From a virus, in the IMG/VR virus record IMGVR_UViG_3300047170_000049, positions 64,001-128,000 of that record: a stretch of 64,000 nucleotides of DNA; one strand, 5' to 3'. Under the pieces are notes generated by a model. The model was given only the letters and a program-made list of their open reading frames with translations. It searched no databases and was not told the origin of the DNA. Both the position numbers and the translations under genes were made by a program. This document shows positions 1-64,000 of this stretch, in pieces (position 1 is the first letter of the stretch; each line of letters opens with the position of its first letter).

Positions 1-365
1 TCTTCATAAAGCTCAAATGTAGACATGATGTGTGCAGCAAGTTGTGGCAGTGCTGTAAGTCTAAATTCATGTATGATTTTTCCACCGTCACGGATGTGTC
101 CGTTGTAAACGTCGGCGGTTTGTTTATTAACTAGAAGAAAGCAATTTTCTTTGAATGGAAGGTCAATCTCTTTATTTCCGTGCTCAGGAATAGGCTTTAA
201 CTCTTTAATTAGGAACGAAATTAAAGCTTTAGGTACAACCTTCAGACTTGCATGAAGCTCTTGTAAATCCACTACGGATTTCGTAGGGATTTTGTCCAAG
301 GCTTTCGCCAAGGCTTCGTATGGTTGTTCGCCCATTAGGGCTTTTAGAAGCTTAATCTGTTCCAT
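1..365 (-). CDS. hypothetical protein, partial (runs off window; MEQIKLLKALMGEQPYEALAKAL...), probable head-associated
   Basis: Manually translated open frame from ATG at 365 to the window edge, immediately downstream of 373..759; carries LLKA/LAKA motifs. Confidence 0.7.
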   Translation of the reverse strand, partial: MEQIKLLKALMGEQPYEALAKALDKIPTKSVVDLQELHASLKVVPKALISFLIKELKPIPEHGNKEIDLPFKENCFLLVNKQTADVYNGHIRDGGKIIHEFRLTALPQLAAHIMSTFELYE

Positions 366-372
366 GAAAAAC

Positions 373-759
373 TTACTGTGCTACGTTGTTTAACTGAGAA
401 TCGTCTTGAACTAAGTAGACGCCAACAGTAGAAGCACTGGTCTTCAAAGAATTGAACTGACCTGAACTAAGCTTTGTATAGGCGTTTGGGGAAAGTGCGA
501 TACCCGTGGTTAATGTGGGTGTAGATGGTACGCTTCCTGGTTGAGTGTAGAAGATTGCGAAAGCTGTGCTGGTAGAGTTATTGTACAACCAAACACTTTG
601 GCCAATTCCTGGAAGACTCAATCCACCAGAAGCATCACCTAAGTTCATAAGGGAAGGTCCGACTTCAATGGTCTTCTTACCGCCGCCATATTGGTTAAAC
701 TCAATAGCCTCAATTTGACCTGAGTCAGCGCCGCCTTGTTTAAGTACACGTTTTAACAT
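373..759 (-). CDS. hypothetical virion protein
   Basis: AGGAG RBS; preceded by late-promoter motif; small, beta-rich. Confidence 0.6.
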   Translation of the reverse strand: MLKRVLKQGGADSGQIEAIEFNQYGGGKKTIEVGPSLMNLGDASGGLSLPGIGQSVWLYNNSTSTAFAIFYTQPGSVPSTPTLTTGIALSPNAYTKLSSGQFNSLKTSASTVGVYLVQDDSQLNNVAQ

Positions 760-803
760 TGATAATCACTCCTGGCAAAGATAGTATTGCTTTAATCTAA
801 TCA

Positions 804-831
804 ATTAAGATTTTGGGTTAACCCTTTGATA
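804..831 (-). promoter_or_regulatory. putative late promoter (IHF-like site, N6, AATCTTAAT)
   Basis: Minus strand TATCAAAGGGTTA-ACCCAA-AATCTTAAT; one of 7 copies upstream of structural genes. Confidence 0.75.
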
Positions 832-862
832 TTCTTAGCTTTTTTATTTATTATTATTTGGC

Positions 863-889
863 TTAAGTTTTTAAAATATAAGCCGAATA
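863..889 (+). promoter_or_regulatory. sigma28/FliA-type promoter
   Basis: TTAAGTTT-N11-GCCGAATA versus consensus TAAAGTTT-N11-GCCGATAA. Confidence 0.65.
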
Positions 890-910
890 GTCATATAGAC
901 GGAGGGTTAT

Positions 911-1177
911 ATGAACAACCAAATAAAAGTGGCATTTGATGTTCGGGCTCTGACAAGTGAAAAAGGTCTTAGGACGTTCAAGACGTTCGCAGATTTAGGC
1001 GTACATATATTTATCACGGCACCCAATCGCGAAAGCGAAGAGATTGCCTTACAGTTGGTAGATTTATTAAAAATAAAGGCAGCGGTTGTGACAAAAGGCA
1101 CGTTGCTAACTGCAGATTTATCCATAGATTACGATTATTTAGAAAATGCTAAAACTAATATAGTGTTTAAGGATTAA
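911..1177 (+). CDS. degenerate minimal HAD-fold protein (paralog of 11567..11851)
   Basis: KVAFDVRAL...AAVVTKG...DLSID aligns with KVAFDIDDT...ATVLRKG...DIAVD; GGAGG RBS. Confidence 0.6.
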   Translation: MNNQIKVAFDVRALTSEKGLRTFKTFADLGVHIFITAPNRESEEIALQLVDLLKIKAAVVTKGTLLTADLSIDYDYLENAKTNIVFKD

Positions 1178-1186
1178 GGAGGGTAT

Positions 1187-1447
1187 ATGGAATTGAATGG
1201 TTTAGCTAACATAAGAATGGTATTGGACGCCGCCAAGGATAATAACGAGGTGACGGAAGAAATCTATAAAACCCTGACTGAACAGGCTGTTTTAATGGAG
1301 CGGTACATGATTGCCCTAAAGCATATCCCAGACATTGCTTGGCATGAAGTTAGGGCTAACCCTGAACTTTTTCCCACCCGTAGGGAAATGCTTAATTTGG
1401 AAGGTGAGCCTTACGCTGCATTCTTTGCGCGACGCAATTCCTTGTAA
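1187..1447 (+). CDS. hypothetical protein
   Basis: AAGGAGG RBS; in operon with 911..1177. Confidence 0.7.
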   Translation: MELNGLANIRMVLDAAKDNNEVTEEIYKTLTEQAVLMERYMIALKHIPDIAWHEVRANPELFPTRREMLNLEGEPYAAFFARRNSL

Positions 1448-1499
1448 GAAGATTTGGCTTAGTTTGATGGACTCATTCCAAGCCAAATCTGAGGTGGGA

Positions 1500-1883
1500 T
1501 TAGAAGGTCTCGCCGTACAAGAACCAAAATAGGCCAATAACACAACCCATTGCGACTACCGCAAAATACACCCATAATATGCGTGGGTCTACGCCATGGC
1601 GCTTACTGCTTAATTCAACATAAGGAATTGTGCCAGTGTGGTGTAATTGGAATTGGTCTGGGTTAATACCTGAATACTCAACAAACCAACCCCAGTGGTA
1701 TGACTTCCAAAGCTCTGGACGGTAAATGTAAACACCATCAGGCTGGCAGTTGAAGGTCGCTTGTCTCATTAGGCCGATGACGTACTGAGGATAGTGCTCA
1801 AAATAAATCTGGGCTAATTCAATACTTCTTTGCTGTTCGGACTGAGGCAGGTCTTGAAACTGCTTCTTCTGATGCTGAGTCAT
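1500..1883 (-). CDS. hypothetical protein with C-terminal transmembrane helix
   Basis: GGAG RBS; hydrophobic ILWVYFAVVAMGCVIGLFWFLY. Confidence 0.65.
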   Translation of the reverse strand: MTQHQKKQFQDLPQSEQQRSIELAQIYFEHYPQYVIGLMRQATFNCQPDGVYIYRPELWKSYHWGWFVEYSGINPDQFQLHHTGTIPYVELSSKRHGVDPRILWVYFAVVAMGCVIGLFWFLYGETF

Positions 1884-1887
1884 AGTA

Positions 1888-1930
1888 TTCTCCGTGTTGT
1901 TGTTGGTTATAAAATCACAACACGGGGATA
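1888..1930 (-). promoter_or_regulatory. stem-loop covering the RBS of 1500..1883
   Basis: Inverted repeat CCGTGTTGT/ACAACACGG overlapping GGAGA. Confidence 0.5.
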
Positions 1931-1954
1931 AAACGCAGTCAAGGCCAATTTTTA

Positions 1955-2818
1955 TTATCTTGGTCCTACGTTGCCGCCAGTAGGGGCATTGATTTCGGCG
2001 TCGGGTACGTCTTTCTCCGTGCGATTACCTAGGAAAATGTAATCGGCTTGAACTTGAGCTTGCATTGGCATTTTCTGCATTGAGTAATCGCCAGTGTAAG
2101 CGTTCATCTGTGGGAAGATACGGATTTCGTGCATCATCTGCTTGACGTAAAAATAAGGCTTATATTTGTAACGAACAGAAATTAGTTTGGGTTGGTCACT
2201 TGTGTTATTCCAACCAGGTTGTTTACCACCAGGAATCCACGCAATGTGTCCTTGAGCGTCGATATTGAAATCTTGGCCTTCGGTATAGAACTTACCATCG
2301 GAGTCGGTGACATATTCAATTTCTGAAATTTGGAATTGAGTGCGGTCAATGCCAGTCATCGAGTGGGTGACTTTTTCAAAGTTAGAATGGAAGAATTCTG
2401 CGGGGCATTCGCAAGGAATTAACTTATCGTATTCAGTAAACGATGCAAGTTTGGTCGTGCCCTTGTAGTAGCGATTAAATGTGAGCATCGCACTAGAGCT
2501 ACCGTAGAAACCTGCAGGGATGTATGCTAGTTGTTTAGAGTTGTTTGTAAACACTCCCCAAACTTGTCCAGCGCACATATAAACAAATCCATTTTCACAG
2601 TGAGCGGTGGCGTTGCCATCGAAATCGTGATTATGGGAATGACGAATGTCACCATCAGTAACTTGGCCTAAGACGCAAGGGATTGCCTTGTAGTGCCAGA
2701 ATAATACACCATTTTGAATTAAGAAATTATCTTGACCAATGGAATCGACGGTGACCGCGTTCCAAGGTTCTTCATAATTAATTAATACAGCATTTACCGC
2801 TGGTTTTACATCGGCCAT
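1955..2818 (-). CDS. putative neck / head-closure protein
   Basis: Cys/His N-terminal part (PC...C..G) and SVRYKYKPYFYVKQMMHEIR resemble neck proteins of SPO1/Twort-type myoviruses; late-region context. Confidence 0.5.
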   Translation of the reverse strand: MADVKPAVNAVLINYEEPWNAVTVDSIGQDNFLIQNGVLFWHYKAIPCVLGQVTDGDIRHSHNHDFDGNATAHCENGFVYMCAGQVWGVFTNNSKQLAYIPAGFYGSSSAMLTFNRYYKGTTKLASFTEYDKLIPCECPAEFFHSNFEKVTHSMTGIDRTQFQISEIEYVTDSDGKFYTEGQDFNIDAQGHIAWIPGGKQPGWNNTSDQPKLISVRYKYKPYFYVKQMMHEIRIFPQMNAYTGDYSMQKMPMQAQVQADYIFLGNRTEKDVPDAEINAPTGGNVGPR

Positions 2819-2821
2819 TTA

Positions 2822-3466
2822 TTACTCCCAGAAATTTCCAGGCAAGTGCCCTTTGGGTACGTTTTTATTTTTCATACGGTAATCATCTTCCAATTTTGAA
2901 CCATGGAAAGGCTGAGGTTCATTGAAGTAGACTTTACCATCGGGGCCTTGTTCTTTGTTGTACATATGTTGAGCACCAAAGGCTTCATGGGCTTGTTGTG
3001 GATTCATGCCTGCCATTTGATAGTGCTTAATTGCTTCGTTCTTATGATACTCACCAGCCAAGTGATTATTAATATCTTTACCTTGGTCGTAGTTATCTTT
3101 ATGGAAGTTTGAAAAGTGAGCGTGCCAATTAGCAATTTTCTTATGGTTCTCAGGAGTGGAGGCGTGTGGCATGGAGCGAAGCTCTGCATCGTGCTGTATG
3201 GACGAGACGTTGCCCCATTGTGGGTTGAATTGCCTATCGGTAGACTTGTAAAGATTCTCGTGCCAGCTAATACCGTTTTGAACCTTATCCGCCATACCCT
3301 TGGCAACGGCACGGTGAGCGGCTTGTCCTAGGACTCTTAGTTCGCCTGAAGCTTTCTTCAAGGCCATAATGTTTAATCCACCCTTGGTACGGATGTGATA
3401 AATAGGGTCGGTCTTGTAAACGCCGACTTGTTCCATAGTGTGAATGTCTTGTTTGTTTAAATTCAT
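2822..3466 (-). CDS. hypothetical head-associated protein, two domains separated by LYKS; His-rich C-terminal part
   Basis: Late promoter directly upstream; LxKS motif. Confidence 0.55.
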   Translation of the reverse strand: MNLNKQDIHTMEQVGVYKTDPIYHIRTKGGLNIMALKKASGELRVLGQAAHRAVAKGMADKVQNGISWHENLYKSTDRQFNPQWGNVSSIQHDAELRSMPHASTPENHKKIANWHAHFSNFHKDNYDQGKDINNHLAGEYHKNEAIKHYQMAGMNPQQAHEAFGAQHMYNKEQGPDGKVYFNEPQPFHGSKLEDDYRMKNKNVPKGHLPGNFWE

Positions 3467-3487
3467 ATTTTCCCCTAAAGGACTATA

Positions 3488-3515
3488 ATTAAGATTTTAG
3501 GTTAACCCTTTGATT
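3488..3515 (-). promoter_or_regulatory. putative late promoter
   Basis: AATCAAAGGGTTA-ACCTAA-AATCTTAAT; overlaps the 3' end of the upstream CDS. Confidence 0.75.
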
Positions 3516-5646
3516 TTATTGCATCTTTGACGGCTGGAATACCCCATACCCAAATAGAATTAATCAATGAATCAGGGTATTTAGACTGTTTTACCAATTC
3601 TTTGATTTCTTCTAGACGGTATAGTTCAGGGCTTGGGTCTAACTTATATTTAAACATAAGTTCTTTGATGAGGTTTGGGTCTAGACGTAGAATCCAGTCG
3701 CGAAGTTCTTCTGCGACCTTGGGATTTCTAATACGAGGTAGGCCCTGGAACTTAGTTTCATTATTAGAGTTTTGCTTAACGTCATTTTCTACGCGCAAGA
3801 TGTATGGGATGAAGATGTCCGTGTCTTTAGAAGGGTCGAAGGCAAGATTGGCAAAAGAAGACCCGTGGTCAATCATTTGCAAGCCCTTGCCGTTTGTCAT
3901 GACATTACCGCCATGAGAATCAGCTTCGCCTAGGATGTAGAACATGGTGGCTATTTTATGGACAACACCTTCACGGGTGAGTTCGCCAATGAGTGCCTTG
4001 AATTCATGTTCGTCATCTTTTTCAAGGTCTTGCGCTATCTTGTAATCGTCGGGTAGCATTTTGATTGCTACGGCATAGTGAGGCTTACCATCTTTTTGGA
4101 TTTCACCCATAACTGAATGTGGAATGTAATCAACCAAACCAAACACACTATGGGCTAGTTTATAGAAACAGGCTTCTTTAATGAATTGAGGGCCAGTATC
4201 TTTTAAAGACTTAACACCAGGCTTATTCTTAGGTTCGAGTTTTAAGAGCCATGAGTCTTTAGGTTCGTCGCCGACGATAAAGGAATCTGTGGTGAAATGG
4301 CCATAGTGACTTAGGTCATGAATCTTCTCGTCACGGATTAGCGAATTGATATTTTGTGTTGCTACTATGGAGTAATCATCTTGAGTCAGTGGCTTAAAGA
4401 ATTTAATGCCAGCAAACTTTTGTTCAATCTTTTCTAGAAGACCTTCTTCTTTAAGGAAGGAGTCCAGGCTCGAACCTAGATGTTTATTTTCGTTCTTTGT
4501 CATCTTAGGTTTAGCATCGGCAACTTCACCGTAATTATGTATGTTGCCTTTTGCATCACGTTGTGGTTTAGTCTGAAACTTCAGATTTTTAGAGTTGATA
4601 TTGAAACTTGCAGTGGGATGGCCAACAACAATTTCATTTTCATGCGAATGGGGATGTTCTTGGCCTTGGACGGTCATGTGATGACCAGAGTGAAGGACTT
4701 GTTTCAGTGGCACCCATTTGGACATTACCACCCCATGATTATCTGGTTGACCTTCAATATGCCCACGATTATATGCGAACCTCGCTGCCATTTCTGGGTC
4801 CGTTGTCCACGACGTTAAGTGTGCTGTGGGTAATTTTATTTTTTTATCGTCAACCTCGTTAGTTTCGGGGTTATGACCTACTGCATCTTTAATTGCTTTG
4901 CCATAATGCCCACCGACCCCACGATAAAGTTTGACATGAGGCTCACCATGAAAATAACGTTTAGGTGTGAATTTATCTTGCATTATTTCAGCTTGAACTT
5001 TTTTAGCGTACTCATCTAGGTGAGGAAGAACATCAGAGGCTTGCATGAATTTATTGGGGTACTCAAATTTAGTATTTTTTAAATGTTCTAAGGTTTCTTT
5101 GTCATGACCCATCAATCCATCAGGGTTGAGATAAGCTTCGTGACTATTGGCAGATTCGCCACGGTGGTCCGTTACCGTTTCAGGTTGACCCGTGAAATGA
5201 GACTTAATGGTCGCGAAATGACCAGGGCTAACCGCTCTTTCGTAGCTGGACCAAAAATTCCCAACCTTCTTCATGTTTGCCAAGGCTTCATCGGGCGCAA
5301 ATTTGGGATGGGTTTGTATTGCGTTGGTGACGTACTGGTCTTCACGACCTTCGTGACCCACACGCCTTAGTGTGGCAGCATCAGCATGCTTAGGGATGTG
5401 TCCAGCGTATTCAAATAGAAACGAATTGAGATTATCTTTTTGATTAGGACGAGTCTTAAGATGGTCTAGGACTTTGTGAACTGCAGCATTAGGCATACCT
5501 TCGCCGCCGTCATTGGGATTATTGGCCGAAGGAAGGCGCTGCCAAATGTCGTAGTTAGCTGGCACACGTTTAGCATGCTCAATGGCTTTATCCCAGTCAC
5601 CACGATGGATGGCTTCAAAAGTTGCTTTCTCATTTGAGTCAGACAT
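3502..5646 (-). CDS. multidomain effector: ADP-ribosyltransferase (R-S-E) plus PI3K/HipA-like kinase
   Basis: ART motifs KLYRGV, LTSWTTDPEMAARFA, HENEIVV; kinase motifs WLLK, KEACFYKLA, DSHGGN, MIDHG. Confidence 0.7.
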   Translation of the reverse strand: MSDSNEKATFEAIHRGDWDKAIEHAKRVPANYDIWQRLPSANNPNDGGEGMPNAAVHKVLDHLKTRPNQKDNLNSFLFEYAGHIPKHADAATLRRVGHEGREDQYVTNAIQTHPKFAPDEALANMKKVGNFWSSYERAVSPGHFATIKSHFTGQPETVTDHRGESANSHEAYLNPDGLMGHDKETLEHLKNTKFEYPNKFMQASDVLPHLDEYAKKVQAEIMQDKFTPKRYFHGEPHVKLYRGVGGHYGKAIKDAVGHNPETNEVDDKKIKLPTAHLTSWTTDPEMAARFAYNRGHIEGQPDNHGVVMSKWVPLKQVLHSGHHMTVQGQEHPHSHENEIVVGHPTASFNINSKNLKFQTKPQRDAKGNIHNYGEVADAKPKMTKNENKHLGSSLDSFLKEEGLLEKIEQKFAGIKFFKPLTQDDYSIVATQNINSLIRDEKIHDLSHYGHFTTDSFIVGDEPKDSWLLKLEPKNKPGVKSLKDTGPQFIKEACFYKLAHSVFGLVDYIPHSVMGEIQKDGKPHYAVAIKMLPDDYKIAQDLEKDDEHEFKALIGELTREGVVHKIATMFYILGEADSHGGNVMTNGKGLQMIDHGSSFANLAFDPSKDTDIFIPYILRVENDVKQNSNNETKFQGLPRIRNPKVAEELRDWILRLDPNLIKELMFKYKLDPSPELYRLEEIKELVKQSKYPDSLINSIWVWGIPAVKDAIKSKG

Positions 5647-7724
5647 TATTTATCCCAGTTGTGCGTCGCGTTCATCATAACGTGCTTATCGTCAATAAGT
5701 ACGTCTTGTGCAGGTTTAACATCATGCTTCTCGTTTTTAACTGAAGCAGGTGAACGTTCGGCGTTCATTGCAAAGTTGCCTAATTTCTTAAATTTGTTAA
5801 ATTTTACCACATAAGGATGGTTCTTGATTTCATCGGGGGTAGCATCAAGTGCGTGGGTAATCCCATTGTACCAAGCGTAAGCCGCTTTATCATGGTCGTT
5901 ACCAAAGCGGTTTAAAAGCCTATGCCAATGGGCATGGACTAATTGCTCTTCCATTTTCTTATTTCCTAAAACCAACTTGGAAATTTTCTCTTGGTCCATC
6001 TTAGGGTCCATTGAGCCAAGTTCAGGATAGAGCTTTTTAATGTGGGGATTCTTCTGGGCAGTCTCAACAATAGTAATAGGCATAAGGCCGTAAGAGCCTA
6101 TGGCTTTCGTGCCAGTGTTGATGCCGTGTACAACTTCAGCGTGCTTTAAATTTTTACCGTTAGAAGATTCAATATTCTTGATGGCATCTAAATCGCCCTT
6201 GGCAGTGTCAACTACTTGGATACCAGGCTGACTCTTATCTTGGCTACTTAAAGCCGTAGGAGCGCCGAGCATTGACATTGCCGTGATAACGTTCATAGCT
6301 TTTGTCTTCATGTTCTTATCCAACCCTTCTGATAAAAGTGTATCATAAGGCTGGCTTAAAGTCTCTATTTTGCTTATTTCCGTATTTTTCCTAACGTTTT
6401 CAATGGCTTTGAGCTTATCTTTTTTAGTAAGCTCCGCTTTCTTAGTGTCTTCAGTGGCTAAAGCCCAGTCAGGAAGCAAACCAGCTTTCTGGTCAGCGTA
6501 AATTGTTTGCGCGGGGTTAGCTCTATTGTGCGCTGCGTGCTTACCAAAGTTAACCCATGAGTTCTGGCCGCGTGTTTCTGAGGTCAGGGCCTTTTGTGCT
6601 TGAGGTGAATACATCTGCTTATGGCTAAGGTATGCGTTCTCTTCGCCTTTGGGACCAAATCCATAACCTTCTTTAGCGTGGCCAAAATAATCGTGGACTA
6701 TACGGAAGAGGTCGTTAGCGGGTAAGTCTTCGCCATTATGAATAACGCCTGAAGGTTTGAGCATTGGGTGATTGGAGTATAGTGAATCTCCAGAACCAAA
6801 ACCTTGTTCGGTAGGGTAGTACCACATATGATTGTTTTGGCGAACGTCTTGGAGCATATCTTTAGATGATTTATAGGGATTAGCCATGTCTGGTCTAATC
6901 TTACTGATTTTTAAACCAGCATTTTTAATGTGATGAAATTGTTCTGCCGTTTCATTGATTAGTGCATTGTAGGCACGTTTAGTTTCAGGATGGTCAGGGG
7001 TGTGGGGCATGGCTTCGTAGGCCGCTGCAATGTTCTTAGCACGAGGCACGTTGACTTCTGCTTGGGTGTCTGGATGATTTAAAGTCAAACCTTTCGACTT
7101 GGCGTAATTGTTAGCGACGCTTCTAATTTTAATATCGGGTTGAGTTGGGGTAGGTGGCTTGAACGCATCTGCCTTGCGAAGGTTACGGTACTCAATCTCG
7201 CCCTTGGCCATCTTATAGCCATTGGCATTAGGCTGCTTGTCAGACCAAAGGACTTTATCTTCTTTCCAAAGCTCTAATGGCTTAACCTTGACGTTTAATT
7301 TGTGTTGGGGCATTCCCGCTTGGACTTTATCCCAAAGGTCCTTATCCACCGTTATATGAGGCTGGAACGTGGGAAATTTATCTGGGCCATAATGGTCTTG
7401 AAGCTTCTTGTTGGCTTCTTCCATATGTTTGATACCAGGGCCTACGAGCTTAAGGACGTGCCATGTCTTACCTTCTGGGGTATTAAACTTATGGGGCACT
7501 AGCTGGAATTGGTCAGGAGGGGTTGTATTGAGTTGATTTAGGTGGTGTTCCATTTGCTTCACGTCGGGCTCATGGGCTCCTAAGTTTCTTAGGGTGACGT
7601 GGTACTTACCGCCATTTTCTGGATTGATAGCTTGGCCGTTGATATGAACGGGCCACATCAAATAGTGCTCTTTCCACGCTGGGTCTTGCGCTTTTACATT
7701 TGAAACACTAGTCTTCGTGGGCAT
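5646..7724 (-). CDS. multidomain effector: 2H phosphoesterase, HDYFGH domain, lysozyme-like lytic transglycosylase
   Basis: HVTL and HITV (2H); NDLFRIVHDYFGH...GEENA...ETRGQNSWVN; IESSNG...AIGSYGLMP...AAYAWYNG (SLT). Confidence 0.7.
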   Translation of the reverse strand: MPTKTSVSNVKAQDPAWKEHYLMWPVHINGQAINPENGGKYHVTLRNLGAHEPDVKQMEHHLNQLNTTPPDQFQLVPHKFNTPEGKTWHVLKLVGPGIKHMEEANKKLQDHYGPDKFPTFQPHITVDKDLWDKVQAGMPQHKLNVKVKPLELWKEDKVLWSDKQPNANGYKMAKGEIEYRNLRKADAFKPPTPTQPDIKIRSVANNYAKSKGLTLNHPDTQAEVNVPRAKNIAAAYEAMPHTPDHPETKRAYNALINETAEQFHHIKNAGLKISKIRPDMANPYKSSKDMLQDVRQNNHMWYYPTEQGFGSGDSLYSNHPMLKPSGVIHNGEDLPANDLFRIVHDYFGHAKEGYGFGPKGEENAYLSHKQMYSPQAQKALTSETRGQNSWVNFGKHAAHNRANPAQTIYADQKAGLLPDWALATEDTKKAELTKKDKLKAIENVRKNTEISKIETLSQPYDTLLSEGLDKNMKTKAMNVITAMSMLGAPTALSSQDKSQPGIQVVDTAKGDLDAIKNIESSNGKNLKHAEVVHGINTGTKAIGSYGLMPITIVETAQKNPHIKKLYPELGSMDPKMDQEKISKLVLGNKKMEEQLVHAHWHRLLNRFGNDHDKAAYAWYNGITHALDATPDEIKNHPYVVKFNKFKKLGNFAMNAERSPASVKNEKHDVKPAQDVLIDDKHVMMNATHNWDK

Positions 7725-7759
7725 TTCTTAATTCCTTAATCTTCTTATGTACTTAAGCT

Positions 7760-7787
7760 ATTAAGATTCTTATATAACCTATCGGAA
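7760..7787 (-). promoter_or_regulatory. putative late promoter
   Basis: TTCCGATAGGTTA-TATAAG-AATCTTAAT; degenerate IHF half. Confidence 0.65.
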
Positions 7788-7827
7788 GCATTCAGGAATA
7801 CTTAAGGGATTTATTGTGATTATTTCC

Positions 7828-7854
7828 TAAAGTTTTAACAAAAATTGCCGAATA
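7828..7854 (+). promoter_or_regulatory. sigma28/FliA-type promoter
   Basis: TAAAGTTT-N11-GCCGAATA. Confidence 0.7.
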
Positions 7855-7875
7855 GTAATATGAAAGGTGGTTGTT

Positions 7876-8082
7876 ATGAAAGCAACGTATGTGGTTAAAT
7901 ATACGAAAATTTTCATGAAAGACGCACAACGCTTAAATGAACAATTATGTCAGGTTCAATTCGAGGATAAAGAGAAGGCCAAGGATTTTAAAGAAGAGCT
8001 AGGCATTGAGGCAGGTAAGACCTACCCCACAGGCTTTGGTTGTTTTTATTATGTAGATGAAGCTGAAATTTTAGTTTTGTGA
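7876..8082 (+). CDS. hypothetical protein
   Basis: AAGGTGG RBS before ATG 7876; downstream of FliA-type promoter. Confidence 0.65.
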   Translation: MKATYVVKYTKIFMKDAQRLNEQLCQVQFEDKEKAKDFKEELGIEAGKTYPTGFGCFYYVDEAEILVL

Positions 8083-8088
8083 GGTCGT

Positions 8089-8697
8089 ATGGCTAAGGTG
8101 GTTAATTTATATAGTTCTTTTGGTTTTTGGACTGAAAACTCTGCGCGATTCCCAAATTTACTTCATAGGTTGGGAATTGAAGTAAACCCAGGACGTTCGT
8201 TAACTTTCAACAAAACATTAGAAGAAATGGAAGCGATTGCAAATGAGCTTGGCTTTACCCCACTTCCAATAGTTCAAGTGGCCTATGGTGATAAAATGCC
8301 ACAAGAAGAGATGGGTAAAATTATTATGGAAGGCAAGTGTGCAGTTGATTTAATCTACTCACACGATTGGGTTAGCCATCTGTTTGCATACTTATTGATG
8401 ACGCCTAAACTTAAACATAACTTACAAGACTTGGTGGTAAATCTACCTCCAGATGGGAAATCTTCCGAATTAACAAAGCAAACCTCTGTTTTTGATGTGC
8501 TTACCGCATTATCAATAACGGAATTATCTACCCAAAAAAATGATGAGGATTTTGCAAAATTTGTTAAATATGCTTTAGAGGCATACGGGGGTGCAAAAGT
8601 TCACATTGAGAATGTGGGTGGATTCGTACACAATTTCAAAGAAGCTAGGGAGAAGGTTTACGAGGTGGAGAATTTTCTAGCGCAGAAAGCCGCTTAG
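8089..8697 (+). CDS. hypothetical protein
   Basis: GAGG RBS; 202 aa. Confidence 0.7.
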   Translation: MAKVVNLYSSFGFWTENSARFPNLLHRLGIEVNPGRSLTFNKTLEEMEAIANELGFTPLPIVQVAYGDKMPQEEMGKIIMEGKCAVDLIYSHDWVSHLFAYLLMTPKLKHNLQDLVVNLPPDGKSSELTKQTSVFDVLTALSITELSTQKNDEDFAKFVKYALEAYGGAKVHIENVGGFVHNFKEAREKVYEVENFLAQKAA

Positions 8698-9602
8698 AAA
8701 TTAGTCATGTAGACTTTTTTGCCCCACATTGCCTTTAGAACGTCCATGATGCTTTCACGCTTGGCTTCCAATTCTTGTGCGCGTAACGCATAGATTTGAT
8801 TACCAGGACCGCTAACGCCTTGGCTAATACCGTCAATACCAATACTTTGAGAGTTGAAACGATAGAGAGGGCCAAGCATGGATAGAACATCTAATGCAGC
8901 GGTGACGCCGATGATGTCATTAATGATTCCAGGGACCGCATTTTCTTCAAACCCGAATGTAGCGCGTATGTAGAAAAATGAGGGAATCCACTGGAGTCTT
9001 GAGAAGACCGCGAATAATGCAGCGGCAGGTCCTGAAGACGCACCAGCTACGATACCCGTGGAATTGAATGTGGTTTGCAAAGGAACTAAGTGGAGTAGAC
9101 CACGGTCAGCATAGGTTAAATCAACCCACTCTAATGGGAATTGATAAAACACCGTACCATCAGTGTCGATGTTACCAGCTTCATTTGAAATATATTGGCC
9201 GTTGATTGTTTGAGCACTATTAACGGCTCGAATAGATACTTCTTCTAGAGAGTACATATTCTTAAAGCCCATATCTAATTGGTTGTAACCTTGAAGATAC
9301 TTTGTGCGGTCGAAATCTTTACGAATGGTACGTTGAACTTGTGTAATATCAACCTTGCATTCAGTTTCAACGCGTGACGTAGCACGGGCTAGTAAATCTT
9401 TTAAAGTGTCATCGTCGAGAACTTGCTTAGTGTAAGGGTGGACCAAGGGGATGCCGAATAGAAATTGCTTTTTAAATTTGTCAACGGAAAGCATAGGCTC
9501 AACACGAGCATAGCCAGCGGTTCCATTCTCACCGTTAAACTTTGAGACTTTTTGTGGAAATCCACCAAATGTATTTTTCTTTGAATTACTATAATCAGCC
9601 AT
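8694..9602 (-). CDS. putative head-tail adaptor / neck protein
   Basis: LFGIPL...ATSRVE...TFGF...SQSIGIDGISQ pattern typical of SPO1/Twort-type adaptor proteins. Confidence 0.6.
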   Translation of the reverse strand: MADYSNSKKNTFGGFPQKVSKFNGENGTAGYARVEPMLSVDKFKKQFLFGIPLVHPYTKQVLDDDTLKDLLARATSRVETECKVDITQVQRTIRKDFDRTKYLQGYNQLDMGFKNMYSLEEVSIRAVNSAQTINGQYISNEAGNIDTDGTVFYQFPLEWVDLTYADRGLLHLVPLQTTFNSTGIVAGASSGPAAALFAVFSRLQWIPSFFYIRATFGFEENAVPGIINDIIGVTAALDVLSMLGPLYRFNSQSIGIDGISQGVSGPGNQIYALRAQELEAKRESIMDVLKAMWGKKVYMTNF

Positions 9603-9744
9603 CTTTTTTCTCTATCTCTTTACGAATTCGCTTCTTAGCTTGCATTCGTTCTTGGTGTTTATATTTTTTGTAAGTCTTACCCTTGACTTTCATATCAGCG
9701 CCGTTGTTTTCAATTAACGTGCGGTGACCACCCATAGGCTTCAT
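9595..9744 (-). CDS. small basic protein (MKPMGGHR...)
   Basis: ATG at 9744 abutting upstream stop; Lys/Arg rich. Confidence 0.45.
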   Translation of the reverse strand: MKPMGGHRTLIENNGADMKVKGKTYKKYKHQERMQAKKRIRKEIEKKDG

Positions 9745-9745
9745 C

Positions 9746-10153
9746 TTAGCACTGGTAAAGTGACTGAGGCTGCATAATGAGTACATTATACCCAACTGCA
9801 ATCTTAGTGTTAGCACCTTCGATAAGGGTAACGTTGATATTAACTCCAGCCATATTTTGGGTATCGGCTTGAGCTAAGTTAAAAGCCCAGATTGATGGGT
9901 CTTGTGAGAAGGGCTGGTACATTGTTTTTGTTACGGTGTTAGCATCGTTAATGGAATTAATTACGGCAGTAGCTGTAGCTCCAGTTGCAGGCATGTAGCG
10001 ATTGCCCCATTTGGAATAATCTTGAACGGTGTTTAAATCGACGAATTGTAAATAGATGGTAGTATTCTCACCAGGGAAGATAGTGAGTTGATTCATATAT
10101 TGAAGGTCGTTAACCGTGGTGCCTGAATCTAAAACGCGAAAGCCTAATCTCAT
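9746..10153 (-). CDS. hypothetical virion protein
   Basis: GAGG RBS; late operon. Confidence 0.6.
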   Translation of the reverse strand: MRLGFRVLDSGTTVNDLQYMNQLTIFPGENTTIYLQFVDLNTVQDYSKWGNRYMPATGATATAVINSINDANTVTKTMYQPFSQDPSIWAFNLAQADTQNMAGVNINVTLIEGANTKIAVGYNVLIMQPQSLYQC

Positions 10154-10162
10154 GTGTGCCTC

Positions 10163-10474
10163 TTAAAGCTTGAAGACCATTTTAATTGCACCAGCAATAA
10201 TACCGCTGAGAATGGTCCATAGAATTTTGTTTTGTAGCTTTGTATCTTTTTGAAGGGCAGATAGTTGTTCTTTTTGGTGTTCTTGATTGTTTTCAAAGAG
10301 TATGACTTTTTCAGCCAACATCTTTTGGGTGCTAATGATTTGCTTTAACAGTTCGTCACGCTCTTCACCCGCTTGTTTGATGTAATCAAGCTCAGTGCGT
10401 AATTTAATTAAATCTGTGCGAACCGATATTTCTTTGTTCAAGTTAGACCTGCCGTTACTGGACATTCTTATCAA
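10163..10474 (-). CDS. coiled-coil protein with C-terminal TM helix (XhlA/holin-like); start may be ATG 10465
   Basis: Coiled coil then ILWTILSGIIAGAIKMVF; late promoter upstream. Confidence 0.5.
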   Translation of the reverse strand: MIRMSSNGRSNLNKEISVRTDLIKLRTELDYIKQAGEERDELLKQIISTQKMLAEKVILFENNQEHQKEQLSALQKDTKLQNKILWTILSGIIAGAIKMVFKL

Positions 10475-10505
10475 TCCTTTGATTTCATTAGCGAATAGAT
10501 ACTAT

Positions 10506-10533
10506 ATTAAGATTTGGAGCTAAGATATTGGAA
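10506..10533 (-). promoter_or_regulatory. putative late promoter
   Basis: TTCCAATATCTTA-GCTCCA-AATCTTAAT. Confidence 0.7.
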
Positions 10534-10574
10534 TGATTGGGGTTTGGCGGGTCGAAACTAATACGGAGATTTTC

Positions 10575-10943
10575 CTAATTGATTTTAAGAACTTCCCAAT
10601 TAGGCTTGGCATCGGTGGTAAAGTAGACATTAGCCACCCCTGCCTGTTTTAGGAGTTCCATACAATGAATGCAGGGTTTGGCCATGGCAGGCAGGCCAGT
10701 CTTGTATTCTCTATAGACATAGGCGTCGGCACCCCTAATCTCCGCATCTTTCGCGGCGATTATTGCAGCAAGCTCCGCATGAACGGTATTAAACGGTACG
10801 GCACTTTTGGGGTGGGTCTTATTGGCTTTATTGAAGCCCACGGATAAGACCTTGTTTTTCTTAACTATTACACAAGCAAGCTGGTGCCTATAGGTAGACT
10901 TAAGGGCAATCTTCCTGCCTAGGGCAAAGAACTTGAATTTCAC
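10575..10943 (-). CDS. cytidine/dCMP deaminase family protein
   Basis: HAE and PCIHC zinc motifs; GTG start at 10943 inferred. Confidence 0.8.
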   Translation of the reverse strand: MKFKFFALGRKIALKSTYRHQLACVIVKKNKVLSVGFNKANKTHPKSAVPFNTVHAELAAIIAAKDAEIRGADAYVYREYKTGLPAMAKPCIHCMELLKQAGVANVYFTTDAKPNWEVLKIN

Positions 10944-10944
10944 C

Positions 10945-11109
10945 TTAAACTCGCTTTGTTTTAACTTCTTTAGGTTCGGCTTCAATTTCTTCAATAGCAA
11001 GCTCATCGCACCATAATTCATAGTCGCGCTGACACACTTCACATGCGTCCTCAAAGGTGAGAAGCTTTTCCTCACACTTGCATTTTTTAGTCTTGCTATC
11101 GTATTTCAT
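10945..11109 (-). CDS. small Cys-rich protein (MKYDSKTKKCKC...CEVC)
   Basis: Manually translated 54 aa ORF filling the gap, with stop/start overlap. Confidence 0.5.
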   Translation of the reverse strand: MKYDSKTKKCKCEEKLLTFEDACEVCQRDYELWCDELAIEEIEAEPKEVKTKRV

Positions 11110-11348
11110 CAAAGCTTACCAATATGCCCACTCACGTTATCCCAAAAGTTAGCCAACTTGGTGTAGTGCTTCTGGTCTTCCTTGCTGAGGGCAGCATCCG
11201 TAGACTTAGTGCGGCTTACTAGGGCTAGATTCTTAACATTGATTAAAGCCTTGTCGCGTGAGCCAACATTTGCGGCATACGCCTTTGCAAACTCAGTCGC
11301 ATTGACTTTATCGTTCTTAGGCTTTCTGTGCTTTTTTGCGCTTTGCAT
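11109..11348 (-). CDS. hypothetical protein
   Basis: GGAG RBS. Confidence 0.6.
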   Translation of the reverse strand: MQSAKKHRKPKNDKVNATEFAKAYAANVGSRDKALINVKNLALVSRTKSTDAALSKEDQKHYTKLANFWDNVSGHIGKL

Positions 11349-11556
11349 TCTTAACTCCCTTAAGTTTTAAAGATGATTGTGTTTGTAATCGGCCTACAGT
11401 GTAATATGTGTAAAATGAAAAGTAAAGAAAAAGTGCATAGGTCAGGAATGGGTCGCGTTTGACTAGAATCAATCCTTCGTAGGAGGCGGCCAGAATCTTA
11501 CCAAGGTAAAATCCAGCAAATAACGCGGTCAAAGTTAAAAGTAATTTCTTAAACAT
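11317..11556 (-). CDS. membrane protein (2 TM helices)
   Basis: AGGAG RBS; two hydrophobic segments. Confidence 0.6.
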   Translation of the reverse strand: MFKKLLLTLTALFAGFYLGKILAASYEGLILVKRDPFLTYALFLYFSFYTYYTVGRLQTQSSLKLKGVKNAKRKKAQKA

Positions 11557-11566
11557 GCTTATCTCC

Positions 11567-11851
11567 TTAAATTTTAATAGTTACAAGGCCAAGTGCTGCA
11601 GGCTGGTCATCAACCGCAATGTCAACTTGGATAGAACCCTTGCGCAGTACGGTAGCTTGCAGGCCAAGTTTATCACGCCACTGTTCAGCGTAATCTTGAC
11701 CGCCTCCACTCCAAATTATCATGTCGCATCCAATATCTTGAAAGCCACGGAATAAGTCAATTACCTTATGATTGGGAATGGTACGCCCTTGGTCATCTTG
11801 CTTAATGAGTGTATCGTCAATATCAAAGGCAACTTTTAAGTGCTTATTCAT
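11567..11851 (-). CDS. minimal cap-less HAD-family phosphatase
   Basis: FDIDDTL motif I, IWSGGG motif II, VDD motif IV. Confidence 0.75.
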   Translation of the reverse strand: MNKHLKVAFDIDDTLIKQDDQGRTIPNHKVIDLFRGFQDIGCDMIIWSGGGQDYAEQWRDKLGLQATVLRKGSIQVDIAVDDQPAALGLVTIKI

Positions 11852-11852
11852 A

Positions 11853-12431
11853 TTAATAACTCACAGTCCATGCTTTGGTTGTTGCATTGTAATTTGCAAA
11901 ACCAGGGTTATAGGTGGCATGACCATCTTGGGTAGTTCCATCCCAAACCATACTACGGTTACCGCTACTATCAGTGGTCAAAGTAAACTTACATTTGGAG
12001 GTATCGGTATCAAAGTAAGTATTATCGGGCATAAGAATATTAGCTGATTGACTTGCGTCACTCAAGTTGCCAACAAAGTAAGCAAATACCCCACCGCCAA
12101 AAAGTCCAAGTAAGGCTTCTTTGTAGGTAGCCGAGTTAGGCCCACACGGGGTGATTGCAATGGTAGGAGTTAAATTTGCTGCGCTACCGTTTGATACCGT
12201 CCCATTACAAATTACGGAGCTTTGTGTAACTTCAGTTGAGTCAAGAACATTATTGCCATTTGCATCTAATCCAGTGGCAATCAAAGTTCCACCGTAGAGA
12301 CATTGAGACCCAGGATTAATGCCCGTTATGTTGATTAAGCTATTTAAGCCGTTAGACCCGTTAGCACCTGTAAAATTACGGTTCGGTCCACAACCTACTA
12401 CCAATAACAAAGCCAAAAATAATCTTTTCAT
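11853..12431 (-). CDS. lipoprotein with GxNG repeats and Cys-containing module
   Basis: Lipobox LVVGC; GANGSNGLNSL...CLYGG...GLDANGNNVLD..EV...ICNG. Confidence 0.65.
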   Translation of the reverse strand: MKRLFLALLLVVGCGPNRNFTGANGSNGLNSLINITGINPGSQCLYGGTLIATGLDANGNNVLDSTEVTQSSVICNGTVSNGSAANLTPTIAITPCGPNSATYKEALLGLFGGGVFAYFVGNLSDASQSANILMPDNTYFDTDTSKCKFTLTTDSSGNRSMVWDGTTQDGHATYNPGFANYNATTKAWTVSY

Positions 12432-12440
12432 TTTATTCTC

Positions 12441-14198
12441 CTATAAGTTGGGTAATACGTTAATTTCATTTCCATCTGCACCAGGAATGGTATAAATTCC
12501 ATTCACAGGCGGTGGCACTTCCAAAACTTCTGGAGGTGTCACAGGTACAACTTGAATCGTGTTGGCCGCTCCTTGCGCTACCTCAATCGCGCCGTTTCTT
12601 ATGGTTAAAGGCACTTGGTTACCGTTAGGGTCGGTGTAGGTTAAAACCCCATCGTAATTAACATAAAGACCGTTATTCAGTGCAAGACCATTACCACCAC
12701 CCACATTAACAATCAAACTGCCATCGTTTGGCTGTGTTTTAATATTTAGAGTCTTTAAAAACTCACGCACCTTAACCTCATCTTCTTTGTCGGCGGCTTG
12801 ATTATTGTGACTTCTAAATTCTACTATATTATTGTTCCTAACGTCAATGCAATATTTCAACTTACCTTCGTTATTCCTTATACCAACTATAACCAATTCG
12901 CCGTTAAGCATTCTTTCACCATAGGAAGCAACACAATTATTAAACTCTTGACCCCAGTCGTATAATTCCCATGTGTCTTTAGGGAAGCTAAGGACTAGGC
13001 CATCTTCAATCTGGTGATTATCAGCGGCAAGCCATTCAGGGTTTAAAGTGAATACTTTCTTTTCTGTCTTAAATTTACGGTACTGTCGTGAAACGTAGTC
13101 ATGGAGTTCGCCAAGTGTCTTAAAATCTTCTGGTAAAACTATATCGTTTTCATGCTCCAAATATTGCCTAGTCGTATCCATCAAGTAGCCTTCTTGATAA
13201 GCCGTAAGCATAATCTTTTTAATCTTAAAAGGGCTAAACTTTGCTAAGAACTTTCTAATTTGTTCAGTCATACCAGGCTCAACTTCCGTAAATCCATTAA
13301 AGCCTTTGAAGTTTTCAGTCAAATCAATCAACGGAGCTTTCTCAACCACTTCATGAATGTAGTCGAGCGGGATTAAATCCTTAAGGAGAAATCCAAAATT
13401 AAAAACTTTTAGGCTGAGACGCTCAACCTGGTATAAAGGTGATGATGCCTGGTAATAATCTGAAACTGTCGAAAAGCCAGTGACTTGTGGCGTTATATTG
13501 TCAATTACCATATTGGGATTAAAAACAGCGTTGCCGCCAACTATGTTCATTGCACTAATGGCTTGGGTGTAATTATCGTTGCTTAGTTCATAAAGGCGAC
13601 TAGCAACTAATTTTGTAAGCTTAGGACCGCTAGACCCAAAAGCCTTCTCAATCGCATCTTTAAAAGATGTGAGCTTACCTAATTCAACAATACCCTTTTT
13701 AACTGTATGAACATCAGAGTTGGTAATATTAATGCAGTCCTTCCAAAGAACCTGTGTTATAGGACTCTCAAGACTATTGAAAACTGTATTGATAGAATCT
13801 TTATAGGGCAAAACAAATTTGTGGTCAGGCAAGAAGTGATTTCTTATATACTCTGCAATTGTTGCCTCAGTTTGGTCTTCAAATTTACCCCTGGTGTCAA
13901 CATAAACCTGACTAGTAGAAGTGAGCGTGTAATTATAAGAACTTGATGCTAATGCAAGTCCAGTTTGACGCTCACGCACCCTCTTTTCAAAAAGACCTGA
14001 CACAAAGCTAGCAGGGTGAACTTCGTATGCTACCCCATTCCATACCCAAAACTGTACAGAGCGGTCAGGGTAACGTTGTAGCTTAACTCGTGAGTTTGTG
14101 AGTGAGTTGGGATAATAAGACAAAATTTCTAAGCAATCTGGTTCTTTAGCCAGTGCGTATGCTTTTAAGTCTGAAGCGTCAACAATTACTTCTTGCAT
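12441..14198 (-). CDS. PcfJ-domain protein
   Basis: LHDYV...PKDTWELYDWGQEFNNCVASY...IVEFRSHNN. Confidence 0.7.
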   Translation of the reverse strand: MQEVIVDASDLKAYALAKEPDCLEILSYYPNSLTNSRVKLQRYPDRSVQFWVWNGVAYEVHPASFVSGLFEKRVRERQTGLALASSSYNYTLTSTSQVYVDTRGKFEDQTEATIAEYIRNHFLPDHKFVLPYKDSINTVFNSLESPITQVLWKDCINITNSDVHTVKKGIVELGKLTSFKDAIEKAFGSSGPKLTKLVASRLYELSNDNYTQAISAMNIVGGNAVFNPNMVIDNITPQVTGFSTVSDYYQASSPLYQVERLSLKVFNFGFLLKDLIPLDYIHEVVEKAPLIDLTENFKGFNGFTEVEPGMTEQIRKFLAKFSPFKIKKIMLTAYQEGYLMDTTRQYLEHENDIVLPEDFKTLGELHDYVSRQYRKFKTEKKVFTLNPEWLAADNHQIEDGLVLSFPKDTWELYDWGQEFNNCVASYGERMLNGELVIVGIRNNEGKLKYCIDVRNNNIVEFRSHNNQAADKEDEVKVREFLKTLNIKTQPNDGSLIVNVGGGNGLALNNGLYVNYDGVLTYTDPNGNQVPLTIRNGAIEVAQGAANTIQVVPVTPPEVLEVPPPVNGIYTIPGADGNEINVLPNL

Positions 14199-14214
14199 CG
14201 TTCATCCTCAAGGG

Positions 14215-14275
14215 GTTTTGCAGGTATCGGGTGCGAACCGACGTTTAAGACCGCCAATCTTGTGTCCCTGCAAAC
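14215..14275 (-). ncRNA. tRNA-like (D-armless) structured element in the leader of the PcfJ gene
   Basis: Outer stem UUUGCAGG/CCUGCAAA; T-arm-like GUCGG-UUCGCAC-CCGAU; AAGA-UUGGCGG-UCUU hairpin. Confidence 0.4.
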
Positions 14276-14281
14276 TTAAAA

Positions 14282-14713
14282 TCAAAGTGAGAGTAGGGTC
14301 AGCTTGCCTGCTTTAACCTTCGCAATTACATCACGGGCTTCTTTCACGGTGTGAACTTCTACTAAGATGGGTCGGCCACTCTTACCTTTGACGGTGAATG
14401 CACCATACATTTTTTCAGAGTCACTCTTACCTGAAGCCTGTTCTTCAAAGGCAGCAATTTGCTTTAGAATGGCTTTCTCTAAAGTGGTGACTTTACCTTT
14501 GACTGGAGATAATGCTTGAACTTTTGCTTCTAAAGTTTTTACTTTTTCCTTAAGGTCTGCAACTTCAATTCCCAATTCAGCATTCAAATCTTGCAAATCT
14601 CCATTGCGTTGAATCTCTTTTTCTAAATCGCGGTTGGCAGTCTTTAATTCAATTTTCAAATCAACAATTTGTTGGCTTTCTGTACTCTTAGGTTTACGGC
14701 TAAATAATCCCAT
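14282..14713 (-). CDS. coiled-coil hypothetical protein
   Basis: GGAG RBS; heptad pattern. Confidence 0.7.
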   Translation of the reverse strand: MGLFSRKPKSTESQQIVDLKIELKTANRDLEKEIQRNGDLQDLNAELGIEVADLKEKVKTLEAKVQALSPVKGKVTTLEKAILKQIAAFEEQASGKSDSEKMYGAFTVKGKSGRPILVEVHTVKEARDVIAKVKAGKLTLLSL

Positions 14714-14722
14714 TTTTATCTC

Positions 14723-14992
14723 CTAGTGAAAAAGTAATCCATATAGTTCTTTTGTTTCAGTATCCCAATTACAACGCTCAAACCAACTTGGTGGAAATGG
14801 TGGTGTTTCACCGTAGTCAGTGTAGACCGACACATATCCACTAAACTTCACACTGCGAATCTGATATAAGCGATTCACAATTAGCCCTTCTTGTGCGTAA
14901 AGGGCACCGGAGGTATTGAACATCCAATCTCCAACAAATATTACCCATTCGCCAATCTTCAACGGGCTCAAATCATTCTTCGGCATACTCAT
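14723..14992 (-). CDS. small SH3/KOW-like protein with C-terminal ELYGLLF motif
   Basis: LKIGEWV start; shared C-terminal motif. Confidence 0.6.
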   Translation of the reverse strand: MSMPKNDLSPLKIGEWVIFVGDWMFNTSGALYAQEGLIVNRLYQIRSVKFSGYVSVYTDYGETPPFPPSWFERCNWDTETKELYGLLFH

Positions 14993-15017
14993 AAATTACT
15001 TTAGTTATTTCTTTAAA

Positions 15018-15260
15018 TCAACTAAATAAAAGGCGTGCCAGTTCGAGTTCTTCCATCTTATTGAGATTAGGCAGCTTTTTCATAGGAGGGATATAATCGC
15101 CAAATTGAATTTTGATGCGCCGTTCGTCTTCTGTAAGGTAGACGCGGTTAACCCAGGCATCTCCTTTATCTAGGTGAAGGCGCGACAAGATAGTTCCTTG
15201 TGTGATTCTTTCACCAGTTTTTAAACTAATGTGTTCACCTAATACGAAGTAGGATTTCAT
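15018..15260 (-). CDS. small protein with C-terminal ELARLLF motif
   Basis: ATGA overlap; shared C-terminal motif. Confidence 0.6.
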   Translation of the reverse strand: MKSYFVLGEHISLKTGERITQGTILSRLHLDKGDAWVNRVYLTEDERRIKIQFGDYIPPMKKLPNLNKMEELELARLLFS

Positions 15261-15979
15261 CGGACGTAATCAATTACCGTAATTGGATTACCAGGGAAGT
15301 AGGTCTCATCGCAAATTGCCGCGTTATAGTAGCTAACTCCGTCCTTATGTACTTGAGTTCCACCAGGAGTATGGATATGGCCAAAGATGTGCAAATCAAG
15401 TTCTTTGAGTTGCTTGATTCTATCCATTAAATCCATGCAGCCTAAGTGCTCATCACGCAAGGTGCCATCAGCGTAACTCGTTTGGTCGAGAATACCGTAA
15501 GGAGGTCCATGAGTAATTAAGATATGAGTGTTATCTGGGATAGCTTTCCAATGTGGTACAATAGGCTCTGCAGGCTTCATTTTGCCGTAGCCACAATTTT
15601 CCATACGACGCAAATGACCGCGAGCACGATTCCAAGCCCAGTTAAAGAAGAAAGGTTGAACGGGTGAACCGTAAAAATTAATACCTTCGATTGTTACAGC
15701 TTGGTCTATAAGAAGATGGGCTCTAGGGCATATGTCCGTAAACCACTTAAGACTATCGGGCATGAATTTTTCAAAAGTCTTTTCGTGATTACCTGGAATA
15801 AGAACTATGTGACGAGCTTGGGTTTGTGCGTTCATCCATGTAGCGAACGCTTCAACTTCGTGCTTGTCACCGTGACCAGACCAATCCCCAGCATGGATTA
15901 AAAAATCACACTCGGGAATTACAATTTTATTATGTCGATTATGTGTGTCGCTAATTGCTACGATTTTAAATTGACTCAT
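15257..15979 (-). CDS. calcineurin-like metallophosphoesterase (MPPED-like)
   Basis: SDTH, HAGD, PGNHE, THGPP, FGHIH. Confidence 0.9.
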   Translation of the reverse strand: MSQFKIVAISDTHNRHNKIVIPECDFLIHAGDWSGHGDKHEVEAFATWMNAQTQARHIVLIPGNHEKTFEKFMPDSLKWFTDICPRAHLLIDQAVTIEGINFYGSPVQPFFFNWAWNRARGHLRRMENCGYGKMKPAEPIVPHWKAIPDNTHILITHGPPYGILDQTSYADGTLRDEHLGCMDLMDRIKQLKELDLHIFGHIHTPGGTQVHKDGVSYYNAAICDETYFPGNPITVIDYVR

Positions 15980-16202
15980 CTTTTCGCTCCAACCAAGTAA
16001 GAAGACCTGCTATAATCATGTTAGGGCCAGTGCTCAAAGCGCCTACGATTAATTCATAAAGAATAAATCCACCAAGCATCTGGTGCCAATTTTGAGGTTG
16101 TGGAGGCTGCATCATCATTACCGCTCCGAGGGGGAATGAGCCTACGATAGTTAAAAAGTAACAAATGCTAAACCATCGGGACCATCGCTTAATATGCTTC
16201 AT
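15966..16202 (-). CDS. membrane protein
   Basis: Two hydrophobic segments; ATGA overlap. Confidence 0.6.
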
Positions 16203-17053
16203 ACTGACACCTTGCCTTTGATTGGTGGGTGATGTTGATAACCGTCTAGGAAAATGTCTGTGATTTTAAAGTCATCAATGTTGGTAATTAATTTATTAAG
16301 CCTGAGCGTTGGGAGTTCTTTTGGAAGACGGGTCATTTGCTCTTTGATTTGGTCAATGTGATTATTGTAAATATGAACGTCGCCAAAGGTGTGTACGAGT
16401 TCGCCCACTTCTAATCCTACAACTTGAGCAATCATGTGGGTGAGTAGTGCGTAAGAGGCGATGTTGAATGGAACACCTAAGAACGTATCGGCACTGCGCT
16501 GATACATCTGACAAGAAAGCTTACCGTTGGCCACATAGAATTGAAAGAATGCGTGACATGATGGTAGGGCTTGGTCTTTAACTTGGTTTGGATTCCAGGC
16601 CGTAACAATCATGCGGCGTGAATCTGGGTTTGTCTTAAGTTGCTCAATAACGTCTTTAATTTGGTCCGTGCCACGGCTACTAGGCCATGCAAAGTTATTT
16701 TTAATGCCATGATAGTCACCATCAAAGTGACGCCATTGGAAGCCATATACGGGGCCTAGGTCACCTTTTTCGTCGGCCCACTCATCCCAAATATGAACGT
16801 TATTATCTACAAGGTATTGGATGTTGGTATCGCCTTTAAGCATCCATAGAAGCTCATGGGCTACGCCGTGAAACCAAACCTTCTTTGTGGTAAGTATTGG
16901 GAATCCTTTAGCTAAATCAAAACGCATTTGATGCCCGAAAAGGCTTATCGTACCAGTTCCAGTACGGTCGTTCTTTTTATTACCTTCGCGTAAAATCTTA
17001 TCACAAAGCTCTAAGTATTGAACATCAACGTGGTTTGCTGGAAAAATCTCCAT
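16199..17053 (-). CDS. thyA: thymidylate synthase
   Basis: [17 protein letters not shown], catalytic [26 protein letters not shown]. Confidence 0.97.
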
Positions 17054-17142
17054 AATCTCTTACCTCTTAAACTTTAATACCACATTATTTCCAAAAGTAT
17101 GGTATATTTTTATTAAGGCACCAGGTTATATCGAAAGCTGAG

Positions 17143-17391
17143 GTGTCTATGATGACTGAAGTAGGGCCTGTACTGAAAAAAGGCGATTTGATTTTTAACA
17201 AACGCTCAGGCGAATTAATGCGCATGGTGGGTAGTGACAAAGACTTATATTGCCATTTTAGAATTGGCTTGGAAAACAACCAGCCTATGTTTGTATTATC
17301 AATATTAGACGTACTTAATGGCATTAACAAAGGGGAGTTATTCCCAGTGGACGAACAAGAAAAAGAACTTTACCAAACTCTGTTCAAATGA
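17143..17391 (+). CDS. small SH3/KOW-like protein with C-terminal ELYQTLF motif
   Basis: LKKGDL start; GAGG RBS (start may be ATG 17149). Confidence 0.6.
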   Translation: MSMMTEVGPVLKKGDLIFNKRSGELMRMVGSDKDLYCHFRIGLENNQPMFVLSILDVLNGINKGELFPVDEQEKELYQTLFK

Positions 17392-17615
17392 TTAAAATTG
17401 GGACATATCTATACCAAAAGAATTCTGGTCGCGGGACTGTCTATGAAGTCATATGGATTAATACGAAAAATAATTCTATTTTTTTAAGAAGCTTAAATGA
17501 TAAAAGTAAGGGTCAACTCATTTTAAGCACGGTCAAAGAGGCGGTGAATGATGGCATGATGGGTGTCGTTAGTCACAAATCGAGAAGACTTGCGCAACTT
17601 CTTTACGGCAAATAA
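17388..17615 (+). CDS. small SH3/KOW-like protein with C-terminal RLAQLLYG motif
   Basis: IKIGTY start; ATGA overlap. Confidence 0.6.
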   Translation: MIKIGTYLYQKNSGRGTVYEVIWINTKNNSIFLRSLNDKSKGQLILSTVKEAVNDGMMGVVSHKSRRLAQLLYGK

Positions 17616-17644
17616 AAACCCCTGATATTTCTACCAGGGGTTTT
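17615..17644. terminator. bidirectional intrinsic terminator
   Basis: AAAACCCCTG-loop-CAGGGGTTTT between convergent genes, ending the capsid operon. Confidence 0.85.
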
Positions 17645-17668
17645 CGGAAACTATCTTAACTACTTAGA

Positions 17669-17983
17669 TTAGAACTGAATGGGTGCTTGTGGAAGGAGAG
17701 GTCGTAATTGAATATACAAATCTCCGACTACGGCTGCAGAAGGTTTAGTTCCTGCAGTTACACACTTTTCAAAGCTTGCATTCCCAGCGGTAGCTGGAAT
17801 GTGAACAAGAAGGTCGTTCACTTGTAAGCTTGAGAAGTCATGAGTGGCACTTACGTTCGTCGCAACAATCATTCCAACAAATTGTGAAGAACTATTAATA
17901 GCGTTTACAACTTCTTGGCCATCTTGTACGCGGTGAGCGATTCCAGTGGCTAATGCTTTCGCGGCTTCTTTTGATAAACTCAT
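17669..17983 (-). CDS. putative capsid decoration protein
   Basis: Directly downstream of the major capsid gene; GGAGG RBS. Confidence 0.5.
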   Translation of the reverse strand: MSLSKEAAKALATGIAHRVQDGQEVVNAINSSSQFVGMIVATNVSATHDFSSLQVNDLLVHIPATAGNASFEKCVTAGTKPSAAVVGDLYIQLRPLLPQAPIQF

Positions 17984-17995
17984 CGTCGCCTCCGA

Positions 17996-19378
17996 TTAAC
18001 TGTTACGGAGGTTGTCGATAAGGATATTGAAGCGAGGAAGTTTAACAACTGTAGCGCAGAATCTAAAGCTAACTTTAGGAATGCTGAGGTCAGTCATAGC
18101 AAGTTGCATTGACTTGTAAGGGCTGAGTTCAGCAATTTCAAGACCGCGCATATCTAACATAAACCCAGTAACGAAACCAGGGGTTTTGTTATTGAGGTCG
18201 ATGAAAGCAGTGGTAGCTCCACCAGAGTTAACTACTCGACCAATCCAACGTAAGCTGCTTCCACCTGCATCTGAACGATACATATTGAAGTGCTTGGCGA
18301 AAACGCCTGAAGCTGGGGTGATGGTAGCAGTTACGCTATTGCCAGAAGCACCAATTGTGATGGGGCTAATAGCAGTTGCAGGGGATTCACCAATTTCGTT
18401 AACTGCAGTACAAAAGTATTGATAAACTTCGTTTGCGTTGAAAGAGGTTGTTCCTGCAGCTTGTGCAAGAGCGATGGTAGGGCTGTTAGGAGCACCGATA
18501 CGGGGACGGGCTACTGCAGTTTTACCAGAGAGGAAACGGCTTGATTCGATGCTAACAACTGAATCAGCTACTGCTTGCTCTTTCAAGCTTGCACCAGTTG
18601 ATTGTTGAGGGCTTCCTGCGAGAACGATACGTTCTTTGGGGAAAGCAATCTTGTTATAAGCGCCGTGTGTCAAGGGGTCAATGTACAATTTCTCAGGAGA
18701 ACCGTGGTTCATAGCAGCTTGTGCATATGAATCTTCGATGATTCCTTGAGAAAGGATACCGTTCTGGTTGAATACGATTGATTTGTTTGAACCGTACTCA
18801 TTGAACATTAAGTCTTGTGTTGAAGACAAATAATCTGATTGACGAATTTGGGGGTCAAGACCTTGCATTCCAGGGGTTGTTGACATTGCGAGGGGGTTAC
18901 CGTCGAAAACGCCAGCATTGCTGAAAGCTTCTTTACCACGGAATACTTCAAATTCGATGTCGCCAGCGATTTTCAATGCACTGTCTGCTTCAGCGCGGTC
19001 TTCGGATTTAACTCCGTCGAAAGCTTGAATCATTGTGGATTGAACAGTCACTCTACGAACTTCAGCGTAGTATGCCATGGGCACCACTGAACGAACATAG
19101 CTTGAGGTTTGTTCTTGTCCGACAGAGCCTTCAAGCACTGCAGAACCACCGAACACACCGTAATCAAGTTGACGGTTGAATTGTACTAAGGTCCCCTTAG
19201 CTGGGTTCACCTTAAGAAGCTTTTGCAACTTAATGTGTTTATCTTCGTAGGTAGCAACGTTCATTACAGGAGAAAGGTCTTCCATCTGTAATGCGCTACC
19301 TTGGTTTAGAGCACTGGGGGATACGTTATATCCACCTGCTTCTAAAGCTTTTTTAAGGGCTTCTAATTGTTCAATCAC
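17996..19378 (-). CDS. major capsid protein (SPO1/Twort/A511 type, with Ig/FN3-like insertion)
   Basis: LKKALEAGGY...GSALQMEDL N-terminus; YQYFCTAVNEIGES insertion; position after scaffold and protease; GTG start with AAGGAG. Confidence 0.88.
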   Translation of the reverse strand: MIEQLEALKKALEAGGYNVSPSALNQGSALQMEDLSPVMNVATYEDKHIKLQKLLKVNPAKGTLVQFNRQLDYGVFGGSAVLEGSVGQEQTSSYVRSVVPMAYYAEVRRVTVQSTMIQAFDGVKSEDRAEADSALKIAGDIEFEVFRGKEAFSNAGVFDGNPLAMSTTPGMQGLDPQIRQSDYLSSTQDLMFNEYGSNKSIVFNQNGILSQGIIEDSYAQAAMNHGSPEKLYIDPLTHGAYNKIAFPKERIVLAGSPQQSTGASLKEQAVADSVVSIESSRFLSGKTAVARPRIGAPNSPTIALAQAAGTTSFNANEVYQYFCTAVNEIGESPATAISPITIGASGNSVTATITPASGVFAKHFNMYRSDAGGSSLRWIGRVVNSGGATTAFIDLNNKTPGFVTGFMLDMRGLEIAELSPYKSMQLAMTDLSIPKVSFRFCATVVKLPRFNILIDNLRNS

Positions 19379-19380
19379 GG

Positions 19381-20226
19381 TTATGACTCCTTCTCAATAA
19401 GTTTTAAGATAGTTTCTTTACCCTTTTTATGAAGGTAAAAATCTACGATACTGTCTCGTTCGTTCTTAGTTAATGTGGGCTTACGGCTAATGGAAGTTAA
19501 CTTAGCGTGAATTTCCTTATCCGTTAGAGGCTTCTTGTCTTCAGATTTTTGAAGACTGCCTTCGCCTGGTTTAGCAACATGATTAATGTCAGTCACAGCT
19601 TTGCGAACTGGCTTGTTAATCATCTTCTCGAAAAGCTCTGTAACTTTTTCGAGACCAGCTTGAAGCTTCTTGGTTTCAGTCTCAGACTTAGCAAGCTTCT
19701 GTTCTAATTCTTCAACCTTAGCGTTATCCTTTTCAGACATTTGCAAAGGTGCAGATGCTGAGGGGGATGGTGCAGGGGCTGCAGGACTAGCTGAACCCAT
19801 ATCTGCAGGAGCGGCTTCTGGAGATGGAGATGAGCGTTTAGCCATTTCCATTTTGCATTTTTCCATAAGGTCCTGGAGTTTTTCGGGGTCAAGGTCAGCT
19901 AAGAGTTCTTCTAAGCTGCCAAAGTCTTGGTCTTGTTGACTGTCACTTGCTTCAGGTGAAGCAGGTGGAGTTGCGCTTGAATCAGAAGCTTCAGGAGAAG
20001 GTGCAGGGGCAGAAGCACTTGCATCGTCTTTCTTCATTGACTCTTCTTTTTCTTTTGAAGATTCTTCTTTGGATTTTTCTTTGGAAGATTCTTCTTTCTT
20101 AGCGAGTTCGGCAGCTTCAGCTTTTTTAAGCTCTTCTGCCTTATCCGTTTCTTTCTTGATTAACACGTCAAGTTCGCCAATGGCTTCCTTAACGAGTTTC
20201 TCAAGGTCAATTTTTGGTGTATCCAT
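19381..20226 (-). CDS. capsid scaffolding / prohead core protein
   Basis: Acidic, low-complexity coiled coil immediately upstream of the capsid gene; many LxKS/A motifs. Confidence 0.7.
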   Translation of the reverse strand: MDTPKIDLEKLVKEAIGELDVLIKKETDKAEELKKAEAAELAKKEESSKEKSKEESSKEKEESMKKDDASASAPAPSPEASDSSATPPASPEASDSQQDQDFGSLEELLADLDPEKLQDLMEKCKMEMAKRSSPSPEAAPADMGSASPAAPAPSPSASAPLQMSEKDNAKVEELEQKLAKSETETKKLQAGLEKVTELFEKMINKPVRKAVTDINHVAKPGEGSLQKSEDKKPLTDKEIHAKLTSISRKPTLTKNERDSIVDFYLHKKGKETILKLIEKES

Positions 20227-20271
20227 TTTCTCTTCCTCTTATTAGTTAAAGTAAAACTAACTGCTTCCCTA

Positions 20272-20727
20272 TTATTGACCAGAACCTGGCCATTTGTAGT
20301 CGCCGACTTTGGCAACAAGGTTAGCGGGGAGGATTTCAGCGGTTGATGGAACTGAACCATTCGCGCCGAGATAACGTTCTTGATACACGCCTAATTGAGC
20401 AAGGTCCCAGTCGATTAAAGATTTAACTGAGCTAGCAACAATGGAATGTCCAGAGTCAGTGTCAGATTCTTCAACGATTTGGAGTTTGCTTGGGCTGTAG
20501 ACTTGTTGAGGGCTGCCGATACTGTCCAAAAATGGAGTGTCGAAAGGAACAATGCGAATTAGCATGTTGTTCTGACCTGCAGTAGGGGTGGCACTTTGTG
20601 ACACAGACAAGATAGCACCAGAAGCATCAGTCGATTGACTGAATGTATAGCTGGGAAGACGTAATGAAAGTCTTTCTTGGAGGTCACGAGCGAGGGCTTG
20701 TTGTTTTGCAATTTGTAAAAGGGACAT
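20272..20727 (-). CDS. hypothetical head protein
   Basis: Own late promoter; AAGGAG RBS; first gene of the capsid operon. Confidence 0.6.
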   Translation of the reverse strand: MSLLQIAKQQALARDLQERLSLRLPSYTFSQSTDASGAILSVSQSATPTAGQNNMLIRIVPFDTPFLDSIGSPQQVYSPSKLQIVEESDTDSGHSIVASSVKSLIDWDLAQLGVYQERYLGANGSVPSTAEILPANLVAKVGDYKWPGSGQ

Positions 20728-20777
20728 CTTTTATTCTCCTTATTTAAAAATAACTAGTTACTAGAGATATTACCTTT

Positions 20778-20805
20778 ATTAAGATATTTCCCTAAGTTCT
20801 TAAAA
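20778..20805 (-). promoter_or_regulatory. putative late promoter (capsid operon)
   Basis: TTTTAAGAACTTA-GGGAAA-TATCTTAAT. Confidence 0.65.
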
Positions 20806-20808
20806 TGA

Positions 20809-21768
20809 TTAATGTTTTTTAGAATTATTCAATTTCGCGTAAATTTCCATAGCTTCTGCCTCGTTAGCGGCATAGAGCTTGTTGGCTAGCACAGCTTCCA
20901 CTTTTTCTAAGTTCTCCTCAGATAGGGTAGGAAGATGTTTTCGCATTTCAGTACGGGTTAGCTTCTTTTTCTTGAAAATTTTCACTAACTTAGCTAACTC
21001 AGTATCGAGTCCTTCCTTTTGCAAGGCAGGCCCACTTGAGAGGGCTGAGGGAGTGGCACCCATTCCACCAGCGGAGATTGCCTTTTTAAGTCCGCTGAGG
21101 GCATTGGATAGCTGTGCATATTGGTCAGGTCGTACTGAGTCCTGAATTATATACACTTCATTGTAAGCCGATTTGTGCAAGGATTCGTGGCCACCATTGG
21201 CAGTCGAGTAATCCATAGACTTGCGGACTCCTTGGTGGGATTCCTGCACAAATTCAACTTTGGCGGCTCTATTACAAGGCTTGTGCGTTAGCGCAAGTCT
21301 ACGAATAGCCGTTTCTTTTAAAAGATTTCCTTCACGTTTAACTGTAGAACCTTCAACGCTAAAGCCAAGTTGTTGTTCAACCCCAGCCGATTCAAAGTTG
21401 CGTATAATAGATGCGGCAGCTTTGGCGTTTGGATGATTCTCGTCATCAAAGATTTCTACTTGGCCCCAAATGAGTGGGACCTTGAGTTTCTTAAATGCTT
21501 GTAATTCTTGCTTATTTGAGCAATCTTTTTCGCTAAAGATTTTCTTAGCGTTCATGACCCTACCGACGATAGACTGAAAGCCTTCAAAGCCTTTGTTTTT
21601 CTCATCTTTTAGGTCTTCTGGGTTGATATGCTCCGTATTAACTAGAGCCTTTCCTGAACGTAGCTCTTCTATGTCAGCACCCTTAACATCTAGGACTTCG
21701 CCTGAAGTATCGGGGGTTTGCGCTGAAAAGACACCAGCCAGTATTAGATTTTTCTTAAGGTCACTCAT
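20809..21768 (-). CDS. prohead (capsid maturation) protease
   Basis: DTSGE, VNTEH, LGFSVEG, LALTHKPCN motifs of HK97-type prohead proteases. Confidence 0.85.
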   Translation of the reverse strand: MSDLKKNLILAGVFSAQTPDTSGEVLDVKGADIEELRSGKALVNTEHINPEDLKDEKNKGFEGFQSIVGRVMNAKKIFSEKDCSNKQELQAFKKLKVPLIWGQVEIFDDENHPNAKAAASIIRNFESAGVEQQLGFSVEGSTVKREGNLLKETAIRRLALTHKPCNRAAKVEFVQESHQGVRKSMDYSTANGGHESLHKSAYNEVYIIQDSVRPDQYAQLSNALSGLKKAISAGGMGATPSALSSGPALQKEGLDTELAKLVKIFKKKKLTRTEMRKHLPTLSEENLEKVEAVLANKLYAANEAEAMEIYAKLNNSKKH

Positions 21769-21777
21769 ACTAACAAA

Positions 21778-21805
21778 ATTAAGATTTTAAGCTAAATACT
21801 TGATT
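21778..21805 (-). promoter_or_regulatory. putative late promoter (near-leaderless transcript)
   Basis: AATCAAGTATTTA-GCTTAA-AATCTTAAT, 9 nt before the ATG. Confidence 0.75.
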
Positions 21806-21834
21806 TAATTAAAGTTAAATGCCTTAAATTCTTA

Positions 21835-21862
21835 TTGACACTAATACGGGATGTGGTAATAT
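21835..21862 (+). promoter_or_regulatory. sigma70-type promoter
   Basis: TTGACA-N16-TAATAT with TGTG extension. Confidence 0.6.
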
Positions 21863-21895
21863 TAATGAATAGCGACTTAAACAAAGGGGATTAAA

Positions 21896-22153
21896 GTGTA
21901 TCTTACAAGAATTTTAGACTTAGGTGTTTGGAAGACCGTAGCGACCGTTATCAACCCAATTGGTCAATTTCGTAGCGCCTTAACCTTAGAACAAAAGCGC
22001 CGCGTGGTATCCATTGGCAAGAATATTGATATTGATAAGAAAATTGAAGCCGCTCAATTATGGGCTATCGCCCGTGAATCAACTGACCAAGAACTGCGTA
22101 AAATGCAAGCCGCAATCAAAGTAGTAGTAGAGCATAAAAACAAGGATTTATAA
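21896..22153 (+). CDS. hypothetical protein
   Basis: GGGGA RBS; GTG start; promoter upstream. Confidence 0.65.
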   Translation: MYLTRILDLGVWKTVATVINPIGQFRSALTLEQKRRVVSIGKNIDIDKKIEAAQLWAIARESTDQELRKMQAAIKVVVEHKNKDL

Positions 22154-22440
22154 TGGGTTCTTCTAAATTAGGCATGGCTAGATTTTGGCCTTCCGTAAAA
22201 AATGAAGAACCTAAAGCACCTCAAGTTGTCATACCTAAAATAATTCACATAACGGATTATGAATATTACGACTCACATGAGGTAATTCTAGCGGTTACAT
22301 TTAAGGACCAAACGATACACCATTGCGAACCGCAACAACAGCATAAGTGTCACGAATTGATGGCACAATGGGCAAAGTCAATTATAGGTCCTAGTGAATC
22401 TGAAGAGATGAAATTGCACGACTTACTTTTTTGTAAGTGA
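22153..22440 (+). CDS. small protein with C-terminal KLHDLLF motif
   Basis: TAATG overlap; shared C-terminal motif. Confidence 0.6.
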   Translation: MGSSKLGMARFWPSVKNEEPKAPQVVIPKIIHITDYEYYDSHEVILAVTFKDQTIHHCEPQQQHKCHELMAQWAKSIIGPSESEEMKLHDLLFCK

Positions 22441-23253
22441 CTTTTCTTGTTTCTTTTGATGGTCGTATTCATTGTGGTCTTGACCCACATATTCTAAGCG
22501 ACCTGCTTTATTGAATCCAAACCCAGGACCGACGAACACTAGGACGTGACGGCAGTTAGGATGAGTCGTGGATATACTTGCTTTACGGTCTTTCCAATCA
22601 CCTGAATCACTAGCGAGTTCAGACATTTTATAGACCTTTGGGGTAACCATATCAGGTTGAACCCATAAACGAATACAGTCTTTACAAATCTTATCATCGT
22701 TAACGCCAATTTTGCAAACCAATGGGTCTTCAATACCAAGCTGTTCAGAGCTTTTAAGAATGGCATCGGCCACACCATGGTTTTGAGCATTGTGAAGTTC
22801 GACGTTGGCAATAAGCTCCACACCCTTATCGAGCTTCTTACGTTGCTCTTCTAAAGACTCACGAATTTTGGAGAAGATTTCTTTGCCTTCATCTGTACGA
22901 AGAAAATCGCCAATCTTCTCACTCTTAAGTTTATTTTTGTTTTTAACCGTAGCTAGACCTTCTTCGATGGTTCGCATCATATCGGCAGTGGTCTTTTGCT
23001 TTAGGGAGTCGATGTAGTCTGAGGCGGTATTTTGCAAGCGTTCCATGTTCACTTTATCGCTGGAATCTTGCATACCGTTTAATAGGTTGGCGTGTAAGTA
23101 AGCCTGGAGCAATGACTTTTTAGGGTCGTAGTTCTTTAAGGCAAAGGAATAGTAATTCTTTAAGGCGCTAGGGCCTAAGAACGTACCTTTGAGGTTATCA
23201 AAGGACCTTGAGATGATTGATTGAATTACTTCGCGTGCTTTTTTGCTTAACAT
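22423..23253 (-). CDS. MuF-like head morphogenesis protein
   Basis: DDKICKDC...THPNCRH; immediately downstream of the portal gene. Confidence 0.7.
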   Translation of the reverse strand: MLSKKAREVIQSIISRSFDNLKGTFLGPSALKNYYSFALKNYDPKKSLLQAYLHANLLNGMQDSSDKVNMERLQNTASDYIDSLKQKTTADMMRTIEEGLATVKNKNKLKSEKIGDFLRTDEGKEIFSKIRESLEEQRKKLDKGVELIANVELHNAQNHGVADAILKSSEQLGIEDPLVCKIGVNDDKICKDCIRLWVQPDMVTPKVYKMSELASDSGDWKDRKASISTTHPNCRHVLVFVGPGFGFNKAGRLEYVGQDHNEYDHQKKQEKSLTKK

Positions 23254-25274
23254 TATTCGTGCCCATGACCGTCATCTTTGTCACCTAGGGCGTTCATAAT
23301 TTGGTTGAGCATGTCTTGTGACTGAGCCTGCCAACTTTCAGTAACCTTGTCTTTGATTTGCTTATGCAATTTGAGTAACTCTCTACGATTTTTGGGTAAG
23401 CTCTTTTCAGCTTTGGTTAAGCCTTCAGACTTATTCAAAAGTTCTTGGAGTTGAGCCACTACGGAGTCAAGGTCTTGAGGTTGTTGTGGAGCGCCGCCAC
23501 CTGGTTGTCCTGGTTGACCAGGTTGGGGTGGAGGGTTAAGCATTTGCTTAACTTCTAAGTACATCTCGTCGCCAAGGTAGTAGTCGAATTCAGGATGTTG
23601 GGTCTTGTCGCCATAACCTTTATATTGCTCACCGCCAAAGGATTCGAGGATTTGTCCCTTCGTGTAGTATTTTTCAAGGATTGCAAGCCATGCAGCGTTC
23701 ATTGGGAATTCGCCTGCAAGTGGGACCTTCTGTTTTTCTACGCGGTCCATGATGTCGTTCATGTTCATGTAGATTGCAGAGTCTTGCTCTAAGCGGGTAG
23801 CTTCTTTTTCTGGTGTATCTGCATCAAGACCTTCGAGGTCGATGTAGAAAAGTTTAGCCCATTCAGGATTAATCTTGGGTAAAAGTCTTTCGTTAATGAA
23901 ATCTTCTACGCTAAGTAGTAATGGACGAAGACCAATGTCACGAGCGGCGATTAACTTCCATTCGTTATTAGCTTCTGCCATTGACTGAGAGTTCGTACCG
24001 CGTGATAGGTATGATAGAGCGGCTACTTCATCAGGTGACATTTGGAAAGCGGCGAAAATCATACGTTTAGTCAAGTCTGATAAGTATTGGAATTCCATGT
24101 CGCGGCCAGCGGCATCTAATGCAACGGTATCAACTTCGTCTTTAGTACCGATACCAAATACTGGCATACGCCAAGCAGCATTAGAAGAGTTGATATGCGC
24201 GTTCATCTGAGCACGAATCATTTCAACGTCTTCTTTGTCCAAGTTCTCAGATTTGAAAACCAGGATGTTACGAGATGCGCGACCGTTAATGAAGTACATC
24301 TTGTTATGAGTTGTAATATTGATGTGGGTTGTGATAGCATTAATAATACGGTCAAAGATGGTTACAGGATAACCTGAACGTAGAATGTCAGTTGAAGGGC
24401 TAAGGGTCCAGACTAGTAGTTCATCATCTGTAAAGAACTGTCTTGGACGTTCTTGGATAACTTGTACCCATGTGTAATCATCTTCAATGAAGCGTTCTGG
24501 GTCAACTTCGATTTTACCTTGTCCGTCAATACCATCGCGAATGCGTTGAAGTTCTACGATAGCTTGTTCACGGATAGATTGAGCGGCATCAGCTTTAGGT
24601 GCTGCGAAGTAAATAGTACCAGCATCGACGGCGCGAAAGTATTGAAACTCTTCTGAGCTTTCAGTCTTAATGATTTCAGTTGCGAACCACCCGAACGTCA
24701 AAGCATCTTCTATGATTTCTGAGAAGTATTGGGATAGGGTACGTTTTTCTTTATCTTTAAGCCCTTCGTTAGAACCACAATTGAGCATAAGTTCTTTAAT
24801 CTTAGGGACTTCTGTCTCTTTAAGCTCTTTGATTTTTTCATCACTCAAACCTTCTAAAATTTGAGGCTTGATGTTAACGGTAAAACCAACATCGAAACGG
24901 TTAGCACGAGGTCTAGCGAATGATGCAATTTGACGAGCACGAACGGGTAGGATGACGCCGCCGATAAGTTCTTCTGTATCGCGGATGCGCTTGAGCATGA
25001 TGTTTGGAATGAGCGAAGTTTTTTGTTTATAGAGACCTTCGTAATTGGAATAACCAAGCTGAGGGTCTACGTCATAAGATAGGCGAAGACTCTTCTTGAT
25101 TTTCTCATCAGAGCTTTTCTTAAGTTCGCTAAGGATTTGTGCAATTGGGTCAGCCGAATTGGTATTAGGGTCAACTTCAATTGTGGTAAATCGCTTATCG
25201 CTAGTAGGAAGCTGCTCTGCGTTTCTAGGTAACTCAGCGCCGCCTACTAATCTTTGTGTTTTATCATCGCTCAT
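23253..25274 (-). CDS. portal protein
   Basis: FRAVDAGTI, HNKMYFING, DMEFQ...IFAAFQMSPDEV, GLRPLL..VEDFINERL motifs; head-module position. Confidence 0.85.
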   Translation of the reverse strand: MSDDKTQRLVGGAELPRNAEQLPTSDKRFTTIEVDPNTNSADPIAQILSELKKSSDEKIKKSLRLSYDVDPQLGYSNYEGLYKQKTSLIPNIMLKRIRDTEELIGGVILPVRARQIASFARPRANRFDVGFTVNIKPQILEGLSDEKIKELKETEVPKIKELMLNCGSNEGLKDKEKRTLSQYFSEIIEDALTFGWFATEIIKTESSEEFQYFRAVDAGTIYFAAPKADAAQSIREQAIVELQRIRDGIDGQGKIEVDPERFIEDDYTWVQVIQERPRQFFTDDELLVWTLSPSTDILRSGYPVTIFDRIINAITTHINITTHNKMYFINGRASRNILVFKSENLDKEDVEMIRAQMNAHINSSNAAWRMPVFGIGTKDEVDTVALDAAGRDMEFQYLSDLTKRMIFAAFQMSPDEVAALSYLSRGTNSQSMAEANNEWKLIAARDIGLRPLLLSVEDFINERLLPKINPEWAKLFYIDLEGLDADTPEKEATRLEQDSAIYMNMNDIMDRVEKQKVPLAGEFPMNAAWLAILEKYYTKGQILESFGGEQYKGYGDKTQHPEFDYYLGDEMYLEVKQMLNPPPQPGQPGQPGGGAPQQPQDLDSVVAQLQELLNKSEGLTKAEKSLPKNRRELLKLHKQIKDKVTESWQAQSQDMLNQIMNALGDKDDGHGHE

Positions 25275-25277
25275 AAA

Positions 25278-26252
25278 TTACTCTGCCGTCGCAATCGTTA
25301 CAACCAAAGTCTCAAGACTGAGGTTAGTTACACTTAAAGCGTAGGTCGTTCCATTCTTAAGATAGAGTCCTGGGGTTTCAGGACTATCGACTGTTGTGGG
25401 CTCAACTAACGTGTTATTTGAAACATCAGCATTAGCTTGAACACTGCAACGTTGTTGTGCAGCAATCATGACCCACTTTTTAGCGTTTGAATAAATTACG
25501 AATCCAGCGGCTCCAGGCATGATGCCTGATTCAATTGGAAGTCCATTTGGATTAGCTGCCGTGATTTCAATGTAATTAGGCGTTACGTTTGTAAGAACGT
25601 AGGTGCCTTGGGTGTATTGACTAAATCCAGCGGAGATTAGAAGCTTATCGCCAATTTGTGCTTGATTATTTGAAGCACCATTACTGAAGAGTAATAACAG
25701 TGTAGGGTCTAGAACCACTACAGTTTCTGCCACTGCATCAAGATTTTGAATAGAAAATGATGTTGCGTTCTTACCAATAACAGTGAACACACCTTGGTTA
25801 ACTGGGTTAAAGCCAGAACCTGCACTAATGCTAACTTGGTCACCAATTTGAAGTGTGCTGAAGTCAGGCGCTGTACCCGTTCCAGTATATGTGTAAAGGG
25901 CAATGCCACCATTTACCGTAACGGCGAATTGGGTGGTATTATCAATGCCTGTCACGCGGCTAGTTCTAAAAGCTGGGGCTGTTCCACCAGTCCAAGTAAA
26001 TCTAAAGGTGTTAAGAGCAATAGAAGGTTGGCTTACGGTAAATGCCGTAGTGCTATCAATCGCGGTATTTCTCGTACCGTTGAAGATTGATTGGGTAAAC
26101 CCTGGAGCAATTGCAAACTCTTCCGACTTAGGTCTGGTTACCGTCATGCCTAGCAAATTGTAAGAAAGGTCAGCATTTCGGATACTTGGGTTGTTATTTT
26201 GTAGCATGTCAGAGAAAGCTAAAAAGCCTAATCGTAAATTTAAAGTGCTCAA
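25278..26252 (-). CDS. beta-rich virion structural protein
   Basis: Late promoter; TTG start with AAGGAG; Thr/Gly/Ser-rich with internal repeat. Confidence 0.6.
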   Translation of the reverse strand: MSTLNLRLGFLAFSDMLQNNNPSIRNADLSYNLLGMTVTRPKSEEFAIAPGFTQSIFNGTRNTAIDSTTAFTVSQPSIALNTFRFTWTGGTAPAFRTSRVTGIDNTTQFAVTVNGGIALYTYTGTGTAPDFSTLQIGDQVSISAGSGFNPVNQGVFTVIGKNATSFSIQNLDAVAETVVVLDPTLLLLFSNGASNNQAQIGDKLLISAGFSQYTQGTYVLTNVTPNYIEITAANPNGLPIESGIMPGAAGFVIYSNAKKWVMIAAQQRCSVQANADVSNNTLVEPTTVDSPETPGLYLKNGTTYALSVTNLSLETLVVTIATAE

Positions 26253-26287
26253 GAAAGTGCTCCTTGGATAATACCGTTTTTTAATAC

Positions 26288-26315
26288 ATTAAGATTTTCA
26301 TATAACTCATTGATT
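26288..26315 (-). promoter_or_regulatory. putative late promoter
   Basis: AATCAATGAGTTA-TATGAA-AATCTTAAT. Confidence 0.75.
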
Positions 26316-26322
26316 TTATTCA

Positions 26323-28161
26323 TTAAATTCCCCAATGAAATCCCTGCTTTTTGGATGTTTGCGTAGGGTTTGCCCCACCAGATTCCTGGGTAACCGTCTT
26401 AATTTGAGTAGAAAGCCAGTTGTCCATTTGCTTTTGAACTTCTGCACGATACTCTTCAGGGGTTTGCTCTTTTTTCTCTTCATTGTTCTTAGGGATAATA
26501 ATTTGGTTACGGCTAATCCATACGTTTTGAGCTATGTAAGACAATGCGTCATGAGAGTCATCGTCTTCTTTTACGGGGGTATCTGTAAGCTTACCTGCCG
26601 TATCGTAACTAAAGTGATAACGCTCTAAGTTTTGAATTAAAGCCTCACACTCACCCTTAAGACCATAAAGTCTAGTGCCGCCCGTGGTGGGTGCAATTTT
26701 AGAACGGATGGCGGTAATACCGTTTTCAACGCGTTTGGTGAAGTCATCATATATTCTAACGACTTTAGACAACATCTTGTTAATACCAGGCTGTGCAGTA
26801 TCTGGGTACATGACAGAGAATTTATACTCATCGTGCATCCTACCCGCTAGTTCGACTACTTCTGGGGGTTCTAGGCCAGCTTGTTCATGAACTTTAAGAA
26901 TATAAACATTTCCAACGCCATCTTCATAGGCAATAACTATAGAGGTAGGGTGAGTTACGCCGTGGTCAATACCAGCATAGCGTCTAACGCCAGCTTTGAT
27001 GAACCTATCAATAAGGTCTTTTTTGGTAACCTCAAAGCCTGGGTCTTCACCAGTAAAAATCTCCCACATCTCACGAGGGGTCTTTTCAAAATTCTCTCGT
27101 TTAAATCTTGAGTAGACCGCACCTTCTGCCGATGGTGCCATTGACATTTTTTGTGACAAGAACCATTCGACCGTAGGGGCTGATTTGAATTCTTGTATTA
27201 CTGACTTAGTAGGACGAAGTGTTTTGCAAGTTGAGGTTTGCTTCTTAAGGTCACCACCACATACGGCAGAGAGTGGGCACTTCAAACAGCCTTCAAAGCC
27301 CTGCACCGTTTCAAACTTTGCTTGTTCATGCACGGGTAATAAATCGAACTGAGCGTCAACTAAGGTTATGTTTTCCGTAACGTTGACGTGCATGGTCACA
27401 GGAACCGTCCCAGATATTTCATCAGGGCAACGCTTAGTGTTTTCTAATACAGTCCAAAACTCAAATTGAATGCCGTTAGTTTTACGGTCTTCATATTCAG
27501 TTTCAATAATAGTGTACTTACCCTTACGAGATGAAATCCCAAAATTAATCCATGGCTTGCCATCTTGGGTGTAAATTGGAATACCGCTAACGTCTTGGTA
27601 AGCTACCATTTTATCTGGGCTTAAAGACGCTAACTCATCTAATGACACTACAGGTTGGTGAGGCCCTTGAACGGCCATAGGGGAGATGGAAAGAATTTCT
27701 ACTTCCACATCTTCCCCGTTCACCATGAACTTGGAATTTTTTTGGGTCGGCTCACCAGTCAAGTGTTCCTTGACATAAGGCTTATTAGCAAATTTCCTAA
27801 AATAGGAATATGCGCGATTCGCTTGTGGAATTGTACCGCCTAAGTGTACAACCCCGCGACCAAAGTGCAAAGGCAGTAGGATAGCTAATACGGCAGATGA
27901 TAAGGTCTTTTGGCTAGAACGGCCTGCAATGAAACGAATCGTTACAGGCTCATCACCTTTTTCATCAGCACAAAATTGATAAATCTTCCAAACCATATCG
28001 AGAGGATTGGAAGTGGCAAAACGAGACACCGTGCAGTCAGCTAAGTCTACATCAAGAAAATACTTCAACCAACGTTGAAGGCCGACCTTAGAAGTAATGC
28101 GCTCTAAGAGCATTATTCGGTCGCGGTTTTCTTTTTCAGTGTCTACTACAGGGATGGTCAT
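26323..28161 (-). CDS. terminase large subunit
   Basis: Variant Walker A AGRSSQKT; Walker B VSLDE; RNase H-like GIDHG..HPT and DDSHDALSY. Confidence 0.85.
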   Translation of the reverse strand: MTIPVVDTEKENRDRIMLLERITSKVGLQRWLKYFLDVDLADCTVSRFATSNPLDMVWKIYQFCADEKGDEPVTIRFIAGRSSQKTLSSAVLAILLPLHFGRGVVHLGGTIPQANRAYSYFRKFANKPYVKEHLTGEPTQKNSKFMVNGEDVEVEILSISPMAVQGPHQPVVSLDELASLSPDKMVAYQDVSGIPIYTQDGKPWINFGISSRKGKYTIIETEYEDRKTNGIQFEFWTVLENTKRCPDEISGTVPVTMHVNVTENITLVDAQFDLLPVHEQAKFETVQGFEGCLKCPLSAVCGGDLKKQTSTCKTLRPTKSVIQEFKSAPTVEWFLSQKMSMAPSAEGAVYSRFKRENFEKTPREMWEIFTGEDPGFEVTKKDLIDRFIKAGVRRYAGIDHGVTHPTSIVIAYEDGVGNVYILKVHEQAGLEPPEVVELAGRMHDEYKFSVMYPDTAQPGINKMLSKVVRIYDDFTKRVENGITAIRSKIAPTTGGTRLYGLKGECEALIQNLERYHFSYDTAGKLTDTPVKEDDDSHDALSYIAQNVWISRNQIIIPKNNEEKKEQTPEEYRAEVQKQMDNWLSTQIKTVTQESGGANPTQTSKKQGFHWGI

Positions 28162-28601
28162 TTTGCCTTTAAATCTTCCTTAAGTTGTTCATCAAGAACT
28201 TGGAGTACAACGCCTGGTTTTTCATCTCCAAAAATCTGTAAATGTGATTCGTGTACTGAGTGGACGGCTTCTGCAACTACTGATTGGACTCGCTCAACTT
28301 CTGACATACCAACGGGTTGTTGTGATTTAAAACCTGGATTGCCATTTTTAATTTCCAATTTTCCTTTAAATTCTGGACGAGGATTGGCTTTAACAATATC
28401 CAAAGGGTTGGTGTCATCTGAAGCAACTAAATTCCCACCTGTAGCTTCGATAACTGCAATAGCCATCTTAACTTCTTCCTCATCAACAACATCATGCAAG
28501 GTATTTAAAAGTTGGTTATGCGCAACAACCCTATCAAGTGAAGCTTCAGATTCTTTTTTGTACATCTCAGTGAGTTCTTCTGGTGTAGGCATCTTTGTCA
28601 T
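28158..28601 (-). CDS. hypothetical protein
   Basis: ATGA overlaps on both sides. Confidence 0.65.
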   Translation of the reverse strand: MTKMPTPEELTEMYKKESEASLDRVVAHNQLLNTLHDVVDEEEVKMAIAVIEATGGNLVASDDTNPLDIVKANPRPEFKGKLEIKNGNPGFKSQQPVGMSEVERVQSVVAEAVHSVHESHLQIFGDEKPGVVLQVLDEQLKEDLKAK

Positions 28602-29188
28602 TTTTTACCTTCCTTTTCATTTATCATTTGCTCTAAAAGAGCTTCTTTAACTTGTGGTGTTAATTCTTTCTTAAATTCAGGGTCTATCTTGAAAGTTGTA
28701 ACACTATGATTTTCCGTTTTAATTTCTTGCTTTGTAATCTTGTCTTTACCCGTAATCTTTTGGAGTAAGTCGATAGCGTCTTTATAGCTCTTAAGACTAT
28801 TAATTGAATTATCTGGCAGGTCTTCTTTCTTGCCAGTTTGTAGGTACTTAATCATTTGCTCATTGTGTTGCTTATGGGCCACAGAGATTAAATTGGTTAA
28901 GTGAACTATGGACTCCAGTTCTTGCTTGGCCATCTTCTGACCTACTTGTTCTTGCAAGCCCTTAGCGTATTCATCACGCTTACGGTGCCACTCAAACTTC
29001 TCAGCGGCAAACAATACATCACCTTCAGAAATACCTTTATTAAGACGGGCAATCTCAGCACATGAGTAATTCTCAAGGAACAGTTCATAAAACTGTGCAA
29101 CTAAGGCAGGCGACATGGGTCGAATGCCAATCTTCTTATACGATTCTAAAATTTCTAATTCGCGTGGGTTAAAATTTGGCATCGTCAA
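28598..29188 (-). CDS. putative terminase small subunit (N-terminal HTH)
   Basis: YELFLENYSCAEIARL...W...R HTH; upstream of the large subunit. Confidence 0.55.
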   Translation of the reverse strand: MTMPNFNPRELEILESYKKIGIRPMSPALVAQFYELFLENYSCAEIARLNKGISEGDVLFAAEKFEWHRKRDEYAKGLQEQVGQKMAKQELESIVHLTNLISVAHKQHNEQMIKYLQTGKKEDLPDNSINSLKSYKDAIDLLQKITGKDKITKQEIKTENHSVTTFKIDPEFKKELTPQVKEALLEQMINEKEGKK

Positions 29189-29561
29189 TATACACTTCGA
29201 TTTTAGTGTTCTCCCAAAGCAAATGCTTGGTCCAGAGTTTTAAGTTCTTAACTGCCGCTGCAGTTTCTTTATTGTACTTAAATGTAGTTTTGAGCTTACG
29301 AGGGTCGTACTTCTTACGCTTGATAAGAGCTTCGCCCTTCTTAGTGTAGTGGTGCTTAGTCTTAAGGCGGTAAATAACCACACGAGCTTCAGTATCGACT
29401 TCAAAGGAAGCTTCTAGTGTTAACGGAGTGCAGGCATATGTGTACGCTTCCATTTGGTGAATGTGGAAATCATGTAATACGCCAAACTTAGTTAGAAGTA
29501 GTTTTCCTAGCGTCCACTTTTGTTGAGCATTTGTGGTATTACTTGCTGCAGCTTGTTCCAT
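29169..29561 (-). CDS. hypothetical protein
   Basis: Tightly packed in operon. Confidence 0.65.
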   Translation of the reverse strand: MEQAAASNTTNAQQKWTLGKLLLTKFGVLHDFHIHQMEAYTYACTPLTLEASFEVDTEARVVIYRLKTKHHYTKKGEALIKRKKYDPRKLKTTFKYNKETAAAVKNLKLWTKHLLWENTKIEVYIDDAKF

Positions 29562-30514
29562 ACGCCTTCCTTTAATTCTTCATTGATGTCAGCTACTTCA
29601 AACACATATTTATGAAGCGCATCTGAAATGGAGTCTGACTTTTCTAAATCAATTTTTTTGCCTGAGACTTGTTTAATATTAGGAATTATCTTTGCTTTGC
29701 CGATAAGGTCTTGGTGACGGTCGATGAAGTTGTTGTAAAACTCTTGCGTCCCGCTTACGACGATACGAATATCATCTTTCAAAAAGTTTAACCCGTCTAA
29801 GTGAATAGCCGTGTCAGAATCAACCTCTAAAGTGCGGTACGTTTTAACAAAGGGGTCTGTGCAATACTTTTCAAAGGTTCTAGTTTCGGTATCAAGAATC
29901 CAGATGAATTTAGACTGGTTAGCTTCACCAGCGGTCACTGCGCGAGGCGTACCAATATATGTTACGCCGTCAATGACCTGGTGTGAATGGATATGTCCAG
30001 ACACAATGAAGGATTGTGGAATAAGCTTTTGGTCTAAACCATCTGGCGCGTAGAAGCCGTTTTCATATTTGGACCCATCAAATGTTTGATGGCAAAGTAG
30101 GATAGCATCTGCAGGAATGCCTTTGCATACTTCGATGAACTTTTCTTTATCTGCAATAAATGGTACGCCCCACACGCCGTCAAATAATTTCGTGGCCTTA
30201 ACTACAGGGGTGCAATACCCCTCAAGGGTAAGGGACACGGCATTTAACGAATCATTAGTGGGGCCGACCATATCGTGATTACCAACTAAAACGACTGGCA
30301 CATCTTGTTGTGTTCCAGCAATACGTTCTAAGTTATTTTTATAAAATGAAATGACTTCTTGCTGAAGGATACGATGCGTATGAAACAGGTCGCCCATTAA
30401 AATGGTGCCATCAACATCACCAGCATGTAACTCGGCTAAGTCGAAAATCTTTCCCAAGTCGATTAGATTGTTTGGCTGCCCATGGGGGTCGCCTATTAAA
30501 AGTAACTTGCTCAT
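29507..30514 (-). CDS. SbcD/Mre11-like nuclease (T4 gp47-like)
   Basis: GDPH, GDLFH, GNHD, CHQT, SGHIH, YIGTP. Confidence 0.85.
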   Translation of the reverse strand: MSKLLLIGDPHGQPNNLIDLGKIFDLAELHAGDVDGTILMGDLFHTHRILQQEVISFYKNNLERIAGTQQDVPVVLVGNHDMVGPTNDSLNAVSLTLEGYCTPVVKATKLFDGVWGVPFIADKEKFIEVCKGIPADAILLCHQTFDGSKYENGFYAPDGLDQKLIPQSFIVSGHIHSHQVIDGVTYIGTPRAVTAGEANQSKFIWILDTETRTFEKYCTDPFVKTYRTLEVDSDTAIHLDGLNFLKDDIRIVVSGTQEFYNNFIDRHQDLIGKAKIIPNIKQVSGKKIDLEKSDSISDALHKYVFEVADINEELKEGVWNKLQQVIPQMLNKSGR

Positions 30515-30792
30515 TTTCTATCCACTAATACGACAAACATCTCAGGGAGAATGATGCACTTTTGGCTATCGAATTCAAAAATGTTTTTAACTGCAGCATG
30601 TGAGCTTACGTCGGAAGCCCTAACGTACACGACATCGCCAGCATCGAATTGCTTAGACTTAGCTAATACTTTAGTACCGATAAGTGCATTAGAAATCTTA
30701 TCATCTTGAACCCAACCACGACTGGGAGTAGCTTTTTCTTTATTAAAAACGAGTGGTTCAACCATTACTTGGTCATTAACTGTTAGAAACAC
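30511..30792 (-). CDS. GroES-like co-chaperonin
   Basis: 93 aa; NDQVMVEP...GDVVYV...ILPE..VV pattern; GroEL present in the window. Confidence 0.55.
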   Translation of the reverse strand: MFLTVNDQVMVEPLVFNKEKATPSRGWVQDDKISNALIGTKVLAKSKQFDAGDVVYVRASDVSSHAAVKNIFEFDSQKCIILPEMFVVLVDRK

Positions 30793-31772
30793 GTCTTAAC
30801 TCCCTTAAGTTTTAAAACCTTCTGTTCGATGACATTAAGCTTGTCTAAGTTACTATATAGCACATTTAGTAGTTCATTCGACTCAGTATTTACATGGGGG
30901 TTGACGAATTCTGAGTTAGGGTCTGCAGTGTAATCCCCAAGTAACTCATCTGCATCTTCCGTATTAAGTGGCTGGTCTAAGCTAGAATACTTAGTGGCTT
31001 CTACCAGTTCATCGACTTCTTTTTCAGTTAATTCAAGAATTTCAGCTATTTCTTTATTTCTTAAGTCAGGCCGAGTTTGTTTAAGCTTACGAATCTTATA
31101 AAGCTTCTTTTGATTATGCAGGCCAATGGTGGCAGAGGAAGGTGAAAAAGAATTTGCTATCAAATTTGCTAGCATACGTCCAATGGCCATGGCGTGGAAG
31201 CTTGATGAGTTTTCATCTAATACATATTTATCTACGGCCAAAACTAATGCCTCATTTGAAAGCTGCAGTATGTCGCCAAACTCAGAGTACCCCTTATAGG
31301 ATGACTTAGTGAACACCTTGGCACGGTTAAGAGCAAGGTGGAGATACTTGTTGATGATTTCTTCACGGGCAACTTTAATCTTCTCGTATAGGGCATGGAG
31401 GCGCTTATGTGGCCTTGTAACGTTCTGCACGGCAAATAATACGAACTTGTAATTAATTGGAACAGCGTACATCAATTGAGGCTTACGTTTAGAAATTGCT
31501 TCGCCAACAGTCGCCGTAAAGGTATCCTCACGGCCACGAAAGTAAGCGCGAGCCATCTTGATACCACCTTTAGTGTGGTTAATCTTCTCTATGAACTTAT
31601 CATAAACACGTTTACCATCGGCGGTGGTCTTAAGCTTCTTTGAGAACGCTATCTCCAATCCATTGAGCTTAACGAACATAGCTTCAGTATCCGTATCTGG
31701 AAGCTTCTTCAATTCTGCATTAAGCTCTTTTATGTAAATATGCACGACGTTGCTAGAGTCTTTGTCTTCCAT
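30783..31772 (-). CDS. sigma70-family RNA polymerase sigma factor lacking region 4.2
   Basis: Region 2 REEIINKYLHLA...DILQ...LVLAVDKY; region 3 EIAEILEL...SLDQPL; ends after LNVIEQKVLKLK. Confidence 0.8.
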   Translation of the reverse strand: MEDKDSSNVVHIYIKELNAELKKLPDTDTEAMFVKLNGLEIAFSKKLKTTADGKRVYDKFIEKINHTKGGIKMARAYFRGREDTFTATVGEAISKRKPQLMYAVPINYKFVLFAVQNVTRPHKRLHALYEKIKVAREEIINKYLHLALNRAKVFTKSSYKGYSEFGDILQLSNEALVLAVDKYVLDENSSSFHAMAIGRMLANLIANSFSPSSATIGLHNQKKLYKIRKLKQTRPDLRNKEIAEILELTEKEVDELVEATKYSSLDQPLNTEDADELLGDYTADPNSEFVNPHVNTESNELLNVLYSNLDKLNVIEQKVLKLKGVKTCF

Positions 31773-33235
31773 TACGATAGCCTTTGTTGTTTCGTAGATG
31801 CGATTTCTAAAAATTGAACTTCGCCAACATCTTGGTAATACCCAATTCTAATATTGGCATGACGATAGAGTAGGGGCACATTGATAATACGGAAATCTAT
31901 AATCTTACAATCCTTCTTGCCTGATGCAGGGTCAAGACGGGTGGAACGGCCAATGGCACCTTGTTTGACCTTAGTGCCTGCCTTGTTAGCCTTCCACGAA
32001 ATCGTTAATTGCAGTGGTTTAAAATTAGTTCCAGTGGACACCGCTGAAGTCCCAACCACGCACATAATCTTACCTTCGTTAAAGTCCTTAACTATTTGGT
32101 GGATTTCTTTATCCCCACCATGGGCGAAAGTGTAGGGCACTTTCATATGTGGGCCTAAGAGTCTTTCTTGCTCATATTCGTCAATCAGTATTAACGTAGG
32201 CTTGCCATTGTTCACGGCTTGCGCTGCACACTGAGCCACCAAACGAATGACGGCGGGGTTCTTATAGAGATGCTCTTGGTTAGCTTTTAATACGTTAGTG
32301 CCAGTGTACTTACTGGGAGATTCAACGTCAAAAATTAAGGTCGAGAGTTTGGCTAGGTAGCCCTCTTTAATACCATCTTGAATTGTTTTTTCATAAACCT
32401 TCTTACCAATGATTCCTTCTAGTAGAAGGTCTGTGCCATCGTTACGCTCCTGGGTGGCAGAGAGAAACCAACGGTAAGGACAGTGACCAAGCAAGTCCAA
32501 TGAGAACTTAGCGAAAAGGTCAGCGCCTAGGGTGTGGGATTCGTCCGAAATGAATACTTGGTACTTTTTAAATTCTTCTATTAGGTCTTTATGCTCAACA
32601 TTTGCCAAAGACTTACCGATACAGATTAAGAAATGCTTGCCTACTTCTTTTTTGCCATCACCATATAAGCCAACGTATTTCTTGCCAAACGCTTTGAGGG
32701 TATCGTCGTAGATTTGACGGGCAATGGAAGCTGATGGGGTTACAATTACCGTGGGTAAACCCACTCGTTTTAGTAGGAGGGTTACAATGTAGCTCTTACC
32801 TAATCCCGTTGCCAGTTCAGCATGGGAATGAGGGTTGTTTACAAAGTGCTCTACAGTAACTTCTTGATAGTCATATGGGGTTAACGTGGGGGCAATGTTC
32901 CAAGGTAAATCTTTAAAATCAGGATATTCAACTTGGTTAGTGATTGATGTAGAAAATCTTTGACGTAAGTCATCAGCTACTCCAGATAGGGTGTAGAACC
33001 CTTTACCGTCCGTATGTAAAAGGGTTGACACCAATTGGTCTTCTAATTCTTTAATCTTCCTATTGACGTAATCCGTTCCATAGCGTTGCGCCAAATAGAA
33101 ATTTTTCTTTAGGTTCTTAATTTGATAAGCAATACTGGAATTCTTGTAAGATAAATACTTCTGTAGGCCCTTAAGCTCTGACTCATTTGGGTCGATAATT
33201 CTTAACTTAGTAGGCGATTCCAGTATGAATTGCAT
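31772..33235 (-). CDS. superfamily 2 DNA helicase (UvsW-like)
   Basis: ATGLGKS, DESH, SAT, GRSTR. Confidence 0.9.
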   Translation of the reverse strand: MQFILESPTKLRIIDPNESELKGLQKYLSYKNSSIAYQIKNLKKNFYLAQRYGTDYVNRKIKELEDQLVSTLLHTDGKGFYTLSGVADDLRQRFSTSITNQVEYPDFKDLPWNIAPTLTPYDYQEVTVEHFVNNPHSHAELATGLGKSYIVTLLLKRVGLPTVIVTPSASIARQIYDDTLKAFGKKYVGLYGDGKKEVGKHFLICIGKSLANVEHKDLIEEFKKYQVFISDESHTLGADLFAKFSLDLLGHCPYRWFLSATQERNDGTDLLLEGIIGKKVYEKTIQDGIKEGYLAKLSTLIFDVESPSKYTGTNVLKANQEHLYKNPAVIRLVAQCAAQAVNNGKPTLILIDEYEQERLLGPHMKVPYTFAHGGDKEIHQIVKDFNEGKIMCVVGTSAVSTGTNFKPLQLTISWKANKAGTKVKQGAIGRSTRLDPASGKKDCKIIDFRIINVPLLYRHANIRIGYYQDVGEVQFLEIASTKQQRLS

Positions 33236-33660
33236 TAGATAGTCTTCTCACGAACTTGACGGAGTTTAAGACGTAAGGGTGAGTTTTCATCAACCACTTG
33301 TTCTAATACCGTTTTAAGCTGGTCATAGTTCTGGGCTGCACCAGGAATGATAACTGAGGGCTTGCCGTCAATTAAGATAATGGTGCGTGGAATTGAGTCG
33401 ATACGAAACGCTGCCGTGAATGCAGGGTTCTTGTCGATGTCGAGCTTGTAGAATTTAATTTGAGTAAATTCTTTTTCAGCTTGCTCAACTAAGGGTGAGA
33501 ATGCCTTACAGGGTCCACACCATTCAGCGTAGGCATCAATAAAGATAATACCCTTTGAGCCAACCAACTTAGCTTTAACATCTGCTTCATTAAGTTGTTC
33601 TACTGCAAAGGCATTGACGCCCAGAAGTAGCATTGTTGCTAATACGAGTTTCTTAAACAT
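33235..33660 (-). CDS. thioredoxin with N-terminal signal peptide
   Basis: WCGPC active site; MFKKLVLATMLLLGVNAFA signal peptide. Confidence 0.85.
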   Translation of the reverse strand: MFKKLVLATMLLLGVNAFAVEQLNEADVKAKLVGSKGIIFIDAYAEWCGPCKAFSPLVEQAEKEFTQIKFYKLDIDKNPAFTAAFRIDSIPRTIILIDGKPSVIIPGAAQNYDQLKTVLEQVVDENSPLRLKLRQVREKTI

Positions 33661-34195
33661 TTTGTTCTCCTTTGGCTACTTGAGCCATCAATTCCTGAGC
33701 TTTTTCTAAGGAAGCTCCAGTAAAAATAGTTCCTACAATTGGTTGACGATAAAATATTAATGTTTCCGTCTTTTCTTTGTCATTCACCACACGCTTAATC
33801 CAGCTTGAATCTAATACGGCGAATTTTTTGTAGCCATTGTCATCGGATAGTTCCACGATGTGGGTAGGATTCATGAAATCCATTAATGCCTGAACAACAA
33901 GCTCTTCGATATATTCTTGAACCGTAGTGCCAAGTTTAGCTAGGTCAACATGCCGTGCATTGTACTCTACTTCTTTCTTATCTAAATGAATGGATTGTTG
34001 TCTCAAAATAGAACCTGCACGCTTGTAATACGAAATATCACTCAACTCATTATCAAACGATGCGGGGCTTGCGCTTATGTGCATATTATAATCGACGAAA
34101 GCGTCACTAGTTGGCTTAATTTCAAACTCAGGTAGCTCCGATACCACATCGACAGGTACGGGAAAGGTCGTAGAATCAATTACTTTTGCGCTCAT
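33653..34195 (-). CDS. hypothetical protein
   Basis: Tightly packed in operon. Confidence 0.65.
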   Translation of the reverse strand: MSAKVIDSTTFPVPVDVVSELPEFEIKPTSDAFVDYNMHISASPASFDNELSDISYYKRAGSILRQQSIHLDKKEVEYNARHVDLAKLGTTVQEYIEELVVQALMDFMNPTHIVELSDDNGYKKFAVLDSSWIKRVVNDKEKTETLIFYRQPIVGTIFTGASLEKAQELMAQVAKGEQNV

Positions 34196-34430
34196 TTGAC
34201 ATACTCACTTCTGTAGAAAAGGTTAAAGTTTTTAAAAAATAATCGGCTGCTTTATTACTCAATTCATGAATGTCTAAGTCAACAGCACTGAGGGCACGTT
34301 TCACGTCTTCTGGGAATTTATCTTGGAAAGCCATTGCTATGTTAGCTTGCCAAACCATTCTATATTCTGGGTCTGATAACATTGCTTTAGAGATGGTATC
34401 AATTGCTTCTGCTATCTTACTATCGTTCAT
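34176..34430 (-). CDS. hypothetical protein
   Basis: ATGA overlap. Confidence 0.65.
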   Translation of the reverse strand: MNDSKIAEAIDTISKAMLSDPEYRMVWQANIAMAFQDKFPEDVKRALSAVDLDIHELSNKAADYFLKTLTFSTEVSMSNERKSN

Positions 34431-34942
34431 TTAACTAATACCGCATGTTTTTTAAGAACAGTAATTGGAATGGCATAACCATCAGTCCAATAGCCTTCGT
34501 TAGGAATGGACTTGATTGGAGGGTTGTGCTTCTCAACATAAGCTTTAACCGTATTAATTAATACGGCATTTTCAAACATATAATAATTACCCGTAATAGC
34601 CGACATGAAAACATAAAGGTCAGTCTTAACTGGGTAAGAGTCGGCTTTCCAAGGCCCACCCCAAGTCTTTGTACGATTATTGCTATACACTTCTACAAAT
34701 AAATTTGGGGAAGTCTTATCTTCTTTGGAGTAAGACCCACCTTCGACGTATTTATAATCCTCACCTTTAACTTCAACAAGTTTTGTGCCGATACCAGGCA
34801 AAGTGATTTTAAAGTCGGGTCGTGAGTGCCAGTTTTCATCTAACTTATTTAAGTTAATCGCATTAGGGAATGCCGCCTGAAACATAGCTTCAGCGCGGTC
34901 ACCAACTTTTTGCTGTGCTTTAAAACCGTAAGTATCTACCAT
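34427..34942 (-). CDS. putative PD-(D/E)xK nuclease
   Basis: GDRAE...RPDF...LVEVKGE. Confidence 0.55.
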   Translation of the reverse strand: MVDTYGFKAQQKVGDRAEAMFQAAFPNAINLNKLDENWHSRPDFKITLPGIGTKLVEVKGEDYKYVEGGSYSKEDKTSPNLFVEVYSNNRTKTWGGPWKADSYPVKTDLYVFMSAITGNYYMFENAVLINTVKAYVEKHNPPIKSIPNEGYWTDGYAIPITVLKKHAVLVK

Positions 34943-35184
34943 GAGAAAGATTTAACTCTGTTAAGAAGTTGTGTGACTTGCTTTAGAGACCATGAATTAG
35001 TTGGAGTAGAGCCGCTATTTGCACACTCAGCTAAATTCTTAAAGTGGGCGATAACGAATTGACGGTATTTATACAAGTCATCACTGATGACGTTTATAAT
35101 ATCTTGCTTCCCATCTACTTCACGTTTGAGCCAATACACTTGGCTACGCAATTCTTTAAGTTGTTGGTCTTTATTTTTTTTCAT
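34936..35184 (-). CDS. hypothetical coiled-coil protein
   Basis: AGGAG RBS; promoter upstream. Confidence 0.65.
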   Translation of the reverse strand: MKKNKDQQLKELRSQVYWLKREVDGKQDIINVISDDLYKYRQFVIAHFKNLAECANSGSTPTNSWSLKQVTQLLNRVKSFSW

Positions 35185-35201
35185 GCCAATACTCCTAATG
35201 T

Positions 35202-35227
35202 CTATATATCACTTATTTCCCTAAAAT
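35202..35227 (-). promoter_or_regulatory. putative middle promoter (ATTT...AGTGATATA)
   Basis: ATTTTAGGGAAATAAGTGATATATAG; near-identical to 43129..43153. Confidence 0.55.
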
Positions 35228-35238
35228 GCGTAATTTAA

Positions 35239-36318
35239 TTAAGCACTTGCAAGAACTTTATTTTTTACAAGGAATTCAACTACTTGCTCAGATGTCATTG
35301 GTTGGATAGGGATGGACTTGATATTGTCTGCAGACCAATGAATCATATCGCCCTTACTGACTAAAAATGCGACAGGACCTTTAGTACCTGACACATATTT
35401 AGACACGGGAATAAACCCATGAGTTATCGCAAAGCCAAATTGACCATCAATTACGCAGGGATGGGTGTCGCCCATATTGGTGCAATCAATGGCGTGAACA
35501 GGTGGTGGAGATGAAGGTAGGTTAAATTGCTTAACAAATTCTTTGATGTTGATTTTATCATCAGGTTGTTCCATGAGGAAAGAACGTAATAAGGCTACAG
35601 AGCGTTCTGATAATTCAATACCGTTATCGAACTTAGCGTACATATCTTTTACACGACGAGTATTCTCTTCAGATAGCTTCATAGTTAGTAGGAGTTTAAA
35701 CACAGCCCTCAACTTCTCGGCCTCGGACTCTTTTGTATGTACGGATACTAGTTCCTGGTTTGCTGGTTTGCTAATTTTCTTATTTGTTGATTTGCTAGTT
35801 TGCTTATTAGCTGCGTCCGTCATACGGTCCGAGATAGGGTCCGCGATACGGTCCGAGCTTAAAAACTTATGGATTCTAGCTAGTTGCCCGTTCTTGTCAG
35901 AATCACCTAAAAGTTCGAGGATTGCGGCGTCTTTAACTTCCCAAACTATGACATTATGACCCTTCTTATTTTTGACAATTTCAAACTCTTGGAACAAACC
36001 CAATCGCACGCAATAACTTACAAACTCAGACCAGTCATCGTTCGCTAAACCAACACCTGGATTCCAATTCTTATCATCTTTAAGAGCTTGCCTGAATTGG
36101 TCACGGTGCAAAAGAAAGTAATGCGCACCTTGGTTTAGGATACAATTAGTAAGTGTGATAGCTCTTTTGACATTCAACGTGTCTTGGATGTGGTCTTGGT
36201 AGCCAGTTCTTAAAAACAGTTCTTTTGGAAGCTTTGGTCTTTCAGGAAGTAATAACGGGGATTGCAGTATTAGTAATTCTTGACGGGCGTTTTGGATTCG
36301 TTCTGATAAAAATGACAT
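35239..36318 (-). CDS. hypothetical protein, possible replication initiator with internal repeats
   Basis: AGGAG RBS; tandem DNA repeats in the mid-gene linker; located at the strand switch. Confidence 0.55.
   Translation of the reverse strand: MSFLSERIQNARQELLILQSPLLLPERPKLPKELFLRTGYQDHIQDTLNVKRAITLTNCILNQGAHYFLLHRDQFRQALKDDKNWNPGVGLANDDWSEFVSYCVRLGLFQEFEIVKNKKGHNVIVWEVKDAAILELLGDSDKNGQLARIHKFLSSDRIADPISDRMTDAANKQTSKSTNKKISKPANQELVSVHTKESEAEKLRAVFKLLLTMKLSEENTRRVKDMYAKFDNGIELSERSVALLRSFLMEQPDDKINIKEFVKQFNLPSSPPPVHAIDCTNMGDTHPCVIDGQFGFAITHGFIPVSKYVSGTKGPVAFLVSKGDMIHWSADNIKSIPIQPMTSEQVVEFLVKNKVLASA
35756..35856. repeat. 7 x 8-nt AT-rich repeats plus ~3.5 x 12-nt repeats (candidate origin)
   Basis: tggtttgc tggtttgc taattttc ttatttgt tgatttgc tagtttgc ttattagc; gtccgtcatacg gtccgagatagg gtccgcgatacg gtccga. 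Confidence 0.7.
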
Positions 36319-36463
36319 TCAACTAACTCCTTCTTGTGTATTACCAAATCCTATACCACAATTAAGTTAACTATTTTGATTATTTTTTTAAGTTTTGTAG
36401 ATAAAAGGTGATATAACAGAACTAGACGGTATCCCTTTTAAATTTACTTAGGAGTTATCTAGC

Positions 36464-38278
36464 ATGTATAAACAACACGTCAAGGCTAAAACAGCCGCAA
36501 AATCCATTACTTATGAAGGCTCACAACTCAAACACATCGTTCTAGACACTCTGCAAAGAGCTAGTAAGTTGGTTGGTTCAACACTTGGACCAAATGGAAA
36601 ACTCGTATTAATTGAAAGACAAGAAGACATGCCACCTTTCGTTACGAAAGATGGTATTACCGTTTTCAACTCCATGGCCTTCACTAATTCGACGGCCCAG
36701 GCCGTATTAGAAGCGGCACGCGATAGTAGTAGTAAAACGAATGTAGAGGCAGGAGATGGAACCACTACAGCTACTATCCTTGCCGCTGGCCTGATAAAAC
36801 ATGGTTTTGACTTCCTAGGGCAGAATCCTAGGCTTTCAACCCAGAAAGTAATGCGTGAGCTTGAGCAAGCCTACGAAGAGCTTATAGTGCCCTTCGTGCG
36901 CGATAATGCACTTAAGATTACTAACGAGAACTCACAAGACCTTTTAAAGAAGGTAGCCCTTATCTCAACCAATAATGACGCTGATATGGCCAAGGCCGTG
37001 ACCGATTGCTTCGCACAAGTAGGCCACAACGGTAACGTGACTATTGTTGAAGCTACTGGTTCTGGAGGCTTTGAAGTTGAGAAGATTGAAGGCTTACCTA
37101 TCGCCCGTGGGTTTGAAGACTCATGCGGTCGTTTCGTAGAAGAATTCATTAATGACCGTGGGCATTATCGAACGATGTTGGATAAACCTAAGTTCATTCT
37201 TTACAATGGTCGCTTAAATGACATAACTCCTTTAATTCCCGTATTAGATAAGATTGGTCAAGCAGCTTACCCTGTAGATGAAACTGGTCGTATTATCGTG
37301 GACGCTCAACGCTTTAATGAAAATATCGTATTAGTTGCACATGACTTTAGCGAACGCGTATTAGCCGTATTAGCTCAAAACTTCCGTAACCCTGGAACTA
37401 TTAATGTAGTTCCTCTAAAGACTCCAATGTCAATGCAGACTAATTCTCAGTCCCACTTCCTACAAGACGTGGCGGCTTTCGTAGGGGCTAAAGTGTTTGA
37501 CCCACTCTCTAACCCTTTAGAGAATGCACAACTTGCAGACCTTGGCTTAGAGACAATGCACTCATTTGAATTCAACCGTTATAAGTCAACCATCTTAGGT
37601 GACCCCGATGAGCTTCTAATCATTGCCCGTAGCGAAGAGCTTCAAATCCAATCTCAAAACGCAGCTTCTTCTATGGACAAGGAACTCTTCAATGAGCGTC
37701 AAGCCCTACTTACAGGTGGTATTGCCCGACTTAAAGTCATGGGCTCATCTGAAGCTGAACTTAAAGAGAAGCGTCACCGTGTGGAAGATGCAGTATGTGC
37801 AATCAAAGGTGCGCTTAAAGACGGTGTTCTCCCTGGATGTGCTAAGACCCTTATCTCTCTAAGACAACAAATCAAGGGTAGTGAATATTCTCCAGCGGTT
37901 AAGTACATCATGCGTAACGCATTCATTGAACCCTTCTATAGAATCTTTGCTAATGCAGAAATTCCAACTGAAGAGGTCCATGAGATTTTTAATGACGTTA
38001 TGAAAGACCAGCAATTCATGACCACCTACGATGCCCTCAATTCTAAAGTTGGAAATGCAATTGAACTAGGTATTATTGACTCAGCCTCAGCCGTATTATG
38101 CGCAATCAAAAATAGTCTATCGGTCGCTAAAATGTTAATGGGACTTAGCGGGATTGTGGTATTTAGTAGAGATATGGAAACTGAGATTGATAACGCCAAA
38201 ACTCTCACCGCTGAAGAGCGTGCAATCCAAGAAGCAGTTGCTCAACGCGAAAAAGAAGATTACGAACCGAGGTCATAA
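36464..38278 (+). CDS. groEL: chaperonin GroEL
   Basis: STLGPNG, TKDGITV, AGDGTTTAT, RVEDA...GVLPG. Confidence 0.92.
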   Translation: MYKQHVKAKTAAKSITYEGSQLKHIVLDTLQRASKLVGSTLGPNGKLVLIERQEDMPPFVTKDGITVFNSMAFTNSTAQAVLEAARDSSSKTNVEAGDGTTTATILAAGLIKHGFDFLGQNPRLSTQKVMRELEQAYEELIVPFVRDNALKITNENSQDLLKKVALISTNNDADMAKAVTDCFAQVGHNGNVTIVEATGSGGFEVEKIEGLPIARGFEDSCGRFVEEFINDRGHYRTMLDKPKFILYNGRLNDITPLIPVLDKIGQAAYPVDETGRIIVDAQRFNENIVLVAHDFSERVLAVLAQNFRNPGTINVVPLKTPMSMQTNSQSHFLQDVAAFVGAKVFDPLSNPLENAQLADLGLETMHSFEFNRYKSTILGDPDELLIIARSEELQIQSQNAASSMDKELFNERQALLTGGIARLKVMGSSEAELKEKRHRVEDAVCAIKGALKDGVLPGCAKTLISLRQQIKGSEYSPAVKYIMRNAFIEPFYRIFANAEIPTEEVHEIFNDVMKDQQFMTTYDALNSKVGNAIELGIIDSASAVLCAIKNSLSVAKMLMGLSGIVVFSRDMETEIDNAKTLTAEERAIQEAVAQREKEDYEPRS

Positions 38279-38454
38279 TGGACGATACGTTTTTATTCTA
38301 TTTAACCTTAATAAATTTGCAAGTGTGGCTCACTTATAAACCACACCTATCATTTAATGTTAATGGTGATTTTCATTGGATATTGCTATCCGTGGGTTGG
38401 TTTGGCTTTGCAATTAGAAAGCCTTCACCCCTTAGAAAGGATATTCAGTGTTAG
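38278..38454 (+). CDS. small hydrophobic protein (MDDTFLFYL...)
   Basis: Manually translated 58 aa ORF; TAATG overlap with groEL. Confidence 0.45.
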   Translation: MDDTFLFYLTLINLQVWLTYKPHLSFNVNGDFHWILLSVGWFGFAIRKPSPLRKDIQC

Positions 38455-38735
38455 TTCTCTATAAATGTAACTTGTGCGGTAATACGACGAAGAAACTTTA
38501 CAAGACTGGTCAACCACAGCCTGGTTTCTTAATTTGTCATTGCTCAGGCGTTCTCGAAAAAGCCCTGCCTAATGTTAATACGTCCAGTGTGGAAATCTAC
38601 GATAACGGTCTTATGGCTAAGAAAGTCGAACTTCGTAAAGATGCCGCTGAACGTATGAAAGAACGTGGCGACATTCACATCAAAACTATGGATGAAAGAG
38701 AAACGGTAATAAAAAAACATGATACTCAAGATTAA
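38448..38735 (+). CDS. zinc-ribbon protein
   Basis: YKCNLCG...CHCSG. Confidence 0.65.
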   Translation: MLVLYKCNLCGNTTKKLYKTGQPQPGFLICHCSGVLEKALPNVNTSSVEIYDNGLMAKKVELRKDAAERMKERGDIHIKTMDERETVIKKHDTQD

Positions 38736-40539
38736 ATCAGTAGGGATTTCTAGTTTCAGAGACATTGCTGATGACCAAAAAGTAACATTCACTGACTCTG
38801 GTATTTACTCTATTACGGGTGAAAACTTAGATGACGGTGGGTCTAATGGTACAGGCAAGACTTCTTTTGTAATGGCAATCATTGCTGGCTTTCTTGGCTC
38901 TAAAGCCACGGGTGTTAGCGCAAAAGAACTAAAGAATCGCCATACAGATTCTAAACCAGTCATTGACCTTGAGTTTGAAGTTGACCATCAACCCCACAGT
39001 ATTAAACGAACCATTGGTGGTAAAGTAATACTGGATGGAGTGGAAGGTTCTGCCGATGATGTTCAAGACAAAATCAACAACCTATTAAAGCTTACCCCAG
39101 AACAATTCAAAGCCTTGTCCTTCAAAGAGCAAGGCGATGCTGGTGGCTTCCTACTCTTAAGCGATGGCGAAAAGAAAGAATTCCTAAGCTCATTCTTTAA
39201 CCTGGATGAAATCAATGCAGCCAATGAAACTATCTCTAAAGAGTTTAATCTGGCAGAGCAAAAGCTTACGGGCTCAACCGTTAGCATTACCAATCGTGAA
39301 CACTTACTTGAATCATCTCGCGCAGAGGTTACGCGCACACAAGATAAGCTTAATTCAATTCACGACCTGGACCAACAAATCCTATCCAACCGCATTGAGC
39401 GCGTAGAACTAATACGCAAAAATGAAGACTTAGCAAAGTTACTAGAGGGTGGGATTAGCCCTTCTATTGGAATCATCAATGCTGAACTAGTGAAAATAAA
39501 GCAAGCCGTAATCAATGCTGAAGCAGAGCTTGCTAAAAATGCAAAGATTGATTCTGAGTTGCATATCATCAATGAAAAAACCAAGAGTCTTAATAAGCAA
39601 ATAGCTACCGTCCACGCACACCGTTGCACGACTTGCGACCAAGAAATTAATGCTGAAAAAACTGCTTCTCTAATGAAATCACTCCAACTAGAACTGGGCA
39701 ACAACATCACGGCTTTCCAAGCATTGAAGGCCAAGCGTATAGACGAGCAAAGCATTAAACAAAGCATATTGGCTTTAAAGGCTATACAAGAAAAACATAA
39801 CAACAACTTAATGGAAGAGCGTCTCAAGAACGATAAGACCTGTGTCAAACAAGCTATTGCTACGAACGAAAAACTAATACAGAATTTAGATACTATGATT
39901 GCTTCAGCTAAACGCGAGCAAGAACATGCCAAGGCTGACTTTGACCGCGCCACCAAATCTTTAGAGCATAACCAAAATGAGCTTGCGCGATTAAAGGCTG
40001 AGAATGAAAAGATGCAATCGGACATTAAGGTATTAGAATCTCTCGACAAGGTTCTTTCTAAGAACGGCTTCGTGGGCTATATCTTTGACACCGTATTAGA
40101 AGAACTCAATTACGAGACTAATGCAAACCTTTCCAATATACCCAATGCCTCTAAGTTCACTCTGCAATTCCACTCTGACAAGATTGCTAAGTCCACAGGT
40201 AACGTCACAAAGAACATTACTTTCAAGCTCTTCTCTAATGGCGATGAGGTTTCAATTGACTCCCTATCTGGTGGTGAGAAGCGTAGCTTAATCATAGCCG
40301 TAGATGAAGCCCTGGACTCCGTATTAAGTAAACGCACCGGTACGGTGTTGAATTGGAAGTTCCTGGACGAACCCTTTGACTCTATTGATATTAATTCCAA
40401 AGAAGCCCTTCTAGAATTCTACAAGGGTAAGTCACACGATAGGCTCTATTTCATCATAGACCACACCTCTGAACTTAATGCGGGGCTCGATAACAGCATT
40501 AAACTAACAAAGAAAAACGGGATAGCACACATATCATGA
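38719..40539 (+). CDS. SbcC/Rad50-like ATPase (T4 gp46-like)
   Basis: GSNGTGKTS; Zn hook CTTC; LSGGEK; LDEPFD; coiled coils. Confidence 0.9.
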   Translation: MILKIKSVGISSFRDIADDQKVTFTDSGIYSITGENLDDGGSNGTGKTSFVMAIIAGFLGSKATGVSAKELKNRHTDSKPVIDLEFEVDHQPHSIKRTIGGKVILDGVEGSADDVQDKINNLLKLTPEQFKALSFKEQGDAGGFLLLSDGEKKEFLSSFFNLDEINAANETISKEFNLAEQKLTGSTVSITNREHLLESSRAEVTRTQDKLNSIHDLDQQILSNRIERVELIRKNEDLAKLLEGGISPSIGIINAELVKIKQAVINAEAELAKNAKIDSELHIINEKTKSLNKQIATVHAHRCTTCDQEINAEKTASLMKSLQLELGNNITAFQALKAKRIDEQSIKQSILALKAIQEKHNNNLMEERLKNDKTCVKQAIATNEKLIQNLDTMIASAKREQEHAKADFDRATKSLEHNQNELARLKAENEKMQSDIKVLESLDKVLSKNGFVGYIFDTVLEELNYETNANLSNIPNASKFTLQFHSDKIAKSTGNVTKNITFKLFSNGDEVSIDSLSGGEKRSLIIAVDEALDSVLSKRTGTVLNWKFLDEPFDSIDINSKEALLEFYKGKSHDRLYFIIDHTSELNAGLDNSIKLTKKNGIAHIS

Positions 40540-40898
40540 TAACAACAAACGAAGACGTATGGGACTCCCTAACAGATGAAACTGAAGTATTCATTCCAAT
40601 CCACAAGTCACAAGAAAACGGTGAGCCAAAGGTTGTGCTGTTGGTAGACAATACTAATACGCAAAACGTTGGCGAGGTACGTGTATTCTTAACGGATGAG
40701 GAAATGAAGAACTACTTAGCTCAAACAAATAAGAAAGAAGTGGCGTATGTGCGCTACTCAATTTTAAAACTTAATAAAAGTATGAACGTATTATTAAGTA
40801 AAAAGGCAGATTTGAGATTAAATGTGGTATTATACACATTGGATATTACTAAAAAGCTCTACCCCGTAGAGACTCTTTGGACATACTTAAGCATTTAA
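40536..40898 (+). CDS. hypothetical protein
   Basis: ATGA overlap. Confidence 0.65.
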   Translation: MITTNEDVWDSLTDETEVFIPIHKSQENGEPKVVLLVDNTNTQNVGEVRVFLTDEEMKNYLAQTNKKEVAYVRYSILKLNKSMNVLLSKKADLRLNVVLYTLDITKKLYPVETLWTYLSI

Positions 40899-40908
40899 GG
40901 AGAATAAA

Positions 40909-41187
40909 ATGGCTGGTAAAACAAAACGCGAAAAAATGGAATCTAAGTTTGACGATACGTTTATTAGCGAGACTCGTGGTAAAACGGACTCCCAACTAAA
41001 CGAAGCTCTTCTTAATTACATGAAGGCTATCAAAGAGAATGAAGATACCAAAAAGGCTGATGAAACCTTAGCCGCTCTTAAGGAACAGCTTGGTGACCTC
41101 AATGGTGGATACCGCGATGCAAAGAAAGCTATCACAGATAAGATGGACTACATCTTTGAACTGAAAAAAGAACGAGGCACGTTCTAA
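40909..41187 (+). CDS. small coiled-coil protein
   Basis: AAGGAG RBS. Confidence 0.7.
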   Translation: MAGKTKREKMESKFDDTFISETRGKTDSQLNEALLNYMKAIKENEDTKKADETLAALKEQLGDLNGGYRDAKKAITDKMDYIFELKKERGTF

Positions 41188-41188
41188 T

Positions 41189-42076
41189 ATGTTAAAAGCA
41201 ATACGATTACTATTGCTTTCCTTGAGCCTCATCAGTGTTGCACATGGAAGTGATTTTGACTTTGCGAAGATTAAGCAATCTGTCTTTAACGTGGCGGTAC
41301 TTAGGAAGTCTGGGGTTTTTGTTAACCCTCGCACGCAAGAGTTTATACCAATGATGCGTGCTACGGCATTCTTTGTTAACACTCCTACTGGCACAGTTGG
41401 GGTTACTAATAATCACGTTTGTCGTGACTTACACAAAGGTATTCCATCTATCATTCTTAATGAAGATGGGGTTGTAAAATCTTTGTCAGACCTCGATATA
41501 ATCACCGATGTCTATATGGAACCTGGTAAAGACATTTGTATTTTTAAGACCAAGCTTCCCCACCCTGGACTTAACCTAGGGAAAGTAGACCCCAAACGTT
41601 ACGACCATGTTACCATCACTGGATTTGATGGTGAAATCCAGATGATGATTTCTGAAGGTTACATCTATGGGACGGCAGTTGAGCGTTACTTCAATCACTT
41701 TGATAAGTGCGCTGAAAGCAAGTTTGCACCATTTAGTCCAAATTGGTTTATTTGCGAAGATTATACGGTCATTCCAATCTACACTGAAACTAAGCAGTTA
41801 AAGTCAACCGCTAGAGTTTCACCAGGATGGTCTGGGTCGCCAGTGCTGAATGCCAATTCTGAAGTTGTGGCCATAGTAAACGCATACGATATTCCAACGG
41901 AGCAAGACAATAAAGAAGAGTCTTACCTACACTCCGTATCTGAGATTCAACATGCTATCGCCAACGCTCAATTTATACCCTTCAATGACAAGTCGATTCT
42001 ACAAGAAGTTGAAGTTACGGAAGAGTATGAAGAAATCTTTGGCGACCTAGGAGTGCCTGCGCACTTTCTCCAATGA
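41189..42076 (+). CDS. secreted trypsin-like (S1) serine protease
   Basis: Signal peptide; TNNHVC (His), KDICI (Asp), PGWSGSPV (Ser). Confidence 0.8.
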   Translation: MLKAIRLLLLSLSLISVAHGSDFDFAKIKQSVFNVAVLRKSGVFVNPRTQEFIPMMRATAFFVNTPTGTVGVTNNHVCRDLHKGIPSIILNEDGVVKSLSDLDIITDVYMEPGKDICIFKTKLPHPGLNLGKVDPKRYDHVTITGFDGEIQMMISEGYIYGTAVERYFNHFDKCAESKFAPFSPNWFICEDYTVIPIYTETKQLKSTARVSPGWSGSPVLNANSEVVAIVNAYDIPTEQDNKEESYLHSVSEIQHAIANAQFIPFNDKSILQEVEVTEEYEEIFGDLGVPAHFLQ

Positions 42077-42657
42077 AAATACTTGCATTAGACATTTCAA
42101 GTAAAACTGGATGGGCTATTTTCGACAATAATAAGTTAGTTGAATATGGCCTTATTCGCGTAACTCTAATAAATTTTAATGTTAACGAAGAGCCTAATAA
42201 ACAACCCGAGTACCCATATAATCTTTTAAAAGCTGCAGATGAAATGGCAGCCCATTTAGGCAATTTAATTCACAAACATAACCCCGATGCAATCGTCATT
42301 GAGAACACAGTGAAGGGTCGCAACAGGCACACACAGCGTCTACTAGAGTGGCTTCATAAGTCAACCATAGAGCAGCTTATTGCACATAAACGAACATTTA
42401 CCTATCTGGACCCTAGCGAATGGCGTGGAATCCTTGAAATTCGCATGTCAAAAGAAGATAAGAAGAATAATGCTTTAGTGAATAAAGGCAAGAAACGTGG
42501 TAAGATTACTAAGAAGCACTTAAGCGTTCGATTTGCCAATACCACCTTTGGATTAAAACTTTTAATGAAAGACAATGATATTGCAGATGCCATATCACTG
42601 GGTCTGGCATTCTACGAAAAAACACATATCATGGGGAAAGACAATGGACAATCTTAA
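42073..42657 (+). CDS. RuvC-like Holliday junction resolvase
   Basis: ILALDISSKTGWA, IVIE, PSEWR, DIADAI. Confidence 0.8.
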   Translation: MKILALDISSKTGWAIFDNNKLVEYGLIRVTLINFNVNEEPNKQPEYPYNLLKAADEMAAHLGNLIHKHNPDAIVIENTVKGRNRHTQRLLEWLHKSTIEQLIAHKRTFTYLDPSEWRGILEIRMSKEDKKNNALVNKGKKRGKITKKHLSVRFANTTFGLKLLMKDNDIADAISLGLAFYEKTHIMGKDNGQS

Positions 42658-43120
42658 AAATTTATTTCATTCACTAGAAATCAAGGTAAAGAAATTAGAC
42701 CCCAAGGCTGTAATCCCTAAGTATGCGAAAGATGGTGATGCTGGCCTAGACCTAACCGCCATCTCCAAATCATTTGAGCGCCATAAAGACGGTAGTAGAA
42801 TTATAACCTACGGTACAGGGCTAGCCATTGAAATCCCCAAGGGTTACGTTGGGTTAATCTTCCCCCGTAGCTCCATTTCTAAGACCTGCCTTAATCTCAC
42901 TAATTCCGTAGGGGTTATTGATTCAGGCTATCGTGGCGAAATCATGGCTAAATTTAGAATTGATAGTGCAGACCGTGCTACCGCTGGTAGTTCTTATAAG
43001 GAAGGTGAGCGCATCATGCAATTGATTGTAATGCCTTACCCACAGGTAACCTTAGTAGAAGCCGATGAACTTTCTGACACTGAACGTGGCGAAGGTGGAT
43101 TCGGGTCTAGCGGAAAATAA
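42644..43120 (+). CDS. dut: dUTPase (trimeric)
   Basis: AGLDL, PRSS, GVIDSGYRGEI, RGEGGFGSSG. Confidence 0.95.
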   Translation: MDNLKNLFHSLEIKVKKLDPKAVIPKYAKDGDAGLDLTAISKSFERHKDGSRIITYGTGLAIEIPKGYVGLIFPRSSISKTCLNLTNSVGVIDSGYRGEIMAKFRIDSADRATAGSSYKEGERIMQLIVMPYPQVTLVEADELSDTERGEGGFGSSGK

Positions 43121-43128
43121 TTTAGACG

Positions 43129-43153
43129 ATTTTAGAAAATAAGTGATATAGAG
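43129..43153 (+). promoter_or_regulatory. putative middle promoter
   Basis: ATTTTAGAAAATAAGTGATATAGAG. Confidence 0.55.
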
Positions 43154-43170
43154 TCCTTAAGGAGTTGACT

Positions 43171-43944
43171 ATGAGTTTTGATGAATCAGAATATGCAACA
43201 GATGAAGTCTTAAATGACTTGAACGAAGAAGAGGGTAGTTCCACGCAAGGTACTATTAACGAAGCCTTGAAGCGTGTTGAGGAAGCCAATCTTCTAATGT
43301 TGCTTGTTAATAAAGATATTTTCAGTGAAGGCTCTGCCCGTGCAGAGATTCTTGAATCAGTTCAAAGTAGGCTTAAAGCATGGGCAATCTCAGAGATTGA
43401 AACTTTGCTCAATCTTGCACAATCACAACCCAAAGCAGTAGCTGAAGTTTACAAGTCACCTTTTGACTCAGAAGAAACCACCGCTCTTAAGTTGTTGGCA
43501 AATCGCGTACTAAAACGTGACACTACAGCTATTACAGTGGCAGCAAAAGAACCTGAGATTAAACCTATTACAGTGCCCCAAGCTACATTAAGAACTCCTT
43601 CAGTGTCCAAGGTTCAAGCTCCTAAAAAGGCTGCGCCTGCAGCACCTAAGAAGGTTGAATCAAAAGGTGTTCAAGCTAAGAAGGGCGTACCTGCAGGTGG
43701 CCCTAAACCAATTCCAATGGCGACAGTAGCACAAGCCATGGATATTGCATCTAAGACTGCAGGTGCATCAGGTGCGCAAATCGGCGCAATCATGACGGCA
43801 GTTCAACCCAATGAAAGCGTCGCAATGGCGACAAAAAAAAGTAATTTAATTGCTGCAGCTATCGCCCAGATGACGGGTGGAAATCAAGTTGCAGTTTTGG
43901 CAGATACCCCTTCAGATTCAGGAGATATAAATGAGCGATTCTAA
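43171..43944 (+). CDS. hypothetical protein with Ala/Lys/Pro-rich region
   Basis: AAGGAG RBS before ATG 43171. Confidence 0.7.
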   Translation: MSFDESEYATDEVLNDLNEEEGSSTQGTINEALKRVEEANLLMLLVNKDIFSEGSARAEILESVQSRLKAWAISEIETLLNLAQSQPKAVAEVYKSPFDSEETTALKLLANRVLKRDTTAITVAAKEPEIKPITVPQATLRTPSVSKVQAPKKAAPAAPKKVESKGVQAKKGVPAGGPKPIPMATVAQAMDIASKTAGASGAQIGAIMTAVQPNESVAMATKKSNLIAAAIAQMTGGNQVAVLADTPSDSGDINERF

Positions 43945-44548
43945 TGACACCCCAGTAGTACCTACCCCTGCACCAGTGGACCCAACTCCAGCGCCTGTGG
44001 CACCAGTTGCTCCACCAGCGCCAGCGCCTGCAAAGACGTATATGGAGCGTTTGCTTGAGATGGAGATGGCACTCAAACAACACGTTGTGCAAATTACTCA
44101 ACAGAATGGACTTATAAAGTATTTGTCCAATCTCTCGGCTCAATTGGTAGAAGAAATTACCAACTTGAACGACCAACTAAATGCCCTGTATGACCTGCAC
44201 GAAGCTAAACAAGAGATTAGCCGTACTGCAATCAATGCGAATCTCACCAAGAAGATTGAAGATTCTATGCGTAAGATTATCTCTGACCGCGTAGCAAATG
44301 GAGCACTCACAAAGATTGATGCAGTAGCTTCACTTGAAGACCTCTTCACCTACTCTAGCCCTGAAGTCCCTTACGCTTTCCGTTTGGTTCGCGTTCTAGA
44401 AGCTGACCAACAAAAAGATGTTGTTGGTAAAAAAGAAGGCGACTTAATTGGTAACATGAAGATTTTGGAAGTTTACAGACTGAATAAAAAAGATGCAGCA
44501 CCTGTAGACCCCAAAGCGCCTAAGACGGACGCCCCTACTTCAAACTAA
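43931..44548 (+). CDS. hypothetical protein, Pro-rich N-terminus and coiled coil
   Basis: AGGAG RBS. Confidence 0.7.
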   Translation: MSDSNDTPVVPTPAPVDPTPAPVAPVAPPAPAPAKTYMERLLEMEMALKQHVVQITQQNGLIKYLSNLSAQLVEEITNLNDQLNALYDLHEAKQEISRTAINANLTKKIEDSMRKIISDRVANGALTKIDAVASLEDLFTYSSPEVPYAFRLVRVLEADQQKDVVGKKEGDLIGNMKILEVYRLNKKDAAPVDPKAPKTDAPTSN

Positions 44549-44559
44549 AGGACTGATGA

Positions 44560-45831
44560 ATGTCTACTAAGAAGAAAAAAGCAAAACCAGTTATTAAGAC
44601 TGATTTAATTGCTCAAGATATTTCTAACGTTGCAGAAGATTTAGGTTGTGAGCCTTGGGAATTAACTAAGGCTCAATACCGCAAAAACGGCGGCACAGTC
44701 TCAGAGTGGGACTTGAAATCACATGGTGGCTTCTCTGGTATTCAAAAAGCTTACTTTGAGCACGATGAACCCAAAGACTATGCCTCCATTGAAGACCTTA
44801 AAGATGTTCGTAAGAAGTATCTTAAGCTTCTTAAAGACTTTGGCTCAGAAGAACGCTTCTTGGCTAAACTCAAAGATGCTATTAGTGAAGTACCAAAGGT
44901 TGATGTTATACCTTACAAACCCAAGAAGAATAAGCCTGTTAAGCGTTTCCTAAACCTAGTGCTTTCAGACTTACACATTGGTGGTGACATTGACCCTAAA
45001 GAGACTGGCAACAGCTTCTCTAAGAACGATGAAGCCCGATGTCTAGCAGCCGTAGTTAAGAACGTAATTGAATACAAGCTTGACCACCGCGATGAGACTG
45101 AGCTTAACGTGATGATTCTAGGCGATGTCATTGAGAATGAAATGCACGAAAGAACTTCTGCAGACCTCATTCACATGCAAGTATGCCGTGCAATGTACCT
45201 ATTAAACCAAGTGATTGCTCAGTTTTCGGCCAACTTTAAGAAGGTTCATGTTTGGTTCGCCGTAGGTAATCATGGTCGTGACTCAGGTATTAACAAAGGC
45301 CGTGCAGTTGCTCTTAAGTACAACTCACTTGAGACTGACATTTACTATGCACTTCGTTTAGCTGGTCAGCACTTGGCTAACGTAGAATTCCACCAACCTA
45401 AGACCCCATGGTGCGAAATCAATGTTTTTGGTCATAAGTTCTATGCCACTCACGGAGATACGCACTTTAATGTTGGTAACGTAGGCTCTAAACTAGATGT
45501 TAAGTCCATTGAGGTTCAAGTTGACCGAATCAACGCCTCGCTTAAAGACAAGAATGAGTACAGCGTATTCATCTGCGGTCACGTTCACTCTGCAGTACAT
45601 ACCGCCCTAAACAATGGTGCGTACTTGATTGTTAACGGAGCACTTACCCCACCTAACGGTTTTGCAAATACCATTGGAATTATGGAGAACCCTCAAATCC
45701 AAATGATGTGGGAATCTACAGAATCCAAAGCTGTGGGCGACGTGCGAATGATTACTGTCAATGGCGCTAACAAAAATCCAGAATTGGAAAAGATTATCAA
45801 ACCTTTCGTGGATTTAGATACGGACCTTTAA
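44560..45831 (+). CDS. calcineurin-like metallophosphoesterase with N-terminal extension
   Basis: SDLHIG, LGDVIE, VGNHG, THGD, CGHVH. Confidence 0.85.
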   Translation: MSTKKKKAKPVIKTDLIAQDISNVAEDLGCEPWELTKAQYRKNGGTVSEWDLKSHGGFSGIQKAYFEHDEPKDYASIEDLKDVRKKYLKLLKDFGSEERFLAKLKDAISEVPKVDVIPYKPKKNKPVKRFLNLVLSDLHIGGDIDPKETGNSFSKNDEARCLAAVVKNVIEYKLDHRDETELNVMILGDVIENEMHERTSADLIHMQVCRAMYLLNQVIAQFSANFKKVHVWFAVGNHGRDSGINKGRAVALKYNSLETDIYYALRLAGQHLANVEFHQPKTPWCEINVFGHKFYATHGDTHFNVGNVGSKLDVKSIEVQVDRINASLKDKNEYSVFICGHVHSAVHTALNNGAYLIVNGALTPPNGFANTIGIMENPQIQMMWESTESKAVGDVRMITVNGANKNPELEKIIKPFVDLDTDL

Positions 45832-45832
45832 A

Positions 45833-46162
45833 ATGAGCAAACATACCCAGCCTAGAAACAGGGGTGGGGATTCTTCCAATGAAGAAAATCTCCGTGGGAA
45901 GTACAGAGAAGCTAAGAAAGAAATTAAACAGCTTCACGCTTACGTTAAGTATTTAGAGAAAAAGTTGCGTGCCCTGGAAGGCATCAACCTGAATGAAGAT
46001 ACCAAGGATGATGTGGATAACACGGAAGAAATGGATAAGGCACGATGCCGTAAGTGTAAATCTACCAATGTAACCGTTTTAAGCATCCCTCGTAGGAGTG
46101 ATACCTTAAACATAACCATATGTGAAGATTGTGGCGACAGAGACAGTGTTAAAGAGAAATAA
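45833..46162 (+). CDS. coiled-coil plus zinc-ribbon protein
   Basis: CRKC...CEDC. Confidence 0.65.
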   Translation: MSKHTQPRNRGGDSSNEENLRGKYREAKKEIKQLHAYVKYLEKKLRALEGINLNEDTKDDVDNTEEMDKARCRKCKSTNVTVLSIPRRSDTLNITICEDCGDRDSVKEK

Positions 46163-46166
46163 TTTT

Positions 46167-46538
46167 ATGAAAGCAGATGGCACTGAATCTTCACTCAATC
46201 GGGCAAAAAGATTAATTAAAGAAATTGAACTTAAAATTAGTAAGATTTCCAAAGACCTTAGCGATGAGACTGACATACAAAACTTAATCAATGAGAAAAT
46301 AACTGAACTTAAAGAATGTGTAGATAACCTAAAGAGCGGTAAGACTGCAGTTTCATTCACTGAATTTCATATAATTAAAGAAGAGATTGTTTCATTTCAA
46401 GACTTAAATTCCAAAAAAACTGAAGCTATTAAGAACCTCAACATCTTGTTGACAACACAAAAAGAGGAATTAGCTAAACTACAAATGGAACTTAAGGCTC
46501 TTCAGAAGAGCGGTGTAGTAATAGCTTTTAAGAAATGA
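46167..46538 (+). CDS. coiled-coil hypothetical protein
   Basis: Heptad pattern; ATG 46167. Confidence 0.65.
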   Translation: MKADGTESSLNRAKRLIKEIELKISKISKDLSDETDIQNLINEKITELKECVDNLKSGKTAVSFTEFHIIKEEIVSFQDLNSKKTEAIKNLNILLTTQKEELAKLQMELKALQKSGVVIAFKK

Positions 46539-46820
46539 ACCACTATACAAACTTACAACCATTATGGCCAGCCGATAATAGAAAGAAGCATAATCATTAA
46601 GCATAATAAAGACATCAGTAAGCTCAAGGAGAGGATTTTCACTGAGCCTGATTTTATTAATTCAAAGAAATATGGGTATAGCCTGGAGAAGTTCCAGAAG
46701 CAACACCCTGACAGTATCCCTGATAATATTATTGCGGTACTGCTTTGTATTAGTGTCGAAGAAGTGCAAGGTCACTTCCAATCTTCAGTTGAAAAATTAA
46801 GAAAAGCTTTCAAGATTTAA
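46539..46820 (+). CDS. sigma region-4.2-like HTH protein; no canonical start codon (non-AUG start, recoding or pseudogene)
   Basis: Manual translation KLKERIFTEPDFINSKKYGYSLEKFQKQHPDSIPDNIIAVLLCISVEEVQGHFQSSVEKLRKAFKI; absent from the ORF track. Confidence 0.6.
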   Translation, partial: TTIQTYNHYGQPIIERSIIIKHNKDISKLKERIFTEPDFINSKKYGYSLEKFQKQHPDSIPDNIIAVLLCISVEEVQGHFQSSVEKLRKAFKI

Positions 46821-46838
46821 AAATTTAGTGATATATAG
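46815..46838 (+). promoter_or_regulatory. putative middle promoter for the dnaE operon
   Basis: ATTTAAAAATTTAGTGATATATAG. Confidence 0.5.
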
Positions 46839-46892
46839 AACATAAGCACTGCTTATTGTAGAGTCCGTTTTAGGCGTACTCGAAAGGAAAAT

Positions 46893-49800
46893 ATGAATTT
46901 CAAACCAATCGTACCCCCTCATACACACCCCCTTAGCCTTGATTCTGGCAACTCAGTTAAGCAATTTATCAAAGCCTCAGCTAAGACATTTGGTCATAAG
47001 GCCATTGCTATTACTGACCACGGCACCATGGGTGCAATCATTGAGGCTTACGAATACTCTAAAGAACTTAAGAAGAAAGAAGGCTTGGATATTACAATCA
47101 TTCCAGGCATAGAACTCTACCTGAAGCCTGATGAGACAGACCCCACACGCGACCGTCGTAACGGTAAGCCCGTATCCTACTACCACGTCACATGCCATTT
47201 TAATAACTTCCAATCATACCTCAAGTGCTGTGAACTCACTAAGAAGGGGTATGAACGTGGTCTATGGAAAGGGTCCGAGTATAAGCCTCTCATCACATGG
47301 GACGAGCTTGAATCCCTATCGGGCCAAGTTACGCTCTTCTCGTCATGTCTAATTGGCGCGGTTCTCGGCCCCTGGATTAACGGCTCCAAAGAACAATCTG
47401 AACAGAACTTTGTTCGTTTAAAAAACATTGCTGGTCCCGAAAAATTTTTTGTAGAAATCTTCCCATACGAAGTATCCAAGGACTGGGACAAAAAAGACAT
47501 GGTATTCAAAACCAAGCCCTCGTCTTGCGATTGCCCTAATGGAATGATGCAAGTTGGTGCCAATGAATGGGTAATGCACCTAGCTGAGAAATACAACGTT
47601 CCAATGGTCGCGTCGGAAGATGCCCACTACGCCAACCCTGATGATAAAGCCATTCAAGATGCTCGACTCTCTAACGGTAAAGAACAATGGAAAATGGCTG
47701 ATGTTAACTGTCTGCACACTTCCGATTGGCTCTTCGCAGAGTTTAACCGCCTCCACATCGGAAAATTTTCAGAATCTCAATTTCAAGAAATTATTGAAAA
47801 CTCTTATAAGTTTGCTGACCAATCTAAGGGGTTTAGTCCACATTTTAAACCGGCACTGCCGTTATACCCACTTGAGCTTGAAGCTGGAATGAATGAAGAT
47901 AATCAACAAGCCAAGCACGTTGTTAACTTAATTCAAAAGAAAGGCCGTGTTGACTTCTCTAATGATATTTACCGTAACCGTTTAAATAAAGAGCTTAAAG
48001 AACTAGCCTTTAATGGCAAAATCAATATCCTGCCCTACTTCTTAACACTTCATACCGTTATTGAGCACTGTGAAAAGAATAACATCTTGGTAGGCCCTGG
48101 ACGGGGCTCTGCCGCTGGGTCTCTACTTGCATACGGTCTGGGCATTACTAACGTTGACCCTATTAAAGAAGACCTTAGTTTTGAGCGTTTCTTTGACGTT
48201 ACTCGTGTTGAAGAGGGTCTAGCCGATATTGATACGGACTTTAGCGACCGCGATGCGGTCATTGAATTCGCTAAGAAGGAATGGGGTGACCGTTTTGCCT
48301 ACATTGGAGTCGCCCAGAAGTTCAAAACCAAGATGGCACTCAAAGACATTGATAGATTTTTGAATGGCGAAGTTTCTAAGCTCACGGAAGACGTGGCAAA
48401 ATCAGTTGGTAACTCACCCCAAGGCGTTGACGAAGAGCGATTCTTGAACGGATATACTGACCAAGACGGCAATACTGTAGACGGCGAACTCGACACCAAC
48501 CCCAAACTACTTCGCTACCTACAAGAACACCCTAAAAATGCAGCGTTGCTATTCAAGATGATTGGTATTACCCGTCAAATGGGCCGTCATGCGTGTGGGG
48601 TTATCATAGCAGACCGCCCTGTCCATGAGTTTATCCCCCTAATGAAGGTTAAAGGCGAGCTTATCACCCAGCTTACCCCCGAATGGGTCCAGAAGTGTGG
48701 TGGCGTTAAGTACGACTTCCTAGGTCTAAACACGCTTTTAGACGTGCAAAAGTGTGTACGTCTTATCAAGGAACGCACTGGGAAGGTGATTGACCCATGG
48801 AAAATTGAAGACACTCCTGAAATCTGGGAAGCGGCAGCTAATAACCCTTCGACTATTTTCCAGTTACATACGCAAACGGTCCGTCATGGTTTACAGACTA
48901 TGCGTCCTAAGAATGTTACTGAAGGCGCTATCCTTACATCAATCTTTCGACCAGGCGCTACAGATGCCGTTTCAGATGAAGACCCTAATAAGACCATGGC
49001 AGATATATTCTTAGAGCGTTGGACTGGTCAGCGTGAGACTAAGTATATTCACCCAGACCTTATTCCTTACTTGTCTGTCACCAAGGGTGTTATCACTTGG
49101 CAAGAACAAATTATGAAAATAGTCCATGAACTCGGTGGGTTAACTATGGTTGAGACTCAAAAGGTTCGTAAGTCTATTTCTAAGAAAGTTTCAGATGACC
49201 TGATTAACTCACTGAACAAGGTTGAGAAACATTTGGTTGAGGTGCGGGGCTGGACTAAAGAACAGGCTAACTCCTTGACTTCACAGATGAAAGCTTCAGG
49301 CCGTTACTCGTTCAATAAATCCCACGCTATTTCCTATATTTACATTGCGCGTGCGTGCGCATATTTGAAGTACCACTACCCATTGGAATGGTGGACTGCC
49401 GTATTATCTAATGCTGATAAAGAAGACTTAAAAGGCTACTGGAAGCATGTGTCTAAGTTTGTTCGCTTCCCTGATGTCAATAAGTCCAACGATTCCTTTG
49501 AGATTTCTAGCGAAGGTGGTGTAGAGTTTATTAGAGCGCCCTTGAGCCTACTGGAAGGCATTGGAGCGGCTGCCCTAGCTGAGATAACGTCTAAGCGTCC
49601 GTTTGTGGATTTTAGAGACTTTATCACGCGAATTGACCGTAGGGTAATTAACAAGCGTGCCGTGGCTAACCTTATTTTCAGTAATTCTTTAGATTCGCTA
49701 TTTACTACGGATAGGACCGACGAAGAAAAATATGCTGAATATTTGAATCTAAGGGCTGAGATTGCTGGCACTACCCGTGAAGCCTTCCCCCAGGAGTACA

Positions 49801-50279
49801 TGAATTTAACCCCATTAAAACGCTATCTACTTAAGAAGACTATATTAACTGTATATAGTGACGACTTATTTGACATAGCCCTGCCAAAATTAATTGCAGA
49901 AAAAATGGTCGAGATTGACCAAAATGGGATATATAAGTATTTGGATACGAGTGGAAAGTTTACGATTGCCAATAGCAATACGTTTAAAATTTTCACCGAT
50001 GCCAACAATCCAGCGGAGGCTAACTTTGCCGTGATTGGAATGATTCAAGATGAGAAGGAATTCATCTATCAAAAGACTAAGAAGGCATTGAAGCTTTCAG
50101 TTGAGTTGGATGACTTGACGTTTGAGACGGTTAAGTGGCCTAAGTGGGGCTCAGACCATCACGATGAAGAAAAGGTTAAGAACACTATTTGCGTTTTAAT
50201 TCTGAACCGCAAAGGTGGAACTGGCAGAGATAAGGTTTTTGTTAAAAAGATTATTCCAATAGAAAGAGGAATCGAATGA
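46893..50279 (+). CDS. dnaE: DNA polymerase III alpha subunit (family C)
   Basis: PHP domain (HTH, ITDHG, DAHY); GPGRGSAAGSL; catalytic DIDTDF; FNKSHA. Confidence 0.95.
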   Translation: MNFKPIVPPHTHPLSLDSGNSVKQFIKASAKTFGHKAIAITDHGTMGAIIEAYEYSKELKKKEGLDITIIPGIELYLKPDETDPTRDRRNGKPVSYYHVTCHFNNFQSYLKCCELTKKGYERGLWKGSEYKPLITWDELESLSGQVTLFSSCLIGAVLGPWINGSKEQSEQNFVRLKNIAGPEKFFVEIFPYEVSKDWDKKDMVFKTKPSSCDCPNGMMQVGANEWVMHLAEKYNVPMVASEDAHYANPDDKAIQDARLSNGKEQWKMADVNCLHTSDWLFAEFNRLHIGKFSESQFQEIIENSYKFADQSKGFSPHFKPALPLYPLELEAGMNEDNQQAKHVVNLIQKKGRVDFSNDIYRNRLNKELKELAFNGKINILPYFLTLHTVIEHCEKNNILVGPGRGSAAGSLLAYGLGITNVDPIKEDLSFERFFDVTRVEEGLADIDTDFSDRDAVIEFAKKEWGDRFAYIGVAQKFKTKMALKDIDRFLNGEVSKLTEDVAKSVGNSPQGVDEERFLNGYTDQDGNTVDGELDTNPKLLRYLQEHPKNAALLFKMIGITRQMGRHACGVIIADRPVHEFIPLMKVKGELITQLTPEWVQKCGGVKYDFLGLNTLLDVQKCVRLIKERTGKVIDPWKIEDTPEIWEAAANNPSTIFQLHTQTVRHGLQTMRPKNVTEGAILTSIFRPGATDAVSDEDPNKTMADIFLERWTGQRETKYIHPDLIPYLSVTKGVITWQEQIMKIVHELGGLTMVETQKVRKSISKKVSDDLINSLNKVEKHLVEVRGWTKEQANSLTSQMKASGRYSFNKSHAISYIYIARACAYLKYHYPLEWWTAVLSNADKEDLKGYWKHVSKFVRFPDVNKSNDSFEISSEGGVEFIRAPLSLLEGIGAAALAEITSKRPFVDFRDFITRIDRRVINKRAVANLIFSNSLDSLFTTDRTDEEKYAEYLNLRAEIAGTTREAFPQEYMNLTPLKRYLLKKTILTVYSDDLFDIALPKLIAEKMVEIDQNGIYKYLDTSGKFTIANSNTFKIFTDANNPAEANFAVIGMIQDEKEFIYQKTKKALKLSVELDDLTFETVKWPKWGSDHHDEEKVKNTICVLILNRKGGTGRDKVFVKKIIPIERGIE

Positions 50280-51049
50280 CTAACACAGAATTAAGAAAGA
50301 AAATCCAAGATTTAAAGGTAATCATTGGTCGAAACCTGGAGAACTGGGATTCTCGCACCCGCTCAGGCATGGTTGGCCAACAAGAAAAAGCCAAACGTGA
50401 CATTGAAGTTACGAAGCAAGAATTGTCTACCAACATCGTGCGTAGTGCAATGCTCATCGCAGGTCTAGAAGATGCCCCTGCCGCTACTTTAAAAGGTATC
50501 GCAGCTATGAACCCATCAGAGTCTGTATCAATTGACTTCTATGAATTAGAACACAGATTAATTGATAGTATTTATAAAGGTCGCGAAGTTGTTGGGTTCA
50601 CCGTTAACAATGAATTCACCATCATGTTGAACCGCGTTCTATCTTTAGTAAGAGATGAGCTTGGTGCCATTTCAATGCCCACCGTTGCAATCCCTGCCAC
50701 ACGCTACGGCAAGTATGATAGTAAAGATGACGTTGCAAAATTCTTGCATGAAATTTTTAAAGCTCAGTTTGGAACAGAGTTAAAAGCAAAATATATGCAC
50801 CTAAGACTCACCCAGCTTGGCAAAGAGCTTCTGGATGGTAACTTTGACACCTTAACGATTGTGGTTACAAACATTCCTAAAGACTTTAGACAAGTTGTCG
50901 GTGGAATCACAAAACACTTAGTTTTCGTAACTAAAGAAGAAGGTATCCCAGAAAGTGTGGTATCTTCAGAGGGTGATACTGAACAAGATTTAATTTTAAA
51001 GATTGTTAATAAGATTCAAGAAAATAAACTTAAAGGAGAAAATAAATGA
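50276..51049 (+). CDS. hypothetical protein
   Basis: ATGA overlaps; replication operon. Confidence 0.7.
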   Translation: MTNTELRKKIQDLKVIIGRNLENWDSRTRSGMVGQQEKAKRDIEVTKQELSTNIVRSAMLIAGLEDAPAATLKGIAAMNPSESVSIDFYELEHRLIDSIYKGREVVGFTVNNEFTIMLNRVLSLVRDELGAISMPTVAIPATRYGKYDSKDDVAKFLHEIFKAQFGTELKAKYMHLRLTQLGKELLDGNFDTLTIVVTNIPKDFRQVVGGITKHLVFVTKEEGIPESVVSSEGDTEQDLILKIVNKIQENKLKGENK

Positions 51050-52077
51050 GTACAGGTATTTACGACCCAACCAAAACTGGTGGAGGCAACTTCACTCGTC
51101 GAAATTACTTCGACGTAGAAAAAGACGGCGTTTCTAATGTGTATCGTCTTTTACCCCCGTTCGGTTCATTAGCAAACGACGGTAAAATTGCTTACTACTG
51201 GGCAATCCACTTTGGATTTAAAAACTCAGAAGGTAAGATGAAGCCTATTGCTTGCATTCAACGTAAGAATAAAGAAGGCGTTGTCACTCAAGCATGTCCT
51301 TTGTGCATTAAACTTAACTCACTTAAGACTGCACACGAAGCAATGAAGCTTAAAGACCCAGAATCACCCATGACCAAAGAACTTGGCGAAAGACTCCGTT
51401 GGTTGAACCTTGATAAAGGGTACTCACTCAACGTTCTTGCTACGGATGGTAAGATTGGCGTTCTCAAGTTAAGATATAAGCCTTTTAAAGCTTTAGAGAC
51501 TTTAATCACTAAGCTTCATAAAGAAGAAGGCGTTAATGCAGTTAACCCTGGTGAAGGCGTTTACTTTGATATTCGTCGTACTGGAACGGGTTTTCAAACT
51601 GAATACACCGTTGAAGCTGCCACCCTTACCTATAAGAATCAAGACACTGGTCGTATGGTTAAGGAATACAAAATGGCCGTGGTTGACGATTCAATCATTG
51701 AGCGCATGGAAAAAGAAGCCGCTGACCTTCCTAAGCTCTATAAGATTTTTAGCGAAGAAGACTTAGCTTTAGTTGCTACAGGCGACCCCACCGTGTTGGA
51801 CCGTTTGTTTGCTAAACCTGAGAAGAAAGAAGTTGGTGGTGGTTTTTCTGGTGGTGAAGACGGTGGTGCAGATGAAGATACTGAAGCTCAAGCCGCTTCT
51901 TCACAAGCAAATGCTGTTAAAGCAGCGTATGTTGCAGCCGCTCCAGTGGCAGCAAAAGCTGAACCTGAATTGACCGTGGCGTCTACACCAGCGCCATCAC
52001 CTGCAGCGGCAGCCGCCGTATTGCAGATGTCTAAAGACGAACAAGATTTAGTGGCTCAATTTCTTAACAGAGGATGA
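51046..52077 (+). CDS. single-stranded DNA-binding protein (gp32-like)
   Basis: YRLLPP...H..., CPLC, RTGTG..TEY, acidic low-complexity tail; next to recA. Confidence 0.7.
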   Translation: MSTGIYDPTKTGGGNFTRRNYFDVEKDGVSNVYRLLPPFGSLANDGKIAYYWAIHFGFKNSEGKMKPIACIQRKNKEGVVTQACPLCIKLNSLKTAHEAMKLKDPESPMTKELGERLRWLNLDKGYSLNVLATDGKIGVLKLRYKPFKALETLITKLHKEEGVNAVNPGEGVYFDIRRTGTGFQTEYTVEAATLTYKNQDTGRMVKEYKMAVVDDSIIERMEKEAADLPKLYKIFSEEDLALVATGDPTVLDRLFAKPEKKEVGGGFSGGEDGGADEDTEAQAASSQANAVKAAYVAAAPVAAKAEPELTVASTPAPSPAAAAAVLQMSKDEQDLVAQFLNRG

Positions 52078-52619
52078 TTATGTCAAACGTTACAGCATTA
52101 AGTGCTTCAGACCTACATGAAACTTCTGCGAATATCTCACTTCCCAGAGGTAATGGACTTAAGCCCTTAATTCTTGACATGACTAAAGTTTACGAAGTGG
52201 AATCAAGGATTGGAGAAATAGCACACTCCAATCCTATGACCTTCCCAGTTTTAGTCAGTGAGTTTAACTTAAGCTACATTCAAATCAGTAAGATGGTAGC
52301 AGCGGTTCAATTGGAAAAGGCACAAGTAGAGACCATGCTTAACCAAGCTAAGTCAGTAGCCTTACTTGATACCGTAGAACTAACTTTGGCCAATAAGAAA
52401 ATTAAGTCAACTGCAGATACACGAGAAGCCGCCCTTCATTTAGACCCACAAGTACAAGAATTTACTCAGCGTCTTAACATGCTTGAGGCGGTTCACACTC
52501 TTCTCAAAGATAAGGCCAAGGGAATTGAAATGGCATATCACGCAGCTAAGAAAGTTGCAGAGTTAAATGCCCGTATTCCTGATGGTTCTATCAAGGGTGG
52601 TTTAAGTGCAGGCGAATAA
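52074..52619 (+). CDS. putative recombination mediator (UvsY-like)
   Basis: Helical KSTADTREA...D pattern; lies between SSB and recA. Confidence 0.45.
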   Translation: MIMSNVTALSASDLHETSANISLPRGNGLKPLILDMTKVYEVESRIGEIAHSNPMTFPVLVSEFNLSYIQISKMVAAVQLEKAQVETMLNQAKSVALLDTVELTLANKKIKSTADTREAALHLDPQVQEFTQRLNMLEAVHTLLKDKAKGIEMAYHAAKKVAELNARIPDGSIKGGLSAGE

Positions 52620-52632
52620 CTTAGGAGATACT

Positions 52633-53679
52633 ATGTCTAAAAAAGAAATTGTTCCAGCTAACAAATGGATGTCTAAATTACTTAAGCACGAAGCTGCAGT
52701 TAAATACGAATTGCAAGAAGACGCTAAGTACATGAAGTCACCAAGCCCTGGTGTTAATTATTTGTTTGGTAAGAAAATGGGAATGAAGCCTGGTACGTCC
52801 ATGCTTCTTTACGGTCCTGCTAAGTCAGGTAAAACCTTATTGTCACTAGCTTTTGCAGGTCAACTACATCGTGATGACCCAGAAGCAATCATTCTCCACT
52901 TTGATACGGAAATGCGTGAAACCGTGCCTACATGGGCTAAAGTATTTGGCATTGATATGAGCCGAATCGTCACCTACAGCACCAATCGCCCTGAAGAAAT
53001 CTTTGACTTCATCGCTACTGATGTTCAGGCGATGATTCAAGAAGGTGCTCCAATCAAGTGTATTATCATTGACTCACTTGCTGCACTTTCTTATCCCAAA
53101 GAAGCCAACGCTGAAAAGACTACTAACCATGTTATGGGTGATGCCGCTGCGTATCTCAACCGTGGTATGAAAGCAATTCTTCCAGTGATTCGTCGTGGTG
53201 GCATTTACACATTCTTGTGTCAACACGTTCGAGATAATATGGACCCACAAACTGCCAAATATCAAAAGTATGTGATACCTGGTGGTCGTGGTCTTAAACA
53301 CTTGTGCGAATACTTCGTCTTGTGTGAGAAAATTAATAATAAAGATTCCAAAACCTTTGATTCTGTTAAGACCGATGGTAGCGGTAATCCTATTCAAACT
53401 GGTCACCACATTCGCGTAGCAATGGAAGAGAATTCTTGCGGTCCACAAAATCGTAAGATTGAAATTCAATTGTCATATGTGGATGGTATTGTTAACCAAC
53501 ACGAAGAAATCGCAACTCTAGCAGTTAACATGGGAGTTATTCAACGCCCTAATAACATGACCTATGCTTACGGCGATAAGAAATGGGTTGGTTACGCTAA
53601 CTTTGTTGAAGCCCTCAAAGCAGATTTTGATTTGCAAAGGGAATTACTTGACAAGGTGGTAGAGAACGACCTAACATAA
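52633..53679 (+). CDS. recA: RecA/UvsX recombinase
   Basis: GPAKSGKT, FDTE, IIDSLAAL, QHVR, PGGRGLKH. Confidence 0.9.
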   Translation: MSKKEIVPANKWMSKLLKHEAAVKYELQEDAKYMKSPSPGVNYLFGKKMGMKPGTSMLLYGPAKSGKTLLSLAFAGQLHRDDPEAIILHFDTEMRETVPTWAKVFGIDMSRIVTYSTNRPEEIFDFIATDVQAMIQEGAPIKCIIIDSLAALSYPKEANAEKTTNHVMGDAAAYLNRGMKAILPVIRRGGIYTFLCQHVRDNMDPQTAKYQKYVIPGGRGLKHLCEYFVLCEKINNKDSKTFDSVKTDGSGNPIQTGHHIRVAMEENSCGPQNRKIEIQLSYVDGIVNQHEEIATLAVNMGVIQRPNNMTYAYGDKKWVGYANFVEALKADFDLQRELLDKVVENDLT

Positions 53680-53693
53680 GGAAATAAAAGAAT

Positions 53694-53892
53694 TAAGGAA
53701 TTGTGGCAGGGGAGAACGTCGGTACACGAGCATCAGTCCCCTGAAGCAAGCCGACCTAGGATTCCTTAGTAGTACAGTGGCGTGTATAGCGAACTCTTAT
53801 GAGAAGTCAGTAGCTAGGGTGTGTCCTTATCGAACACGGGGCTTAGAAAGCCCTGGGGCATGAACTAAGTGTTATAGCTGCGCCACGGTACT
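53694..53892 (+). ncRNA. candidate structured ncRNA (pseudoknot domain plus multibranch domain)
   Basis: TAAGGAAT/ATTCCTTA encloses interleaved CAGGGGA/TCCCCTG and GTCGGT/GCCGAC; AGTAC-GTGGCG-TATAGC pairs with GTTATA-CGCCAC-GTACT; T-run follows. Confidence 0.55.
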
Positions 53893-53910
53893 TTTTATTG
53901 AAAGAAATTA

Positions 53911-54879
53911 ATGGAAGAAAGATTACGTCAATTCTTTGCAGACCAGGGCATTTCTCCCTCCAGTGAGACTGGCCGCTCATTTATTTTTAACTGCCCAGCT
54001 TGTGGTGGCACCCAAAAGCTTTACATGCAGAAGTCGGACGGCTCATCTGTATGCTTTAAACAAGGCACCTCTACATGCCCTAAAAATCGAAGTAAGCCTC
54101 AATTCGTATTAGCTCAATTAACTTCCTTGCCAGTTAAAGAAATAGCCGATATAATTTATTTAAGAACGGCCAAACTAGAGCAAGACACCTTAAAAATAGA
54201 CTTTAGTGATAGGAAAATCACTAATAAAAATCAAGAGTTAGCCCTTGCCACACTAGAGATGCACTTCGTACCCCTATTAGATAATAGTGCTAAACCTGGT
54301 GTCGATTATTTAGCCAGTCGAGGAATTTCCTTTGAGATTGCACAGAAGTATGGGATTATGTACTCAGCGGTCTTTAAGAGAGTTATCTTCCCTGTCATCA
54401 TGAAGAACACTCTATATGGGTGGCAAGCACGCGCTATCGAGAAGAACGTAGAGCTTAGGATGAAGAACATGCCTGGTTATTGGAAGAGCCAGTCATTAAT
54501 GTTCTACGATAATATAATTAACAAAGATTTTGCTATCTTAGCAGAAGGACCCGTTGATGCACTGAAATTTGAAAAGGTCGGTGGGTTTGTAGCGTCAATG
54601 GGTAAGACCATCTCTACGGCTCAATTAAAGCTTCTTAAGGATGCAAAAATTAAGAGGCTCTATCTTGCATTGGATGATGATGCCGATGATAAATTAGATG
54701 CTATTAAAAAGTATTTGGATGATGGAGTAACCAATCGAATGCAGTTTTTTAAACTCAAAGTGCCTTCACATAGAGAGGATTTTGGGGCCTGCACATACGA
54801 AGAATGTGAAGAGGCATTTAGGAATGCTAAATCCATGGAAGACTCAATGATTATCTTACCGCTGGGAGTATTTAGATGA
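53911..54879 (+). CDS. DNA primase (Zn finger plus TOPRIM)
   Basis: CPACG...C..C; YLASRGI; EGPVDA; LALDDDA. Confidence 0.88.
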   Translation: MEERLRQFFADQGISPSSETGRSFIFNCPACGGTQKLYMQKSDGSSVCFKQGTSTCPKNRSKPQFVLAQLTSLPVKEIADIIYLRTAKLEQDTLKIDFSDRKITNKNQELALATLEMHFVPLLDNSAKPGVDYLASRGISFEIAQKYGIMYSAVFKRVIFPVIMKNTLYGWQARAIEKNVELRMKNMPGYWKSQSLMFYDNIINKDFAILAEGPVDALKFEKVGGFVASMGKTISTAQLKLLKDAKIKRLYLALDDDADDKLDAIKKYLDDGVTNRMQFFKLKVPSHREDFGACTYEECEEAFRNAKSMEDSMIILPLGVFR

Positions 54880-55658
54880 AAACAAAAGGTTTTGTGTACC
54901 GTTCTGATTTTGAAGGCTTGTATCTGCGAAAGCACTCTTTTAAGTCTGGTCCTTTTGATGAAACAAAACTTAAAACTTACAATGCTTTAATTAAGAAGTT
55001 TGCTTGGAAGGCATACTCCTACAACGTTTCTTTATTTCATAAAGTTGGAATGGATTTAGTAGACTTAGAATCCATTGGAATGTCATACCTTTACACATTT
55101 TTTTCAAATCCGTGTAGTATCAAGTTTGATAAGAAATTAGACGAGTACCGTATATTGCACCGACATTTACGTCAACGCTATGAACATCTTATAATTTTTA
55201 CCAGGCGCAAGGTTAAGGGTATTGTTGACTCAACCAATTACACAGAAGAACACATGGATGGTAAGGCTTCTTGTGAGCACGTTTTTATAATTGACCAAAT
55301 TGCTTCAACCCAAGAAACGCCTGAGAAGCTGGCCTTAAGTAAAGAATTTTCCAATAAAGTAGATTCTTACCTTAAAGACGTATTAGAAGAAGTTTATCCT
55401 GTGAATGAAGGTACATTGAAGAAAATTAAAATCAATGATGCGGATTTTAAAAAAATCTGTTTATTTCACATAGTTAGTCACTACGAAACGCCTAGTAGAT
55501 TCTCTAATTCTGTTACATTGGATACATGGGTCAAACGTAAAATTACAAAAAAAATTAACGATTTTATGATTAATATTAATGAAAGTTACGAAAAGAATGA
55601 TATTAAGAATATAAGCAAGAAGGTCAACAAGATTTTAGAAATGGACTTTGACGCGTGA
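54876..55658 (+). CDS. possible divergent sigma-like transcription factor
   Basis: YNALIKKFAWK...DLVDLESIG resembles sigma region 2. Confidence 0.4.
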   Translation: MKTKGFVYRSDFEGLYLRKHSFKSGPFDETKLKTYNALIKKFAWKAYSYNVSLFHKVGMDLVDLESIGMSYLYTFFSNPCSIKFDKKLDEYRILHRHLRQRYEHLIIFTRRKVKGIVDSTNYTEEHMDGKASCEHVFIIDQIASTQETPEKLALSKEFSNKVDSYLKDVLEEVYPVNEGTLKKIKINDADFKKICLFHIVSHYETPSRFSNSVTLDTWVKRKITKKINDFMININESYEKNDIKNISKKVNKILEMDFDA

Positions 55659-57268
55659 AACCCAACCTCTACAATGCCGACGGATTTATATGGTCAGAAG
55701 CGTGGCAAGAAGCCGTAATAGGTTATTGCTTCGCCGACACCCGTATGTACGTCAAATGTGTCACGCACCTTAAGCCTAATTGGTTTACGGGCTCACCTAT
55801 GCTTCAGCAAATGTTTACCTCAATGAAGGAGTGGTACGATAAGGCGACGCATTGCCCTGCTTCATACAAAGACATTCTTGAGATGCCTTTCTATGCTGAG
55901 AATGATGCCAAGACCAGGCTTGCATACGACACTAAGTTTGCACGATGCGAAGCCTCAATGAAGAATTTTGACTTGGAAGAACTCCAAGAGAAGCTTACGG
56001 GCTTTGCTAGGGCCTCCATGTTCAAAGAAACCATGCTTTTAGCTGGTGAAGAGTTTGGTACGCGTGCTTATGAGAAGGCATACGAGTGGACCAGCTTAAA
56101 AATCCAAGAATTGTTAAAGACCACCTTTGAAGAAGACCTTCTTGCTATGAATTTAAGTAGTCCAGGCGATTGGCTTGTGGAAGAAAAATCACGAAGAGAG
56201 TTGGCTATTCCAACTGGATGCGGTGCTTTAGATACTGCGTTAGGCGGCGGGTTGTTTAAGCGTGAGACTACAGCAATAATGGCACCAACTAATACTGGTA
56301 AAACGACCTTTATGATTACAATTCTACGTCATGCGCTTGCCACTGGACGTAGAGTGATGTTTTTTTCGCATGAAGGTAGGCCAGAAGCTATTCGATTGAG
56401 CATCCTTACGGCATTGACAGGCATTCCACGACATAAGCTTTACGATATGTACCAAACCGCTCCTGGAAAGGTAATGATTAACCACGCTTCTGCAATAATG
56501 GAGAAGGGGCTTACTTACATTCCATATGCTTTTACAGGTCAGATGTATGTTGAGAACGTCGTGGCTGAGGCAGTTAAGCGCCAAAAAGATGCCATTAGCT
56601 TAAAACAACAGCCTTACGACATTATTATAGACGATTATCCTAAGAAATTAAAATCGAAGTATCGCTCAGGCGCTAAAGATATGGCTTATCGAACTGAGTT
56701 AGCTGAAGTGTACGATGAATTTAACCATCTTTCACAAGAAATCAATGTGCATTGTTTGCTGGCAATCCAGACAAATCGTACTGGGGCTAAGAACAACAAA
56801 GACACCAAGGCTGGGAATTTACTAGACCTTGAAGAAATAGACGAATCTTATGGTGTTGCGCAAAACATGGGCAATATTATCGCCCTAAACCGCTCACCTC
56901 GTGATGCTGAGTTGAATATCATTAATTATACTATTACCAAATCGAGAAATGCTGCGACCCACGTCACAGTAAGTACCAGAACTGCATACGAGTGCTCACT
57001 TACGCATGGTGATGGTGCATTGTTTGAAACCGTTGGTCAATATTTTCTAGCAGAAACGTTTGGCAATAAACCCCGTGGTCTTGGAGCTTACATCACCGAT
57101 GGTACTACAAAACGTGAAGCGCAAGATATTCATGCTTCTTTGTTGGGAATTGAGCGAAAAGAAAACCCGACAGTGCTCGATAATAACTTTAAACTTAAAC
57201 AAGATTATAAACTTTTATCTGATAGCACGAAGCAGCCGAGTCTGCCCAGTGCAACTGAAACCAAATGA
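55655..57268 (+). CDS. replicative DNA helicase (DnaB/SF4)
   Basis: IPTG...LD..LGGG, APTNTGKTT, IIDDY, IQTNR, KSRN. Confidence 0.88.
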   Translation: MKPNLYNADGFIWSEAWQEAVIGYCFADTRMYVKCVTHLKPNWFTGSPMLQQMFTSMKEWYDKATHCPASYKDILEMPFYAENDAKTRLAYDTKFARCEASMKNFDLEELQEKLTGFARASMFKETMLLAGEEFGTRAYEKAYEWTSLKIQELLKTTFEEDLLAMNLSSPGDWLVEEKSRRELAIPTGCGALDTALGGGLFKRETTAIMAPTNTGKTTFMITILRHALATGRRVMFFSHEGRPEAIRLSILTALTGIPRHKLYDMYQTAPGKVMINHASAIMEKGLTYIPYAFTGQMYVENVVAEAVKRQKDAISLKQQPYDIIIDDYPKKLKSKYRSGAKDMAYRTELAEVYDEFNHLSQEINVHCLLAIQTNRTGAKNNKDTKAGNLLDLEEIDESYGVAQNMGNIIALNRSPRDAELNIINYTITKSRNAATHVTVSTRTAYECSLTHGDGALFETVGQYFLAETFGNKPRGLGAYITDGTTKREAQDIHASLLGIERKENPTVLDNNFKLKQDYKLLSDSTKQPSLPSATETK

Positions 57269-57287
57269 GCGATAGCGAGGATTATTT

Positions 57288-57803
57288 ATGCTTGATTTTC
57301 TTAGTAGTGTTAGTAGCGGTCTTGGCGCAACTCTTAATGGCACTAAAACCGTAACAATCCAATTACGATACCAGATTCTTCTGGTGGTAGTTGTATTAGC
57401 TGGCGGCTTTGGCCTGGGTAAGTACACCCAACCAACCAAGGTAGTAACAAAGACTGAAACGGTTGTGAAGACTGTTACGGTTGACCATGTTAATACCGTT
57501 GTGGTGACCAAAGAGGTGGATAAGCCAGATGGAACAAAAGAAATTGATACCACCACGACCGATAAGAGTGTGACCGATACGACCACTCAGTCTGATGAAA
57601 AAACTGACAAGGTTGTCACTAACTCTAAGGCTCAATGGCGCGTTGACGGTTTATATGGAACGCAGATTGGAAGCACGACGGGGTTAGCCAACGGTCCCGT
57701 CTATGGGGTTGGAATTGAAAGACGCATCTTAGGTCCTATATGGGCAGGTGCTCAAGCGAATAGCGACAAACGAGTGGCTTTGACCGTAGGCTTTGAATTC
57801 TAA
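57288..57803 (+). CDS. envelope protein: N-terminal TM helix, Thr/Val-rich stalk, C-terminal beta strands ending in Phe
   Basis: ILLVVVVLAGGFGLG; C-terminal ...VALTVGFEF. Confidence 0.55.
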   Translation: MLDFLSSVSSGLGATLNGTKTVTIQLRYQILLVVVVLAGGFGLGKYTQPTKVVTKTETVVKTVTVDHVNTVVVTKEVDKPDGTKEIDTTTTDKSVTDTTTQSDEKTDKVVTNSKAQWRVDGLYGTQIGSTTGLANGPVYGVGIERRILGPIWAGAQANSDKRVALTVGFEF

Positions 57804-57816
57804 CAAAGAGAACACC

Positions 57817-58065
57817 ATGGACCTTAAGAAATATTTTAGTAAAGTGGATGTCCAAGAGATTGAAAGCATAGTTAACGAAATTAAGAAAGCCAATGGCAGA
57901 GACCTCAGAGAGACTGCCATTGGAATCTTAGTTGCTGGTGATGCCGATAATCACGACCATAAAGGCATTACGCGAGTAGATGGTGATAATGTTGCTTCTA
58001 AAGCATGGATTATTGCCGTACTAACTCACTTAACTTATAAAGGCTACGAGATTAAAAAGAAATGA
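57817..58065 (+). CDS. hypothetical protein
   Basis: ATG 57817 with AGAG RBS. Confidence 0.6.
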   Translation: MDLKKYFSKVDVQEIESIVNEIKKANGRDLRETAIGILVAGDADNHDHKGITRVDGDNVASKAWIIAVLTHLTYKGYEIKKK

Positions 58066-58262
58066 CGTTCTTTAAGTCCAAACCAAAAATAAAGTTTAAA
58101 AGGTATCGAGTAAACAAGCTAGATAAGATGAAAAACTCGTTATCATTTTTGAATAGCAAGTATGGTGGCTTTAGCACCTACGTTAGCTTCCATGACCGAT
58201 ACACATTTGATTATTTTGAGAAGCTTATTAATAACTTTTTTAAACCAGAGGATGAAGGATGA
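58062..58262 (+). CDS. hypothetical protein
   Basis: ATGA overlaps. Confidence 0.55.
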   Translation: MTFFKSKPKIKFKRYRVNKLDKMKNSLSFLNSKYGGFSTYVSFHDRYTFDYFEKLINNFFKPEDEG

Positions 58263-59266
58263 GCGACACGGAGCACGGTTTTAAGATTAAGAGGATTACA
58301 AAAATTGATGATTTGGCCGCAATGACTCCTGGAGATGCCATCGTGCTGCCAGAATCTGACCTTTGCATTCAACATGAAGATGTTTTGGTGCAAATGGACT
58401 TCGTAAGAAAGACTGGTAAGAAGCGTAACGTCAAAATCAAACCAGGGATTTACTCTATTATCAATTCACCCGCTGGAGTAGACATTGAAGCCACCACGCT
58501 CCAATCTAAACTTCTATTAGAGACCATTGACAATACTTCCAAAATTATGAACGAAGCCGACCTCTTCTTTGCAAACTTGGATGTGTACAAAGAATTAGGT
58601 CAACCTGAGAAACGAGCCATTCTTTTGTACTCACCTCCTGGATGTGGTAAGTCTTCTGCTATCGCTAAGTCAGTTAAAGACCTTATCGCCAAAGACCCTG
58701 GTACAGTGGTAATGGTTTGGCCCACTTCAGAAGTAGAAGCTGATGACCTGAGTGACTTCCTTTCAATGCAAAGCGAATACACCCCTGAAGCTACGAAACT
58801 TATCTTAATTATTGAAGATATTGGCGGTGGCGAACGAGACGATGCTGGCGGCCAAGCTGGTGTGGATAGCGGCCTTTTAAACCTCCTAGACGGGGTTACC
58901 GTGACCTTTAAGAAGCCTACCTTTATCATCGCCACCACAAACTTCCCAGAGAAGCTTTTAAGCGTATTAGCAGACCGTCCTGGACGATTTGATGAGACTG
59001 TAGAGCTTACCCCACCTTCTTTTGAAGAAAGGTGCAAATTAGTAGCCTTTATCGCTAAACGCGATTTAACTGAGTCTGAGCAAGACGCCCTATTCCAAAA
59101 CGGGGCTGAGAAATTCTCCATTGCCCATTTAAATGAAGTTGTGGTCCGTTCCAGATTAAAAAAGCAAACTTTGGAAAAAACCATTAAAGATTTAATCAAA
59201 CATACCGAGAAGTTTAATAAGGGATTTAAGAATAAAAGAAAATCCATGGGAATAGGTGAAGAGTGA
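58259..59266 (+). CDS. AAA+ ATPase
   Basis: YSPPGCGKS; IIEDI; TTNFPE...RPGRFD. Confidence 0.9.
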   Translation: MSDTEHGFKIKRITKIDDLAAMTPGDAIVLPESDLCIQHEDVLVQMDFVRKTGKKRNVKIKPGIYSIINSPAGVDIEATTLQSKLLLETIDNTSKIMNEADLFFANLDVYKELGQPEKRAILLYSPPGCGKSSAIAKSVKDLIAKDPGTVVMVWPTSEVEADDLSDFLSMQSEYTPEATKLILIIEDIGGGERDDAGGQAGVDSGLLNLLDGVTVTFKKPTFIIATTNFPEKLLSVLADRPGRFDETVELTPPSFEERCKLVAFIAKRDLTESEQDALFQNGAEKFSIAHLNEVVVRSRLKKQTLEKTIKDLIKHTEKFNKGFKNKRKSMGIGEE

Positions 59267-59493
59267 ACTTAGCAGTAACTTTTCACTACTTGGACAAGAA
59301 CCGCCAACCCCAGGAATTCATTAGGTTCTTTAGGAGTGCTGAAGAGGCAGTTGAAACATTACTAAAATTAAAACATAAGCTACCTAAGATTGGTGGACTT
59401 TTTATAGACTACACGGTATTATCGAGAGATGAGTTTTATAAAAAGGAAGGTAGTGAGTATGAAAAACCAAGCCGACGTAAACGTTATTCCTGA
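59263..59493 (+). CDS. hypothetical protein
   Basis: GTGA overlap. Confidence 0.55.
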   Translation: MNLAVTFHYLDKNRQPQEFIRFFRSAEEAVETLLKLKHKLPKIGGLFIDYTVLSRDEFYKKEGSEYEKPSRRKRYS

Positions 59494-59674
59494 CTCTAAC
59501 GAGGTCGCTATTCCTAGTGACCCGTTCTTTAATCAAATAAAACAAATTGGCGCGCTTAAAACTAGCGGTGGATTAGATTGCACCGTGTATGTGGTGGATT
59601 TCTCCCAAAGCAAGGGTGAAAGAATGGTACTGGAAATTAGCCGTACCACCAACACATGGAAGAAATGCAGGTAA
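59459..59674 (+). CDS. hypothetical protein
   Basis: ATG 59459. Confidence 0.5.
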   Translation: MKNQADVNVIPDSNEVAIPSDPFFNQIKQIGALKTSGGLDCTVYVVDFSQSKGERMVLEISRTTNTWKKCR

Positions 59675-59678
59675 GACC

Positions 59679-60278
59679 ATGGCTAGAGTGCCGACTGATG
59701 ATTTAGAACGGCTGATGCACCACAATGTTCATGTGGCTACTAAGACTATTTACATGGGTAGCGAAGAAGTGGACATTGATGGTAATGAGTCTGGTACGGA
59801 CGCTGCTATGGCTGCACGGATGATTAAAGCCCTGCATCATTTGGACTCTGCTACGGACCCTGAAAAACCCATCACCATTATCATGAATAACTTAGGCGGC
59901 GACGTTCAACATGGTATGGCTATTTACGATGCCATCAAAGCTTGTAAGAGTGAAGTAATTATTAAAGTCTTTGGCCACGCAATGTCCATGGGCTCAATCA
60001 TTCTCCAGGCTGCCGATAAGCGGGTTATGTCACCTAATTCTAAAGTCATGATTCACTACGGCACTGATGGAGCTTATGGCCACCCAAAGATTGCTCAACG
60101 CTGGATGGATGAAGCCAAGAAGTACAACAAATGGATGCTAGAGCTTTACCTAGAAAAAATTAGAGAGAAGCACCCAGACTTTACCAAGAAGCAAATAGAT
60201 AAGTTACTGGATTTTGACACTATTTACAGCGCCAATAAAGCTGTGGAAATGGGATTAGCCGATGAAGTTCTTGAGTAG
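59679..60278 (+). CDS. clpP: ClpP-like protease
   Basis: NNLGGDV..GMAIYDAI, AMSMGSII (Ser), MIH (His), A..AVEMGLAD. Confidence 0.88.
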   Translation: MARVPTDDLERLMHHNVHVATKTIYMGSEEVDIDGNESGTDAAMAARMIKALHHLDSATDPEKPITIIMNNLGGDVQHGMAIYDAIKACKSEVIIKVFGHAMSMGSIILQAADKRVMSPNSKVMIHYGTDGAYGHPKIAQRWMDEAKKYNKWMLELYLEKIREKHPDFTKKQIDKLLDFDTIYSANKAVEMGLADEVLE

Positions 60279-60489
60279 TATTCTTTTTATTTTGCTTATT
60301 TCCGTAGTTCTTGTGGTATTAAGTGGATGTAGTAATGCAGGTTCGCACCGCTTCCAGTTGTCCAATGGCAATATAGTAACTTGTGAAGGCTACATCTCAA
60401 GCAGTTGCGGAATGCACCTTTATAAGTGCGATAGTGGTAATGAATATATTTGTCAAGTTAACGTAAACATATTAGGAGAAAAGAAATGA
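60262..60489 (+). CDS. small Cys-rich lipoprotein
   Basis: Lipobox LSGC. Confidence 0.65.
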   Translation: MKFLSSILFILLISVVLVVLSGCSNAGSHRFQLSNGNIVTCEGYISSSCGMHLYKCDSGNEYICQVNVNILGEKK

Positions 60490-61076
60490 TTGCTACCATG
60501 CAAGAAACCGATGTGAATGGCGAAACCGTAACAACCCACGCTGAAGGTGGAATGGCTACAGGTTCACCATCAGATTCAACTGCCAGTCCAAATCTTAATA
60601 CACCAGAAGCTCCTAAGCCTCCAACGAAGCGTATGCTTAAGATGGCTAAGAAGCAGGGCAAGCAATATAAGAAATTGTTTGCACGCTTTCAAAAGACCCA
60701 AGAAGCTAAGAAAGAAGCTTTGGCTGAAAGACTCTTTAAGCTGAAACAACAAATTGGGAAAGAAGAATTTAAGCTACTTAAGTCTTTAAGCACCGCTGAA
60801 ATTCCTGAAGTAAAGAATGAAGCAGGCGAAGTGACCCGTCCTAAGAGCTTCCACGTCAACTACGATATGATGTTTGCTGAAGCGAAGAACTTAACCGTTC
60901 TCATGCGCCAACGCCGTCTTGAGTCAGGCGAACGTAAGCGAACCACTGGCCGTTCTTCAAAACGTAAGGCACATAAGTCACGTTTGGCAGCGGTAGTTGC
61001 CCGTAACAAACGCTTAGAAGAAGCTGGTAATGCACTTGCAAATGCACAGGCCCCTAAGCAAGATGAAAAAGCTTAA
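60486..61076 (+). CDS. basic hypothetical protein
   Basis: AGGAG RBS; Lys/Arg-rich. Confidence 0.7.
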   Translation: MIATMQETDVNGETVTTHAEGGMATGSPSDSTASPNLNTPEAPKPPTKRMLKMAKKQGKQYKKLFARFQKTQEAKKEALAERLFKLKQQIGKEEFKLLKSLSTAEIPEVKNEAGEVTRPKSFHVNYDMMFAEAKNLTVLMRQRRLESGERKRTTGRSSKRKAHKSRLAAVVARNKRLEEAGNALANAQAPKQDEKA

Positions 61077-61635
61077 CTTTCTTAAAATGCCCACATTGCA
61101 TTCACTTATGACTGAAGAGTCATTTGGTAGAATCAAAGTGGACAAAATGACTGATTGGGAAAAAAGAGAATTTGGATGGTACTCCATTCCACGATACGGA
61201 GCGGAGTTTTCCATCAAAACCTCTGAGATGATTAAGGTGAATGGAGTGGATGTTTTCAACTTCACTCTCTTTGAGTATGTTCGTGAGCAAGTTAAGTATG
61301 CCACTAGCCTATCTTACCCAATTCAGCGTTTAAAGGACTTGATTGATAAGGTTGAGCCCATAACTGCACAATGCGTTTACTCTTCTGACAATAGCCTATT
61401 TGTGGTCAACACGCTAGAGGGTTATGGACCAGCCGATTTCCCAGGTCTTATTAAAGACAATTTTACTAGGCTTTCAAGTCAATACCTAAATATTGATTTT
61501 AACCAACCCAGTACCAAGATTTCTGATGCTGAGGTGTGGAAGCGCGAAGGCAAGTGTCCAGAGTGTGGCTATACGGGTAAGTTCTTCCGTACAGCTTTAA
61601 TTTGCCATAAACATGGCATTTACGCGGGATTTTAA
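61063..61635 (+). CDS. hypothetical protein with C-terminal Zn finger
   Basis: CPECG...CHKHG. Confidence 0.65.
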   Translation: MKKLNFLKMPTLHSLMTEESFGRIKVDKMTDWEKREFGWYSIPRYGAEFSIKTSEMIKVNGVDVFNFTLFEYVREQVKYATSLSYPIQRLKDLIDKVEPITAQCVYSSDNSLFVVNTLEGYGPADFPGLIKDNFTRLSSQYLNIDFNQPSTKISDAEVWKREGKCPECGYTGKFFRTALICHKHGIYAGF

Positions 61636-61854
61636 ATGGATGAATTACTTTACTACGTTTTAATATTTGCCTTTTGGTGGTTCATTGGATTGCCACTTGT
61701 AAGGTACTTAGCTTATAAGTCCGCCGTAAAGTTTTTTGGTAAAACTCCTAACCATCCGATTATACTAGAGAAATGCCCACCACACCGCTGGGTCTATAGC
61801 GAAGCAGGAAGTATGTACTGCAGCCGCTGTAAGAAAGTGCCAGGACAATCATGA
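61636..61854 (+). CDS. membrane-anchored small Zn-finger protein
   Basis: N-terminal TM helix; CPPH...CSRC. Confidence 0.6.
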   Translation: MDELLYYVLIFAFWWFIGLPLVRYLAYKSAVKFFGKTPNHPIILEKCPPHRWVYSEAGSMYCSRCKKVPGQS

Positions 61855-62189
61855 CGCCTGAAGAGAAGGAATTAGAGAAACAAGCTAAATTATTTAAAGC
61901 CGTCTTATATAGACGAGTTAATGCCATACGCCCTGAAATAAATATTGACCTAAGTATGCAAAAACGTGGTATTAGATTTAATGACAATCAATTTATCTTT
62001 GATAAGATAGTTGAGGCAGTTACGGACTTTAGATTGCAAAGTAATGCGGCATTTGACCCTACAAGCAATCCCACGGACTTTCTGCCCCAAACGGTCACCG
62101 CTGGCATATACGACCGCCTAATTATTGATACCTTGTTTGTGTGCTCTAAAGCTGATTTTATTTATGAACAGGATTTGAAGTACCACTAA
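61851..62189 (+). CDS. hypothetical protein
   Basis: ATGA overlap. Confidence 0.65.
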   Translation: MTPEEKELEKQAKLFKAVLYRRVNAIRPEINIDLSMQKRGIRFNDNQFIFDKIVEAVTDFRLQSNAAFDPTSNPTDFLPQTVTAGIYDRLIIDTLFVCSKADFIYEQDLKYH

Positions 62190-62431
62190 TGGACTTTAAA
62201 GTAGGCGATTACGTTGAAACTAGCGAATATGTGGGTAAGGTAATTCACTTAGATGGGAATGAAATCCACATAGACCCTATTTATTTCTTACGGGCCAGTG
62301 AGATGAACACTGACCAAGGAATGAGAATAGATGTTATTCACAAAGGGTCTTCATTTTGGAAGTACGAATTAAGATTATTGCAAGTTAAGTGGGCAGACTT
62401 CAAGCGCCTGCACGAGTTATTATATGCGTAG
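62189..62431 (+). CDS. small SH3/KOW-like protein with C-terminal RLHELLY motif
   Basis: FKVGDYV start; shared C-terminal motif. Confidence 0.65.
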   Translation: MDFKVGDYVETSEYVGKVIHLDGNEIHIDPIYFLRASEMNTDQGMRIDVIHKGSSFWKYELRLLQVKWADFKRLHELLYA

Positions 62432-63251
62432 TTGGATTTTTTCAATTTTGTTCTTATCGAGCACTGTCTGGGCAACACCCAGCATAATCAAAGTCATGTC
62501 AATCGACACTGGCGTAGATGCCACCCAACCTTTAATTCAACAACATATTGACCCCAATGAAGTAGCTGCAGACCCTGCAAGCTATTCAGATGAACACGGT
62601 CATGGAACGCACATTGCTGGCATAATTCTTAAAGATGTTTGCCCACAAGTTAAGTTCTACTCATGTCGCTACTATTACAAAAACGTCCAAAACCCAATTC
62701 TTAAAACAAATGAGTGTTACGAAAAAGCCCTTAACCTTGGAATTAACATCATCAATTATTCGTCCGCTGGTACTGACCCAAATTTAGCAGAATATGACCT
62801 AATAAAAAAACTAATCGACAACCATGTGACTTTTGTAACCGCTGCAGGTAACAACGGGGCTAAAATTGTAAAGCTAAGTAAGGCGGCCATAGCCTATTTA
62901 ATCACATATCGAAATTGTGAATACACAGACTACGCCGCTTTACATTCAAAACAATGCTACGAAAACTCACTCGAAACAAAAAATAAGATTTGGGACACAG
63001 AAGCTCTTATTGCAGATGAATTCCCTGCAGGTTACGACATACCTGGAATAGAAGCTATAGGCAATGTGTGCGATGAATTTCACGCATGGAATCAATCATG
63101 CTTCGTAAGTAACTCTGGGGCCGACTTAGTAAAAGAAGTCGGTGATGGCATTACTTCACTTCTCCCTAATGGAAGAAAAGGTAAGATGAGTGGAACTTCA
63201 CAAGCCGCTGCCGTACACACAAACAAAATATTGAAGGCCCTATGTCAGTAA
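62424..63251 (+). CDS. secreted subtilisin-like (S8) serine protease
   Basis: Signal peptide; IDTG (Asp), HGTHIAG (His), AAGN, SGTSQA (Ser). Confidence 0.88.
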   Translation: MRSWIFSILFLSSTVWATPSIIKVMSIDTGVDATQPLIQQHIDPNEVAADPASYSDEHGHGTHIAGIILKDVCPQVKFYSCRYYYKNVQNPILKTNECYEKALNLGINIINYSSAGTDPNLAEYDLIKKLIDNHVTFVTAAGNNGAKIVKLSKAAIAYLITYRNCEYTDYAALHSKQCYENSLETKNKIWDTEALIADEFPAGYDIPGIEAIGNVCDEFHAWNQSCFVSNSGADLVKEVGDGITSLLPNGRKGKMSGTSQAAAVHTNKILKALCQ

Positions 63252-63547
63252 AAAAATTCATCTGGAAGTACGGCCTTACCGCAATTGCAGCCTTCATGAC
63301 CGCCTACAACAAGGTTTATGAAAAAGTTCGATGGATTGTTAAGTGGCATAAGTTCAAAGTGGGAGATTGGATTTTTGAGAAGCATTGCGTGGCTAAGGTT
63401 CTAGCTGTTGGTTGGAACACTTACCAACTTAAGATGATTACAAAAGAAGGGGTTTTTATTTTCGTGGCCCCGAAGAAGATGGCTGAAAAAGCCTACAAAA
63501 AAATAGATAAGAAGCACCTACAAGCCGTGCTGGTTATCTATGAGTAA
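63242..63547 (+). CDS. small SH3/KOW-like protein
   Basis: FKVGDWI; C-terminal AVLVIYE. Confidence 0.6.
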   Translation: MSVKKFIWKYGLTAIAAFMTAYNKVYEKVRWIVKWHKFKVGDWIFEKHCVAKVLAVGWNTYQLKMITKEGVFIFVAPKKMAEKAYKKIDKKHLQAVLVIYE

Positions 63548-63555
63548 GGAGTAAA

Positions 63556-63780
63556 ATGCGAGCTAACAAAAATGATTACGTTATTTGTGTGGATGATAAT
63601 TCACCCATCGACCATGCAAACAAAAGTCCAGTGTTAAAATTGGGTGAACTATATCAAATTCTTGAAGTACAGCACTACCCAGGTTCTGGGACGTGCATTT
63701 ATAAAGTTAAAAACACTAATACAGGTAAGAGTGATTGGTTTCATGCCGACCGCTTCACCTTTACGAAAAGAGAAACATGA
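63556..63780 (+). CDS. small SH3-like protein
   Basis: AAGGAG RBS; LKLGELYQI...WFHADRF resembles 14723..14992. Confidence 0.6.
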   Translation: MRANKNDYVICVDDNSPIDHANKSPVLKLGELYQILEVQHYPGSGTCIYKVKNTNTGKSDWFHADRFTFTKRET

Positions 63781-63974
63781 TGTTCCTACTAGCTATTTCC
63801 TTAACCTTTCTTTGCTGTTTTTATTTTGGCACCATGCTTGGCTTATGGTTCAGTGATAAAATCACTCGTGACCGTATCAAAGGTCTGCGCGAGCTATACG
63901 AGAGTGAGCACAATTTCCTGGCCAAACAAATTGGGGAATTAAAAAATGAAATCGCCAAAATTAAAGGAAAATGA
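63777..63974 (+). CDS. membrane protein with coiled coil
   Basis: ATGA overlap; N-terminal TM helix. Confidence 0.55.
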   Translation: MMFLLAISLTFLCCFYFGTMLGLWFSDKITRDRIKGLRELYESEHNFLAKQIGELKNEIAKIKGK

Positions 63975-64000
63975 CGCAGTATTTTATCTAGAGCAAAAGA

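Follow-up and report, generated by a model that had tools for sequence, protein, structure and literature searches.

The locus raises the question of what recognizes the conserved DNA upstream of the late genes of an uncultured phage with a genome of 159 kb, of which a stretch of 64,000 nucleotides (the window) was analysed here. Searches with the pattern TTA-N6-WATCTTAAT returned 7 matches in the window against 0.08 expected, and none of 100 shuffles reached 7. Across the whole genome 17 copies were found, all on the minus strand and each just upstream of virion or late genes (head, portal, protease, capsid, and others), whereas a reversed control pattern had 0 matches throughout the 159 kb. 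A weight matrix of the 42-nt motif recovered exactly the same 17 copies, at 33.5–45.2 bits, and apart from these no site in the genome scored above 14 bits; the copies form a discrete set. Five further copies of WATCTTAAT in the window (15516, 33371, 58801, 60591, and 62368) are without the upstream half, and all lie within ORFs. The observation made in a preliminary description, of seven minus-strand sites in the window with an invariant 6-nt spacer, is thus confirmed; the spacer is 6 nt in 7 of 7 copies, and the upstream half recurs in close relatives.

That description had also read the element upstream of TTA as WATCAA in four copies and as degenerate in three, which the individual sites bear out. 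The copy at 804..845 (core 804–812, TTA 819–821, TATCAA 826–831; 40.8 bits) precedes ORF 373–759. The copy at 3488..3529 (41.1 bits), also with WATCAA, precedes ORF 2822–3466 and has its upstream half within the 3' end of ORF 3502–5646, and is thus the one copy said to overlap the coding end of the upstream gene. The weakest copy, at 7760..7801 (33.5 bits), carries the degenerate TTCCGA and precedes ORFs 5646–7724 and 3502–5646; that at 10506..10547 carries TTCCAA and precedes ORF 10163–10474. At 20778..20819, where the core is TATCTTAAT and the element TTTTAA, the genes downstream are ORFs 20272–20727 and 19381–20226 and the major head protein gene 17996–19378 (phrog_752, E 1.1e-40). The remaining two copies, also on the minus strand, have AATCAA. 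One, at 21778..21819, is followed by the prohead protease gene 20809–21768, whose ATG starts 12 nt after AATCTT; the other, at 26288..26329, lies directly after the large terminase gene, precedes ORF 25278–26252 and the portal gene 23253–25274, and has an orthologous copy in seven relatives.

Motif positions were counted from the first A of AATCTTAAT, a numbering distinct from the start-site numbering used below for -12 to -7 and -31. Across the 17 copies, A is found at -24 in all, A or G at -23, T at -22 in 15, and A at -20 in 16; positions -32 to -29 are A/T-rich, and AA occupies -2/-1. The conserved upstream block spans 27 nt in this phage, and its conserved positions exceed those listed in the preliminary description.

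To place the downstream half in a wider context, k-mers were ranked in related phages of the Mx1-like family; the whole-genome version was swamped by coding repeats, whereas intergenic filtering worked. AATCTT serves as the late box in Mx1 and in 8 full genomes of distant relatives. Beyond about 8 nt ahead of the hexamer, the promoters of these distant relatives carry no further information. In relative G019, 13 of 26 start codons sit 6–10 nt after AATCTT, and the same distance, found at many start codons in a relative of 65% GC, agrees with a location at -12 to -7. Among the core variants, AATCGTAAT, AAACCTAAT, and AAACTTAAT retain A, C, and T fitting -11, -9, and -7, respectively. AATCTT is therefore most likely a -10-type hexamer that occupies -12 to -7, its A falling at -11 and its last T at -7. 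The AAT that follows it is clade-specific and is fixed in this clade.

Matches to sigma-70-type promoters were not enriched in the late region (39 versus 42.7 expected), and recognition of the motif by a phage RNA polymerase was considered and set aside: no multisubunit polymerase was found in the phage genome, and a search for a T7-type polymerase gave no match, although its control gave no signal either. The phage does encode a sigma factor of 329 amino acids (30783..31772, minus strand) whose regions 2, 3, and 4.1 are followed by only the first helix of region 4.2. Region 2 was detected by phmmer against the PDB (SigA 7l7b_F, E 1.5e-07, query 119–323 aligned to 134–340), the Pfam region 2 models giving no match, and region 3 by Pfam Sigma70_r3 (27.2 bits, cut-off 25.3); the protein also matches phrog_351, RNA polymerase sigma factor (E 2.2e-15). 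The top 50 Foldseek matches were all sigma chains or sigma-containing RNA polymerase complexes, and the predicted structure indicates a primary-type sigma, its best fold matches all being primary sigmas. Aligned to Escherichia coli RpoD over residues 356–562 (of 613), the phage protein then ends, six residues past the first helix of region 4.2, and 17 of 17 aligned homologues, down to 25% identity, share this end point. Pfam r4 and r4_2 had no significant match anywhere in the phage genome, and the ORF next to the sigma gene is not region 4. Because it has no region 4.2 helix-turn-helix, this sigma cannot read a -35 box. This truncation and the family-wide use of AATCTT together give good support to the motif being a late promoter that the phage sigma recognizes; of the earlier proposal of a -10 element for this sigma, the late-promoter reading stands and the register does not, the hexamer being AATCTT.

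A second piece of a sigma factor may be encoded by an open frame at 46539..46820 on the plus strand (conserved part 46629–46817), the predicted product of which resembles region 4.2. The frame has no ATG, GTG, or TTG start and lies in frame after the TGA of ORF 46122–46538; an ATT at 46635 is preceded by AAGGAG. It is conserved family-wide. The small protein has an acidic would-be recognition helix, which differs among members of the clade even though the DNA box is conserved there. A split sigma in which this protein reads the upstream half was rejected on these grounds.

The preliminary description had regarded the late architecture as unlike that of phage T4. This was not borne out, the logic of the underlying system being T4-like: a truncated sigma, a small sigma-4-like partner, and a box at -10 only. 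In T4, gp55 is a minimal region-2 protein and the late promoter is TATAAATA at -10. With the T4 late system (gp55, gp33, and the gp45 clamp) the present one shares a phage sigma without the part that reads -35 and a small acidic sigma-4-like partner, and most of the family, as judged from the 8 distant relatives, shares the -10-only box. It differs in that its sigma is of the primary type, with regions 2, 3, and 4.1, and in that the phage studied here departs from the -10-only arrangement through its conserved upstream block at fixed spacing.

That block was compared with the binding site of integration host factor (IHF), in which four elements are recognized: an A tract, two base steps, WATCAA, and TTR (PMC1874591). 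WATCAA lies near the centre, with TTR 4 bp 3' of it; the base steps, mostly AA, are 9 bp apart and are the sites of proline intercalation; and a tract of 4–6 A is present in the 5' half of some sites only (PMC1874591). At motif positions -19 to -14 the majority base fits WATCAA at every position (n = 17). Individual sites match WATCAR at 6 of 6 positions in 7 cases and at 5 of 6 in 5 more, and 7 of the 15 sites from 7 relatives match fully; the second position is A in only 10 of 17 sites, and 14 keep the C of TCAA. TTA follows always 4 nt after the WATCAA position, in 17 of 17 sites; it is part of the search pattern but is still present in every core copy having any upstream half. Its third base is A in 31 of the 32 sites of the subclade, a single site, in L172, having TTG. 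Candidate AA steps 9 bp apart are found at -15/-14 (A in 15 and 12 of 17) and -24/-23 (AA in 13, AG in 4). From -32 to -29, each position holds A or T in 16–17 of 17 sites, at least four A occur within -33 to -28 in 8 of 17, and in our own mapping of the lambda H' site its A tract falls on this A/T-rich stretch. The same four-element register is held in the 15 sites of the relatives.

By sequence, then, the upstream half appears to carry all four canonical elements of an IHF site at the correct spacing, the A-tract element being represented by an A/T-rich tract that amounts to a true A tract in 8 of 17 copies. The match is stronger than had been noted when an IHF-type site in place of a -35 element was proposed; that a protein binds there is an extrapolation from the bases themselves. 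T at -22, A at -20, and the near-fixed A of TTR are conserved although the IHF consensus does not require them. A reading with no protein at all, in which intrinsically curved or deformable A/T-rich DNA favours polymerase wrapping and IHF likeness reflects the shapes that IHF recognizes, is very improbable. It would agree with the indirect readout of DNA shape by which IHF itself works (PMC1874591), and the bases that are conserved form A/T steps spaced roughly by the helical repeat, but shape alone seldom holds individual bases invariant in 17 of 17 copies when the spacers separating them are free to vary, and the C of TCAA is also retained.

The upstream half is limited to a subclade of 8 phages with 32 sites and was missing in 47 of 50 other relatives searched. 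The expectation that it would be conserved among relatives therefore holds for the close ones and fails for the wider family, and comparison of the sequences identifies the upstream half as an add-on to the AATCTT promoter. As most of the family lacks the element, a polymerase with this type of sigma can work without it. G000 had 4 upstream halves without a core, where Markov simulations gave about 0.7; they were given little weight because A/T-rich relatives without the promoter half score similarly often.

The same distribution bears on the idea that the polymerase holoenzyme itself reads the block, through the N-terminal 115 residues of sigma, the small sigma-4.2-like protein, or the alpha C-terminal domains. 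Invariant spacing to the core is what would be expected of elements contacted by one complex, the N-terminal sigma domain is conserved among homologues with no assigned role, and A/T-rich upstream DNA can act as an UP element. However, a sigma of the same architecture and the same small protein occur in distant relatives that have no upstream element, the acidity and variability of the small protein's helix count against it here too, and the block, at about -36 to -19, would lie downstream of where UP elements are found. Recognition by the holoenzyme is accordingly judged improbable.

Searches of this phage and of 18 relatives revealed no HU or IHF gene; a reader of that type would therefore have to come from the host. 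A weak PF00216 signal (E 0.03–0.11) in ORF 28598–29188 was discounted; the protein was read as a small terminase subunit because its gene adjoins that of the large subunit and it has a helix-turn-helix-like stretch. Attempts to identify the host gave scattered taxa when a lipoprotein-like ORF was used, and scans of sequence collections with the bipartite pattern yielded mostly single chance matches and no host clue.

A phage-encoded late activator, comparable with MotA of T4, which acts at a -30 box, or with Mu C, which acts at Mu late promoters, could instead read the upstream half, its IHF likeness being convergent or coincidental. The conserved bases that IHF does not need would then be accounted for, restriction to one subclade is expected of a co-evolved, lineage-specific factor, and many phage genes have no known function. 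We nevertheless consider such an activator unlikely: no clade-specific candidate gene and no MotA-type domain were found in the phage, specificity would have had to be kept while sigma drifted to 38% identity, and such an activator would not account for the match to four independent IHF elements. The only basic, seemingly clade-specific ORF (29169–29561) was discarded as a reader, having positional counterparts in distant relatives, no DNA-binding signature, and no informative fold. BLAST presence/absence searches for a clade-specific reader gene gave mostly shadow ORFs.

The reading favoured here, held tentatively and at close to even chances, is that the phage sigma reads AATCTT and a host protein of the IHF family reads the upstream half and activates. 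Host RNA polymerase carrying the phage sigma would recognize the hexamer at -12 to -7, and transcription would start about 7 nt after it. In most relatives the promoter consists of no more than the hexamer and a few flanking bases; this clade would have gained, in fixed register, a complete IHF-type site (A/T-rich tract, AA kink step, WATCAR, and TTA) that ends 6 bp before the core. This site, centred near -31, would be bound by host IHF, assumed to be present, or by another host member of that protein family, and the resulting U-turn in the DNA, located where sigma region 4 normally sits, would aid polymerase binding or promoter opening. That host IHF in this way stands in for the region 4/-35 contact, recruiting or activating a sigma whose acidic sigma-4.2-like partner would sit on the polymerase flap, is a more doubtful though plausible proposition.

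Several known systems share parts of this arrangement. T4 middle promoters (a MotA box centred at -30, with AsiA and MotA) likewise combine a -10 element with a specific box that replaces -35 in fixed register, but T4 remodels the sigma-70 of its host and has the box read by an activator of its own, whereas the box here resembles a host IHF site. At sigma-54 promoters, and at lambda pL and Mu Pe, the IHF site is located well upstream, and its occupation brings activators or upstream DNA to polymerase. These share a canonical IHF site in fixed orientation to the promoter; unlike theirs, the putative site described here would fill the -35 region of a promoter for a sigma without region 4.2. Literature searches found no paper on such a combination and no precedent for an activating IHF site centred near -31 and ending about 3 bp before the -10 box. 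Bacillus phage SPO1 TF1 offers another case of an HU/IHF-family bending protein tied to phage promoter regions, as predicted here. TF1, however, is phage-encoded, unlike the reader envisaged here, and its targets are early promoters in hmU DNA. Further counterparts are the late promoters with a single (C)AATCTT box in Mx1-like phages, for which no paper was found either; they have the same sigma family and hexamer, to which this clade adds the 27-nt block and the fixed AAT.

The new part of this system is the IHF-like add-on to an AATCTT promoter. To our knowledge, how polymerase is recruited when sigma cannot read -35 is understood in detail only for T4, where a DNA clamp is used. The family offers a natural comparison, with bare AATCTT in most members and an IHF-type site at fixed distance in one subclade, and because the parts are small (one sigma, one small protein, and a 42-bp promoter) E. 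coli could serve for a test of the idea, with no need to culture the phage. Should IHF prove to be the reader, a host architectural protein would act from inside the core promoter, and late expression of the phage would be tied to the host's IHF level. Replacement of the region 4/-35 contact by IHF, if true, would be an architecture not described for any sigma-70-family holoenzyme, one that arose in a family in which the -10 box by itself suffices for the other members.

The window was searched for the two-part pattern TTA-N6-WATCTTAAT, which occurs seven times against 0.08 expected by chance, always on the minus strand (7/7). All seven minus-strand sites of the preliminary description, which had proposed late promoters that couple an IHF-consensus site to a -10-type box, were recovered where it had placed them. 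By itself, the nine-base core has 12 matches in the window (2.3 expected), and the five that lack the upstream half, the conserved block 5' of the core that includes TTA and a WATCAA-like box, all lie within ORFs. Across the whole virus record (159,288 bp, of which the window is bases 64001-128000) 17 copies of the two-part pattern were found, every one on the minus strand, and a reversed control pattern gave no match. With a 42-nt motif weight matrix these 17 copies score 33.5-45.2 bits and nothing else in the genome exceeds 14 bits; they therefore form a discrete set. A long minus-strand ORF begins 11-64 nt downstream of each copy, and the genes so placed in the window include the prohead protease gene, an operon that encodes the major head protein, the gene preceding the portal gene, and large late proteins of unknown function. 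These sites are very probably late promoters for the truncated phage sigma.

This sigma is encoded by the ORF at window 30783-31772 (minus strand), which scores above the Pfam threshold for sigma region 3 and also matches a phage sigma family. Its alignment with SigA/RpoD from solved holoenzymes extends from region 2 to Escherichia coli residue 562 of 613, and the protein ends six residues past the first helix of region 4.2. The ORF overlapping this end, a 93-aa frame (window 30511-30792, minus strand) that runs across the stop of the sigma gene, is unrelated and matched no protein family in family searches. Because 17 homologues with identity down to 25% stop at the same point, the truncation is a family trait rather than an assembly error. 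The best structural matches of the predicted sigma structure (mean pLDDT 72) are primary sigma factors only. Pfam regions 2, 4, and 4_2 had no significant match elsewhere in the genome, no phage RNA polymerase was found when looked for, and the late region contains about as many sigma-70-type promoter matches as chance predicts. Window 36464-38278 encodes a GroEL-like chaperonin.

Phages with this sigma form a large group related to Myxococcus phage Mx1, with genomes of 150-177 kb, 74 sigma loci in IMG/VR, and a G+C content from 32 to 67%; 12 related records were assembled for comparison. The intergenic regions of eight distant full genomes, with sigmas 25-30% identical, are enriched in the hexamer AATCTT, preceded by two to six conserved bases and usually followed by (T/A)A, with no information further upstream. 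Mx1 has the same late box. In the 65% GC relative G019, GCAATCTT occurs 27 times on one strand versus 3 on the other, and the hexamer precedes 13 of 26 start codons by 6-10 nt, with 6 nt the commonest distance. Many late genes of both high-GC phages, G019 (L115-L123) and Mx1 (L175), begin within this 6-10-nt range without a ribosome-binding site, and their late mRNAs are, as read from these sequences, probably leaderless or nearly so. Starts this close to the hexamer in G019, and the (near-)leaderless transcripts that follow from them, imply a favored register with AATCTT at -12 to -7, A at -11, and T at -7. The core variants AATCGTAAT, AAACCTAAT, and AAACTTAAT of close relatives retain just those bases that suit this register; AAACCTAAT precedes the prohead protease gene in two relatives (L172:20495 and G003 coordinate 4810), with the upstream half retained. 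In the phage under study the hexamer precedes four gene starts by 11-14 nt, which fits a predicted transcription start ~7 nt after AATCTT, 3 nt upstream of that expected in the preliminary description.

With position 0 set at the first A of AATCTTAAT, the 17 sites read as follows: an A/T-rich stretch at -32 to -29, A at -24 (17/17), A or G at -23, T at -22 (15/17), A at -20 (16/17), and WWTCAA at -19 to -14 (T 14, C 14, A 15, and A 12 of 17). Four free bases then lead to TTA at -9 to -7, which is invariant (17/17 at each position), and four more, followed by AA, to the core. Strict WATCAA is present in five of the 17 sites and WATCAR in seven; four of the strict copies are among the seven window sites, the number noted previously. 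Four elements define an IHF site (PMC1874591): WATCAA; a TTR that follows it after four base pairs; a pair of base steps, mostly AA, that lie nine base pairs apart and take up the intercalating prolines; and, in a subset of sites, a 5' half with a run of four to six A. The AA of TCAA falls at -15/-14. Positions -24/-23, nine base pairs upstream, carry AA (13 sites) or AG (4 sites), and this second base step accounts for the invariant A at -24, a position that did not initially seem to belong to an IHF site. In our own alignment of the well-known lambda H' site to the motif, the H' A-tract falls on -33 to -28, a span that encloses the A/T-rich stretch. These elements hold across 32 sites in eight phages, and by sequence the upstream half meets the definition of a canonical IHF site. 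In motif numbering such a site would run from ~-37 to -3; the favored register would put its center near promoter position -31, the usual binding place of sigma region 4. Several features fit a pure IHF reading poorly: TTR takes the form TTA almost throughout, -22 (T) and -20 (A) are conserved positions, just 10/17 sites have A as the second base of WATCAA, and a real A-tract is found in about half of the sites.

From these sequence features, the probability that IHF or a host relative of it reads the upstream half appears evenly balanced. Any reader of the HU/IHF family would be the host's, since no such gene was found in the phage or in 18 relatives. The main rival is a phage activator, but a presence/absence screen gave no convincing clade-specific DNA-binding gene, and a MotA-type domain was not found in the phage. 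A sigma-4.2-like mini protein frame (window 46539-46820, plus strand) is conserved in 13/13 genomes; it is an unlikely reader because its would-be recognition helix is acidic, has no arginines, and differs among clade members that share an almost identical DNA box. This frame has no ATG, GTG, or TTG start and continues that of ORF 46122-46538 past its TGA stop, so that making the protein would need a rare start codon or stop read-through; an ATT at 46635 is preceded by AAGGAG. Between the SbcD-like and small-terminase-like genes lies a basic, fast-evolving 130-aa ORF (window 29169-29561, minus strand) with positional counterparts across the family, no family match, and a low-confidence Atlas model with weak KH/OsmC-like neighbors. 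Literature searches found no paper on late promoters of Mx1-like phages and none in which an IHF site occupies the -35 position and the promoter is read by a sigma lacking region 4.2.

Orphan upstream halves without the AATCTT core can be seen at genome 128752 (minus strand, ~750 nt past the window end; 21.2 bits) and 154316 (plus strand; 16.2 bits), 40-60 bp upstream of sigma-28-like promoters (TAAA-N15-GCCGA...). Both may be chance matches, as similar scores are frequent in A/T-rich relatives. The 64-kb relative G002 (L090-L093) has nine such matches of 15-23 bits lacking the core (e.g. 55548, 42229, and 22990), a higher raw density than in the phage under study.

The related records G001-G003 (sigma 39-47% identical) and Logan contigs L172-L174 (41-61%) share the complete two-part motif and its spacings. 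Among 50 IMG/VR relatives searched with a relaxed two-part pattern, 18 of them at least 90% complete, only G001-G003 gave matches. IHF-like boxes near the late boxes of distant relatives are not enriched (6 versus ~3 expected, at scattered positions); in the phage under study such a box lies at exactly -19 in 9 of 17 sites. Conservation in related phages, on which the preliminary description had staked its proposal, thus holds within the clade but not in the wider family, and the upstream half is a genuine element, kept in fixed register and specific to the clade, that was added within a subclade.
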